Below the pieces are notes generated by a model, which did not search any database, had not been told where the DNA came from, and saw only the letters and a program-made list of their open reading frames with translations. The position numbers and the translations under genes are program-made. A stretch of DNA of 42,297 nucleotides, taken from a virus (lineage: Duplodnaviria; Caudoviricetes). The DNA is taken from positions 1 to 42,297 of IMG/VR virus record IMGVR_UViG_3300032212_000039; one strand, 5' to 3'. Position 1 is the stretch's first letter. Each line of letters starts with the position of its first letter. This document shows positions 1 through 42,297 of the stretch, one piece after another.

Positions 1-127
1 ATATCTGGAGACGGAAAAAAACGGGCCAAAGATATCGATAAGTCAGCGGTCGGGATTGATATCCTGGTTTGCAAATTACGATTCCCATTCGCTTACCATA
101 CGGAGCAATTGATCCATTCCGTTTGCC
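1..127. repeat. Terminal direct repeat, copy 1 (probable assembler k-mer overlap; circular or circularly permuted genome)
   Basis: 1-127 is identical to 42171-42297; 127 is a common assembler k value; an ORF reads across the join. Confidence 0.95.
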
Positions 128-465
128 GGTTGTTCTTCCTGGATAAGCTTTTATTTGTTCCACGCTCCTGGTTCGGATCTGGTAAGACAGAAAGGTTTTT
201 CTTTCTTGCTGTGATATTCTACTTTCTATTTGCTTTGCCGGTCTGGACGATATACCACATGTTTGTATTACTATTTCTATTCTCAATTGGCTGTTTTCTG
301 TATTTCTATCTAATGGATGGGACGATACCAGAACCAGTCCAGGAGAAAATCAACCAGGTGCAAAACTTCAAACTATATGAAAAAGAAGAACAAGTCCAGG
401 AAAAGCCCTGGAGACTCCCAAAAGACATCGGAATTAATCGATCTCACAGAGGACCGGATAATTAG
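1..465 (+). CDS. 3' part of junction-spanning T5orf172/GIY-YIG-like protein with C-terminal transmembrane helices (ATG at 42015, ~206 aa)
   Basis: Frame 1 is continuous with 42015-42170; motif LYLL..VKIGISG...R...AYHTEQLIH...GSGKTERF followed by a hydrophobic stretch. Confidence 0.7.
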   Translation: MSGDGKKRAKDIDKSAVGIDILVCKLRFPFAYHTEQLIHSVCRLFFLDKLLFVPRSWFGSGKTERFFFLAVIFYFLFALPVWTIYHMFVLLFLFSIGCFLYFYLMDGTIPEPVQEKINQVQNFKLYEKEEQVQEKPWRLPKDIGINRSHRGPDN

Positions 466-841
466 ATTCACGGTTTACGGAAATCTACCTGGAGTAAATG
501 ACATTTATCGAGGCCATAGGAGAAGCCACCAGCAAAAGAAAAACACACTGGAGGGTATTATCGCCATCGATATAAAACACCAGCTGAGGGGCGTTAAAAT
601 GCGAAAGAAATTCGCCATGCAATTCAAGTGGTACCACTCGAACATGCGAAAGGACCAGGATAACGTCGAATTCGGGAAGAAGTTTATAATGGATGCGGCG
701 CAAAAAGCGGGACTGATTGAGAATGACAACTGGAAGTGGGCTGGAGGGAATACCATTCACGAACATTATGTGGATCCCTTGCAACCCAGATGCGAAGTCG
801 CATTTATTGAAGGGCTTCGAATTACACTCGATTTCGAGTAA
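377..841 (+). CDS. rusA: RusA-like Holliday junction resolvase
   Basis: LPGVN, D-Q-D-N..KFIMDA..KAGLIENDN and PRCEV motifs; start taken at ATG 377 (317 is the alternative). Confidence 0.8.
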   Translation: MKKKNKSRKSPGDSQKTSELIDLTEDRIIRFTVYGNLPGVNDIYRGHRRSHQQKKNTLEGIIAIDIKHQLRGVKMRKKFAMQFKWYHSNMRKDQDNVEFGKKFIMDAAQKAGLIENDNWKWAGGNTIHEHYVDPLQPRCEVAFIEGLRITLDFE

Positions 842-880
842 AATCCTATCAAATATTTTTAAATCTATCAATTTCAAACA

Positions 881-1378
881 ATGAATTATTACCAAGAAAA
901 AGTTTATCAATTAGCTTCAAAACACCTTAGTCCGAGGTACAAGAACGCACTAACCGAAGTATCATTGGAGGTTGGAAGATATATCCATGAGTTGATAACC
1001 GAACAACAGAAAGCAGTCGGTTTTATTGAGGGGCAATTATTTTTAGCCGTATTCGAGGATGAGGATAGGGATCTTATCGAGGATCCAATAAAAGGAGAAG
1101 AAAGAAAGGTAATGATCAAATCATTAGAGGCTTTTATTGCAGCATTCTACGCCAGCCAACAACCTAAAGACGAAGTGCTCCCAGGAATCGACGAAGGGTT
1201 TAAGCTCTTTTCGCAGTCGTCAGAATTTGCCGAGCTTGGGGTTCAGCTCCAATTCTTTGAATCGTACAAGAATTTGATAAAAGAGCGGTTACTCGCAAAC
1301 ATGGAGAAAATTAGCACCAAACAAGAATATGCGAAATCTCTTTTAAATATATTTAAAGACTTAACAACAAATGGATAA
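881..1378 (+). CDS. Hypothetical protein
   Basis: 165-aa ORF with A-rich leader containing CCTATCAA. Confidence 0.75.
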   Translation: MNYYQEKVYQLASKHLSPRYKNALTEVSLEVGRYIHELITEQQKAVGFIEGQLFLAVFEDEDRDLIEDPIKGEERKVMIKSLEAFIAAFYASQQPKDEVLPGIDEGFKLFSQSSEFAELGVQLQFFESYKNLIKERLLANMEKISTKQEYAKSLLNIFKDLTTNG

Positions 1379-1727
1379 TCACAAAAATCTTAAAGCCTCG
1401 TTTATTCGGGATATCAAAGATCTGGACACAGAGTACCAATGCGATAAAATAGAAGTGTTTTATAATGCAGTAGCGGAGTATATGATCGATAAGATCACAA
1501 CAGTAGTATCGAATGAAGTCGATAATCAACTTGCTATGGTTCCGATGTTGAGAGAAAAATTTCAACGTGAGGTTATTATATCGATGTGTCAAGGGGCGGC
1601 GCTTTCTCAGCGGGATCTAGGGCATGTTTCTACAAGCGTTTGGGAAGCATCCGGATCAATAGCTCGATCGATGTATCCACCAAGCGCAAGCGAGGATAAA
1701 GCGGCCAGCGATCGCACTAAGGGATAA
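1371..1727 (+). CDS. Hypothetical protein
   Basis: 118-aa ORF overlapping the upstream stop. Confidence 0.7.
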   Translation: MDNHKNLKASFIRDIKDLDTEYQCDKIEVFYNAVAEYMIDKITTVVSNEVDNQLAMVPMLREKFQREVIISMCQGAALSQRDLGHVSTSVWEASGSIARSMYPPSASEDKAASDRTKG

Positions 1728-1861
1728 AAGTAAAAGCCGATCAGGATTAAAACCTCTGGTCGGCTTACTTGTTTTTTAGCTACCAATAGACCAGAAAACG
1801 GAAAAAGTCGCTGTGAGCGGCTTAAAACAGCCTTAAATTGTAAAATTTCAATCATTTAGAT

Positions 1862-2173
1862 ATGGGAAAGGATAAAAAAAAGGGATTTAGTATCAAAAAG
1901 TGGAACGAACTCGATAGATATTGGGGACGCTACATACACAGCCAGGAAAAAGTATATACCGATTGGACTGAATCCGACATGAATCTATGCAAAAAAATGT
2001 TGGCTCACCAAAGGTCAAAGCATATCGGCGAGATATTGAGACTCCAGGAGTTTAACAAACCGATACCGGATGATCTCCAAGAAATAGCGGTTATGTATTC
2101 GATTGCTATGTCGGTATGTCATCAAAAAGAGCGAGAGATCATCGACAACCCTGCACAAATGACACTTTTTTAA
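1862..2173 (+). CDS. Hypothetical protein
   Basis: 103-aa ORF ending QMTLF, a clamp-binding-like tail common in phage proteins. Confidence 0.7.
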   Translation: MGKDKKKGFSIKKWNELDRYWGRYIHSQEKVYTDWTESDMNLCKKMLAHQRSKHIGEILRLQEFNKPIPDDLQEIAVMYSIAMSVCHQKEREIIDNPAQMTLF

Positions 2174-2194
2174 TCACCGATCAAATACAATCCT

Positions 2195-2464
2195 ATGGCC
2201 ACGACATTGGAAGTGAGAGTAATTAAAAACTTCTTACCGATAGAGCAACATGAGACGACCACCAATAAAAAGAACTGCTGGAAATGTTGCCACTACTGCA
2301 AAACGCTTTGGAATAGATCCAAAACTAAATTTATTCATTATACCAGGCTACATATCAGAATAAATCCGGACGCGGCAGAATGGACCAGCCGCTTTATATG
2401 CGATGATTGCCTTGAAAATAAAGTTCCGGAGGGATCCGAAGTGGTCGACAATTCATCGACCTAG
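2195..2464 (+). CDS. Putative zinc-finger protein
   Basis: CCHYC ... ICDDC cysteine pairs. Confidence 0.6.
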   Translation: MATTLEVRVIKNFLPIEQHETTTNKKNCWKCCHYCKTLWNRSKTKFIHYTRLHIRINPDAAEWTSRFICDDCLENKVPEGSEVVDNSST

Positions 2465-2501
2465 TTAATTGACTATTTTTCAACCTATCAAAATCAAGAT
2501 T

Positions 2502-2834
2502 ATGAATAATGAAATCCTTTCTTACCTATCCCCTTTATACCTAGTATTAGGTATTGCGGTAGCTTCATTGGGAGCAATGGCCATCCATTACCGGCGGCAA
2601 TTTCTAATTTCAGAATACAGATCTGAGAAAAACGAGCTTCGCCATGAGATAGCCCACCACATACGGGTAATGCTGGAGTCGAAAATCGAGCTGGCTAAAC
2701 TGGACGCTATCAGAATGACTCGACAATTAAACGAGGAAGAGCAAGAATCCTACCTGGAGGACGCTGCCATTATCGAGGGGCGGACGGAAATCGTTAAAAA
2801 TATCAATGAGAAATTAAAAGCCCTTGACATATGA
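2502..2834 (+). CDS. Membrane-anchored coiled-coil hypothetical protein
   Basis: N-terminal TM helix; start moved to ATG 2502 behind the repeated 25-bp leader. Confidence 0.7.
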   Translation: MNNEILSYLSPLYLVLGIAVASLGAMAIHYRRQFLISEYRSEKNELRHEIAHHIRVMLESKIELAKLDAIRMTRQLNEEEQESYLEDAAIIEGRTEIVKNINEKLKALDI

Positions 2835-3151
2835 TTGAGGAATTTAAAAAAGAGCTAGAAACGGCTTTCGCAAAGGTATGTGTCATTAAATCGGTGACGC
2901 ACCAGGAAAAGAAGTTCATCGTCGTACACCCCTGGATCGAGATATCAATCGAAGTATATCTACCAGGACAAAAAGCGCAATCGGAAAAAGAGATTCCTAC
3001 GGAGATTTATTGTCAGGAATTCTATTCAGAACGAATCGAGCATTCTAAACCGCATTGGAAACACATTGCACATACCCACGTAATGAAATTTATAGGCCAT
3101 ATTTTAAACGATCAAATAATTGATCAGCCAGCTAAAAAAACATCCAAATGA
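2831..3151 (+). CDS. Hypothetical protein
   Basis: 106-aa ORF with ATGA overlap to the next gene. Confidence 0.65.
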   Translation: MIEEFKKELETAFAKVCVIKSVTHQEKKFIVVHPWIEISIEVYLPGQKAQSEKEIPTEIYCQEFYSERIEHSKPHWKHIAHTHVMKFIGHILNDQIIDQPAKKTSK

Positions 3152-3843
3152 GTGAAATTATCACCTTTCCAGAACCGGATACCATGTCCATCGATTTTGC
3201 ATACGCGGAACATTCGACCGTCGTATTAGAGGACGATTTCGATAAACGGAAAATCTATATCCGGAACGCGTACGGATCCGATAAACTTGTAATAATTCGA
3301 ACGGTAAAAAGTCCGGATATATTTATAATGAACTGTGAGTCGCTGCTAATTGTAGGCGAAAACCTAGAGTCGGAGATCATAGGCTCAATTAAAGTAATCG
3401 GATCGATAGGGCATTTAGCAGTAAAGCGGCTTAAAGTGCATAGCGGTGTAATTGGATTGCATATGTCGCAACACTACGGAACAGAGAAATACGGATCGAT
3501 AGTAATTAGAGATTGTCAGTTCTACAGCCATCAAAAGGAAGGCGTCTACATCGGGAAATCTGATGGCAATGCAAGCGCACCGGCGATCGATTCAATAGAA
3601 ATCGAGGATTCAATATTCACCCTTAACGGTTGGGACGGACTCCAAACGGGGCGAAGCTTTCAAACAAAAATTAATCGGTGCATAATAACCGGCAACGCTT
3701 TGGACCGGAAAACATACCAGGATTATGATCTGACGATAAACCCAAAATCGGTGTTTACCTATATCGATGATTGTCAAATCGGATCTATTCAACACCTTGA
3801 TTCAGGACGATTGTTCATAAAACGAACTATCATAGGCGGATAG
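3148..3843 (+). CDS. Right-handed parallel beta-helix (pectin-lyase-like) protein
   Basis: Repeating I-x-I-x-D/N-C/S strands, EGVYIG and WDGLQ motifs. Confidence 0.6.
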   Translation: MSEIITFPEPDTMSIDFAYAEHSTVVLEDDFDKRKIYIRNAYGSDKLVIIRTVKSPDIFIMNCESLLIVGENLESEIIGSIKVIGSIGHLAVKRLKVHSGVIGLHMSQHYGTEKYGSIVIRDCQFYSHQKEGVYIGKSDGNASAPAIDSIEIEDSIFTLNGWDGLQTGRSFQTKINRCIITGNALDRKTYQDYDLTINPKSVFTYIDDCQIGSIQHLDSGRLFIKRTIIGG

Positions 3844-3858
3844 CGGTTGTACTAGCTG

Positions 3859-3889
3859 TTGATATACTGCTACTTATGTAGTATATTTG
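3859..3889 (+). promoter_or_regulatory. Bacteroidota-type promoter (-33 TTG, -7 TATATTTG)
   Basis: TATATTTG at 3882-3889 with TTGA ~19 bp upstream, intergenic. Confidence 0.7.
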
Positions 3890-3928
3890 AATAGTCTACA
3901 ACACATTTATTAATCTAAAATTCTAGCT

Positions 3929-4171
3929 ATGAGCGCCACCGCTGAAAAGCCTACGACGAAATTCTTTCTGGAGCAGTTAGAATACATGGAAAAAGAAGCC
4001 AAACGGGAAATCGCCAAACGGGAATGGGTATACCCTCGAAGGATTTCAGCTGGCAAGATGACACAAAAATCGGCGGATAATAAAATCCTGCTGATGCAAA
4101 AGATTTTGGAATTGATTCAGGAGCAAAAGGTCGGAGCTTTGAGAATGAAGCCCACTTTATTTTCCTCTTAG
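3929..4171 (+). CDS. Conserved phage hypothetical protein
   Basis: REIAKREWVYPRRISAGKMTQ pattern recalled from many phage small proteins. Confidence 0.7.
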   Translation: MSATAEKPTTKFFLEQLEYMEKEAKREIAKREWVYPRRISAGKMTQKSADNKILLMQKILELIQEQKVGALRMKPTLFSS

Positions 4172-4198
4172 TATACATCGAACGAAAAGCAGTCGCTA

Positions 4199-4235
4199 AC
4201 GGGCTGGCCAGGAAACTTTCTCCAGGTCAGCCCGT
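4199..4235 (+). other. GC-rich intergenic hairpin without a U-tract
   Basis: ACGGGCTGGCC...GGTCAGCCCGT. Confidence 0.55.
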
Positions 4236-4269
4236 ATCTATTTAAATACCAATAATCAAAATCAAACTG

Positions 4270-4533
4270 ATGGAAAACAAACCCGATCAAAAATGGGACC
4301 GGTTCGTCACAGACTTGTTTTTCTTTTTAGAGGTGATATTATGCGGCCTGGCCACTAGCGGTTTATATTCCGCTTTATGGGTGCCTACATCCGAGCATAC
4401 GACTTTCGACCACATCGGTAAAGTGTGTTTAGTTATCTGGTTTGCACTCACTTCTATTTTTTTCATAATAGTAACACTGACGGCGATAAAAGAGCGCTAC
4501 AGTGAGCAACAAAATCAAAACGAAAATGAGTAG
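4270..4533 (+). CDS. Two-TM membrane protein
   Basis: Two hydrophobic helices. Confidence 0.7.
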   Translation: MENKPDQKWDRFVTDLFFFLEVILCGLATSGLYSALWVPTSEHTTFDHIGKVCLVIWFALTSIFFIIVTLTAIKERYSEQQNQNENE

Positions 4534-4870
4534 TTTAAAAGAAGAAAAAGACCTGGCGATCGAAAAGACCAGGAAACAGCAATCTGAGTTTATCGAAATG
4601 ATGACAAAGTACTTCGCAGCGCTACCGGAATACATCGAAGGATATAAGCTTTCCAGCGGCGGTCGGATTGTGTACCCAAAGCAATTTGTAGCCTCTCACA
4701 TAGCCTACATCGATACTCATTGGGGCGCTCCAGTAGGTCGGCCATATTTACGGCGGCTAATGGAGTACAAGACCGCTAACGAGAAATTTTATCCATTTGA
4801 TAAAATCGTAAAAGATGACAAAGACACAGATAAAACGAGCGCTGAAAAAAGCGAAGAAATCCCCAACTAG
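4526..4870 (+). CDS. Hypothetical protein
   Basis: ORF; ATG 4526 preferred over GTG 4502. Confidence 0.65.
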   Translation: MSSLKEEKDLAIEKTRKQQSEFIEMMTKYFAALPEYIEGYKLSSGGRIVYPKQFVASHIAYIDTHWGAPVGRPYLRRLMEYKTANEKFYPFDKIVKDDKDTDKTSAEKSEEIPN

Positions 4871-5018
4871 TAAAAATCTAGTATTGCAGGATTTAAAATC
4901 GAGGACAAATCGCTCCAGCCATAAAGGCGATATTGAAATCGCCGTAATCAATCACTTAAACGGGCTTTATCCTGAAAGGTCGGCGATCGCCAAAATTCAG
5001 GAGGCTATAAAATCATAG
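4815..5018 (+). CDS. Small basic hypothetical protein
   Basis: 67-aa ORF filling the gap before 5020. Confidence 0.55.
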   Translation: MTKTQIKRALKKAKKSPTSKNLVLQDLKSRTNRSSHKGDIEIAVINHLNGLYPERSAIAKIQEAIKS

Positions 5019-5019
5019 T

Positions 5020-5409
5020 ATGGGATTACCAAAATGTACCACGTGTGAAAATGGCGAAGTCGTCAGACATGTAGTGAATGTGGGGCATTCATTGACAGAG
5101 GAAATGGTTAAATGCAATTCATGTGGGAAGCTTTACCACTGGCATGAATACGTCGACCACACGCAGTTAGATACGCCATTAAACATGCCGTATTCAGATT
5201 ACAAACGGATTTTACCACTGGCTAAAAAGATCTATTCGGCGCTATATGAACCACCAGAAACAATTCCGGACATAAAAGAGCGGGATAGAAAAATATTGCT
5301 GATTTGCAACGCTATTCACCAGGACAGAGAGGAATCGATAAAGATAATAGGATCCCCAAAATTTAAAGCGGACTTTGAAAAGGCGATAAATGATTTTTTA
5401 AACTTATAA
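5020..5409 (+). CDS. Zinc-ribbon hypothetical protein
   Basis: CTTC ... CNSCG. Confidence 0.65.
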   Translation: MGLPKCTTCENGEVVRHVVNVGHSLTEEMVKCNSCGKLYHWHEYVDHTQLDTPLNMPYSDYKRILPLAKKIYSALYEPPETIPDIKERDRKILLICNAIHQDREESIKIIGSPKFKADFEKAINDFLNL

Positions 5410-5419
5410 CCTATCAAAT

Positions 5420-5827
5420 ATGAATAATACAATCAAATGGATCCTGGTCGGGGTCTTAGTATTCGAATGTTTTTTCGGCTTCGAAAATGCACACCAGATA
5501 ATTAAGTCGGAGATCTGGCCAGCGGAATCGAAAAGCTTACTTCCTGTTGATCATCCCTTAAACACGTCCTATCCGATCGACCGATCAAACATGGACCAAC
5601 AAATCACCGCATCATCGTACAACGTATCCGGAGAGTTGCACACGCGTATCGAGTTTCCGCCACGACTTTACCTGGATACCTTGAAGATTCCAAAAATCAA
5701 AGTTGTAGTATTCGAAAAACCAAACGGGGATTTGGTTGTCGTAGACATGTACAACGGCGGATCTAAACTAGAGATAACGGCGGATCTCAAAGAGGATTTA
5801 AAATTCGTACCTTTACCTAAGAAATGA
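5420..5827 (+). CDS. Exported or membrane-anchored hypothetical protein
   Basis: N-terminal hydrophobic segment; CCTATCAAAT leader. Confidence 0.65.
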   Translation: MNNTIKWILVGVLVFECFFGFENAHQIIKSEIWPAESKSLLPVDHPLNTSYPIDRSNMDQQITASSYNVSGELHTRIEFPPRLYLDTLKIPKIKVVVFEKPNGDLVVVDMYNGGSKLEITADLKEDLKFVPLPKK

Positions 5828-5867
5828 GTTAGTATTTTATTTGTTTGTTGCTCAAAAGGAGTCCTTT

Positions 5868-5898
5868 AAGCCATGCTGGAAACGGTGTGGCTTTTTTT
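5868..5898 (+). terminator. Rho-independent terminator
   Basis: AAGCCATGCTG-GAAA-CGGTGTGGCTT followed by a T run. Confidence 0.85.
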
Positions 5899-5954
5899 AT
5901 GCCCTCAATTGTTTTAAATTGCAATATGTTTTTAAACCTATCAAAATCAAGATT

Positions 5955-6569
5955 ATGAAGCCGATTAAATTTAAAGGGCACAACGCCGTACTAGGGAAAG
6001 GACAACCTGAATACGAAGAATTACCAGCGTTTATTAATCACGCCAGCCCAATGGGCGAGATCTCCCAATGTTGGGAAATAACCGACGACGACCTTATCAC
6101 AATCGCAAAAACTAGAAAGATTTGGGTCACTCAATTTACATTCGGAGAACGGCTGCAGCCCATTCGAGTCGAGGCGGATTCTCCCATTCCAGAGCCACAA
6201 CCAGGAGCCACAACAGACCCACGGATCATCGGATACAAACGGGATGAGGACGCGATAATGTGTTTATCTAAACAGGCTTTTATGTTCGCCATTCGCTACA
6301 TAGGCCCAAACCTAACCGGATTCATAAGTGAATTAATGGACGGATGTGAAAAGAACACTATCAAGGTAATAGACTTGTCGACATTCGCTCAGTTCTCCAG
6401 GATAAAACAGGATTTTAAAGAGGGGGACACGGTGCACGAAATAAAGCAGCGGCTAAGAAAGAATACCCCACTAAACCGAAAACGTCCACCGTTATGTTTA
6501 ACATTTGACGGACAATCGACGGGAAATGATATCGCAGCGCTACGGGAATGGCTGACAGGATCCTTTTAA
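5955..6569 (+). CDS. Two-domain phage hypothetical protein
   Basis: N-terminal MKPIKF..N.V....QPEY..LP...CW...LQP phage domain; start moved to ATG 5955. Confidence 0.7.
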   Translation: MKPIKFKGHNAVLGKGQPEYEELPAFINHASPMGEISQCWEITDDDLITIAKTRKIWVTQFTFGERLQPIRVEADSPIPEPQPGATTDPRIIGYKRDEDAIMCLSKQAFMFAIRYIGPNLTGFISELMDGCEKNTIKVIDLSTFAQFSRIKQDFKEGDTVHEIKQRLRKNTPLNRKRPPLCLTFDGQSTGNDIAALREWLTGSF

Positions 6570-6593
6570 TCACCTTTTAAATACCTATCAATA

Positions 6594-6851
6594 ATGAGCT
6601 TAATTTCTAAGGATGGCGAAAAGGAAAAAGCCGTTGAAATAACAGAGGATACAAAATGGGTAAGTGTGTATATATCTGCATCATTTACCGGCGATTACTA
6701 CCACGCTTCACGGAATACATCTAGCGACATATATATCGGAGACGTCGAAGGGGTTGATAAAAAGAAGATTGAAATTTGGAAGCGAGTCCAAGAAATAGCA
6801 AATATTCACTTTGATATAGGATATGTCGTGCATAAGAAAACCATAGAATAA
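6594..6851 (+). CDS. Hypothetical protein
   Basis: 85-aa ORF with CCTATCAA leader. Confidence 0.65.
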   Translation: MSLISKDGEKEKAVEITEDTKWVSVYISASFTGDYYHASRNTSSDIYIGDVEGVDKKKIEIWKRVQEIANIHFDIGYVVHKKTIE

Positions 6852-6873
6852 CACAAAACTAAAGTAGTCGATA

Positions 6874-7560
6874 ATGGGAAAGCGACGAACTAAGTATAAT
6901 AAAATAGAATTCGCAGGGGTCCAGCATCGGATCCCCGCAATCTATCCAGGCGCAAAATTAAGCGACGATGAAAAGCGGAAAATCGGATTCCTGGTCTGTG
7001 AGATCTACGAAACGGATCTTTACACACTGGAGGAAACCGTTAAATTTGTAGGATTAGGAGTCCCAACATTTTACCGGTGGATCGATTACCTGGAAGATCT
7101 CAGAGATTCTTTTAGGAATGCTCAGAGGTTAAAGTATCGCAACTATAAGCAGCGACTAACACAAAGAGCGCTAACCGCCGCTGAGGAGCTGACCAGGACC
7201 GGAACATACATAAAGCGAACAATCGAGTATGAACAGGTAGTAATGAACGAGGAACAGCTAAAACAGCTCCAGAAAGGGAATAAGGACGGGTTAAAATTGT
7301 ATGCTGTGAAAATCAAGGAAACCACAGAACGGTACAAACCCAACGCTTATGCAACGATGGCCATCCTCCATAATATGAAAAGCGATACATTCGAGCGGAA
7401 TCCGCAACCAGTGGTAGAGGACATTTCGATCGATGAGATCCCGAAACTATCCTGGATCCAGGAAGGAAACGAGGTCGAACAATCGGAATACGAGGACGCC
7501 GAGCAAATCGATGAACTATCGGAAATCGACAGCGACGACGATATCGAAGAATATAAATAA
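6874..7560 (+). CDS. terS: Terminase small subunit
   Basis: HTH (VGLGVPTFYRW), acidic tail, directly upstream of TerL. Confidence 0.75.
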   Translation: MGKRRTKYNKIEFAGVQHRIPAIYPGAKLSDDEKRKIGFLVCEIYETDLYTLEETVKFVGLGVPTFYRWIDYLEDLRDSFRNAQRLKYRNYKQRLTQRALTAAEELTRTGTYIKRTIEYEQVVMNEEQLKQLQKGNKDGLKLYAVKIKETTERYKPNAYATMAILHNMKSDTFERNPQPVVEDISIDEIPKLSWIQEGNEVEQSEYEDAEQIDELSEIDSDDDIEEYK

Positions 7561-7565
7561 GCGAT

Positions 7566-8885
7566 ATGGTAGTCGACAGAAGAAAAATCAAGCGACCAGC
7601 TCCGATCCGTACCTCGATCAAGTTTAACCCGCTTTACACCTCAGATAAGCGATACTTACTGCTCACCGGCGGACGGGGATCTCTCAAATCTACGACCGTA
7701 CTCGACTATTTGGCCCGCCTTACTTACGAGGCGAATATCGGTGTAATGTTATCCCGATACACAATGGAGTCGGCCGAGGTGTCAATTATTCCAGAGTTCA
7801 AAAAAACGCTAAGTCGGTTAGGTGTCCTTTCTCATTTTCGGATAACCAAAAAGGAGGCCATCAACAAAAAGACGGGATCCTTTATCCGGTTTGCCGGTCT
7901 TAAATCATCCTCCAAGGCGGAAACCGGTAGGCTAAAATCTATCCAGGGTATCACTCATTGGGTAATTGAGGAAGGCGAAGATTTTACCGACGAAAAGACA
8001 TTTAACGACATCGATAGATCTATCCGGTCAACAGTCAAGCCCAACCAGGTGATTATTATAATGAATCCAACGACTAAAGAGCATTGGATTTATAAGCGAT
8101 TTATCGAGGAAAGTTTCCGCACTGTCAAAATGTACGGTTTCGATATTCAGATATCAACACATCCAGATTGTGAGCATATCCATGTAACTTATCATACAGC
8201 GCGAAAACTTGGGTACCTGGACGCTGGATGGTTACGGGGTGTCGATAATTCACTGGCGAAGCTTAAAAAGGCGCTAAAACAAAACAGGGATCCATCTAAG
8301 CGAAAGGAAATAATCCATACCTCAGAATATTACTTAACATACATCGGGGGATGGTTGCTGTTCTCCGAGAATGCAATATTTAAAAACTGGAGCGTAGGAG
8401 AATTCGACGAATCGCTTCCAACTGCATATGGCATTGATTACGGATTTAAGGATCCTTTGTCAATGGTCAAAATAGCAGTTGATCAGAAGAACATGAAACT
8501 GTATGTACACCAAGAAATTTACGCCCCATATATCAAGGACGTACCAGAGGCCATGCACGAACGCGGTATACCTATGAAGGCTATGATTGTGGCGGATACT
8601 AACGAACCACGTACCACGATCAAGATCTTCGAAGCTGGATGGGAAGGAATATCAAAAGCGCACAAATATTCCGGATCCGTTGTGGCGGAGATCCGAGAAA
8701 TGCAACAATTTGAGATTATTATCACGCCTACGTCGAAGGATGTTATCAAATGTTTCTCGAATTACACCTGGAAGGATACGCAACGCGCAAGCTCTCACAG
8801 AGAGGTACCAGGCCACGATTATTCCCACGGACCGGATTCGGTCAGGTATCCATTTAGTAAGCTGGTATTGCTTGACGCTGCTTAA
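7566..8885 (+). CDS. terL: Terminase large subunit (PBSX/SPP1-like)
   Basis: Walker A GGRGSLKS, Walker B WVIEE, MNP motif, nuclease GIDYG..DP and H..D..RY. Confidence 0.95.
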   Translation: MVVDRRKIKRPAPIRTSIKFNPLYTSDKRYLLLTGGRGSLKSTTVLDYLARLTYEANIGVMLSRYTMESAEVSIIPEFKKTLSRLGVLSHFRITKKEAINKKTGSFIRFAGLKSSSKAETGRLKSIQGITHWVIEEGEDFTDEKTFNDIDRSIRSTVKPNQVIIIMNPTTKEHWIYKRFIEESFRTVKMYGFDIQISTHPDCEHIHVTYHTARKLGYLDAGWLRGVDNSLAKLKKALKQNRDPSKRKEIIHTSEYYLTYIGGWLLFSENAIFKNWSVGEFDESLPTAYGIDYGFKDPLSMVKIAVDQKNMKLYVHQEIYAPYIKDVPEAMHERGIPMKAMIVADTNEPRTTIKIFEAGWEGISKAHKYSGSVVAEIREMQQFEIIITPTSKDVIKCFSNYTWKDTQRASSHREVPGHDYSHGPDSVRYPFSKLVLLDAA

Positions 8886-8964
8886 AATCGTATATTGCGG
8901 GACCATTTAGAGAAATGGGGTTATACTAGGGTTTTTATGTCTATTAATACTTTAGGTTTTTCAC

Positions 8965-8991
8965 GCGGTCAGCAATGGCCGCTTTTTTTTT
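8965..8991 (+). terminator. Rho-independent terminator
   Basis: GCGGTCA-GCAA-TGGCCGC followed by T9. Confidence 0.85.
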
Positions 8992-9163
8992 GATAGTCTC
9001 CGCTTTTAGCGGTTTAATATATGGGGTTAAAAGTGGGGTCCGGATAGTGCAGGAAAACGGATCCCACGTCCCCCCAAAGAATTAGGACGGTTCAGTTTTT
9101 TAGTGGAAATTTTAAAACGATATATAGCTCGAAGCTCGATGGCCAAACCGTCGGGCTTTTTTT
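8992..9163 (+). ncRNA. Candidate structured small RNA between two terminators
   Basis: Stems 9033-9067 and 9067-9089, a CCGC/GCGG hairpin, ends in a terminator; no ORF in the track. Confidence 0.35.
9132..9163 (+). terminator. Rho-independent terminator
   Basis: AAGCTCGATGG-CCAAA-CCGTCGGGCTT followed by a T run. Confidence 0.8.
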
Positions 9164-9168
9164 ATTTG

Positions 9169-9199
9169 TTGACCTATTGGAAAAATAAAATTATATTTG
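9169..9199 (+). promoter_or_regulatory. Bacteroidota-type promoter for the structural operon
   Basis: TTG at 9169, TATATTTG at 9192-9199. Confidence 0.7.
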
Positions 9200-9265
9200 T
9201 ACTAGATTTTCATATCCCTGGCTAATGAGAACGCCGGTATTATTAACCTTTTAACTGGCAATACC

Positions 9266-9922
9266 ATGACTATAGCCGCCGCATTACAGCAGCTCCTTTT
9301 ATGCTCATGCCCTCAATCTTCAGAAATTCCAGATATCACGGCGATCACTTGTGTCGAGGATCTGGGAGAACTTCGAAAGCTTATTTTTCAAAGAACTTAC
9401 CTTTCCGCTGGAGTCCTTAACAATATCGTTATAGCGACAGACGATCCAGCCCTCCAAGCAACTTGGACAACGCTCCAGGGATTAGCCACTAACGCAAAGG
9501 TTACGGTGTCCCCTGAATTTGGTAATTATCAGCCGTCTGGAGGGGATCAGCGAACGGCCGGTGGTGGTGCGCAAACTCCAGGAGGTATTCCCCTGAATCT
9601 TGGTTTCAATCCTACTATATCGACGGCCGAATTACAGCGAGTCCCACAGGATACCATTCGAGATCTTAAAAATTACTCATGTGAGGTCGGGCTATCTGTT
9701 TGGCTGATTAATGAGCATGGCCAGATTATCGGACTAAAGGACGCCACGGTCGCCGCTAATTTCCGAGGTATTCCCGTTGCTCAATTTGCCGTAGGGGATA
9801 AAGTACCTGGCCATTACGCTGGATACGATTACAATCCAATGATTTGGAGCTTTTATCCTAACTGGTCGGACTATTTGCACGTTGTAACACCTACAGATTT
9901 CAACGCTTTAACTCAACTCTAA
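9266..9922 (+). CDS. Major tail (tube) protein
   Basis: CxCP..IPDI...C.E..G...K..FQR and W.F.PNWSD motifs recalled from B40-8-like major structural proteins; strong leader. Confidence 0.7.
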   Translation: MTIAAALQQLLLCSCPQSSEIPDITAITCVEDLGELRKLIFQRTYLSAGVLNNIVIATDDPALQATWTTLQGLATNAKVTVSPEFGNYQPSGGDQRTAGGGAQTPGGIPLNLGFNPTISTAELQRVPQDTIRDLKNYSCEVGLSVWLINEHGQIIGLKDATVAANFRGIPVAQFAVGDKVPGHYAGYDYNPMIWSFYPNWSDYLHVVTPTDFNALTQL

Positions 9923-9925
9923 GCA

Positions 9926-10171
9926 ATGGATCAATTAGAGGGTCAAAAATGGTTATGGGATGTAACGCTAAAAATTCGAAAATCATTCGAAGCATCCCAC
10001 GCCGATCGAATAATTGAGCGGTTCCCTAGTCGGGGACTCGTTCCTTACAATAATCAGGATGGGCTTGAAACTGGAGGAAATCCGAAAGATACTGACGGGG
10101 GAGATACCGTCGGACAAAATCCAACTGGCAAAAGCCGTAAAGCTTCAAAATCGGGTAAACCTCCATTGTAA
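9926..10171 (+). CDS. Small hypothetical protein overlapping the portal start
   Basis: 81-aa ORF with F...HA.R motif and low-complexity tail. Confidence 0.55.
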   Translation: MDQLEGQKWLWDVTLKIRKSFEASHADRIIERFPSRGLVPYNNQDGLETGGNPKDTDGGDTVGQNPTGKSRKASKSGKPPL

Positions 10172-11828
10172 GACACTACTAAGTGACCAGGAGGCTACCA
10201 GGTACTCGAAACACTTTATGGAAATGGTTAGGTCGATCCTAACTAACCAGAAAATCAATTCGTTTTTGGCGATGTTTGGTTTTCCTGTTTCTACTGCTAC
10301 GCTAATGGACGAGGTTTTTACCTTTGTTTCGAAGATTTTTGATGGGCGGAATCCGGTTTACTATTATGAATTTGGGTCGGATTCTGAAAAATCGGACTGG
10401 TTGCAATACCGGTCCGACCTCAAGCTGGCGCACTGGTGGAAAACCAAAGGACTCCAGGCATTCAGGACGATGCACAATTCCTTCCTGGTTGTCGATAGCC
10501 CTCCAGAGCAAACCGGCGACCGGCCAGAGCCGTATTTCTATCTAGTCGAAGCCGATAACGTATCCCATGTAAAAGCGATCAATGAAATCGACCTGGAATG
10601 GATAGTATTCCGCCAGGACGAAAATACAATGGTCGTGATTGACGACGAACAATATTGGATACTTGATTCACCAGACGGAACGAGTATCCAAAACGTTCGA
10701 CGGCAAACTCCGCATGAATACGGTTATTGTCCAAGTACGCCACTTTGGACCACGGCCGTTTCGGATGACCAACCGCTGGTTAAAAAACACATTGTTACTA
10801 ACTGGCTGGATGCACTCGAAAAGCTTCTATTTTTCAAAGTTTCAAATGAAGATCTAAACACTTACGCCAGATATCCGATAATGTCTGGCTTTGATCATTC
10901 ATGTAAATTTGAAGATAAAGAAGCTGGATACGCTTGCAGCAACGGATATTTACGATTCAGGGCTGGCGGATATCTAATTCGCAATAAAAAGCCTCAGAAA
11001 TGCCCCGTATGCAGTAAGAAACGATTTAACGGTCCAGGATCCTTTATTCGGGTGCCTGTTCCATCAGTGGCCAATGATAACAAGGATCTTCGAGGCGGTG
11101 TCGATTACTCACAAATACCGGTCGATTCCCTGGATTATAACAATTCAGATGTTTCGACCAGGTGGAATTCGATTCTTTCCGCAATAACCGGATATCAAGG
11201 ATTGCCAATAAACGATCAGGCAGTCAATGAGAAGCAAGTAGGTGCAATCTTTGAGTCGATCGAAACTGCATTGCAATACCCACAACAGAATGCGGAGCGT
11301 GTTATAAAGTGGTTAGACGCGACTTTGTGCCGCTCCAGGTACAATACATTCAAAGGGCTATCGATATCCCTAGGAACGGAGCATTACGTACTTAATTCGT
11401 CTCAATTAATAGAGGTTTACGAGTCAGTGAGAACGTCGGCTTTTTCAGCGAATACGATGGATAAGGTCCAGGATCTATATTACGAAAGTATGTATAGGAA
11501 CAATCCGGAGCTGATGCAACGCCAGGCGATCGTCAACCACTTGGATCCGTTTCGACATAGGACCATTTCTGAGGTAACAACAATGTACCAACAGGGTCTA
11601 ATTCGATTTGAGGATTTTATGTTAAAAATGAATCTATCGAGTTACCTAATGAGGTTCGAGGCGGAGAAATTTCCGATTTCCCAATTTTCGCCAAACGTAC
11701 CGGTAGCTAAGAAGGTTTCAATTTTGAAGGAAGAATTTTCTAAGTATATAGCCGAACAGGATCCTAGCGCTGGATCTGACGACGGCGGAGAAAATGACCC
11801 ACCAGGTAACAGCGGCGGGTCTGATTAA
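10059..11828 (+). CDS. Portal protein (with Cys-rich Zn-ribbon-like insert)
   Basis: ~589 aa; position before scaffold and capsid; C..C..CPVC insert; start ATG 10059. Confidence 0.8.
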   Translation: MGLKLEEIRKILTGEIPSDKIQLAKAVKLQNRVNLHCKTLLSDQEATRYSKHFMEMVRSILTNQKINSFLAMFGFPVSTATLMDEVFTFVSKIFDGRNPVYYYEFGSDSEKSDWLQYRSDLKLAHWWKTKGLQAFRTMHNSFLVVDSPPEQTGDRPEPYFYLVEADNVSHVKAINEIDLEWIVFRQDENTMVVIDDEQYWILDSPDGTSIQNVRRQTPHEYGYCPSTPLWTTAVSDDQPLVKKHIVTNWLDALEKLLFFKVSNEDLNTYARYPIMSGFDHSCKFEDKEAGYACSNGYLRFRAGGYLIRNKKPQKCPVCSKKRFNGPGSFIRVPVPSVANDNKDLRGGVDYSQIPVDSLDYNNSDVSTRWNSILSAITGYQGLPINDQAVNEKQVGAIFESIETALQYPQQNAERVIKWLDATLCRSRYNTFKGLSISLGTEHYVLNSSQLIEVYESVRTSAFSANTMDKVQDLYYESMYRNNPELMQRQAIVNHLDPFRHRTISEVTTMYQQGLIRFEDFMLKMNLSSYLMRFEAEKFPISQFSPNVPVAKKVSILKEEFSKYIAEQDPSAGSDDGGENDPPGNSGGSD

Positions 11829-11849
11829 TTCACTATTAATTATTTACCA

Positions 11850-12329
11850 ATGGCAAAGAACAAACTAGCCGGTAAGGTGCTGATTGATTCCAGGACGAAA
11901 AATCCATCTTTAAAGGAATTTCGGCTTTCCGAGGATGAGGTCGCTAAGTACAAACCGGAAAAGGGTACCGAAGACCTGGTGCACCTAGAACTAGAAAAAG
12001 TTGTTTGGGACGATGGCGAGAAAGCATCCTTACCAAACATTACAAAAATTCCGCAAAACGCTTGGTTATTCATGCGGCGGAAATTGATTACCCAGGGGTT
12101 TAATTACATCCGGATCCTACACGCTGGAGCGGATGTCGAAACCCGACTTTTGATGGACAAAGGACTTTATTCGGCTTTAAAAAACGCGACTAAAAAACGC
12201 GTCACTTTCAACGATGAATATGTAGAAGTAATTGATCCAGAGAAAGGAGGTAAAACACTTACCCGTCGAGAAGCGGCGGCAGCGGCTGAAAAAGCAGCCG
12301 AGGAGGCGAAAGCCAACGCGACAGTATAA
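11850..12329 (+). CDS. Hypothetical head-module protein
   Basis: 159-aa ORF between portal and scaffold. Confidence 0.7.
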   Translation: MAKNKLAGKVLIDSRTKNPSLKEFRLSEDEVAKYKPEKGTEDLVHLELEKVVWDDGEKASLPNITKIPQNAWLFMRRKLITQGFNYIRILHAGADVETRLLMDKGLYSALKNATKKRVTFNDEYVEVIDPEKGGKTLTRREAAAAAEKAAEEAKANATV

Positions 12330-12363
12330 ACCTATTTTTTTCCATCAACAAATAATGTGAAAC

Positions 12364-13308
12364 ATGTTGACGATTGACAAATTAAAAACAAATGCCGAGC
12401 TGGCCAAACTAGATGCAAGCCTTTTGACCGTTATCGAGGATCTATCGAAAGCCGATGAGAAACTGTCGATAGACAAAGTAACTAGAACGTTACATGAGGG
12501 GTACGATAAGGATATAAAAGCGATAACGGGATTGGAAAAACCCGCGAATATGCAAACCTATCAGCATATGAGCGCAATTCTAAAGGATGTCTGGCCATTG
12601 AAAACCAAAGTAGCCGATTTAGAGCAGAAGATTAAAGACGGGGACGGAGATCCAGCCCTTAAAAAGCAAATCGAAACCTTAACCGGTCAGATTGCGGATA
12701 AGGACAAAGAGCTGGAGACAATCAAGGGTACTTTAGACACGAAAACGACTGAATTCCAAAAGACTTTGCAGGACAAAGAGCTGGAGGTTAAAAAGACCGT
12801 AACCAGTCTAAAGTTTGCGGAGGCTGAGAAAGGAGTCGTTTTTAAAGATGTATACGGGGAACAGATCCTTAAAAATGAGATTGAGCGCCGCCGATCCGAC
12901 ATCCTCAATAATGTGACCATTGAGGAGACCGACGATGGCCAGGGCGGAAAGTCTACTATTTTGAGAGGTCCGGATAAAACGATCCTAACCAATAAAGAGG
13001 ACGGATTTAAGCCGCATACATTACAGTCATATTACGTCGCTCAATTGGGGGACTTAATCGATACAGGAAAGAAAGCACCAGGCGGCGGATCAAAACCTCC
13101 AAGTAAAGCAGATCCTAAAGTCGTGACGCTGGACTTTTCCGAAGCTAAAGATCAATTCGCTGCCTCGGTGGTGATTGATAAATACCTCCTTTCAAAAGGA
13201 GTAAAAGAAACAGATCCCTCTTATGGGGATCAATACGCTAAGATCTGGGACGATAACAAAGTGGATGAGATGCCACAAAACGAATCGTCGGATCCTGCTG
13301 GCGAATAA
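12364..13308 (+). CDS. Capsid scaffolding protein
   Basis: Charged coiled coil with PGGGS linker, directly upstream of the capsid gene. Confidence 0.75.
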   Translation: MLTIDKLKTNAELAKLDASLLTVIEDLSKADEKLSIDKVTRTLHEGYDKDIKAITGLEKPANMQTYQHMSAILKDVWPLKTKVADLEQKIKDGDGDPALKKQIETLTGQIADKDKELETIKGTLDTKTTEFQKTLQDKELEVKKTVTSLKFAEAEKGVVFKDVYGEQILKNEIERRRSDILNNVTIEETDDGQGGKSTILRGPDKTILTNKEDGFKPHTLQSYYVAQLGDLIDTGKKAPGGGSKPPSKADPKVVTLDFSEAKDQFAASVVIDKYLLSKGVKETDPSYGDQYAKIWDDNKVDEMPQNESSDPAGE

Positions 13309-13360
13309 TTAACTAATACGGGTATGAGAATTCCCATTTCGTAACTCTTAATTTTAAATC

Positions 13361-14401
13361 ATGACTTTAATCGCAACCAGATTGCAGAATTTCCGGTCTG
13401 ATAATCCGGACATTGCAAAATGGGAATATCGAACCGGCAATTATGGTGCATGGAATTTATTTTCCAAGCAATCACAGGCGCCAAATTCCATTATCAATAA
13501 CGACCTACGATCAAAGGCGATCGCCGCCGTAGGATCAGGATTAGAGATCCCTGTAATTGATTACGCGGCTAGTACGATCCAAAACGTTACCCAACCGGTA
13601 GCCGTTATCGATGATCCTTTGACCTCCCAATTAATGGCGGTAACTTTTACCGATTATTATTTCGGGTTCCTAATGTACGACGCCCAATTTTACAACAACA
13701 ATATCAGTCCTCGACAGTATTTCAATACACAAATGCGTCGATGGGTATTGGCATTGTTGAACGAATGGGATCAAGACGCCCTTACCGTACTGGAGACGAA
13801 CAAAACCCAGGTATTAGGATCCACTTTAGGCGGCAAGTACACCTTAACCGGTGACGTTATCAGTGGAACGAATGCCTTTAAGGATCAGATCATCGGTGAT
13901 ATCAACCCATTGATGAGAGGGAACGATTTTAGCGGTCCTTTCGATGTGGTTGGTAATCCCTCTTTGGAGTCTCACGTCCGCAATAACCTCCTGGAGAAAG
14001 GAGCACAGCAGGACAGCGACAAAACGTACCAGTGGAACGACAAGAACTGGCATTTCTCCAATAATGTAGCGGATGGCGCTGGCCAGGCTTTTACCGGCTT
14101 CGCTGTTCAGTCTGGATCTGTTGGCGTTCTTGATCAGTTCTTACCAGACAATGTTTGGTCACATAAGAGCAACAATCACCAATGGCGGATTATGGACATT
14201 CCAGGATTAGGCGGGAAGATGGGAACCTATACTTATGATGGCGCGGTCGATGCTTCTGGCTTGAATGCTAGTACGGCACACCTTACAGCCACCAAGGTAC
14301 AAGCCTATGGGTTCCACGTACGAAAATCCTTTGTACATGCTTACAATTCAGATCTGGCGACCATTGCGTCGGCAACGGGTAAATTCCAGATCGCGCAATA
14401 A
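13361..14401 (+). CDS. Major capsid protein
   Basis: 346 aa; MTLIATRLQN..YGA...IGDINPLMRGN resembles B40-8/B124-14 major head protein (recollection); follows the scaffold. Confidence 0.85.
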   Translation: MTLIATRLQNFRSDNPDIAKWEYRTGNYGAWNLFSKQSQAPNSIINNDLRSKAIAAVGSGLEIPVIDYAASTIQNVTQPVAVIDDPLTSQLMAVTFTDYYFGFLMYDAQFYNNNISPRQYFNTQMRRWVLALLNEWDQDALTVLETNKTQVLGSTLGGKYTLTGDVISGTNAFKDQIIGDINPLMRGNDFSGPFDVVGNPSLESHVRNNLLEKGAQQDSDKTYQWNDKNWHFSNNVADGAGQAFTGFAVQSGSVGVLDQFLPDNVWSHKSNNHQWRIMDIPGLGGKMGTYTYDGAVDASGLNASTAHLTATKVQAYGFHVRKSFVHAYNSDLATIASATGKFQIAQ

Positions 14402-14490
14402 ATGACTAGATAGGTTTTTCATTTGTTTGGTATTTGATAGGATTTATCAATCGAGAGGAAAGGGGTTTAAAAGCTCCTTTCCTTCTTCCA
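14402..14490 (+). ncRNA. Capsid 3'-UTR candidate antisense RNA plus terminator-like hairpin (14456-14483)
   Basis: 14431-14445 is the exact reverse complement of 841-855; hairpin GGAAAGGGGTT...AGCTCCTTTCC. Confidence 0.5.
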
Positions 14491-14500
14491 ATTCTAATAT

Positions 14501-15664
14501 ATGTTTGATATCCAAAGCATCGAAGCGAGTTTTTTAAGCCTGGTTGGATGGGAACAAAACGCGGATCCTAGTGGCTGGCAGCTGACCGGCTTAACTACTA
14601 GCGATAGCGGTCTGTTTATGAATTCCATTCATTCAATGTTGACGATTGATAACCTGGTTGCACTAGCGCCACGTTTCGACGAAATCCACACTGGAGACGA
14701 TCCAGCCAGGAATACGGCTTTTACTGGATGGGTAGAACGGCTAATGAAAACAGCCATCCAGGAAGGCGTCGGTATTTGGATTGATACTAAGATCGGCCGC
14801 AAGACAGCAACCAACCTATTAGCCGACAGTCGCCTTTTTAATATCGCGGGATCCTTTGACCAGCTCCAGACTAAAAACGGTCGGTTTGTTGGGATATCGA
14901 TAACACCAAAATGCGATAAAGGAATCGCGGGATTGATTCGAAAAGTTGGAATCCAGATGGAACAGGCGGAAACTTTCGCGCTAAGGCTATTTAAAGGCGA
15001 TTCAGCCGTCGAAGTCCAAAATCAGTCGATTACATACACCGTCGGCGGATCCGTTCAATGGGTGGACGTAAACTGGGCCTTAGAATCTGGTACCACGTAC
15101 TTTATAGGGTACCATGAGGATGAGATCACCGGCCAGGCCATTAACGGGGTATTGGGTTTCGGATATGAGGACCACGGCCGTTTGTATTTTCCAAGTGAAC
15201 GCCATTTTAATGCGACTGCATTCTCGATCGCCAAATCAAATGATTCGAATATGTGGGCCGTATCTGGAAACTCGTATACCAGCGGCACCAACTACGGACT
15301 GAATCTGGATCTTTCTTTTCATGCCGACTATACGAATCTAGTAATCGAACAGCGACTTATTTTCGCTCGATTTATTGCGCTCCAGCTGGCGATCAATATT
15401 CTAAAGGAGCTGATATCGAATCCTAATTCCAAGCTTAACCGAAATACTGAGAACGCCGCATCGATAAAAGCCTGGCTTTTGGATGAGATTAACGGCAATA
15501 AGAACGATAAAAACGATACAAGTTTGGCCGGTAAGTACCGAAAAGCGTTAGCCGCCATCCAATTCGAGTATAACCAGGTTAACGATACGCTACTCCCAGA
15601 GGTAGAATCGAGGCCTATTTTTGAAAGTCTAGGATCTGAGCCAACCGGGTACTATGAATTTTAA
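14501..15664 (+). CDS. Virion structural protein (head-tail adaptor-like)
   Basis: LVGWEQ...SGL....H..LT.DN and NYGLN motifs; position after the capsid gene. Confidence 0.65.
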   Translation: MFDIQSIEASFLSLVGWEQNADPSGWQLTGLTTSDSGLFMNSIHSMLTIDNLVALAPRFDEIHTGDDPARNTAFTGWVERLMKTAIQEGVGIWIDTKIGRKTATNLLADSRLFNIAGSFDQLQTKNGRFVGISITPKCDKGIAGLIRKVGIQMEQAETFALRLFKGDSAVEVQNQSITYTVGGSVQWVDVNWALESGTTYFIGYHEDEITGQAINGVLGFGYEDHGRLYFPSERHFNATAFSIAKSNDSNMWAVSGNSYTSGTNYGLNLDLSFHADYTNLVIEQRLIFARFIALQLAINILKELISNPNSKLNRNTENAASIKAWLLDEINGNKNDKNDTSLAGKYRKALAAIQFEYNQVNDTLLPEVESRPIFESLGSEPTGYYEF

Positions 15665-16108
15665 ATGATGGTATTTAAAGAACAAATATCAAGAGTGAGA
15701 CAAGTACGACAGGAATTCGATAAAATCGTCTTAGAAGTGCTCAAAACAGCTGAAAACGAAAAATTCCTGGTCAATTTAAACCGTGAACAGCTGCACAATG
15801 GGAAAAAAGGCGATGGATCCGATATTCTACCAGGTTACGCAGACAGGACGATCGAAAGAAAACGGCGAGACAGACAGCCATTCGATCGGGTTACGTTACG
15901 GGATCGCGGGAATTTATACGAACAGTTTACGGTCGAATTCGGATCGGAGGAATTCACATTAAGCGCCGATACTGAATACACCAAATACCTATTGAGTCGA
16001 TACGGCGATGATATTTTTGGCCTACACGACGATAGCCTGGAGAAACTACGGGAAAAGATTAATCCACAGATTGTCGAGGCAGTCAGAAAACTTTTACTAA
16101 ATGAGTAG
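15665..16108 (+). CDS. Neck / tail-completion protein
   Basis: QL..G...Y...T...K...DRVTLRD.G...YG..IFGL; position. Confidence 0.65.
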   Translation: MMVFKEQISRVRQVRQEFDKIVLEVLKTAENEKFLVNLNREQLHNGKKGDGSDILPGYADRTIERKRRDRQPFDRVTLRDRGNLYEQFTVEFGSEEFTLSADTEYTKYLLSRYGDDIFGLHDDSLEKLREKINPQIVEAVRKLLLNE

Positions 16109-16685
16109 TTTACGAGTACCCGCTAAGATGATCCCAGACAATCCCGTCCTCCTGGATCGGGCGCTTTGGGAGATATCCGACAACCTGGCCAGTGAATTAT
16201 CTTGGATAGATAATAATTACGGATTGGCCCAACGTGTCGACGATGCAAACCAGGGACTTATTCCAGCTTATTATACTACCAACGGGATCGAGTACTTCCC
16301 TTTATTTCCAGATGAGAGTCTAGGAAATTTTCTGTTTTTTGACAGAGACGAAACCAGGTCTATTTTCGACAGTCCGGAGAAGCTTCGAAGTGGGGCCAAC
16401 GTAAAGGAGAAAATCGGGCTAATCGTTTGGTACAATATCAAAACCGTATTCCCCACTAACTGGAGTACTCGAACCAATGAAAATGTAAAGGGGCTAGTAC
16501 TTCAAGCCCTGGAGGATATTGTCCACATACATAGCTCTTATACGGCCGTCGATATGTTTCATGAGGGGAAGAACATCTATAAGGGCTATAAACTACCGGA
16601 AAGCCGCTCCCAATACCTTATGCGTCCGTTTGGGGGGTTTCGTATCAATCTTAATATTTCGTATAACAACTTAAACCGCTGCTAA
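16101..16685 (+). CDS. Putative tail terminator / neck protein
   Basis: Position; LM.PFGGFR motif. Confidence 0.55.
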   Translation: MSSLRVPAKMIPDNPVLLDRALWEISDNLASELSWIDNNYGLAQRVDDANQGLIPAYYTTNGIEYFPLFPDESLGNFLFFDRDETRSIFDSPEKLRSGANVKEKIGLIVWYNIKTVFPTNWSTRTNENVKGLVLQALEDIVHIHSSYTAVDMFHEGKNIYKGYKLPESRSQYLMRPFGGFRINLNISYNNLNRC

Positions 16686-17113
16686 TGATAGAAAAGCGGG
16701 AATATACGTTCGAAGCTGCATTCGTGAGCGCTTACGATGGCGACTCGATAACATTGTCGCATGAACTAGGGTTCACAGTCAGTAAGGAGGAAAAAGTCCG
16801 CCTAAAGGGCTTAGATACACCAGAAATGCGGGGCGGTACACCCCTAACGAAACAAGCGGCTAGAGTTGTCCGTGATTATGTTACATGGTGGTGCAAGGAT
16901 GAGAATTTGATTTCGTCCTCACTCGCTGGAGATAAAGGAAAATACGGCCGATATCTAATCGAAGTTTACAAAGATGGAATCCTATTAAATCACCACTTGA
17001 TCGAAATAGGATTCGCCAGGCCATATTTTGGAGAAAAAAAAGAGCCCTGGACAGATGCCGAGGCACAGCGAATAATTGATAGTTCTTATGCTAAGATGAT
17101 AAATACCAAGTAA
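16685..17113 (+). CDS. Thermonuclease (SNase-like) family protein
   Basis: YDGDS, VRLKGLDTPE, GKYGRYL and LN..LI..GFARPY.G motifs. Confidence 0.9.
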   Translation: MIEKREYTFEAAFVSAYDGDSITLSHELGFTVSKEEKVRLKGLDTPEMRGGTPLTKQAARVVRDYVTWWCKDENLISSSLAGDKGKYGRYLIEVYKDGILLNHHLIEIGFARPYFGEKKEPWTDAEAQRIIDSSYAKMINTK

Positions 17114-17130
17114 ATAACTGTTCTACAGCC

Positions 17131-17460
17131 ATGAGAGAGGCGAAATCTACTACACCAAAAGCTTTCATTATGTACCCATTACAAATAAACAATAGACCAG
17201 TTATGGATTATTTTTCAAACAAGGTTTTAAACCTGTTAGCTTTTGCAGGGGGAACCGGCGCGACAATTACCTCGATAGTAATCGACAACCTTCCAGCGGT
17301 TATGTATTGGGTTGTCGGTGGTGGTATAGTCTTAGTATTAAAAGTTATGAAAGCCCGTCAGGACATGAGGCACAAAGAGCAGAATTTCCAGCTAGAGATT
17401 AAATTAAAAGAGGCGCAAATCGTCGACCAAATAAATCACTTAAAGGATGAAGGTAATTAA
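17131..17460 (+). CDS. Holin-like membrane protein
   Basis: Two hydrophobic segments plus charged coiled-coil tail; start uncertain (17131, 17170 or 17203). Confidence 0.45.
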   Translation: MREAKSTTPKAFIMYPLQINNRPVMDYFSNKVLNLLAFAGGTGATITSIVIDNLPAVMYWVVGGGIVLVLKVMKARQDMRHKEQNFQLEIKLKEAQIVDQINHLKDEGN

Positions 17461-18199
17461 ATGGGGCGCTAACGAATTAAAAATGTATACGTCGATCCAG
17501 GATTTAACGTCCTACCGGTTTCATGTGTACAATCTTAATTTGCTAATCGATATTGGTATTGGATCCGATGTGGCCGCCGTCCAGAGACGAAATAATAATT
17601 TCCTGGTCAAATGCGATCACAATCTCCAGGAGGCAAAACAGGAGATCATCAACCAAAACCAGACGATCGAATTCATCGTCTCGAACACTTCACCCAAAAT
17701 GAGGTGTTTTTGTGCGTTTATACACACCATTAACGGTCGCGTAATTACCAATGATGATTTAACGGAATCCGGTATCGATGACCTGGTAGCCACATTGCAC
17801 CGAAAATCGGTAAAGTGGGGCATTATATCCGACTTTGTGGAATTCGTAAAAAAAAAAGTCGGGCTTGAATATTCGCAATTCTTCCCTAAAAGAGCGGGAT
17901 CCGGAAAGGACCGCACCTACTACGCTTATTTAAAAGAACATACCCTTATCAGGTGTAAGGATCTGGGAGAAACTAATCCAGACCTTCAAAAAAGGCGAGA
18001 CGCTATCGATCGGTATTTCGCTTTTTCATTCATTACCCACGTATTCGCAGGGGTAAAGGGTATGGAAGTACAGCTAATACAAGCCTATGCGCATACCTGT
18101 AATATGATAGTAAATAGTAGTTTTTCGGTGTCGCCTCGATCGATGGGAGTTATCCCATACTTTCAAGCGTTGGACGCTATTAAAAAAGCCAATAAATAA
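17447..18199 (+). CDS. Tail assembly chaperone
   Basis: Directly upstream of the tape measure gene; internal A10 run at 17848-17857. Confidence 0.65.
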   Translation: MKVIKWGANELKMYTSIQDLTSYRFHVYNLNLLIDIGIGSDVAAVQRRNNNFLVKCDHNLQEAKQEIINQNQTIEFIVSNTSPKMRCFCAFIHTINGRVITNDDLTESGIDDLVATLHRKSVKWGIISDFVEFVKKKVGLEYSQFFPKRAGSGKDRTYYAYLKEHTLIRCKDLGETNPDLQKRRDAIDRYFAFSFITHVFAGVKGMEVQLIQAYAHTCNMIVNSSFSVSPRSMGVIPYFQALDAIKKANK

Positions 18200-18208
18200 C
18201 GACGTGAC

Positions 18209-21034
18209 ATGCCAAACCCAACACGCATTGAGGATATATACATCCACGGAAATGAACTGGAAAAACTGGAAAAGGATCTGGTTGCGGCTGATATGGCTTA
18301 TACCGAATTCGTCCAAAAGATAAAGCAGACGACCGGCGAAATTGAGGCGGGTATTAAAAAGCTGAATCCTAATCGGAAAAAAGACCAGGAAGCGATCGCC
18401 AAATCCGCAAAGCAAGTCGATCAACTCCAGGCGGCATATAAGAAGTATAATAAATCCTTAGATGAGAATGCGGTCGAGCTGGCAAAAGTCAGAGCAGCCA
18501 CAAGGGAACAAAACCAGATTGCAAAGCTCCAGGCGCAATTAGCAACGTCCGTCGAGGGATCCTATAATAATTTATCCGCTCAATACCGGCTGAATAAAAT
18601 CGAGCTGAATAAGTTAACAGCAGAGGAACGGGAAAACAACAAAGAAGCTAAAGAACTGGAGGAACAGACGAAAGCCATCTTTGAAGAAATGAAGCGGCTC
18701 CAGGAGGCTACCGGCAAGACTAGCTTAAATGTCGGAAACTATGCAGAGGCAATCGACGACGCCACCGGCGGAACGTTGGGATTAAATAAAGTACTGACCT
18801 TAATATCCAAAAACCCATTCATTTTAGTGCTATCGCTTATTGTGGGTTCACTAACAGCACTTTTTAAGGCTTTCCAACGTACCGAAAGAGGTGCACAGTT
18901 ATTCGCTCGTATAACCGGTGTATTATCTGGTATTATGTCGGAGCTAATCGGGTTCGTCGATCGATTCGCTGGAGCAGCTATCGCAGCCTTTGAGGATCCT
19001 AAACAAGCAATGGAGGATTTTAAGGACTTCTTAGTTAGTCAAATCGTTAACCGGTTCCTGGCATTGCCAAAGCTATTAGGAGCCGTAGGAAAAGCATTAA
19101 CGGCGGTTTGGGAACGGGACATGGACAAGTTAAAAGAGGCTGGCGTCGATGCGTTCCAAGCGGTCACACAATCAATAACTGGACTCGATGCGGAGGCACA
19201 AAACAACCTGGTCGAAGCCTTTGCCGAAACTACCAGAGAGGTAATCGCCACGGCTGACGCGATGGGAGATCTCGCCGTCCAGAAAAGGAACCTGGAGAAA
19301 GTAACCGGCGAGTTAGGTGTCGCTTTGGCAAAAACTAATATAGAGCTGGAGAAGCAACGGCTTATTGCGGACGATGGCACCAGGTCATTTAAGGAACGGG
19401 AAGAAGCCAACGAACGGGCACTGGTCCAGCTCCAAAAGTCAGCAGAGATCGAGGTCGCAATCGCTAAGACCAGGTTAGGATTATTGAATACAGAAATCGA
19501 GCTGAGGCGGCGAAACGGTGAGGACGTTTTAGCCCTGGTCGGTCAACAGCTAGACGCGCAAAGGACGCTAGTCGAGGCAGAGGGCCAGCTAACAATCGCC
19601 ATCCTAGAAAACGAAAAGGTACGACGTGAACTGGTCCAAGATAGGCTTGAACGGGATCTGGATATCCTTATCGATGGCGTAGACAATCAGAAGGCCATTA
19701 ATGAACGGCTACTGGCCGACGACCGGCTTACCCTGGAGCAGCGATCGCGGATATTCCGAGAAACGGTCGCCTTATTCAATGGCTCATTCGATAGCCAGAT
19801 TGCAACTATTCAGAAGTTTACCGATCTGCAAATCGATGCTAACGATCTTATCCAAACGTCCGACGCCAGGACGCTAAACTCCAAAATACGGGCGCTTGGA
19901 TTATCGGAGATTATCGAGGGACGATTACTGGAGGTTATCCGCGACCGGCGAACCGGTTTGCAAGATCTTGCAGATGCACAACTAGAACTAGCCCAAAGGA
20001 TCGAGGTGTCCGCATTAGCGGATAATAGATTCACCAATGCACTAACGGTAGGAAATGAAGGCGTAGCGGAAAGGGTAAAACTTTTGAGCGCTCAAAGCAA
20101 ATTAGGGATCGAGGCGGCAAAGGAAAATGCAATGGAGTTGGATTCCTTCCTGAAAGGATTCAGGGAATCTATAAAGCCGGATGAGGACGAAAAGGTCGGA
20201 TTATTCGAGGCGCTTGGATTCGACTTATCAGAAGGGGGAAAAGAGGCTTTAAAATCAGCGTTTGATTTTGCTAAAGATCAGCTTACCGGCTTCTTTGCTA
20301 AACGCGTAGAATTGACTAATAAACTAGTCGATAAGCGGAAAGAAGAAACGGACGACGCTCAAGCGAATTTGGATACTCAGCTGGCATTATTGGAAGCTGG
20401 AGAGACGGCACAAGTCGCCACGGCACAAAGGCAGTTAGAACAAGCGAAAGCCAACCAGGAGAAAGCAGAGGAACAGCAGAGGCGAGCAGCGAAAGCCCAG
20501 GAAAGAATCCAGACGATCCAGCAAACCGGTAATTTGATTACTATGGTTTCGAAGATCTATGGCCAGTTACCGTTCCCCTTTGGCCTGGCCGCTGCCGCCT
20601 TGATGTTGGGATCCTTTACGGCCGCAAAATTGAAAGTCGCAGGACTGACCAGGCGCTTATTCCGTAAAGGAGGTAAGATCGACGTAAAAGGCGGATCCCA
20701 TGAATCCGGAGACGACACATTTATCGGGACACATAACGGGGTGGATAATTACGCTGAGGGAGGCGAGAAAATAGGCATCTTTAGCCGTCAGGCGGTCGCC
20801 AAACATGGACCAGCGATCGACGACGCGATCGACATGTTTAATAATGGTGGATCCGCTCCAGCCGATGTTCGCCAGGTGTATAATATTGGTTCGTCTAACT
20901 ACCAGATACAAACCAGGGCAATGGAAGCGACTTTGAAGTCCATCGATAAAAAGGTTGGGGATAGCACTATAGTAACTCAAGACGGGAAAATCATTCGTGA
21001 ACGCGGTAACCACATAAGCATAACCAATGTATAA
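18209..21034 (+). CDS. Tape measure protein
   Basis: 941 aa, helical Ala/Glu/Lys-rich; GSYN.L..QY and NVGNY motifs; hydrophobic segments; C-terminal GGSH..G motif. Confidence 0.9.
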   Translation: MPNPTRIEDIYIHGNELEKLEKDLVAADMAYTEFVQKIKQTTGEIEAGIKKLNPNRKKDQEAIAKSAKQVDQLQAAYKKYNKSLDENAVELAKVRAATREQNQIAKLQAQLATSVEGSYNNLSAQYRLNKIELNKLTAEERENNKEAKELEEQTKAIFEEMKRLQEATGKTSLNVGNYAEAIDDATGGTLGLNKVLTLISKNPFILVLSLIVGSLTALFKAFQRTERGAQLFARITGVLSGIMSELIGFVDRFAGAAIAAFEDPKQAMEDFKDFLVSQIVNRFLALPKLLGAVGKALTAVWERDMDKLKEAGVDAFQAVTQSITGLDAEAQNNLVEAFAETTREVIATADAMGDLAVQKRNLEKVTGELGVALAKTNIELEKQRLIADDGTRSFKEREEANERALVQLQKSAEIEVAIAKTRLGLLNTEIELRRRNGEDVLALVGQQLDAQRTLVEAEGQLTIAILENEKVRRELVQDRLERDLDILIDGVDNQKAINERLLADDRLTLEQRSRIFRETVALFNGSFDSQIATIQKFTDLQIDANDLIQTSDARTLNSKIRALGLSEIIEGRLLEVIRDRRTGLQDLADAQLELAQRIEVSALADNRFTNALTVGNEGVAERVKLLSAQSKLGIEAAKENAMELDSFLKGFRESIKPDEDEKVGLFEALGFDLSEGGKEALKSAFDFAKDQLTGFFAKRVELTNKLVDKRKEETDDAQANLDTQLALLEAGETAQVATAQRQLEQAKANQEKAEEQQRRAAKAQERIQTIQQTGNLITMVSKIYGQLPFPFGLAAAALMLGSFTAAKLKVAGLTRRLFRKGGKIDVKGGSHESGDDTFIGTHNGVDNYAEGGEKIGIFSRQAVAKHGPAIDDAIDMFNNGGSAPADVRQVYNIGSSNYQIQTRAMEATLKSIDKKVGDSTIVTQDGKIIRERGNHISITNV

Positions 21035-23171
21035 TAAAATTTACCTGGATACCGGATCCGGAGAGGTCGAGCTAAATACCAGCTCTTTGGCTGGCGAGAT
21101 TATTTTCGGCGATGGCTTCTCGATCAATGGCCGTAGAAAAGAAGGCGAGTATTTTTCAACCGAGGATCTATCCGGTCGAGTTGGTTTTATTCGCGGTGCT
21201 TATGCTACCCTGGAGGCTTTGTCGATCGATACCGAATTTACCCTGGTTATGAGATCCGCCGCCACCGGAGATCTACGCTGGATGGGATCCGCCACTTACC
21301 TGGACGGCGAATGGCTGGAAGATCAATGTCGGGTGAATTTTAAATTCGATACGCTGGATGATTACAAGCTAATAGAAGAAGGTCGAGCAAAGAAATTTAA
21401 CCTGGTCGATTTGGGGGCGCAACTTGTTTCGGTTTCTTACACCAAAAGAGCAATCCTACAGGTGTACCTAGCGGGGCACGATTTAATAGCTAACGTGTTT
21501 GGATCCGGAGTCAATGAAGATCAGGAGACAACAGGCCCAGAGACAGACGACGCGGTACTTACAGGCGATTACCATTTCCAATTATCCCAGGAGTACCTTT
21601 ATGTAACCGGGACTCAAAATAGCCCGACGCCGGACGTGTCCGGATTCTATGATATTACTACCCTGGTCCGCCTCGATGGTGTGTATCGTTTCGACATCGT
21701 TTCCCCTATACCGGCAATCGTAGAAGTCGCCACCAGTACCAATGTATACCTAAAGAATAATTTGCTACTTCCTAATTGGAGCGACGATCCGTTTTCGGTT
21801 GGCGATCGTACAAAATGGGGATCCTTATCTGGTGGGCCAATGGTCGAAGCTTTCCAGGTCCGGATCTATAGCCGGTTGCTGACTAACCAGGAGACGATCG
21901 GAGCATCACCGACACTACTCCTAAATAATCCGGATATCGTCGATCAGAACAGCTATACCAGGGCTTTACCGTATGATATCAATGGCCTTGTCCAGATCTC
22001 AGAAGTTGTGCAAACAGATCCAACGAATTTCGGGACGGTAATATCCACCGCTGGAAACAATCCTGGCGAGTACTTTGTCCGACCGGCGGATCTGGCCGGT
22101 GAGCAGTACCAGCCTATAAATCAATTTTCTTGGGAGGCTTTCAGTTTATGGGTTGCTATGGACGGCGCGCTCCGGACTGCACAAAGTCAAGGATCCGAAC
22201 CGGTGACAAATCGGAATAGCTACCGGTTGTCAGATGCTATTAATGTTGTTTTAAAAGCCATTGGAACGACGGTCGACCACCAGGCTTTGTCGATATATTC
22301 AGATTTCTTTTATGGCCTGGCGAATCCCATTAAGACTAACGGAACAATCCCGATTCTGTCAGTAAAAAATGATGTGATAGTCGGGAATTATGACACGGCG
22401 GCAAGGAAAGCAGAGGTAAGTCTAAACGACTTACTTTTGTTATTAAAAGTACACTGGAGGGTTTTTTATTTCGTCAAGGATTCCCGATTCATGTTGGAAC
22501 ATATCGATTTTTTCGAACGCGGGGGATCTTATACGGCGGATAATGTTGGGGCGGACTTCACCACGTTATTGAATAATGAGAATTTACGGCCCTGGTCCTA
22601 TGCTTCAAATACGATAACATACGATAAATCAATCCTAGCCGAAAGGATGGAATTCGGATGGATGGACGATGTTTCGGCCGCTTTCGAAGGGTTCCCGATT
22701 CAGATACTATCGCCATATGTCCAGAAAGGGAATATTGAACAGCTGGAGGTTTCCAGGGTAACGTCGGACCTTGATTTTATTATCTCCCAACCAGGATCGA
22801 TTTCTAAACAGGGATTTGTTATCACTGAATGCACGCAATTAACATCCTCTAGCTATGAGGTGCCGCTTGTTTCGTTCACGGTCGACGGGACTTTTTATAC
22901 TTTGCAAAATGGGTACTGTTCGTTTCTCTATATCCATGAACAGTATTATCAATATCGATTGCCTGGATCGGAGGCAAATCTAAATAATACCGATCGATCC
23001 GGAATATCTACACTTAGAATAAAGGAGCAGACGATTGCCAGAGTACCAGGTACTTTGCCAGATCTTAATTCCTTGGTTACAACCGGCCAGGGAAATGGCC
23101 TGATTGATGAGTACGACGAGAGTGTTTTAAATGGAATTTTGGTAAATCTAAAACTAAAGCATGGCCTTTGA
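21027..23171 (+). CDS. Tail tip / hub protein
   Basis: 714 aa, beta-rich, follows the tape measure; EH..FF..GGSY and F.WMDDV motifs. Confidence 0.7.
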   Translation: MYNKIYLDTGSGEVELNTSSLAGEIIFGDGFSINGRRKEGEYFSTEDLSGRVGFIRGAYATLEALSIDTEFTLVMRSAATGDLRWMGSATYLDGEWLEDQCRVNFKFDTLDDYKLIEEGRAKKFNLVDLGAQLVSVSYTKRAILQVYLAGHDLIANVFGSGVNEDQETTGPETDDAVLTGDYHFQLSQEYLYVTGTQNSPTPDVSGFYDITTLVRLDGVYRFDIVSPIPAIVEVATSTNVYLKNNLLLPNWSDDPFSVGDRTKWGSLSGGPMVEAFQVRIYSRLLTNQETIGASPTLLLNNPDIVDQNSYTRALPYDINGLVQISEVVQTDPTNFGTVISTAGNNPGEYFVRPADLAGEQYQPINQFSWEAFSLWVAMDGALRTAQSQGSEPVTNRNSYRLSDAINVVLKAIGTTVDHQALSIYSDFFYGLANPIKTNGTIPILSVKNDVIVGNYDTAARKAEVSLNDLLLLLKVHWRVFYFVKDSRFMLEHIDFFERGGSYTADNVGADFTTLLNNENLRPWSYASNTITYDKSILAERMEFGWMDDVSAAFEGFPIQILSPYVQKGNIEQLEVSRVTSDLDFIISQPGSISKQGFVITECTQLTSSSYEVPLVSFTVDGTFYTLQNGYCSFLYIHEQYYQYRLPGSEANLNNTDRSGISTLRIKEQTIARVPGTLPDLNSLVTTGQGNGLIDEYDESVLNGILVNLKLKHGL

Positions 23172-24942
23172 ATTTATTACGCAGCCCTCACCGCTCAAGT
23201 GGTACGACTCGTTAGCGCTGAATTATTACAGCCGGTACCAGCATAAGCACCAGGTACCTTATAACGATCCGGTACCACTTAACCAGGTGCCGTCGTTTTC
23301 TTGGGGGCGGGATGTAACGGGAAACCAGATCGTTTATTTTCGTCTGTATAATTGCGAGACGGATTCGATCTCCGATATCACAGCAGAAATTAAAGCTGCT
23401 GGTCTAAGGATCGAGGTGAATTCCGACGGCACCAGGGAAAATATAATTTATCCCGCTACGGTAAAGATCTTAGGAATATCGCTAACAGCTGGTTTTTACT
23501 ATGCTATTATGTCGGACGGTTTGAATACCTGGTATTCGGAACGGTTCAATATGATGAATCCGACAGAATTGAGCCAACATATGAAAATCAGCTATTGCCA
23601 CGGCGATCCGATTAAGTATGGGAATAATGGGGATCTACTGGAGTACAACGATGGGTTTATGAATACGGTGTATTATAAATCCTTGATCCGCTTACCTAGT
23701 TACCAGCTCCAGACCGTTGGCGACGAGCGACAGTCGATCGAATTCTATTCTCAAAAAGTAGCTTACAAGCAGTACACTTTCCAAATACGGGGGCCGGTAT
23801 ACATGTTCGATACACTAATGGCAATCCAGGTTCACGATAAAATAGAGATCGAGTCAGAGGGGATTTATTATCGGGCCTATAATTTCGTTTTGTCCGATCC
23901 GGATTGGGATAACGGCGTCGGTGATATCGGTACGGCGTCGGTAACATTTAGAGCGAATGCTATTGCCATTCAGTCGGCTAGTGAAAACAGCTGTGATTTA
24001 ACGCCAGGGAATTGTATTAGTGTTAATTACGACGTAAAAGCAATCCTTACCGATGGATCTCCGGATTACATTAATTTTAGGTACGACGATGTTAACGGAA
24101 CGAGTCAAGATCTCCAGGATGGCGATTATATTTTAAGATCTCCAGACGGATTACTTGGATCCGTGTTATTGCTACAGCAATACAATTCGGCCGGTCCTGG
24201 TTATACGTCAGCTTTAGCCCTAGTCGGTCAGATTGTGTTTAATGAAAAGTCAGGCGCTTATTACTATTATGAGGGAATAGCGACCGGATGGGTTCTCCCA
24301 CGCGTCACCAGCTGGACGGATGGCACCAAAACATTAGTAGCTGAATCTATCCAGTCGGTGGAAATTGTTAACGAAGTTTATGCCATTGTTTCAGGCGTCG
24401 AAGTGTTTTTGGGATCCTTTTCGTCGGCAGATCTTCAAGCTGGCGTAGTACTTACCGATATGCCAGGCCAGGCTAATTTCGTAATCATCCGTTTAGCTTC
24501 TCCTAAATGTGGGCCTTTTTACGATTCGGTACTTTATCCAATTGTTGTATCCTTGTGTAATATAGTTTCAATCGGGGAATATGGAAGTGAGCAATTAGCA
24601 TCCGCCGGCGGTGCCGTTGCTGGTGAGTATTTCGACCTTAACCTGGCTAACATCTATGGTATGCCAGCGGGTATCGTATTTCAATACATGTCGTCGGATA
24701 TCTATAACGATGATAATTCGGCCAGATTGAACGGATTGCAGGACGGGCAATGTTATGCCTTAGCACTTTCTAATGAATTCGCATTACCTCCAGGCATCGT
24801 CCGGATCCTTTCTCCGACTGTGACCTATGCAAGCGACGCGGAGGCCGGTGTCGGTGGTGTGGCGATCTGGGATCCTTATTCGTTAGCTTTAATTAATATT
24901 TATGGCCTTCCAGCCAATATTCAGAAAATACGTAAATCTTAA
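23161..24942 (+). CDS. Tail protein with three C-terminal ~42-aa repeats
   Basis: Position; Y.S/D..A..GG...G..Y.L...N.YG.P.GI repeated three times. Confidence 0.7.
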   Translation: MAFEFITQPSPLKWYDSLALNYYSRYQHKHQVPYNDPVPLNQVPSFSWGRDVTGNQIVYFRLYNCETDSISDITAEIKAAGLRIEVNSDGTRENIIYPATVKILGISLTAGFYYAIMSDGLNTWYSERFNMMNPTELSQHMKISYCHGDPIKYGNNGDLLEYNDGFMNTVYYKSLIRLPSYQLQTVGDERQSIEFYSQKVAYKQYTFQIRGPVYMFDTLMAIQVHDKIEIESEGIYYRAYNFVLSDPDWDNGVGDIGTASVTFRANAIAIQSASENSCDLTPGNCISVNYDVKAILTDGSPDYINFRYDDVNGTSQDLQDGDYILRSPDGLLGSVLLLQQYNSAGPGYTSALALVGQIVFNEKSGAYYYYEGIATGWVLPRVTSWTDGTKTLVAESIQSVEIVNEVYAIVSGVEVFLGSFSSADLQAGVVLTDMPGQANFVIIRLASPKCGPFYDSVLYPIVVSLCNIVSIGEYGSEQLASAGGAVAGEYFDLNLANIYGMPAGIVFQYMSSDIYNDDNSARLNGLQDGQCYALALSNEFALPPGIVRILSPTVTYASDAEAGVGGVAIWDPYSLALINIYGLPANIQKIRKS

Positions 24943-24945
24943 ACC

Positions 24946-27591
24946 ATGAATTATAAAGCAAAAACTCATTTTAAAGCCGTTTTTAGCTTCTTAGCGGCAT
25001 TTTTTCTTGTTTTGAATCTGTCAGGACAAGTGATGGTAAAAGGTACTGGTATACGGTATTATCAAGGCTATACACTGGCGACCTATGCAACCGCCACCGC
25101 TCCGGAGACAACCTATGGAACAGAAGTCGCTTTTTTTATCGACTTAAACATCTTATGTAAGTGGGATCGAGTGAATAGCATTTGGGTTCCTACTGATAAT
25201 GTTTTATCACAATCGGGGGTTCCTGTTCATACGCCTAATGTTGGCGATCCTATCAATTATTTAGATAAATCAAGTGGGGATTTATATAAATGGGGTGGCG
25301 CGTCTTGGTCTTTAATTGGATCTGGCGCGGCTAGTGTGGTAGTTAGTCGTATAACAAATGTGAAAGACACGACGATTTTAAGTCCTACAACTGGCGACGA
25401 ATGGGTAAATGTTGCTGGTGATACTAGCGGGGTTTATTCTTCGGATCGGTGGCTTATTAGGTCAGGCGGCGGCGGTGGTAATTGGGACCATATAGCAAGC
25501 CAAGAAATAGACTTAGATACGTTTTGGATAAGTCCGGACGGGACAAGCAAAGGAATTCAATTACCGTCTAGTGGTGGGTACATTTATGAATCATTGGTGA
25601 ACGCTACCTATAGAGAGCAAACACTTTTATCTAGTGTAACTCTAACTAAGGGGATTATTGATGATAGCTTCCTGAGTACGCAAATTAGTTTTATTAAGGA
25701 TGCAACTAACCCAAGGTTGGATTTTGCATTTAATGGTATAAGTAATTGGCGAATATTTAAGGATCACTTAGGGGTAATTCCTCCGACTTCTGACCCCGTA
25801 GATATAACTTTTGGCGATAGTTATTTCTATTTATATCCTATACGTTCAGGAGCCGCAGGTACTGGTGATTTAAGATATAAAGACGGCACAAGCGGAACAG
25901 AAAAAACATTAGTTCCGCGCTCTGAGTTACAAGACTCATCGATAGCGATTAGGGCTGATTTTCCAAGTGGTGGCGGTGGCTCACAGGATTTATCTAGTGT
26001 TTTAACACAAGGGAACGACGCAGGGGCGGCAAAAATAACAAACTTAGCATCTCCAACAGATGCGGGGGACGCTGTAAACCTTGGTTACTTTAACGCTAAT
26101 AGTGGAGCGGCGGCGAACTTTGCGGTAGCTCAATCTGGGGTTGTGCCTTTGCCTTATGATAAATCCACACAAACACATAGCAGTAATTTAGGCGCTGGCC
26201 AAATGTGGGGGGAATATGATATTTATATTAACGATAACACTCGTAAGTTTTACTCTTTGATAATCGATGCTGCGGCCATTGATGACATAATAGTATCTTT
26301 TGTTTACCTGTACGATGCTGATAGCATCCTAGTGTTAGAAAGAGATACCGTTACAACCCAAATAGGGCTTAATACTTTCTATTCTAATTCGTTTGATGAA
26401 GAATTCATTGACTTTTCCCTTTATCCTAATGTACACATAACACTATCTTTGACGACATCGGGATCGGTGAAGTATCGAACGATTAGCCCTAAAACGCCAG
26501 GGTTTTCGACATCAAGCAGAACAAGCGTAACATATACAGCAAATAGAGTGTTAGAGTTTGATTTCTGGCAGGAAACATTTGCCTATAAAAGGAATGCTTC
26601 GGTCTTACCAGACTTATCTAACCTGCCAGAGGTTATCGAATGGGGTGAAGAAATATACATTCCACCAGGAACATATACAGTCAACGACCCTATTGTTATT
26701 TCTGAATCTGGAAAGCGTATTTATGGTGTCCCTGGCCAAACAATTATAGAGTTAGCACCAGGTGTAGACAATATATTTGACATAACCACGGCGGGGGTTA
26801 AAGACTTAGAGATATATGGTTTGACCTTAAGAGGCAACGGTTCAACTATCGATATTAATTCTAGCGCCATACTTGGAAATTTAGACAGTATTTACAATCT
26901 ACGAGGCGCGGGCACTGAGGTTGGTATTAAAATAGGCGGTGTTACTGGACCCGCTTTTGTGGAACGGATAAATATTCACGATTGCGTGTTTGAGGACTTC
27001 ACTTATACGGGCATACAAATAATTGCTACGGGGGAAGAGTGGGCTAACGGCGTAAAAATATCAGATAGCTACGCGTTAAATTGTTATGCTGGTGTAGTCT
27101 TCGAAGGTACCGCAGAGTATTCTGCACTGGAGAACTTTAGCGGGAACGGATGTCTAATTGGTGCGGTAGTGTTTTCGAAGAATCTCCTATTCGACAATTG
27201 CCATTTCAATGGGAATCGGGTTGGTTTTTTTTATGGCTCAGATACGGGCGTAAACCCTGGTCATTCTGGTGTGTCTAACAGTACATTTAATCACAATGCA
27301 ATGTATGCCATAGTTACTGAGAATGTAACCTCTGGATTCACCCTAAGTGGTTCTTTTATCTGGTCCTCTGGCCCTGTATATATATACAATACTTCTGGGT
27401 TTCTAATGTCGAACATAAGTTTTAGCAGCGCTGTGATTAGCTTAGAGGGTGGCGGTAGAAACATGATAAGTGATAGTTTTTTTGCAAACACACCCACTAT
27501 AAACGAAGATCAAAACAGTACAACAACAGACATACAACTAAAAAACAATCATTATATGGACGGGAGTAGCAATACGGCAATAAATAATTAA
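24946..27591 (+). CDS. Tail spike/fibre-like protein with C-terminal beta-helix and an apparent Sec signal peptide
   Basis: IYIPPGTY..G..G.T pectin-lyase-like start near aa 570; fibre motif QDLSSVL..GN..ITNLA.PT..GDAVN; N-terminus ...FFLVLNLSG|Q. Confidence 0.75.
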   Translation: MNYKAKTHFKAVFSFLAAFFLVLNLSGQVMVKGTGIRYYQGYTLATYATATAPETTYGTEVAFFIDLNILCKWDRVNSIWVPTDNVLSQSGVPVHTPNVGDPINYLDKSSGDLYKWGGASWSLIGSGAASVVVSRITNVKDTTILSPTTGDEWVNVAGDTSGVYSSDRWLIRSGGGGGNWDHIASQEIDLDTFWISPDGTSKGIQLPSSGGYIYESLVNATYREQTLLSSVTLTKGIIDDSFLSTQISFIKDATNPRLDFAFNGISNWRIFKDHLGVIPPTSDPVDITFGDSYFYLYPIRSGAAGTGDLRYKDGTSGTEKTLVPRSELQDSSIAIRADFPSGGGGSQDLSSVLTQGNDAGAAKITNLASPTDAGDAVNLGYFNANSGAAANFAVAQSGVVPLPYDKSTQTHSSNLGAGQMWGEYDIYINDNTRKFYSLIIDAAAIDDIIVSFVYLYDADSILVLERDTVTTQIGLNTFYSNSFDEEFIDFSLYPNVHITLSLTTSGSVKYRTISPKTPGFSTSSRTSVTYTANRVLEFDFWQETFAYKRNASVLPDLSNLPEVIEWGEEIYIPPGTYTVNDPIVISESGKRIYGVPGQTIIELAPGVDNIFDITTAGVKDLEIYGLTLRGNGSTIDINSSAILGNLDSIYNLRGAGTEVGIKIGGVTGPAFVERINIHDCVFEDFTYTGIQIIATGEEWANGVKISDSYALNCYAGVVFEGTAEYSALENFSGNGCLIGAVVFSKNLLFDNCHFNGNRVGFFYGSDTGVNPGHSGVSNSTFNHNAMYAIVTENVTSGFTLSGSFIWSSGPVYIYNTSGFLMSNISFSSAVISLEGGGRNMISDSFFANTPTINEDQNSTTTDIQLKNNHYMDGSSNTAINN

Positions 27592-27604
27592 AAATATTGC
27601 AATA

Positions 27605-27829
27605 ATGACGCCATTTGAACAATACGCGTTACATACTTGGGCGGGTCTTTTAATAGCGTTCACATCAAAAAAACATGGTCTTGTTTTTGCCGTATTGGCT
27701 GGATTAGGTAAGGAATTACTTGATCAATATATGTATGGCGGCTTTGATGTCGTCGATATGTTATGCACTATTGGCGGCGGATTTCTACAACGGCGATTAA
27801 TTAAGATTTCTTTCACCAAAAAAGACTAA
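27605..27829 (+). CDS. Small membrane protein (YfiM/VanZ-like GKE..D motif)
   Basis: H..AG...GLGKELLD...GFD..DM..T..GG. Confidence 0.6.
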   Translation: MTPFEQYALHTWAGLLIAFTSKKHGLVFAVLAGLGKELLDQYMYGGFDVVDMLCTIGGGFLQRRLIKISFTKKD

Positions 27830-27830
27830 G

Positions 27831-28439
27831 ATGTTTAAACTAATCAAGCGGTTTACATTTCCCATTCTTTTACTCCTGGTTCTGAGTTCTACGGGATGCG
27901 GAAAACATGTACCGGATCAGGAAACGGGATTCGCACTGGTTGAGATCCTCGTAAACGATCACCGATCACGACCTTACGATTTGATTTGGAAGAATGATAA
28001 TAAGATCTCGCAAACATGGTACTTCGACACTAATTGCGCATATGAGCATGGCGACGAAAACCAAAAGGACTGGAATAAGCTTACCGGTCTAGCTTGGGAC
28101 GCGTTTAGTAACCATGTCAATTCGGCAATGGTCGGCTGGAGATGGGATCCGGAATTCGAATTAATGGAGCTTAACGCTTATTACCATGTTGATGGCCAGC
28201 GCACTTTTACTCAGACTTTGATATCGGTTGACCTGGAGGAACATTTTACAATAGCTATTTGTAAGATCAATGACAACCAGGTCGATATTACTATCACCGA
28301 TTCCGAAGGCGTCACCGTTTCCCATTCCCAAGATTTTCCCGCTGGCCTACAGGATAGGTCGCGGGTAATTTGGACCTGGTTTGGTGGAACCTATCCAGCG
28401 CCCCGTTACATGACACTTAGATTTTTCAACCTAAATTAA
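27831..28439 (+). CDS. Predicted lipoprotein, beta-sandwich-like
   Basis: Lipobox-like LSSTG|C; DWNKL.G...H.NSA..GWRW...FGG..PAP motifs. Confidence 0.65.
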   Translation: MFKLIKRFTFPILLLLVLSSTGCGKHVPDQETGFALVEILVNDHRSRPYDLIWKNDNKISQTWYFDTNCAYEHGDENQKDWNKLTGLAWDAFSNHVNSAMVGWRWDPEFELMELNAYYHVDGQRTFTQTLISVDLEEHFTIAICKINDNQVDITITDSEGVTVSHSQDFPAGLQDRSRVIWTWFGGTYPAPRYMTLRFFNLN

Positions 28440-28446
28440 ATAAGCA

Positions 28447-30009
28447 ATGATTAAAAGAATCACAATCGCGCTTTTACTGCTGGTCTTATCGACTAGCCTA
28501 TTTGCGCAGCGCGTACCGAAAGATTTGCCGAAATCCTACGTAAAGGAGTACAAGCAAAACAGGAAAGCACTAAAGAGCTTAAAAGGCTTTGATGTCGTCC
28601 TTGATCCGGTCGAAGTAACCGACATGGCCCCGTCGATGTCTGCTGGCCAGGCTGAAATCCTTAATTGGGGTAATCTTAACCTGGCGATTACGGCCAACGC
28701 TGACAAGATCAAAAGCAAATTGAAACGACCGGTATGGGTATACGTATTCGATACGGCTGGAGATCTTAAACACAAGATGTTAAGCAAGTCGTCAAGGACT
28801 GGCTTTAGTTTCACCGGTGAGCCATCAAAGGAAGATGGAAACGGGCACGGAACGCATGTCGCCGGCATCTATGGCGCTTGGAACCAGTCCCAACAATTGG
28901 GAATAGCTAGGTACCTGGCGGAAAAGGGATTATTAAATATCGTCCCCGTCAAGGTCTTGAGCGACCAGGGTTCCGGATTATATAGCTGGATGACTACAGC
29001 GGTTTATAAGATGATTGAAGATGCAAAGAAACATCCCGACGCGTTTATCATCTTTAATTTTTCGCTGTCAGGATCAGCAGGATCCGCCGCTTTTGATATC
29101 GCACTGGCGGAGGCAAAGAAAGCCGGTATTGCGGTCGTATGCGCCGCCGGTAATTCAGGAAAGAAGGAATTAGGATATCCGGCCAGGTCATTACATACGG
29201 ATGCTATCTCCGCAAGTGGTACCAACAACACTAAGGCCAGCTTTTCAAACTATGGCGAGGGTATTAGTTTTATCGCTCCAGGAGTGGCCATTAATTCGAC
29301 CTGGAAAAACGGAACAGTCAGAGCGTTATCGGGAACTTCAATGAGTACGCCAACCCAGGGCGCAATATATGCCATCCTGGCCAGTGTTAACCCTATGGCC
29401 ACCGCTGCGCAAATTCGTGCCCACATGATCAAGTACACCACCGATTTACCACCGACCGGATATGATGAGAACAACGGCCACGGCTTATCGGTGATTACTA
29501 GGATGCTAGAGAATCCGATTAATCCAAGCGACCCACCAGAGGAGCCAGAGGAAGAACCAGAGGAGCCAGGAGAATTACCAACGAAAAACACCAGGTACAT
29601 TGTATCCGATATCCCGACCAGATATACGGTACTCTGGAGGGCGAAAGACGATGGTAAATGGCAGGAGCTAATTATTAAGCTATCGGTAAGGATGAAAACC
29701 AACCTGTATGCGGAGGACGCAATCAAGGCGCTTAACGTAGCGACACTAAAGCACTTTGTCCGACGATACTATATCATCCCCGAAACTGGAGACTTTATCG
29801 ATGCTGGTTTTGCAGTACGCCGGTTTTATGAAATACTGCTGGAGGATCAAGGGCTGGCCGTTGATGTTATCGATATCCGAGTTGAAAGCGAAGACGGGTA
29901 CCAGGCTAGAGCGGTAAACATTCCACGGATCGGAGCGCGAAAGATAAAGAAGCTAATGAAAGCCAGCGATTCGGGATACCTCGCACCAGGTCAGAAGTCC
30001 CCGTATTAA
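28447..30009 (+). CDS. Secreted subtilisin-family (S8) serine protease
   Basis: Signal peptide SLFA|Q; catalytic D (VFDTA), H (HGTHVAG), oxyanion N (AAGN), S (GTSMST). Confidence 0.93.
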   Translation: MIKRITIALLLLVLSTSLFAQRVPKDLPKSYVKEYKQNRKALKSLKGFDVVLDPVEVTDMAPSMSAGQAEILNWGNLNLAITANADKIKSKLKRPVWVYVFDTAGDLKHKMLSKSSRTGFSFTGEPSKEDGNGHGTHVAGIYGAWNQSQQLGIARYLAEKGLLNIVPVKVLSDQGSGLYSWMTTAVYKMIEDAKKHPDAFIIFNFSLSGSAGSAAFDIALAEAKKAGIAVVCAAGNSGKKELGYPARSLHTDAISASGTNNTKASFSNYGEGISFIAPGVAINSTWKNGTVRALSGTSMSTPTQGAIYAILASVNPMATAAQIRAHMIKYTTDLPPTGYDENNGHGLSVITRMLENPINPSDPPEEPEEEPEEPGELPTKNTRYIVSDIPTRYTVLWRAKDDGKWQELIIKLSVRMKTNLYAEDAIKALNVATLKHFVRRYYIIPETGDFIDAGFAVRRFYEILLEDQGLAVDVIDIRVESEDGYQARAVNIPRIGARKIKKLMKASDSGYLAPGQKSPY

Positions 30010-30044
30010 ATTGTACTTATTTTATCACTTATAAATTCATTCAA

Positions 30045-30545
30045 ATGGAAGAACTTAAATTTGTAATCGATGAGCAAGCGCTAAGGAATTTAAGCATCGT
30101 CATGGCAAACGATGAACCGGAGGAAGTGACGGATTCAATAGCCGACGCCGCTCAAGTTATCATCATTGTAGAAAGACCATTGCAGGACGGGTTCCAATAT
30201 ACCGACCTTTTCCAATGGGTGGCCGTCCAGCCCTATATTCAAGAACTAGTGAACGACGCCCAAACGTTTTGGACACAGTTCAATGAGGTTGTAGCAAAGA
30301 ATCCTAAATTAGCGATTGCTTCTGTTGTTGAGGCGAGGCGGAGGGTTGAGGGCTCCGGTTTAACAAATGGGGCAAAGCTGTTTTTCAACTTCTTATTCCT
30401 AGCTGCTAATGGATTTGATTTTGGATCAATGGTATTCATTCAAAGCCAGGCACAAATTACCATGTGGCAAAACTTTTTCAAAGGGGTGGATATTATGCCA
30501 AACGCCATCCCAACGGCGATCGGACCTGGAAACCTCGCCGGTTAA
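30045..30545 (+). CDS. Hypothetical protein
   Basis: 166-aa ORF; last gene before the terminator. Confidence 0.75.
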   Translation: MEELKFVIDEQALRNLSIVMANDEPEEVTDSIADAAQVIIIVERPLQDGFQYTDLFQWVAVQPYIQELVNDAQTFWTQFNEVVAKNPKLAIASVVEARRRVEGSGLTNGAKLFFNFLFLAANGFDFGSMVFIQSQAQITMWQNFFKGVDIMPNAIPTAIGPGNLAG

Positions 30546-30601
30546 ATCGCATAGTGTTGAAGGCCCATTGACACGGGCAGTATGTTTCATAGTTTTAGAC
30601 G

Positions 30602-30636
30602 GAACCAATCTCGAAAGGGGTTGGTTCTTTTTTTTT
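30602..30636 (+). terminator. Rho-independent terminator ending the late operon
   Basis: GAACCAATCTC-GAAA-GGGGTTGGTTC followed by T9. Confidence 0.9.
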
Positions 30637-30656
30637 GCAGTAGTTTTTTGCAGCAA
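30632..30656. repeat. 25-bp inverted repeat, left arm (partner 33814-33838)
   Basis: TTTTTGCAGTAGTTTTTTGCAGCAA; 24/25 match to the reverse complement of the partner. Confidence 0.85.
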
Positions 30657-30659
30657 AAA

Positions 30660-30690
30660 TTGCATTTGATTTTTTTATTATATAAGTTTG
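30660..30690 (+). promoter_or_regulatory. Bacteroidota-type promoter
   Basis: TTGC at 30660, TAAGTTTG at 30683-30690. Confidence 0.65.
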
Positions 30691-30720
30691 TAGTCATTCA
30701 ACGAATTTAAAAAACAACAA

Positions 30721-31743
30721 ATGAGTATCACAAAGACGGCACTCGCCACCGAATTGGGTATCACCCGATTTGTCCTGGATCGCAAAATCAAGGATCTAAC
30801 CTCACAAAAAGCGCTCAAGTTACGAGCGCCACAACCACGCAAACCAGTATCGGATAAACTAGCGGACGCGATCAGGGAATCGCTATCGGAGGATACATCC
30901 GTCGAAGATCTGGAGGAATTGGTCATCGTACCAAGTACCAGAGATACGGAGGACTACGAGATCCAGGAGGCTGTTTATCGCCAGCTGGATTTTTCAGAAG
31001 ATGAGGAACTAAAAGAAGCCGATCCAGAACTGGAAGAAAACAAAGGATCCCTAATTAATGCCAGGATGACCGAATTTAGGAAAGAAGCCCTGGCGGAATT
31101 CGCAGGATCTACAGATCGCGTTTCCGACCATTACGAAACCATAGAGGATTTAAATCCGCCGACGGATGAGGAAGTCGAGGAAGCAATCGAGGACTGGCGA
31201 AAGGCATTCGACAATCCGATCGTTACGCCAAAGCCGGATCCACCGATCGAAGATGAGAAAGAAAACTGGCTGGTAGAATGGAAGGAAAGACAAGCGAAAG
31301 CCATTCGAAGTCTCCCAGGTAATGAGGAACCAGAGAAAGTCGACCAGGAGAAGCCAGGGCAAGCCATACACCCGATGTTTAAACTACAGCTGGACGTTAT
31401 AGCGGCGATTGTCATCATTCTTACCGATGCAATATGTTGCTGGTGGATTGCTTACAATTCATTTGACGGCCAGGCGGCGATCCATGCCAGTGCTTTGTTC
31501 TTTCTTGGTGGTATGGCGTCGGGCTATGCTGCTGTTAGATTCATTGCTACTGAGAAAAGCACACTATCGGATGACTGGTCAAACGGACTAATGGTATACC
31601 AAATCGCTTTGCATGTTTGCGCCCTGGAGGTATTACAATCGTATTCCTTCCTAGTCGGCAAAATTGTAATTGCAATTGGTTTCGCTATGTCGATGAAAGT
31701 ACTCGCAAAATCATTCCGTAACGTTCAAATTAAATCCCTATGA
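30721..31743 (+). CDS. N-terminal HTH, acidic linker and four-TM membrane protein
   Basis: TKTALATELGITRFVLDRKI HTH-like segment; four hydrophobic helices at the C-terminus. Confidence 0.7.
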   Translation: MSITKTALATELGITRFVLDRKIKDLTSQKALKLRAPQPRKPVSDKLADAIRESLSEDTSVEDLEELVIVPSTRDTEDYEIQEAVYRQLDFSEDEELKEADPELEENKGSLINARMTEFRKEALAEFAGSTDRVSDHYETIEDLNPPTDEEVEEAIEDWRKAFDNPIVTPKPDPPIEDEKENWLVEWKERQAKAIRSLPGNEEPEKVDQEKPGQAIHPMFKLQLDVIAAIVIILTDAICCWWIAYNSFDGQAAIHASALFFLGGMASGYAAVRFIATEKSTLSDDWSNGLMVYQIALHVCALEVLQSYSFLVGKIVIAIGFAMSMKVLAKSFRNVQIKSL

Positions 31744-32237
31744 TAGCCCTACGAATACTAGTACCAATTCTACAGGCTTTTGGCATCCTTGAAAGGGACA
31801 ACATTAGCCATCCATTTAAACCACAAGAGGAGCCACAAACAGAGCCACAACGCGACTTACAAGAGGCACCAGAAGAAATGCAGAATATTATTAAAACCTC
31901 ATGGGGTACAAGCCGCTCGAATGTGGCAGTACATGTCGAGCTTGATACCGAACGTAATGTGTTCGAATTCGACCGCTCTAAAAGCTTTAAAAGAGCACTT
32001 GCAATGTCGGCCGATTTTGGGTGGGCTGATGTGGCAGTTTTGAAGGACTCGAAAGTCAGTGAAACATCATACAAGAAAGTTCGACCGTTTGTGGTATCTG
32101 GAGAAAGCAACAAAGAGATCGCAGAGCGTTTCGGCTGGAAGGTAGCAACGGCGGAAAAGTATTGCGCAAAGGTTCGCAAAGCAATTCGATTGTTTCAAGA
32201 AAACGACGGTCAAAACCCCTCCCCTCTTGGTAAATAG
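31740..32237 (+). CDS. C-terminal HTH (LuxR/sigma-4-like) protein
   Basis: GESNKEIAERFGWKVATAEKY. Confidence 0.65.
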   Translation: MIALRILVPILQAFGILERDNISHPFKPQEEPQTEPQRDLQEAPEEMQNIIKTSWGTSRSNVAVHVELDTERNVFEFDRSKSFKRALAMSADFGWADVAVLKDSKVSETSYKKVRPFVVSGESNKEIAERFGWKVATAEKYCAKVRKAIRLFQENDGQNPSPLGK

Positions 32238-32315
32238 GGGTAGGGGGCGGATTTTACCTGGATTTTACCGGATTTCTTGATCCGGATTTTTTAAAACTAT
32301 AAGTATCAACACATT

Positions 32316-33095
32316 ATGAAAAATAAAAATCGGGTTTCGGACTTGGATAAAAGTTGGATTTCTACCGGATTTGAAAAACCGGATTCGATAGGGGGGGGAA
32401 GTAGCGACATTCCTTTTACCCCTATCGAAGTGCTAACAAACGTCGACACATTGCAAGCGAATGAGACTCGCAATGTAAGTACCGTTGTGATTATCAAACC
32501 GACTCGCAAAGGGACTCGCAATGTAAGCGCCGTTGTGGCTTACAAAGGGATTACTAATGCGACTCGCAAAGGTACTGCGATTGTGACTCGCAAAGTACGC
32601 CACATTACAAGCCACATAAACGGGGACAATGTGCGGTATTTTGCGCTCACATTTGCAAGTGGTTTTGTAAGTGATTTTGCAGCACCTTTGGGGCGGATCT
32701 TTGTAAGTGTTTTACATGCCACATTCAAAGGACTTACAAACCCATTAACATGGAAGATTGTTGGCGGCACATTGGCAGTCGTTTTCGGTGGGTATGGATT
32801 GTACCTATTCGGAGTTGTTTTAATCGCAATTCTTACTAATGAATACCTATGGAAAGTATTAGGTTTTGCAATAGTGGGTTGTGTTACATTCTTTGTCTTT
32901 TTAATTGGATCAGCGGACGTTTTCCGGAGCCATAGAGGTAGAGGTCGGAACAGACCAGATCCGCCGCCTGAATCGTCCACATGGCACCGGTCAGACAATT
33001 TCGGTCGGACCGGCCAGTCAAACGTCACGATTGTAAACGTAGGCGGCGAGGGGAATTCCGTTAATACCAATATCTCAAACAACCAAAATCATTAA
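32316..33095 (+). CDS. Membrane protein with tetrapeptide-repeat N-terminus
   Basis: TRK/TRN repeats; two to three TM helices. Confidence 0.65.
   Translation: MKNKNRVSDLDKSWISTGFEKPDSIGGGSSDIPFTPIEVLTNVDTLQANETRNVSTVVIIKPTRKGTRNVSAVVAYKGITNATRKGTAIVTRKVRHITSHINGDNVRYFALTFASGFVSDFAAPLGRIFVSVLHATFKGLTNPLTWKIVGGTLAVVFGGYGLYLFGVVLIAILTNEYLWKVLGFAIVGCVTFFVFLIGSADVFRSHRGRGRNRPDPPPESSTWHRSDNFGRTGQSNVTIVNVGGEGNSVNTNISNNQNH
32465..32739. repeat. 12-bp-periodic RCTYRCAW repeat array in both orientations
   Basis: GACTCGCAA at 32465, 32501, 32513, 32561, 32585; inverted TTGYAAGTG at 32653, 32665, 32701. Confidence 0.75.
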
Positions 33096-33098
33096 CTC

Positions 33099-33626
33099 AT
33101 GACTAAACAGCATTTAATCATTTCCAGTATAACCGGATTCTTTTGGTCGCTGGCCATCTTCCAGGATCCGTTTTTTATCCTTTTATTTACAGCCTCTTTT
33201 GTCCTGGTGATTTATTCCATCATAATGACTATCATAAACCACCGTCGAGATATGGAGCTTAAAAAGACAATCGAGTCGATCTATGTGGTTGCTCTAAAAA
33301 TGGACGGAACGAAGATCGATATACCTATCCAATTCAATCACCTGGTCCGCCACGTAAAAGCAAAGTATATCGATAAAGAAGCAAAGCGGATCCGGAGAGA
33401 ATTAGCGCGCGTAGGGAATCCGTTTTTTGATCCGGACCTGGAGCCAGAAAAACAAATCTATGTTGTACCTATCTATCCTAATGATGGCGTACACGTGAAC
33501 CAAACGGATATAGAATACAATCTTATGGCATTAGATAATATTAAAGATTTTCGCGCTAAATGGCATAAGCTTTTAAAGGAAACGGATCTGGAGTGGTACA
33601 AGAAATACCACCACCACCAGGTGTAA
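33099..33626 (+). CDS. Membrane-anchored hypothetical protein
   Basis: N-terminal TM hairpin. Confidence 0.7.
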   Translation: MTKQHLIISSITGFFWSLAIFQDPFFILLFTASFVLVIYSIIMTIINHRRDMELKKTIESIYVVALKMDGTKIDIPIQFNHLVRHVKAKYIDKEAKRIRRELARVGNPFFDPDLEPEKQIYVVPIYPNDGVHVNQTDIEYNLMALDNIKDFRAKWHKLLKETDLEWYKKYHHHQV

Positions 33627-33671
33627 GATCTTACGGTGATACTCACCGTTTGTTTTTCGTTGAATCATTTC

Positions 33672-33704
33672 GAGGGCTTGCTAATTGCACGCCCTCTTTT
33701 TTTT
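33672..33704 (+). terminator. Rho-independent terminator (contains the -33 of the next promoter)
   Basis: GAGGGC...GCCCTC followed by T8. Confidence 0.8.
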
Positions 33705-33715
33705 CCCTATCTTTG
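33685..33715 (+). promoter_or_regulatory. Promoter for a candidate sRNA
   Basis: TTGC at 33685, TATCTTTG at 33708-33715. Confidence 0.65.
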
Positions 33716-33720
33716 AAGTG

Positions 33721-33786
33721 TTATTGTATTATGTGTTTTATTCAACTTTCCAGTATAGAAAGGGATCCTTAGTGGTCCCTTTTTTT
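33721..33786 (+). ncRNA. Candidate ~66-nt stand-alone sRNA
   Basis: Own promoter and terminator (AAAGGGATC...GGTCCCTTTTTTT); complementary to leader 33876-33896. Confidence 0.6.
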
Positions 33787-33813
33787 GTGTCTAGATCTGA
33801 GGCTAAAATAAAA

Positions 33814-33838
33814 TTGCTGCAAAAAACTGCTGCAAAAA
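33814..33838. repeat. 25-bp inverted repeat, right arm
   Basis: TTGCTGCAAAAAACTGCTGCAAAAA. Confidence 0.85.
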
Positions 33839-33870
33839 TTTGCATCAAAAATAAATTTGCCTTATCTTTG
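33839..33870 (+). promoter_or_regulatory. Bacteroidota-type early promoter
   Basis: TTTG at 33839, TATCTTTG at 33863-33870. Confidence 0.75.
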
Positions 33871-33898
33871 AGTCAGAATAAAAAACACACATAATAAG

Positions 33899-34147
33899 AT
33901 GACAAAGACAAGCAAACTTTCCGTATTAGCCTCAATCCGTGAGCGCATCGAGTTAATCCAAAGTGAAGTAATCGAATTTTCAAAGACCGTCGAGGTTGAC
34001 TATGACGATTGCGAAGCATATAGTGAAAGCGAATTCTTTATCGCTGACCAGCTGGAGGAATTGGAAGCGCTCCAAAAAGCGTTGTCAGATTGCGAAACGA
34101 CAGCCGCCAAATTACTTTCTAAGGAAACCACTTTCCAAACATCCTAA
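33899..34147 (+). CDS. Acidic coiled-coil hypothetical protein
   Basis: 82-aa ORF, first gene after the promoter. Confidence 0.7.
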   Translation: MTKTSKLSVLASIRERIELIQSEVIEFSKTVEVDYDDCEAYSESEFFIADQLEELEALQKALSDCETTAAKLLSKETTFQTS

Positions 34148-34149
34148 TT

Positions 34150-34317
34150 ATGTATACCAAGATTCTACAAGTAGCCGCCGCCGCTATGGCGTCACAGATA
34201 CACCAGGACGATCGCATCGAGGTAATTGCCTCATGTGCGATCGTCGCCGACGGATTCGGATTCGTCACACTTGCACAGCGACTAGATACTCTTATCAACC
34301 ACATGTACAACGGATAG
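34150..34317 (+). CDS. 55-aa hypothetical protein (not in the ORF track)
   Basis: MYTKILQVAAAAMASQIHQ...HMYNG; ATG 2 nt after the upstream stop. Confidence 0.6.
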   Translation: MYTKILQVAAAAMASQIHQDDRIEVIASCAIVADGFGFVTLAQRLDTLINHMYNG

Positions 34318-34392
34318 TAATACATCGAAATGAGTTGGTCGGACATTAGCACCGGCAAAAAGTTCTTTGACATACTGGCAGCGCTATAGAGC

Positions 34393-34453
34393 GCACTTAC
34401 ACGCTTCTGACCGTTCGGGGCTGGAAATGGGTTCGATACCCTCCAGGAGTGCA
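34393..34453 (+). other. tRNA-fragment-like structured element with a T-loop
   Basis: GGG-TTCGATA-CCC inside CTGGA/TCCAG and GCACT/AGTGC stems. Confidence 0.5.
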
Positions 34454-34476
34454 TTGTTAAATTAAACTAATTCCAA

Positions 34477-34842
34477 ATGACTAAACAGCAAATAAGACTT
34501 TTACGGATGATCCATACACAATTGTCGTGCATGGAAGTTACCCTTAGTGAGTTAGTGGATCCTATGATCCTGAAAGGTGATACAATTGGCCTGGTGGACG
34601 AAAAACTCCCACTATACATCGAAGGGATCCGTCAAGCCAGGGAGCATTTAAAAGAAGCCTGGCAAAGTATGGAGCCGATTATCTCCGCAATCACTAAGGA
34701 GATTGAACCGGATAAAGAACATGAGCCGATCGAATCAATCCTAAAGGAATCAGCGATTATTTTACATAAGATGAGATTTAAAGGCGGCGATATTACGCCT
34801 CCGCCAATTCCGGATATCGATATCACCTGGATTGAAGAATAA
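34477..34842 (+). CDS. Hypothetical protein
   Basis: 121-aa ORF. Confidence 0.7.
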   Translation: MTKQQIRLLRMIHTQLSCMEVTLSELVDPMILKGDTIGLVDEKLPLYIEGIRQAREHLKEAWQSMEPIISAITKEIEPDKEHEPIESILKESAIILHKMRFKGGDITPPPIPDIDITWIEE

Positions 34843-34857
34843 TAATGTCCCTTTTTA

Positions 34858-34892
34858 GCCGGTTGGTACCTGGAGTGCTGGCCGGCGCTTTT
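34858..34892 (+). terminator. Hairpin / weak terminator
   Basis: GCCGGTTGGTAC...GTGCTGGCCGGC followed by GCTTTT. Confidence 0.5.
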
Positions 34893-34923
34893 AAATTATT
34901 TCAAACCATTTCAATTAATACAA

Positions 34924-35154
34924 ATGAGTATCAAGGAACAAGCTAGTCAAATCACATATGGCCAATGTCTGGAGGAAATGTCGGAAAAACGAGGAACGCG
35001 TCAAACGATGTTTATTCCGGATTCGGTTAACACCTTAATCGAGGAATTCCAGGAGCGGTTCAAGGCTGAAAACGGCCGACACATTTCAAAGGAAAAGGTA
35101 TTCTTTAAATTATCCGTAGCGGGATTTAAGGAGCTACTTTCCGACAAATCCTAA
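34924..35154 (+). CDS. Putative ribbon-helix-helix DNA-binding protein
   Basis: RQTMFIPDSV..LI....ISKE.V pattern. Confidence 0.5.
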   Translation: MSIKEQASQITYGQCLEEMSEKRGTRQTMFIPDSVNTLIEEFQERFKAENGRHISKEKVFFKLSVAGFKELLSDKS

Positions 35155-35180
35155 TTTTCAAATCCTATCAAATCAATATT

Positions 35181-36083
35181 ATGAGTGAGGAAAAACAAAG
35201 CCATACAAGCGAAGATTTATTAAAGCAAATCTTAGAGCTTCAAAACAAGTTAAAAGCTACTGAATTGAAGGCTATTGGACTGTATAACGAAAACCAGCAG
35301 TACAAAATGAACATTGCACCGGATGCAATGCGTATGAAAGCGGAATTGAATATCGAGCTGGAGGTAGCACAGACCTTTATCACATCTGGAGCTTTTCCCA
35401 ATGTGACAAAAGAGCAAGCCTACGTAATTATGAAAGCCGGTCAGGAAATGGGCCTGGATAAAGTCGAGTCTTTGCAATCCCTATACATAACACCAAAGGG
35501 GAAAATTGAGATCTTCGGAAAAGCCCTAACTGGATTCATCAAACGGGGCGGATATGAAATCGAATACCAGGAGGAAATCGAGTCCAGCGTAGTAGTAAGG
35601 GTTTTTCATCCAACGAATGGATATGACTATCGGGAATTGGTGACAGACCAGGACCAGGTTATCAAAGCGAAGTACCGGAAAGATGGGAGCAAACGAACGT
35701 CGGCGATCGATTTCGCTAAGAAAAATAAAATGCGATTCCACGGATTGAGAATGCACTTGAATTTTAGGTTAGCCCACTTAATAAAGGCGACATCTGATTT
35801 ATTTTCGAATGATTTCCTGGAGTGGAAAGAGCAACAACAATTGGATTCAAAAATCCAACTAGGTTTGCCGGTCGAATCACAACCTGGACTAGATCTGGAA
35901 GCAATCGAGGCCAATAAGAATATCGAGCGGATTTCTAACCGCTTAAAAACGGCCACTGGATTGCAATTAGTTAACCTTCGCGAAACTTGCGAAAAACTCA
36001 ATTTGATGGATCTTTACGAGGATCGAGTCGACGAGCTGGAAGCACTGGAGGCGGAACAAAGACAGAATTCCAATGAAGGGTAA
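35181..36083 (+). CDS. RecT/Bet-like single-strand annealing protein
   Basis: IMKAGQEMGL...SLQSLYI...GKI motif; adjacent to an exonuclease gene. Confidence 0.65.
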   Translation: MSEEKQSHTSEDLLKQILELQNKLKATELKAIGLYNENQQYKMNIAPDAMRMKAELNIELEVAQTFITSGAFPNVTKEQAYVIMKAGQEMGLDKVESLQSLYITPKGKIEIFGKALTGFIKRGGYEIEYQEEIESSVVVRVFHPTNGYDYRELVTDQDQVIKAKYRKDGSKRTSAIDFAKKNKMRFHGLRMHLNFRLAHLIKATSDLFSNDFLEWKEQQQLDSKIQLGLPVESQPGLDLEAIEANKNIERISNRLKTATGLQLVNLRETCEKLNLMDLYEDRVDELEALEAEQRQNSNEG

Positions 36084-36990
36084 AGATTTAAGGATTCACG
36101 CGTCCGCCAGTTGCAAACTAATGGCCGGTGACAACCAGCTAACGGAAAAGCAATTCGAGGAAATGAAAAGCCTCGAATCCAGGCTGCAACTATCGATAAT
36201 CGGACAAGCTAAACCGCTAACTGAAAAAATGGCGGACAAGCTGACCGACTTACAAGAACGCGCCGCCGCTCCGCTGGAGCTAGGCAAAAGCGCTAAGACG
36301 ATGGTAACGGACATCTGGAGATATAAGGAAAAGGGATTCCGGATCCAAGTTTTCGACGATAAGCTTACAAAGGGGACTGTCACCGAATTGGATTGCATTG
36401 ATCTAATGGATGAGGTTTACCCAGAGGATCAGATCAGAGAAAAGAACACAGTCCGCAAGACTAACGACTGGTTAACCGGCGAATGTGACGTCGAACTGGC
36501 AAAGATCAAGGCGAAACGGATTGAGGACATGAAATCGACCTGGAGCTTGCCACAATTCATGGACAAGGACACACCAAGCGAAGAATATTATTCCCAGGGG
36601 CAATCCTATATGGATCTCTATGGGTACGACGAATTCTGGCTTTGTTATTGCCTGGTCAATACTCCAGAGTTTATTATCCGCCGCCTTCAATGGAAACTGT
36701 TTTATCAATTTCGAATGAATCAGCTCGATAAATTTGATGAGTTGCTTTTGAAAAATACCAGATTCCAAGAAGCTTGCGAACAGATCGCAAAAAATCACAC
36801 TTACGATCATTTGGAACCGGCGGAAAGGATCCGAATTTTCAAGTTTGAGCGCAACGACGACTACATCAAAGAGCTTCACTATCGCGCTGACTGGTGCAAA
36901 GATTACTACGATAGCATATCAATGACAAGGCCACCGTCGATCGTCCCTCCAGAGTCGTTTAAGCGGACGTATATGTATAAACAGCAATGA
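36073..36990 (+). CDS. YqaJ/lambda-exonuclease-like PD-(D/E)XK nuclease
   Basis: KG...E, LTGECD, D.K..WS, YY.Q.Q.YM.L motifs. Confidence 0.8.
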   Translation: MKGKDLRIHASASCKLMAGDNQLTEKQFEEMKSLESRLQLSIIGQAKPLTEKMADKLTDLQERAAAPLELGKSAKTMVTDIWRYKEKGFRIQVFDDKLTKGTVTELDCIDLMDEVYPEDQIREKNTVRKTNDWLTGECDVELAKIKAKRIEDMKSTWSLPQFMDKDTPSEEYYSQGQSYMDLYGYDEFWLCYCLVNTPEFIIRRLQWKLFYQFRMNQLDKFDELLLKNTRFQEACEQIAKNHTYDHLEPAERIRIFKFERNDDYIKELHYRADWCKDYYDSISMTRPPSIVPPESFKRTYMYKQQ

Positions 36991-37017
36991 TTTTTAACCA
37001 CTAACAGTTTATAACCC

Positions 37018-37386
37018 ATGAGAGTAGCAACAATTCTTACTTTTTTATTCCTTTCATTCCAGGCTATCGGCCAGGATACTTTAAATGATTTGAGTTTCGA
37101 ACAGACTAACGATTTTATCAAGGTCGAAATGAAAACACCATACCAATGGGGAAACCTGGAAGTGTGGGACCATGACGGACACTTAATTTTCACGGCCACA
37201 TTGAATCCCAAAGGTCGACAGCCGCTCATGTACTTATTACCAAAAGCAGCGCTGGCCAAAACCGGAGCTTTAGAGGTTTCGGTATATGTGACCAGGTTAC
37301 ATAAAGGGATGGTATTTAGAGACAATATCAATCAAATAGACGTAACCGGTCGAAACCTGGTAAGACTTCGACCTCCAGGAAAATAA
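37018..37386 (+). CDS. Exported small beta-sandwich protein (T9SS-CTD-like)
   Basis: Signal peptide AIG|Q; NDFIKVE...LEVWD..GHLI pattern. Confidence 0.55.
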   Translation: MRVATILTFLFLSFQAIGQDTLNDLSFEQTNDFIKVEMKTPYQWGNLEVWDHDGHLIFTATLNPKGRQPLMYLLPKAALAKTGALEVSVYVTRLHKGMVFRDNINQIDVTGRNLVRLRPPGK

Positions 37387-37409
37387 TTTCATTCACAAAA
37401 TCAAATACT

Positions 37410-37712
37410 ATGCCTCTGCAAATGAAAGATCCAGGCGTAACAGAAAAAGCCCACTTTTTAACCTTGTATTCCAACTATCAAAAAGGATACTGGATCGAGG
37501 TAAATTTCGAGCAATTAGCACAACGCGCAGGATCGCGGGAAATGCTGTTATCCTGGTTTATTTGGAACGGGATTAAGTTTATATACCTTCCATTCAATTT
37601 CCCAACTAAGGACGGAGAGCTGGTCAATGCTGGAGACTTCGCGACGGTCGGGATGTCTCGATCGCGGTTGGTTGTCGGTAATGGGATAAAGCTAATTCCT
37701 GAGAACAAATAG
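37410..37712 (+). CDS. Hypothetical protein
   Basis: 100-aa ORF with A-rich leader. Confidence 0.65.
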   Translation: MPLQMKDPGVTEKAHFLTLYSNYQKGYWIEVNFEQLAQRAGSREMLLSWFIWNGIKFIYLPFNFPTKDGELVNAGDFATVGMSRSRLVVGNGIKLIPENK

Positions 37713-37743
37713 TATTTTTTATACTAAAAAAAATGAATACGAA

Positions 37744-37884
37744 ATGGACTGGATAGATATTTCTAAACTCTCAATTGAGAACGGAAACGAATTTTATTTT
37801 TTAGTGGATGGAAAAACAAAGCGAGGTACTTATTCGCAGTTTCCGAACGCCACGAAGTTCGCAACATTGGATGTTATATTTTAA
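37744..37884 (+). CDS. 46-aa hypothetical protein (not in the ORF track)
   Basis: MDWIDISKLSIENGNEFYFLVDGK... Confidence 0.45.
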   Translation: MDWIDISKLSIENGNEFYFLVDGKTKRGTYSQFPNATKFATLDVIF

Positions 37885-37939
37885 TGTCGTAGAACACCAC
37901 AATAAACGACCATTTTTCAACCTATCTAAAACCAGTAAA

Positions 37940-38215
37940 ATGATTATCGACGAAAACTATTTTATAACATTTGACACTCACAACGTCACGTTGAATTATC
38001 AGAAAGTGAGTGACCAACTCAACAAAAAAGGCGAGAATGTAGTCACCAAAAGATCGAGCCATCACGGATCGGTTAGACAGGCTTTAATCGCCTTTTTGAA
38101 TTCAGCCGTCAAAGATGAACGGGATTGTACAGATGTAATCGACCTGTTGGCCCGTATGGATACCATAGAGGATAAGATTAACAAATTCATAGCCCAACAT
38201 TCAACGGAAAAATAA
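37940..38215 (+). CDS. Hypothetical protein
   Basis: Start moved to ATG 37940 behind the AACCTATCTAAAA leader. Confidence 0.65.
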   Translation: MIIDENYFITFDTHNVTLNYQKVSDQLNKKGENVVTKRSSHHGSVRQALIAFLNSAVKDERDCTDVIDLLARMDTIEDKINKFIAQHSTEK

Positions 38216-38261
38216 AAGTCGCTTAAAAGGGCTTAAAAATAGTGTTGGATTTAGTTTGGTC

Positions 38262-38298
38262 GGGGGATTCTTAAAGGCAGGATCCCCCACTTTTTTTT
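38262..38298 (+). terminator. Rho-independent terminator
   Basis: GGGGGATTCT...AGGATCCCCC followed by T8. Confidence 0.8.
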
Positions 38299-38376
38299 AT
38301 TCCTATGAAACATTAAGAAATAAGCAACGTAGAATAAAGCGTTGTTGTAGATTTCCATACTATTCGATTTGCTTTC

Positions 38377-38411
38377 GAGCTGTGCACTCAATTTGCACAG
38401 CTCTTTTTTTT
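38377..38411 (+). terminator. Rho-independent terminator (second of a tandem pair)
   Basis: GAGCTGTGCA...TGCACAGCTC followed by T8. Confidence 0.85.
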
Positions 38412-38430
38412 CTTGAAAAGATTTAAAGCC

Positions 38431-39300
38431 ATGAATAAAAACACAAATACTTTAAAAGCGAGTGGATCCGGCTTCACGGTTGTAGAAAACCAGCTTATCC
38501 AGGATCCCGAAATCCATCCTTTAGCAAAATTCCTTTATGTGTGGATGTTTAGTAAGATATGGGTACCAGATTTTGTTTTCTGGCGCTCGACATTACTCCA
38601 GGTCTTACACTTGAAGGACCATAGAGTCCTAAATAGGCATATTAAGCAGTTGATCGATAACGGTTGGTTGCATAGAGAGGAACGGCGCGAATCTGGAAGG
38701 TTTAAAGGCTGGAATTATACGATTAACCAGGTGCCTTTTCATCATCAAAGTACCGGAGTGCGTAAAACGTCACACGGTAACACCTCACCGGAGTGCGTTT
38801 CACCCGTCACGGTTAAAACGCACCCCTTAATAAGTAAAGACTATATAATAAGTAAAGACTTAAATAAAAGTAATACTAAAGTATTACCAAAAAAGTCGAC
38901 TATTAAGTCAGTATTCCCACCAACGACAGAACAGGAAGAAAGGGATTTCAAAAACGCGGTTTATTTACATGCCCTTCCTAAGATCCAGGAGCTAGTCGGA
39001 AAGGATATCGATCCAAAAGCACACGCCAAAGATTTTGCAGCGCAATTTTTTGACCATTACAAGGAATCAAATTGGAGAAAAAACAATGGCAAGAAATTAA
39101 AGACCTGGAAATCGGCTGCTAGTGGTTGGATCACGAGATCCGCCAAAAACGACGAATACCTGGTACATGCTGTTTCCTCCAAAGAATTCAAACAAAAGCA
39201 AAAAACAGGGAAGCAAAGAACATTTAATAATCAACCACCGGTTGCGACGGTATACGATAGATCTATCCGCCGAGTAGCTGATAAAGACGATAAGCAATGA
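38431..39300 (+). CDS. Replication initiator (N-terminal wHTH)
   Basis: FTVVEN..I.D...AK.LY; QLIDNGWL; C-terminal FFDHY...W....K.WK.A..GW; upstream of DnaB. Confidence 0.8.
   Translation: MNKNTNTLKASGSGFTVVENQLIQDPEIHPLAKFLYVWMFSKIWVPDFVFWRSTLLQVLHLKDHRVLNRHIKQLIDNGWLHREERRESGRFKGWNYTINQVPFHHQSTGVRKTSHGNTSPECVSPVTVKTHPLISKDYIISKDLNKSNTKVLPKKSTIKSVFPPTTEQEERDFKNAVYLHALPKIQELVGKDIDPKAHAKDFAAQFFDHYKESNWRKNNGKKLKTWKSAASGWITRSAKNDEYLVHAVSSKEFKQKQKTGKQRTFNNQPPVATVYDRSIRRVADKDDKQ
38752..38886. repeat. Iteron-like repeats, probable origin inside the initiator gene
   Basis: ACCGGAGTGCGT twice (38752, 38787); AATAAGTAAAGACT twice (38829, 38847); TAATAC/GTATTA inverted repeat. Confidence 0.6.
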
Positions 39301-40769
39301 GCTATAATAAAAATGCAGCATTAGAATTGACGAATATTAAATCCCCGTCCGCCGTACCGATTGAAGAAGCTATTTTGGGTAGTTGTATGATGGATAGAGA
39401 ATGTATAGCATTGGTGATATCTATACTACCAGTCGAAGCTTTCTATTTAGATAGTCACAAATTTATATTTGAATCAATCATTGATTTATTTAGTCAATCA
39501 TTGCCGGTCGATTTATTAACAGTTACTAAAACCCTCCAGAGTTCTGGAAAACTGGAGAGCATAGGGGGGCCGGTTTATATTGTAGAACTAACGAACAAGG
39601 TTTCCAGCTCCGCCAATATTGAATACCATTGTCGAATTGTTAAACAGGAATGGATTAAGCGACATACAATGGTCGTTGGACATGGATTATACACCCAGGC
39701 GCAAGACCCAACGACGGACCCATTTGACTTAGTGGAATATGCGGAAAAGGGGATTTTTGAATTATCCCAGGGATTCAATAAGAGAGAACCGGTAAAACTT
39801 AGCCTGGCATTGAGTAAGGAGGTAAGACGCCAGGAGGAAATAAGCGGACAGCCCGACGGAATAATCGGATTATCTACTGGATTTAGAGATTTGGACAAAG
39901 TGCTCCGAGGCTTACGGGCACCAGATTTAATGATATTAGCAGCCCGTCCAGGAATGGGAAAAACGGCGCTAATGTTAGCCCTTAGTAAGTTTATAGCCGA
40001 AAACGGTAATCCAGCGGCGGTTTTTTCGCTGGAAATGTCAGTGGAACAATTGACACAGCGAATCATTGCGATGGATACTGAGCTACCAGGTTACAAAATT
40101 GAGAATCCCCACCGGCGATCGGAACATGAAAACCAGGTATATTTTGATTCGGTTCAAAGATTGGAAAATCTCCCATTATTCATCGACGACGAACCAGGTA
40201 TAAACATTACCCAACTTCGGAGCAAATGTCGCCGACTAAAGCAGGAGCACGATATCGGGTTTATTGTAGTTGATTATTTGCAATTGATGTCGGGCACCAA
40301 TAGCGGCGGATCTGGAAGGAATCGAGAACAGGAAATATCTGAGATCTCCAGGGGATTGAAAATGTTAGCTAAGGAATTGCACATGCCAGTTTTGGCTTTA
40401 TCGCAGCTTTCAAGAGCCGTAGAGCAAAGAGGAGGAACAAAACGACCTCAATTGAGTGACTTACGAGAAAGTGGTTCTATCGAGCAGGACGCCGATATCG
40501 TTTCCTTTATCTACCGGCCAGAATATTACAAAATAATGGAGGACGCCGACGGAACATCGACCAGGGGACTAGCGGAGATTATAATCGCCAAAAACCGGCG
40601 CGGTGCCGTAACGGACGTAGATCTTCATTTTCGGGCGGAGTGCACAAAATTCACCGATCGAGATTCGGTCGATTTCATATTTGATGAACTCGCACAAACG
40701 GCCGTCGATTATCAAAAGATGGCGAACGTATCTCCACCGGATGATGATGAGGAGAATTTACCATTCTGA
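39297..40769 (+). CDS. dnaB: Replicative DNA helicase
   Basis: AARPGMGKT, FSLEMS, VDYLQLM, LSQLSR, SDLRESGSIEQDAD. Confidence 0.97.
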   Translation: MSYNKNAALELTNIKSPSAVPIEEAILGSCMMDRECIALVISILPVEAFYLDSHKFIFESIIDLFSQSLPVDLLTVTKTLQSSGKLESIGGPVYIVELTNKVSSSANIEYHCRIVKQEWIKRHTMVVGHGLYTQAQDPTTDPFDLVEYAEKGIFELSQGFNKREPVKLSLALSKEVRRQEEISGQPDGIIGLSTGFRDLDKVLRGLRAPDLMILAARPGMGKTALMLALSKFIAENGNPAAVFSLEMSVEQLTQRIIAMDTELPGYKIENPHRRSEHENQVYFDSVQRLENLPLFIDDEPGINITQLRSKCRRLKQEHDIGFIVVDYLQLMSGTNSGGSGRNREQEISEISRGLKMLAKELHMPVLALSQLSRAVEQRGGTKRPQLSDLRESGSIEQDADIVSFIYRPEYYKIMEDADGTSTRGLAEIIIAKNRRGAVTDVDLHFRAECTKFTDRDSVDFIFDELAQTAVDYQKMANVSPPDDDEENLPF

Positions 40770-40791
40770 TTTTTTAACCAAATTTCAATAT

Positions 40792-41181
40792 ATGTCAAGT
40801 AGATTTAGAGAGGAACGCAAAGTTGAAAAAGATCGAATTACTATGGATCTAGCGGTCGGGGATAAAAAACACCCTTTAAGCGCCGACCAGACGCTATCCT
40901 ACAAAGGCGGCGGCGCGACGATCTCGATCAGTCTAAAGATTGTGACGAAACACATTTCTTTCGATCAAGCAGAGGCGGACGCGGCTATCGGACAGATACA
41001 GGAATTAGTCGCCGCCGCTTACGAGAAGGCCAGACAAGATCTGGAAGATACTTTGAACCAGATCCGAAAAGACAAGCACCCAGGGCAAGTCGAAATGTTC
41101 ACAGATGGGGAAAAAGCACCGAGTAAGAAGGGAAGCGTATCGAAAAAAGGAAAAGCAAAAGTCGTAACCGAAACGGCATAA
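40792..41181 (+). CDS. Hypothetical protein
   Basis: Start moved to ATG 40792 after the dnaB stop. Confidence 0.7.
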   Translation: MSSRFREERKVEKDRITMDLAVGDKKHPLSADQTLSYKGGGATISISLKIVTKHISFDQAEADAAIGQIQELVAAAYEKARQDLEDTLNQIRKDKHPGQVEMFTDGEKAPSKKGSVSKKGKAKVVTETA

Positions 41182-41208
41182 CTCTAACCTGGAGGATCTG
41201 CCGGTCTG

Positions 41209-41496
41209 GTGGATCCTCAATTCTCAAAAAAGATGATAGTACTACGGTTTTTTAATGGCCAATCAATTCGAGCAGTTATCGTCGAGCATTGCTATGATTT
41301 AGATCTATCGCATTCGCGGTCGGTGGTATGCAAAGATCACTTTGCTTTGAATGGTCGAGACTGGCAGATAATTAAACAGTCCCTTGGAAACCTCCAGGAG
41401 CAATTAGCCGTACTTAATGAATGCCTGGAGGTCGATTTATTAGAATTTCTTTTACAAACTTCAAAATACCCTTTAGATGTTATTAACAATGTCTAG
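41209..41496 (+). CDS. Hypothetical protein
   Basis: 95-aa ORF. Confidence 0.55.
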   Translation: MDPQFSKKMIVLRFFNGQSIRAVIVEHCYDLDLSHSRSVVCKDHFALNGRDWQIIKQSLGNLQEQLAVLNECLEVDLLEFLLQTSKYPLDVINNV

Positions 41497-42091
41497 TGTT
41501 TTTCCCCATAGCGGGAACGCGACACATTTTAAACAGATGATTGCACAGCCAACCGAATTGGATTCGAAAAATCATTCAATTCGAGCGCTAACACATGGAA
41601 CGAAACGCCGCTGGCGACCAGGAATGAAAATACATTTCTGGATGGGGAATCCCAGGAATAAAAAGGGGCGTCCTTGGATCCATGACTTCACTCCAGATTA
41701 CAAAGCGTTTCACGGCGAGGATCCGATCGTCCAAGCAACTGAGGATGTCGCGATATATACCTCTAGGCATAACGAAAAGACGTGTAGGGCTGTCGTTTAC
41801 ATCGGGAAAAGGATCGAGGTAACAGCTTTTAGAGACTTCAACCAGGAAGGACCAGACCTGGCAACCGGAAACATCCCAATGATCAGCCGACTAGCTAAAA
41901 ACGACGGGTTTAAGACGGTAGATGATTTCCTATCCTATTTCCATTACCGAAACCACAAAGGACTAACGACTTTATTTAAAGGTCAAATTATCCACTGGAC
42001 AAAAGGCTTATTATATGACAAAAGGAAAGCGCAAACGATCGAAGATCCAAAACAAAAGTGGGATACTTTCGCGAGTCTTTTATCCCGCTAA
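41489..42091 (+). CDS. ASCH/PUA-like domain protein
   Basis: K.HSIR...RWRPGMKIHF..G.R; LAKNDGF....DF..YF; F.GQIIHW. Confidence 0.75.
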   Translation: MSSVFPHSGNATHFKQMIAQPTELDSKNHSIRALTHGTKRRWRPGMKIHFWMGNPRNKKGRPWIHDFTPDYKAFHGEDPIVQATEDVAIYTSRHNEKTCRAVVYIGKRIEVTAFRDFNQEGPDLATGNIPMISRLAKNDGFKTVDDFLSYFHYRNHKGLTTLFKGQIIHWTKGLLYDKRKAQTIEDPKQKWDTFASLLSR

Positions 42092-42297
42092 ATCCGGAAA
42101 CGGTACTATAGCAACCCAGGATTTATACCTCCTTATCAATATCCCATTTATTTGGATTGTGAAAATCGGGATATCTGGAGACGGAAAAAAACGGGCCAAA
42201 GATATCGATAAGTCAGCGGTCGGGATTGATATCCTGGTTTGCAAATTACGATTCCCATTCGCTTACCATACGGAGCAATTGATCCATTCCGTTTGCC
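42015..42297 (+). CDS. 5' part of the junction-spanning T5orf172-like membrane protein
   Basis: ATG 42015, open to the end of the window, in frame with 1-465. Confidence 0.7.
   Translation, partial: MTKGKRKRSKIQNKSGILSRVFYPAKSGNGTIATQDLYLLINIPFIWIVKIGISGDGKKRAKDIDKSAVGIDILVCKLRFPFAYHTEQLIHSVC
42171..42297. repeat. Terminal direct repeat, copy 2
   Basis: Identical to 1-127. Confidence 0.95.

Follow-up and report, generated by a model that had tools for sequence, protein, structure and literature searches.

The question raised by this locus is whether the U/G-rich stretches that precede its terminators are antisense RNAs directed against the phage's own translation starts and, if so, how many of them. 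The window, i.e. the whole stretch of 42,297 nt analysed here, is a complete siphovirus genome of Bacteroidota type with a terminal repeat of 127 nt, and essentially all of its genes lie on the plus strand. The recognisable ones encode terminase, portal, capsid, tail, RecT/RecE-like, replication, and DnaB proteins; no antirepressor is annotated among the 56 window proteins, a tRNA scan of the window found none, and an Rfam scan returned no family match at E ≤ 1. Because the capsid is ~30–40% identical to those of phages of Croceibacter, Bacteroides, Flavobacterium, and Elizabethkingia, with closer relatives in Flavobacteriaceae and Saprospiraceae assemblies, the host is probably a member of the Bacteroidota. 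The consensus of the housekeeping promoter in this phylum is TAnnTTTG, and the window holds 37 such sites vs 34.9 expected, i.e. no genome-wide enrichment. The leaders of the window genes are A/C-rich, as expected for a phylum whose leaders, according to PMC6847099, carry no Shine-Dalgarno sequence. T/G-rich DNA pairs readily with A/C-rich leaders.

We compared 12 pre-terminator segments, chosen by position (segment T1734, shorter than 15 nt, was left out), with 54–55 of the phage's own start regions (−40 to +15). The T/G skew, (T+G−A−C)/n, has a mean of +0.21 in these segments and exceeds 0.2 in 7 of 12, compared with a mean of −0.13 and none of 50 above 0.2 in pre-terminator segments from ~0.8 Mb of two Bacteroidota chromosomes (Mann-Whitney P = 5e-6). 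In 14 related phages the mean is +0.08, and 17/60 segments exceed 0.2. Tails like those of the window are therefore not the norm for 3′ UTRs in this phylum. Their T/G composition, which a sequence-only reading of the window had pointed out and which is both real and atypical, is the firmest result of this analysis.

That reading also described the stretches as a genome-wide network, with most of them complementary to a leader elsewhere in the phage. All ten pairs it quoted are present in the window with their mismatches and bulges, but only three elements match better than chance, namely 33634–33665, 33720–33786, and the capsid 3′ UTR (A, B, and C below), while the other pairs are indistinguishable from chance. 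By longest perfect match to the 54 start regions, a single segment of 12 (14412–14456, 15 nt, P = 0.002) beats 1,000 dinucleotide shuffles; matches of 9–11 nt, which had been flagged as possibly fortuitous, are at the level of the shuffles (means of 8.3–9.6 nt). Two further segments stand out in gapped pairing, 33627–33671 against gene 30721 and 33716–33756 against gene 33899. When gaps and G-U pairs are allowed, the best scores add up to 387, compared with 354 ± 11 for shuffled segments (P = 0.004) and 365 ± 10 for foreign start regions (P = 0.012), the latter being A-rich filtered and derived from crude ORF calls; neither G006 nor G007 is the known host. The proposed comparison with shuffles thus succeeds on the sum and fails, in 11 of 12 segments, on the longest match. 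The sum is not significant without A and B (P = 0.06, shuffled; P = 0.22, foreign) and falls to the null without A, B, and C (P = 0.14 and 0.30).

In 24 rule-defined local tests (first gene of the element's own unit, next gene), for which the rule was fixed only after the A and B pairs had been seen, A reaches P = 0.001 and B P = 0.0019 (0.023 and 0.046 after Bonferroni), the next best test being at 0.15. A whole-genome scan places a start region as top match for 3 of 10 elements (null 1.45 ± 0.9), and co-folding energies are unexceptional once corrected for the best of 54; several scoring schemes were tried. As three stretches match starts of the phage's own genes above chance, they are likely antisense RNAs that damp translation. 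Thus, a few likely FopS-like anti-start RNAs appear to be present, and the genome-wide, one-to-one network is overstated, with no significant excess left without A and B and no preference for own targets in the 14 related phages. The candidate RNAs, encoded on the strand of their targets, would occlude A-rich start regions. We see about even chances for the fuller statement that the three U/G-rich, terminator-ended stretches block ribosome entry on A-rich leaders, the rest sharing the anti-leader composition without an identifiable target. Coordinates are given in Table 1.

Table 1. Candidate RNA elements of the window, their parts, and predicted target sites
Feature	Position	Strand	Remarks
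Operator-like repeat	30632–30656	+	inverted partner 33814–33838; upstream of gene 30721
Promoter-like TAAGTTTG	30683–30690	+	upstream of gene 30721
Predicted target of A	30696..30731	+	start of gene 30721 (leader, ATG, initial codons)
Element A	33627..33704	+	3′ UTR of 30721–33626 operon; alignment, co-folding, strain comparison
Element A, hairpin	33633–33649	+	fold prediction
Element A, pairing blocks	33636–33645, 33650–33657, 33658–33665	+	pairing with gene 30721 start
Element A, terminator	33672–33696, then U tract	+	
Element B	33708..33786	+	promoter-like site, RNA of ~66 nt, terminator
Element B, promoter-like TATCTTTG	33708–33715	+	fits TAnnTTTG consensus; invariant in 4 strains
Element B, seed	33719–33743	+	unpaired 5′ part by centroid fold
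Element B, terminator	33757–33786	+	
Second promoter-like TATCTTTG	33863–33870	+	upstream of gene 33899
Predicted target of B	33863..33904, including second promoter-like site	+	leader and ATG of gene 33899
Element C	14402..14487	+	3′ UTR of major capsid gene
Element C, reverse copies of leader box	14407–14414, 14434–14441	+	27 nt apart
Element C, CAT	14420–14422	+	
Element C, hairpin	14457–14487	+	weak U tract
Leader box CCTATC[A/T]A, best copy	841..855	+	15/15 to C
Leader box, further copies	2484, 5410, 5937	+	before genes 2502, 5420, 5955
Leader box, further copies	6584, 35164, 37921	+	before genes 6594, 35181, 37940
T/G-rich 3′ UTR and terminator	5828..5900	+	match to 4526 leader at chance level
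T/G-rich unit after terminase gene, with terminator	8900..8991	+	
Two-CAT element around hairpin, pre-terminator	30546..30636	+	best own target 32316 by co-folding
T/G-rich element and terminator	38216..38297	+	best own target 31740, not the quoted 34477
Two hairpins and terminator	38322..38411	+	CCAU in predicted loop; best own target 5020

Element A (33634–33665) pairs with 30696–30731 in three ordered blocks of 8, 8, and 10 bp across the ATG of gene 30721, the first gene of its own operon. The pair quoted earlier, 33656–33665 with 30696–30705, is real but incomplete, since pairing reaches over the ATG (33636–33645 with 30722–30731). The gene encodes a 340-aa protein that has no family match, its helix-turn-helix-like N-terminus being a weak lead only. 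The pairing scores 39.5, a value reached by 0 of 1034 foreign start regions (single-target shuffles, P = 0.0006 and 0.001); A's next own target scores 29.5. In a lenient genome-wide scan, the top three matches of A are coding sites that score slightly higher than the 30721 start.

Gene 30721 has only two homologues (80–87% identity), no deeper relative of the switch region was found in the scanned genome or viral contigs, and metagenomes returned only the window's own record; as such, covariation of A and B was examined in four close strains only (~90–99% alike). In these strains element and leader, whose covariation had been suggested as a check, display no intermolecular compensatory change. 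All 26 paired bases of A are invariant (3.1 variable ones expected, P = 0.033), and a 32-nt invariant run anywhere in the 272-nt region is compatible with chance (P = 0.41). Invariance of paired bases is not covariation. Among the 40 of 939 differences listed, an insertion at 30705 in two strains falls within the unpaired bulge of A's target, and the first coding changes of strain X2 (30732 and 30735) lie just outside the paired block. The terminator stem of A is altered on both sides among strains (33675/33693 and 33678/33690), and the strain comparison shows this terminator to be under structural constraint. The anti-AUG block of A is partly buried in a predicted hairpin, with a net energy of −14.4 kcal/mol with the target. 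We suggest that A nucleates via its 16 unpaired bases and then opens its own hairpin; by covering the AUG of gene 30721 it would feed back on the operon it belongs to. This would happen by fold-back where transcription runs past the weak internal terminator at 32268 and otherwise in trans.

Gene 33899, the next gene after element B, is the first of the early/recombination operon. Its leader and ATG pair with B through 8 and 9 bp around a bulge, followed by 7 more pairs that include two G-U. The score of 38.0 (next own target, 30.0) is reached by 1 of 1034 foreign start regions (single-target shuffles, P = 0.0013 and 0.0017). The match quoted earlier, 33727–33743 to 33876–33896, therefore scores above controls, but gene 33899 ranks only fourth among B's own targets by co-folding, and the seed is variable while the target is not: the leader at 33876–33898 has 0 of 23 variable positions in the four strains (P = 0.049), as opposed to 5 of 24 in the seed (2.8 expected). 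By eye, the change in X5 adds a pair, and those in X2 and X6 shift the register. Because its seed varies while its target stays unchanged, B is weaker, and it is the least secure of the three supported elements. The promoter string TATCTTTG is also present in the relative G006:C75. Expression from a near-copy of the early promoter would let B impose a threshold on gene 33899, the first early gene.

Element C is marked by a leader box that stands before 7 of 55 own genes compared with 2 of 1034 foreign start regions, 10–36 nt before the ATGs and not at promoters; the box has just two reverse copies in the genome, and both lie in C. The strict 8-mer was chosen as a top leader word, and the degenerate position was added afterwards. 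None of the box-bearing genes is a recognised structural gene, and one of them, 35181, has a weak RecT-like match. The 15-nt match of 14431–14445 to 841–855 (15/15) noted earlier beats the shuffles (P = 0.002), and 19 of 55 own start regions share at least 8 nt with C, compared with 11 expected (P = 0.008). By alignment score, C does no better with own start regions than with foreign ones (5 of 1034 reach its own best). The two anti-boxes are partly buried in predicted hairpins, and C as a whole resembles a generic AUG-AAA start in reverse, one found in no window gene. A pattern scan for C-like elements gave 21 matches, none of them a post-gene element with box-bearing leaders. C would be abundant late with the capsid mRNA and could damp the seven box-bearing, non-structural genes together.

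For the other 9 of the 12, no target rises above controls. Among 54 own targets, co-folding ranks the genes named for them first (4526, 5020, and 32316), seventh (34477), eighth (6874), and ninth (3929). The quoted pairs 38245/34464, 8948/6855, and 38343/3895 thus fall well behind other targets, and 5844/4503, 38355/5010, and 30550/32292 rank first yet are matched by 0.3–1.5% of 330 foreign regions, a level that a best-of-54 foreign draw commonly reaches. Strain X2 has two deletions within the quoted target at 34464–34476, and in X4 other sequence takes its place after 34466 (among the 40 of 939 differences listed). Segment 38216–38261 beats all 330 foreign regions by co-folding with 31740, and 5 of 1034 reach it by alignment score; the 30546–30636 element gives a single-target shuffle P of ~0.04 with 32316, a target chosen afterwards, and the 8900–8991 unit has no own target above chance. 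A scan for the 34362 element found 3 matches, none alignable, viral scans with single proteins were empty, and the element seeds are not linked by any of the 20 largest repeat families listed.

Related phages offer one independent analogue. In the cultured phage P2559S, the box ACCGAGAG precedes 6 starts, and its single reverse copy sits in a promoter-to-terminator unit just ahead of a gene that carries the box, with matches in 10 of 59 start regions (multi-target test, P = 2e-5). This box is G/C-rich and unrelated to that of the window, while the box/anti-box design is the same. The design is not universal, as G001, G002, and G003 have leader boxes and no exact non-coding reverse copy. In G006:C75, one element beats all 717 foreign start regions; in its matching region, two candidate RNAs have no own target above foreign ones, and the operon's first gene may lie off the contig. 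The 60 elements of the 14 related phages do not favour own targets over foreign ones (8 with P < 0.1; Fisher P = 0.15) in an automated test that is blunt, since it missed A and C, evidently dropped gene 33899, included no G001 segment, and has a P floor of ~0.06. A multi-target excess in other phages (9/60 at P < 0.01) was not counted because AT content confounds it, except for the G/C-rich box of P2559S.

Among known systems, the closest likeness is to FopS/GibS of Bacteroides thetaiotaomicron, an experimentally tested precedent within the phylum, where FopS represses by binding near the start codon; FopS is deposited in Rfam, according to PMC11697453. Shared traits in that description are a single-stranded 5′ stretch with a Rho-independent terminator in about 65–70 nt, intergenic as well as 3′-UTR-derived members, several copies per genome, and start-codon-proximal pairing (here predicted) in a phylum without Shine-Dalgarno leaders. 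Element B, at 66 nt, has this layout of an unpaired 5′ part followed by a terminator, and A and C carry extra hairpins. However, the FopS RNAs of PMC11697453 are described as chromosomal paralogues with one shared seed that repress susC mRNAs and bind RbpB, whereas the window elements each have their own sequence, share no seed, and have phage genes as their supported predicted targets. A looser likeness is to the C4 antisense RNA of phages P1/P7, which, as outlined in PMC5320573 and PMC12197685, sets short complementary blocks, partly in loops, against the ribosome-binding region of a phage mRNA. The three-stem-loop fold and the Rfam motif of C4 are absent from the window elements. C4 is also processed by RNase P and represses an antirepressor mRNA. 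Lacking a common seed, a C4 fold, and an Rfam match, the window elements are, judged by sequence and predicted structure, members of neither group. OOP and P22 sar are small, cis-encoded phage antisense RNAs that damp a neighbouring gene. Lambda aQ, in its outline in PMC12197685, is similar in damping a neighbouring regulatory or early gene. Cis-encoded RNAs, however, lie on the opposite strand and are perfectly complementary, whereas the window elements share the strand of their targets, sit at loci apart from them, and pair imperfectly.

Several features also agree with RNAs that are mainly directed at the host, i.e. FopS-like RNAs against common Bacteroidota starts (A-rich leader followed by AUG AAA, e.g. 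of exported or receptor proteins), with the phage matches as a by-product, a view we consider rather doubtful. In related phages, 7 of 60 pre-terminator segments contain TTTCAT compared with 2.6 ± 1.4 when shuffled (P = 0.007), TTTTCAT is carried by the post-capsid UTR of the window, L019, P2559Y, and G008, and ATGAAAAA starts 50 of 602 chromosomal genes vs 1 of 52 window genes. The start that C resembles in reverse is one that window genes lack. In the window, however, only 2 of 12 segments contain TTTCAT (P = 0.12), the 12-mer common to C and G006:C75 is not significant (P = 0.078), and A, B, and the box are specific to this genome. Host targeting and anti-start action on phage genes are compatible and do not exclude one another. 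Their union in one scheme seems a comparably tentative proposal: Bacteroidota siphoviruses would run a distributed anti-start RNA layer in which mRNA 3′ ends, including that of the capsid, silence the phage leader box and generic host AUG-AAA starts, two local RNAs tune the early switch, and box and anti-box are replaced together between phages.

Somewhat less probable is that the U/G-rich tails work without base pairing, through protein binding, stability, or aid to termination, and that the pairings are a compositional coincidence arising from many comparisons. The nine elements without a target, the null sum once A, B, and C are removed, the negative whole-genome scan and 14-phage test, and the number of scoring schemes tried all fit this, but it leaves unexplained the two anti-box copies in one UTR, the three ordered blocks across the ATG of an operon's first gene, and the P2559S analogue with its unrelated G/C-rich box. 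Very improbable, in our view, is a role of the stretches as leaders for small genes on the minus strand or as inverted sites that a regulator recognises in the DNA. Their reverse complements do resemble start regions, minus-strand frames of 19–54 codons begin at the CATs (that at 38358 encodes a 35-aa hydrophobic/basic peptide), and a DNA box could function in either orientation. Yet none of the CATs at 14422, 30552, 30590, and 38358 has a minus-strand TAnnTTTG immediately upstream, the terminator U tracts have plus-strand polarity, B has no CAT, the frames that begin at 14422, 30552, 30590, and 33668 continue antisense into long genes, and the position of the box ahead of ATGs rather than at promoters speaks against a DNA site.

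A literature search listed no title on start-blocking RNAs of Bacteroidota phages, and term counts in the phage sRNA review PMC12197685 return neither Bacteroides nor Flavobacterium. With P2559S and Croceibacter atlanticus, a phage and host in culture, the box/anti-box idea is open to direct testing. If antisense action of these elements is real, a phage could address sets of Shine-Dalgarno-less mRNAs via a private leader box.

An intergenic stretch of the early operon contains a candidate antitermination RNA, in which GTTCTTTGACA, which we take to be boxA-like, is accompanied by a tRNA-like T-loop hairpin. Its core is near-identical at L062:2541-2625, on a contig of a related phage (G006:C75), where the T-loop stem differs on both sides, and is also carried in near-identical form by a 41.5-kb contig of run X2. 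The element has no match in Rfam. If this RNA acts as an antiterminator, it could set the timing of downstream terminator use.

Features of the phage genome (window) and of related genomes
Feature	Location	Strand or context
Presumed boxA-like GTTCTTTGACA with tRNA-like T-loop hairpin	window 34362-34455	intergenic, early operon
Inverted repeat, 25 nt, 96%, GCAAAAA-type units	window 30632-30656 and 33814-33856	
35-codon frame, hydrophobic middle, basic tail	window 38251-38358	minus strand
Post-capsid UTR and other non-coding hairpin unit	G001, about 27030-27050 and 5509-5600	
GCTTAAAA...GCC/GGCTT-type motif	window 1815-1835, 38220-38240; G006:C75 7316, 9356, 34362	
Three tandem repeats, 48 nt each	window 32460-32603	inside gene 32316

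Both copies of the inverted repeat sit upstream of promoter-like sites (30683 and 33863), and the repeat is operator-like.

Among 50 chromosomal pre-terminator segments, a clear anti-start tract is present in one, located on the Flavobacteriaceae chromosome stretches of G006. In reverse, this tract reads as an A-rich leader followed by ATG AAA, and it is a candidate FopS-like element of that genome. In the related phage G001, a 14-nt reverse match between the post-capsid UTR and the loop region of the non-coding hairpin unit is seen by eye; the two could possibly form an RNA-RNA sponge.

Near 38 kb, the minus-strand frame overlaps two terminators and could encode a small antisense peptide; no promoter match was found for this frame. 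For the gene at 37808-38215, the start is likely ATG 37940, which is preceded by the leader box; the PHROG match of the product begins at residue 44, and 37720-37927 is absent from strain X3.

The GCTTAAAA...GCC/GGCTT-type motif recurs in intergenic DNA of both this phage and G006:C75. Strain X5 has one 48-nt unit fewer in the tandem repeats of gene 32316.

Follow-up and report, generated by a model that had tools for sequence, protein, structure and literature searches.

The window (the whole stretch of 42,297 nucleotides analysed here) is the 42.3-kb record of a complete marine Bacteroidota siphophage with a capsid of the B40-8/P2559S type, and its plus strand carries essentially all genes. 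Leaders of Bacteroidota are expected to lack Shine-Dalgarno motifs, and those of the window are A-rich and devoid of such motifs. According to the available text of PMC6847099, initiation in Bacteroidota is set by upstream nucleotides and mRNA structure. The element of interest lies behind a gene whose predicted major-capsid identity was borne out by a match to PDB 9ww9, obtained with a capsid family profile (Table 1). This gene matched 76 GenBank Bacteroidota phage records, many of them annotated as capsid or MP1, and 75 of these records are named phages (Flavobacterium, Bacteroides, Parabacteroides, Croceibacter, Alistipes and Elizabethkingia). The sole cellular match was a contig in a Flavobacteriaceae bin, and a single-protein search of IMG/VR with the capsid gave no match. 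As to the gene at 9266-9922, it bears the PHROG label 'major head protein', and GenBank notes link its family to the major tail protein MP2 of B40-8; the true capsid gene is 13361-14401, not 9266-9922. Elsewhere in the window, we noticed a protease-like gene (PHROG 3677) at 28447-30009, after the tail module; an endonuclease-like gene (PHROG 452) at 16685-17113, within the head-tail cluster; and an AT-rich repeat, ATTTA...TCAATCATTG, at 39446-39500 inside a DnaB-like gene, which scored high in the window scan.

Table 1. Features of the capsid locus and predicted target leaders in the window.
Feature	Position	Strand	Evidence or remark
Major capsid protein gene, 346 aa	13361..14401	+	PDB 9ww9 'Capsid protein', E 5.6e-108; carries the element
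U/G-rich 3' UTR tract, complementary to own translation-initiation regions	14402..14452	+	match scoring, shuffles
5' module: box 1 (GATAGG at 14409) and anti-AUG core GTTTTTCAT (14414-14422)	14407..14430	+	
3' module: 15-nt seed TATTTGATAGGATTT	14431..14445	+	predicted weak hairpin 14434-14450
Strong hairpin	14453..14487	+	no clean U-run
Leader of gene 881-1378	841..855	+	15-nt match at -40..-26, plus 11 bp across AUG
Leader of RecT-like gene 35181-36083	35160..35173	+	14-nt match at -21..-8
Leader of gene 5420-5827	5410..5420	+	11-nt match, last base = A of ATG
Leader of gene 37940-38215	37919..37928	+	10-nt match to box 1
Leader of gene 2502-2834	2484..2492	+	9-nt match
Leader of gene 5955-6569	5937..5945	+	9-nt match; near-duplicate of the 2502 leader
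Leader of gene 6594-6851	6584..6591	+	8-nt match
Leader of putative scaffold gene 12364-13308 (weaker candidate)	12328..12337	+	10 bp, one G-U, to box 1

As originally predicted, the tract contains two GATAGG boxes, the second one at 14436, and folding placed a strong hairpin right after it. The 5' module is predicted to pair across start codons, with the leader of gene 37940 and the scaffold leader, and its anti-AUG core (GUUUUUCAU in RNA letters) lies with box 1 inside a G-U-rich hairpin (14405-14431) in the predicted fold. A weak 6-bp hairpin is predicted at 14434-14450, with GGAUU in its loop, and this loop display is soft because the pairing probability is only ~0.5. The strong hairpin, which was not called by a terminator scan, is likely a leaky terminator or a 3'-stabilising stem; a homologous hairpin with a U-tail occurs in many relatives. 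The -7 promoter box of Bacteroidota has the consensus TAnnTTTG. No exact copy of this box was found upstream of the tract, and the only boxes with one mismatch lie inside it, so that an RNA, if made, would have to come from the capsid mRNA, as its tail or as a fragment processed from it. The gapped two-box pattern had no match in IMG/VR. Four related DNA runs span the tract, and three of them carry a net +1 indel at 14403-14406. The sequencing runs listed included none of RNA, which has no bearing on expression.

The four longest matches of the original prediction (15, 14, 11 and 10 nt) were recovered exactly. Its three 8-nt core matches were all present as well, with the difference that only that at 6584 is 8 nt long, those at 2484 and 5937 being of 9 nt. 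The leaders of genes 2502 and 5955 have 23 identical bases in common and are hence not independent. The predicted recombinase target also held, the gene at 35181 being RecT-like (PHROG 4171, E 1e-4; its alignment led to 8 loci), and the frame 37940-38215 matched the replication-initiation PHROG 154, while Pfam gave no useful label among 20 target and neighbour proteins. The tags lie 10-36 nt upstream of the AUG, in a single orientation and mostly within intra-operon gaps of 10-39 nt. CCTATCA, the letters of which are private to the window phage, is the top leader 7-mer found de novo, and its sole coding-strand complement lies in the capsid tail tract. The total count of CCTATCA is ordinary (9 observed vs 5.0 expected; reached in 6 of 100 shuffles), and what is notable is its position, since six of the eight plus-strand copies fall in the start regions, which make up 6.1% of the genome; the two copies within coding sequence (12557 and 25249) had been omitted from the earlier account. 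When the predicted binding included the cost of opening, leader 881 ranked first of 55 starts (-17.1 kcal/mol) and 5955, 6594, 35181, 5420 and 37940 were within the top ten, whereas the scaffold ranked 21 and the capsid's own start 47. Co-folding of the tract with its best targets (881 and 35181) gave duplexes in two parts, in which the seed covers the tag and the UUUUUCAU module spans the AUG. For most targets in the window, perfect pairing extends over 8-11 bp only, and the predicted fold hides box 1.

The complementarity was evaluated by scoring the tract as its summed match length against every start region (-45..+15). When 52 curated starts were used, the score was reached by none of 2000 dinucleotide shuffles and by two of 8451 windows of this genome, both overlapping the tract. 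The tract ranked first among 4225 same-length windows, and it stood above the best window of a block-shuffled genome in six trials out of six. An automatic start caller seeded on phage P2559S reproduced 47 of the 52 curated starts, among them three that had been corrected manually, and called 55, against which 0 of 3000 shuffles reached the score. Ten of 3000 still did so without the two best targets (z 3.0), and the signal dropped to z 1.8 (124 of 3000 shuffles) without all CCTATC leaders. No signal appeared in the shuffle test with the starts of the structural genes alone, and matches of at least 9 nt occurred at 10 of 36 non-structural vs 0 of 19 structural starts (Fisher p 0.010). The tract scored z 4.2 on its own leaders vs a mean of 0.5 (maximum 2.1) on the foreign starts of 17 other phages of the family, which argues that it is not merely generically anti-A-rich; tail boundaries were hand-set in this 17-phage test and automatic in the later set of IMG/VR loci. 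The predicted multi-target complementarity was therefore borne out and is specific to the phage's own non-structural leaders. We regard the complementarity between tract and leaders as a confirmed, real and non-random observation.

The sequence of the tract is not conserved in 80 IMG/VR loci, most of which have a U/G-rich tract and a hairpin past the capsid stop, and Rfam gave no family at gathering score in seven related loci. The clearest counterpart is a genome with 37% capsid identity (G014), in which the capsid tail TTTTTGGATTGTGAT faces six leaders tagged CACAATCC (matches of 14, 14, 12, 12, 10 and 9 nt; z 3.6 own vs 0.2 foreign). Its RecT-like orthologue (38% identity, E 1e-52) is tagged at -23..-10, its window counterpart at -21..-8. 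A de novo search, defined as the most private leader 7-mer per genome, returned ACAATCC for G014, with one complement in the capsid tail and two further ones inside genes. In the cultured Croceibacter phage P2559S (NC_018276.1), the de novo tag is CGAGAGC (tags ACCGAGAGC), eight of its nine plus-strand copies being just upstream of annotated starts. The single complement, at 30555, precedes the terminator after gp39 and is thus at a non-capsid 3' end; equal pairing was seen in 0 of 300 shuffles, and the seed is partly in a predicted loop. The region 30525-30602 of P2559S looks like a candidate stand-alone sRNA of ~75 nt, with a TATATTTG box upstream, the loop-exposed mirror and then the terminator.

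Other genomes gave a less uniform picture. In a systematic tag test without the window, 2-6 of 6-28 genomes had the mirror of their tag within a tract preceding a terminator, vs 0.25-2 expected (p 0.002-0.08 by threshold); at k=8, a positive signal was likewise given by the sense-orientation control (p 0.01-0.02). Only one of six held-out cultured genomes, tant8-1, had both tag and mirror, a result equalled in 171 of 1000 shuffles and not significant. The layout of tant8-1 (NC_048843.1) at 40431-40510 is similar (TATATTTG, tract, terminator), and its seed TGTTTGTTTG mirrors the top leader tag ACAAACA, scaffold leader included. The closest relative examined (G034, 57% capsid identity) was generically anti-start (z 1.7 own vs 1.6 foreign). 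In two further genomes, a strong private leader tag, AAATCGACA, precedes 6 genes (G001) and 10 genes (G002), and their 3' tracts contain no mirror of it; an apparent mirror of the G002 tag after the tube gene was rejected, since 71 of 300 shuffles were as good. Also in G002 (L090 at 2691, L092 at 1435), two TTGTTTATGGGATT tracts before early-region terminators mirror AAATCCCA(T) in three leaders; they are strong vs foreign genomes, not vs shuffles on summed match length. Repeated leader cassettes were noticed in G021. Among the first 17 genomes, self exceeded other in 13 (p 0.07), and many had no self-specific signal. The non-structural signal dropped to z -1.9..0 without the window and G014 at 70% clustering. 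Nor were G-U pairs, which pairing between RNAs should favour, enriched beside the cores of the three clear cases (36 seen vs 42 expected). The expected co-variation of tract and leader tag was thus found in G014 and P2559S and not in the GenBank held-out sets, and the capsid-tail form is patchy, being absent from most cultured relatives. From the null held-out sets, the generic G034 tail, the tags without mirrors and the G-U result, we conclude that the element is real in the window and in a minority of lineages and is not a family constant.

The window has four further U/G-rich pre-terminator tracts (5828-5900, 30570-30635, 33640-33705 and 38228-38297), and the one at 30580 (TGTTTCATAG) resembles the 5' end of FopS. 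None of the four was strongly self-specific; host targets are possible for them.

A second partner, the gene directly upstream of the capsid gene, was recognised post hoc from inspection of the IMG/VR loci, in which capsid tails often pair with its start. The scaffold identity of 12364-13308 comes from position only, with no solved relative found; its leader ranked 15 of 53 own starts of the window and first to second among foreign scaffold leaders. Tails and scaffold leaders show matched changes (TAGCTTTG/CAAAGCTA, TAACTTTGGGT/ACCCAAAGTTA, TGGCTTTGG/CCAAAGTCA and TTTTGAGGTTAAA/TTTAACCTTAAAA). When scaffold pairing was compared between self and non-self in IMG/VR, z was -4.6 with 28 clusters and -3.5 with 15. 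The controls (tube, portal, tape-measure, three other late genes and shuffled tails) were null, a gp17447 control was weakly positive at 90% clustering only, and the tails avoided their own capsid start (z +2.4 and +2.6). The scaffold signal persisted without the window (z -2.4 to -5.7) and became weaker when G014 was removed at 60% clustering (z -1.1 to -2.2). Capsid tails outdid 105 other 3' tracts for the scaffold (p 0.0007) and were no better than these for non-structural genes (p 0.22); a mirror test favoured RNA pairing for the scaffold only (p 0.03). The ranking of scaffold leaders and the self vs non-self comparison covered the tails that remained after nine of 57 distinct ones were omitted, because the scaffold was not called, the tail was short or its hairpin was weak. 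The without-window, 105-tract and systematic tag tests were run without G020 and G031; in the 105-tract comparison, the tail assigned to G027 was a wrong, near-identical one, and the other two tests used the right one. The scaffold pairing was not replicated in the 12 held-out GenBank phages analysed (out of 13, L181 being omitted; z -0.5, p 0.29), which have mostly short A-rich tails and a clear scaffold pair in BF503P1 only. Among relatives devoid of a U/G tail (L180, L182-L184 and L189-L192), an AAGGG motif occurs 3-12 nt before the scaffold start, and GTAAAGGG occurs upstream of several capsid genes (L003-L005); both could be a rare Shine-Dalgarno-like or structural element.

From the following lines of evidence, we propose, with a probability of about 0.6, that the tract is a FopS/GibS-like antisense RNA that would repress initiation on tagged phage mRNAs. 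First, the tract is complementary to the CCTATC tag, which seven non-structural genes of the same phage carry in their start regions. Second, a tag and its mirror, with other letters, exist in each of two other phages. Transcription across the capsid gene would end or pause at the strong hairpin, and the tract would act as an exposed capsid mRNA tail or as a processed piece of ~85 nt. The seed (14431-14445) would nucleate on the tag and the UUUUUCAU module would then zip over the AUG, in trans or, for the scaffold, in cis, and ribosome loading would be blocked. Structure across a Bacteroidota start region reduces initiation, as described in the accessible part of PMC6847099. As capsid mRNA accumulates, recombination, replication and accessory genes would be throttled, the scaffold more weakly, and the capsid start would be spared; such repression would come late. 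The late-to-early shut-off initially suggested for the tract is only one likely use, since the most recurrent partner in IMG/VR is the late scaffold gene. The targets 5420, 5955 and 6594, which lie just upstream of terminase, may not be early genes. By extension, Bacteroidota phages might run private antisense regulons, with lineage-specific, fast-changing tags and one pre-terminator mirror, here the capsid mRNA tail, a generalisation that we hold tentatively and to which we give somewhat less than an even chance.

Four other explanations were weighed against an antisense RNA. The one that survives best, though we consider it unlikely, is that the tract is a relic, a copy of a leader cassette inserted backwards behind the capsid gene and devoid of pairing function. 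It would account for the resemblance of the reversed tract to a whole gene start, and leaders are visibly duplicated, both in the window (2502 and 5955) and in G021; the tags without mirrors in G001 and G002, the patchy distribution and the null G-U flank test also fit it. It does not explain why three lineages, the letters of which are unrelated, each have a unique mirror immediately ahead of a terminator-type hairpin, or why two of the three carry the tag on the RecT-like orthologue. Nor does it explain the joint changes of scaffold leader and tail within one gut-type clade, or the avoidance of the own capsid start.

Slightly less probable is a FopS-like, generic anti-start tract, the main targets of which would be host mRNAs (for receptors or outer-membrane transporters, for instance) or an RNA-binding protein of the host (such as RbpB), with only secondary matches to the phage; this would be compatible with an antisense RNA against phage genes, as a second role of it. 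The letters GTTTTTCAT and the tract-hairpin layout are common to the tract and FopS-10, and both the four further U/G-rich tracts and the G034 tail lack strong self-specificity. A generic tract is nevertheless at odds with the weak signal on foreign phage starts (mean z 0.5) and with the dependence of most of the signal on the phage-private CCTATC tag.

We find it rather improbable that the tag is a protein site, namely a DNA operator or the site of an RNA-binding regulator, its inverted copies being a DNA site or an antisense decoy transcript. Such a site would also drift between phages along with its protein, the non-structural targets have no G-U signature, and the gut-clade mirror reads TAGCTTTG, which fits the -7 box. 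Yet every tag is on the sense strand, at most 36 nt from the AUG, and most of them occupy narrow gaps within operons; inverted copies are confined to a transcribed tract that precedes a hairpin; in two variants of the gut clade (L042 and L068), the -7 box is broken and the complementarity is kept; and an RNA-binding protein would not recognise the complement. Finally, the reading of the mirror as the start of a 24-aa minus-strand gene (14422 to 14348), an open frame MKNLSSH... after a typical leader, is largely refuted by the net +1 indel that shifts this frame in three of the four related runs and by the G014 mirror, which has no ATG.

To our knowledge, the ordering of gene expression in small one-strand Bacteroidota phages is poorly known. 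If the antisense proposal is true, a tag-and-mirror RNA would offer a protein-free control of timing and stoichiometry, readable straight from sequence. Under the wider reading of private regulons, capsid expression would by itself turn down the genes for replication and recombination and would fix the ratio of scaffold to capsid, no protein regulator being needed, and freedom from Shine-Dalgarno pairing would let the tags evolve. P2559S is the best bench model for this mechanism, as a clean GC-rich case with eight tagged starts and one predicted-loop mirror behind a candidate -7 box. For tests with reporters, systems are available in F. johnsoniae and B. thetaiotaomicron, and the seeds of such tracts could serve as orthogonal translational repressors in Bacteroidota.

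The phage RNAs P22 sar, lambda OOP and aQ are encoded opposite their targets, a cis-encoded layout not found in the window, the targets of which lie 2-24 kb from the tract on the same strand. Like them, the tract would be a phage RNA tuning phage expression by pairing; in what is accessible of the review PMC12197685, which makes no mention of 'capsid' or 'bacteroid', each of them has a single target, whereas the window element is distant from several short-tagged ones. The literature searched, mostly outside subscription journals, gave no description of a 3' UTR that is antisense to the leaders of its own phage in Bacteroidota.

The tract would work like FopS of Bacteroides thetaiotaomicron, which has a single-stranded seed followed by a terminator and pairs at start codons (PMC11697453, available portion). 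By eye, the nine letters GTTTTTCAT are common to the tract and to the FopS-10 5' primer AWO-881, the following letters differ, and the segment is predicted to be paired in the tract. The same portion of PMC11697453 describes RbpB binding, repression of susC-type mRNAs and deposition of the family in Rfam. At gathering score, Rfam gave no match in the window, in a copy that may not include FopS, and only chance-level hits in 14300-14600 (E 3-10). The window element differs from FopS as far as the latter is described there, in that its seed is the mirror of a phage-private CCTATC tag, its predicted targets are the phage's own genes, it has no exact promoter box and its hairpin has no U-run; the tract is not a FopS family member. 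With GibS, as presented in the available text of PMC7366714, it shares a long, AU-rich and weakly structured seed, start-codon pairing, two seed regions and a lineage that does not use Shine-Dalgarno pairing. GibS, which had no Rfam match in the window, differs in that it is transcribed from a start site of its own in an intergenic region of the host and acts on metabolic targets. Closest to the scaffold pairing by an mRNA tail, for which it provides a model, is the 3' UTR of Staphylococcus aureus icaR, in which, according to the consulted part of PMC3868564, initiation is blocked when a motif pairs, in cis or in trans, with a ribosome-binding region. The icaR motif pairs with its own Shine-Dalgarno sequence, whereas the window tract avoids its own capsid start and has several other genes tagged.
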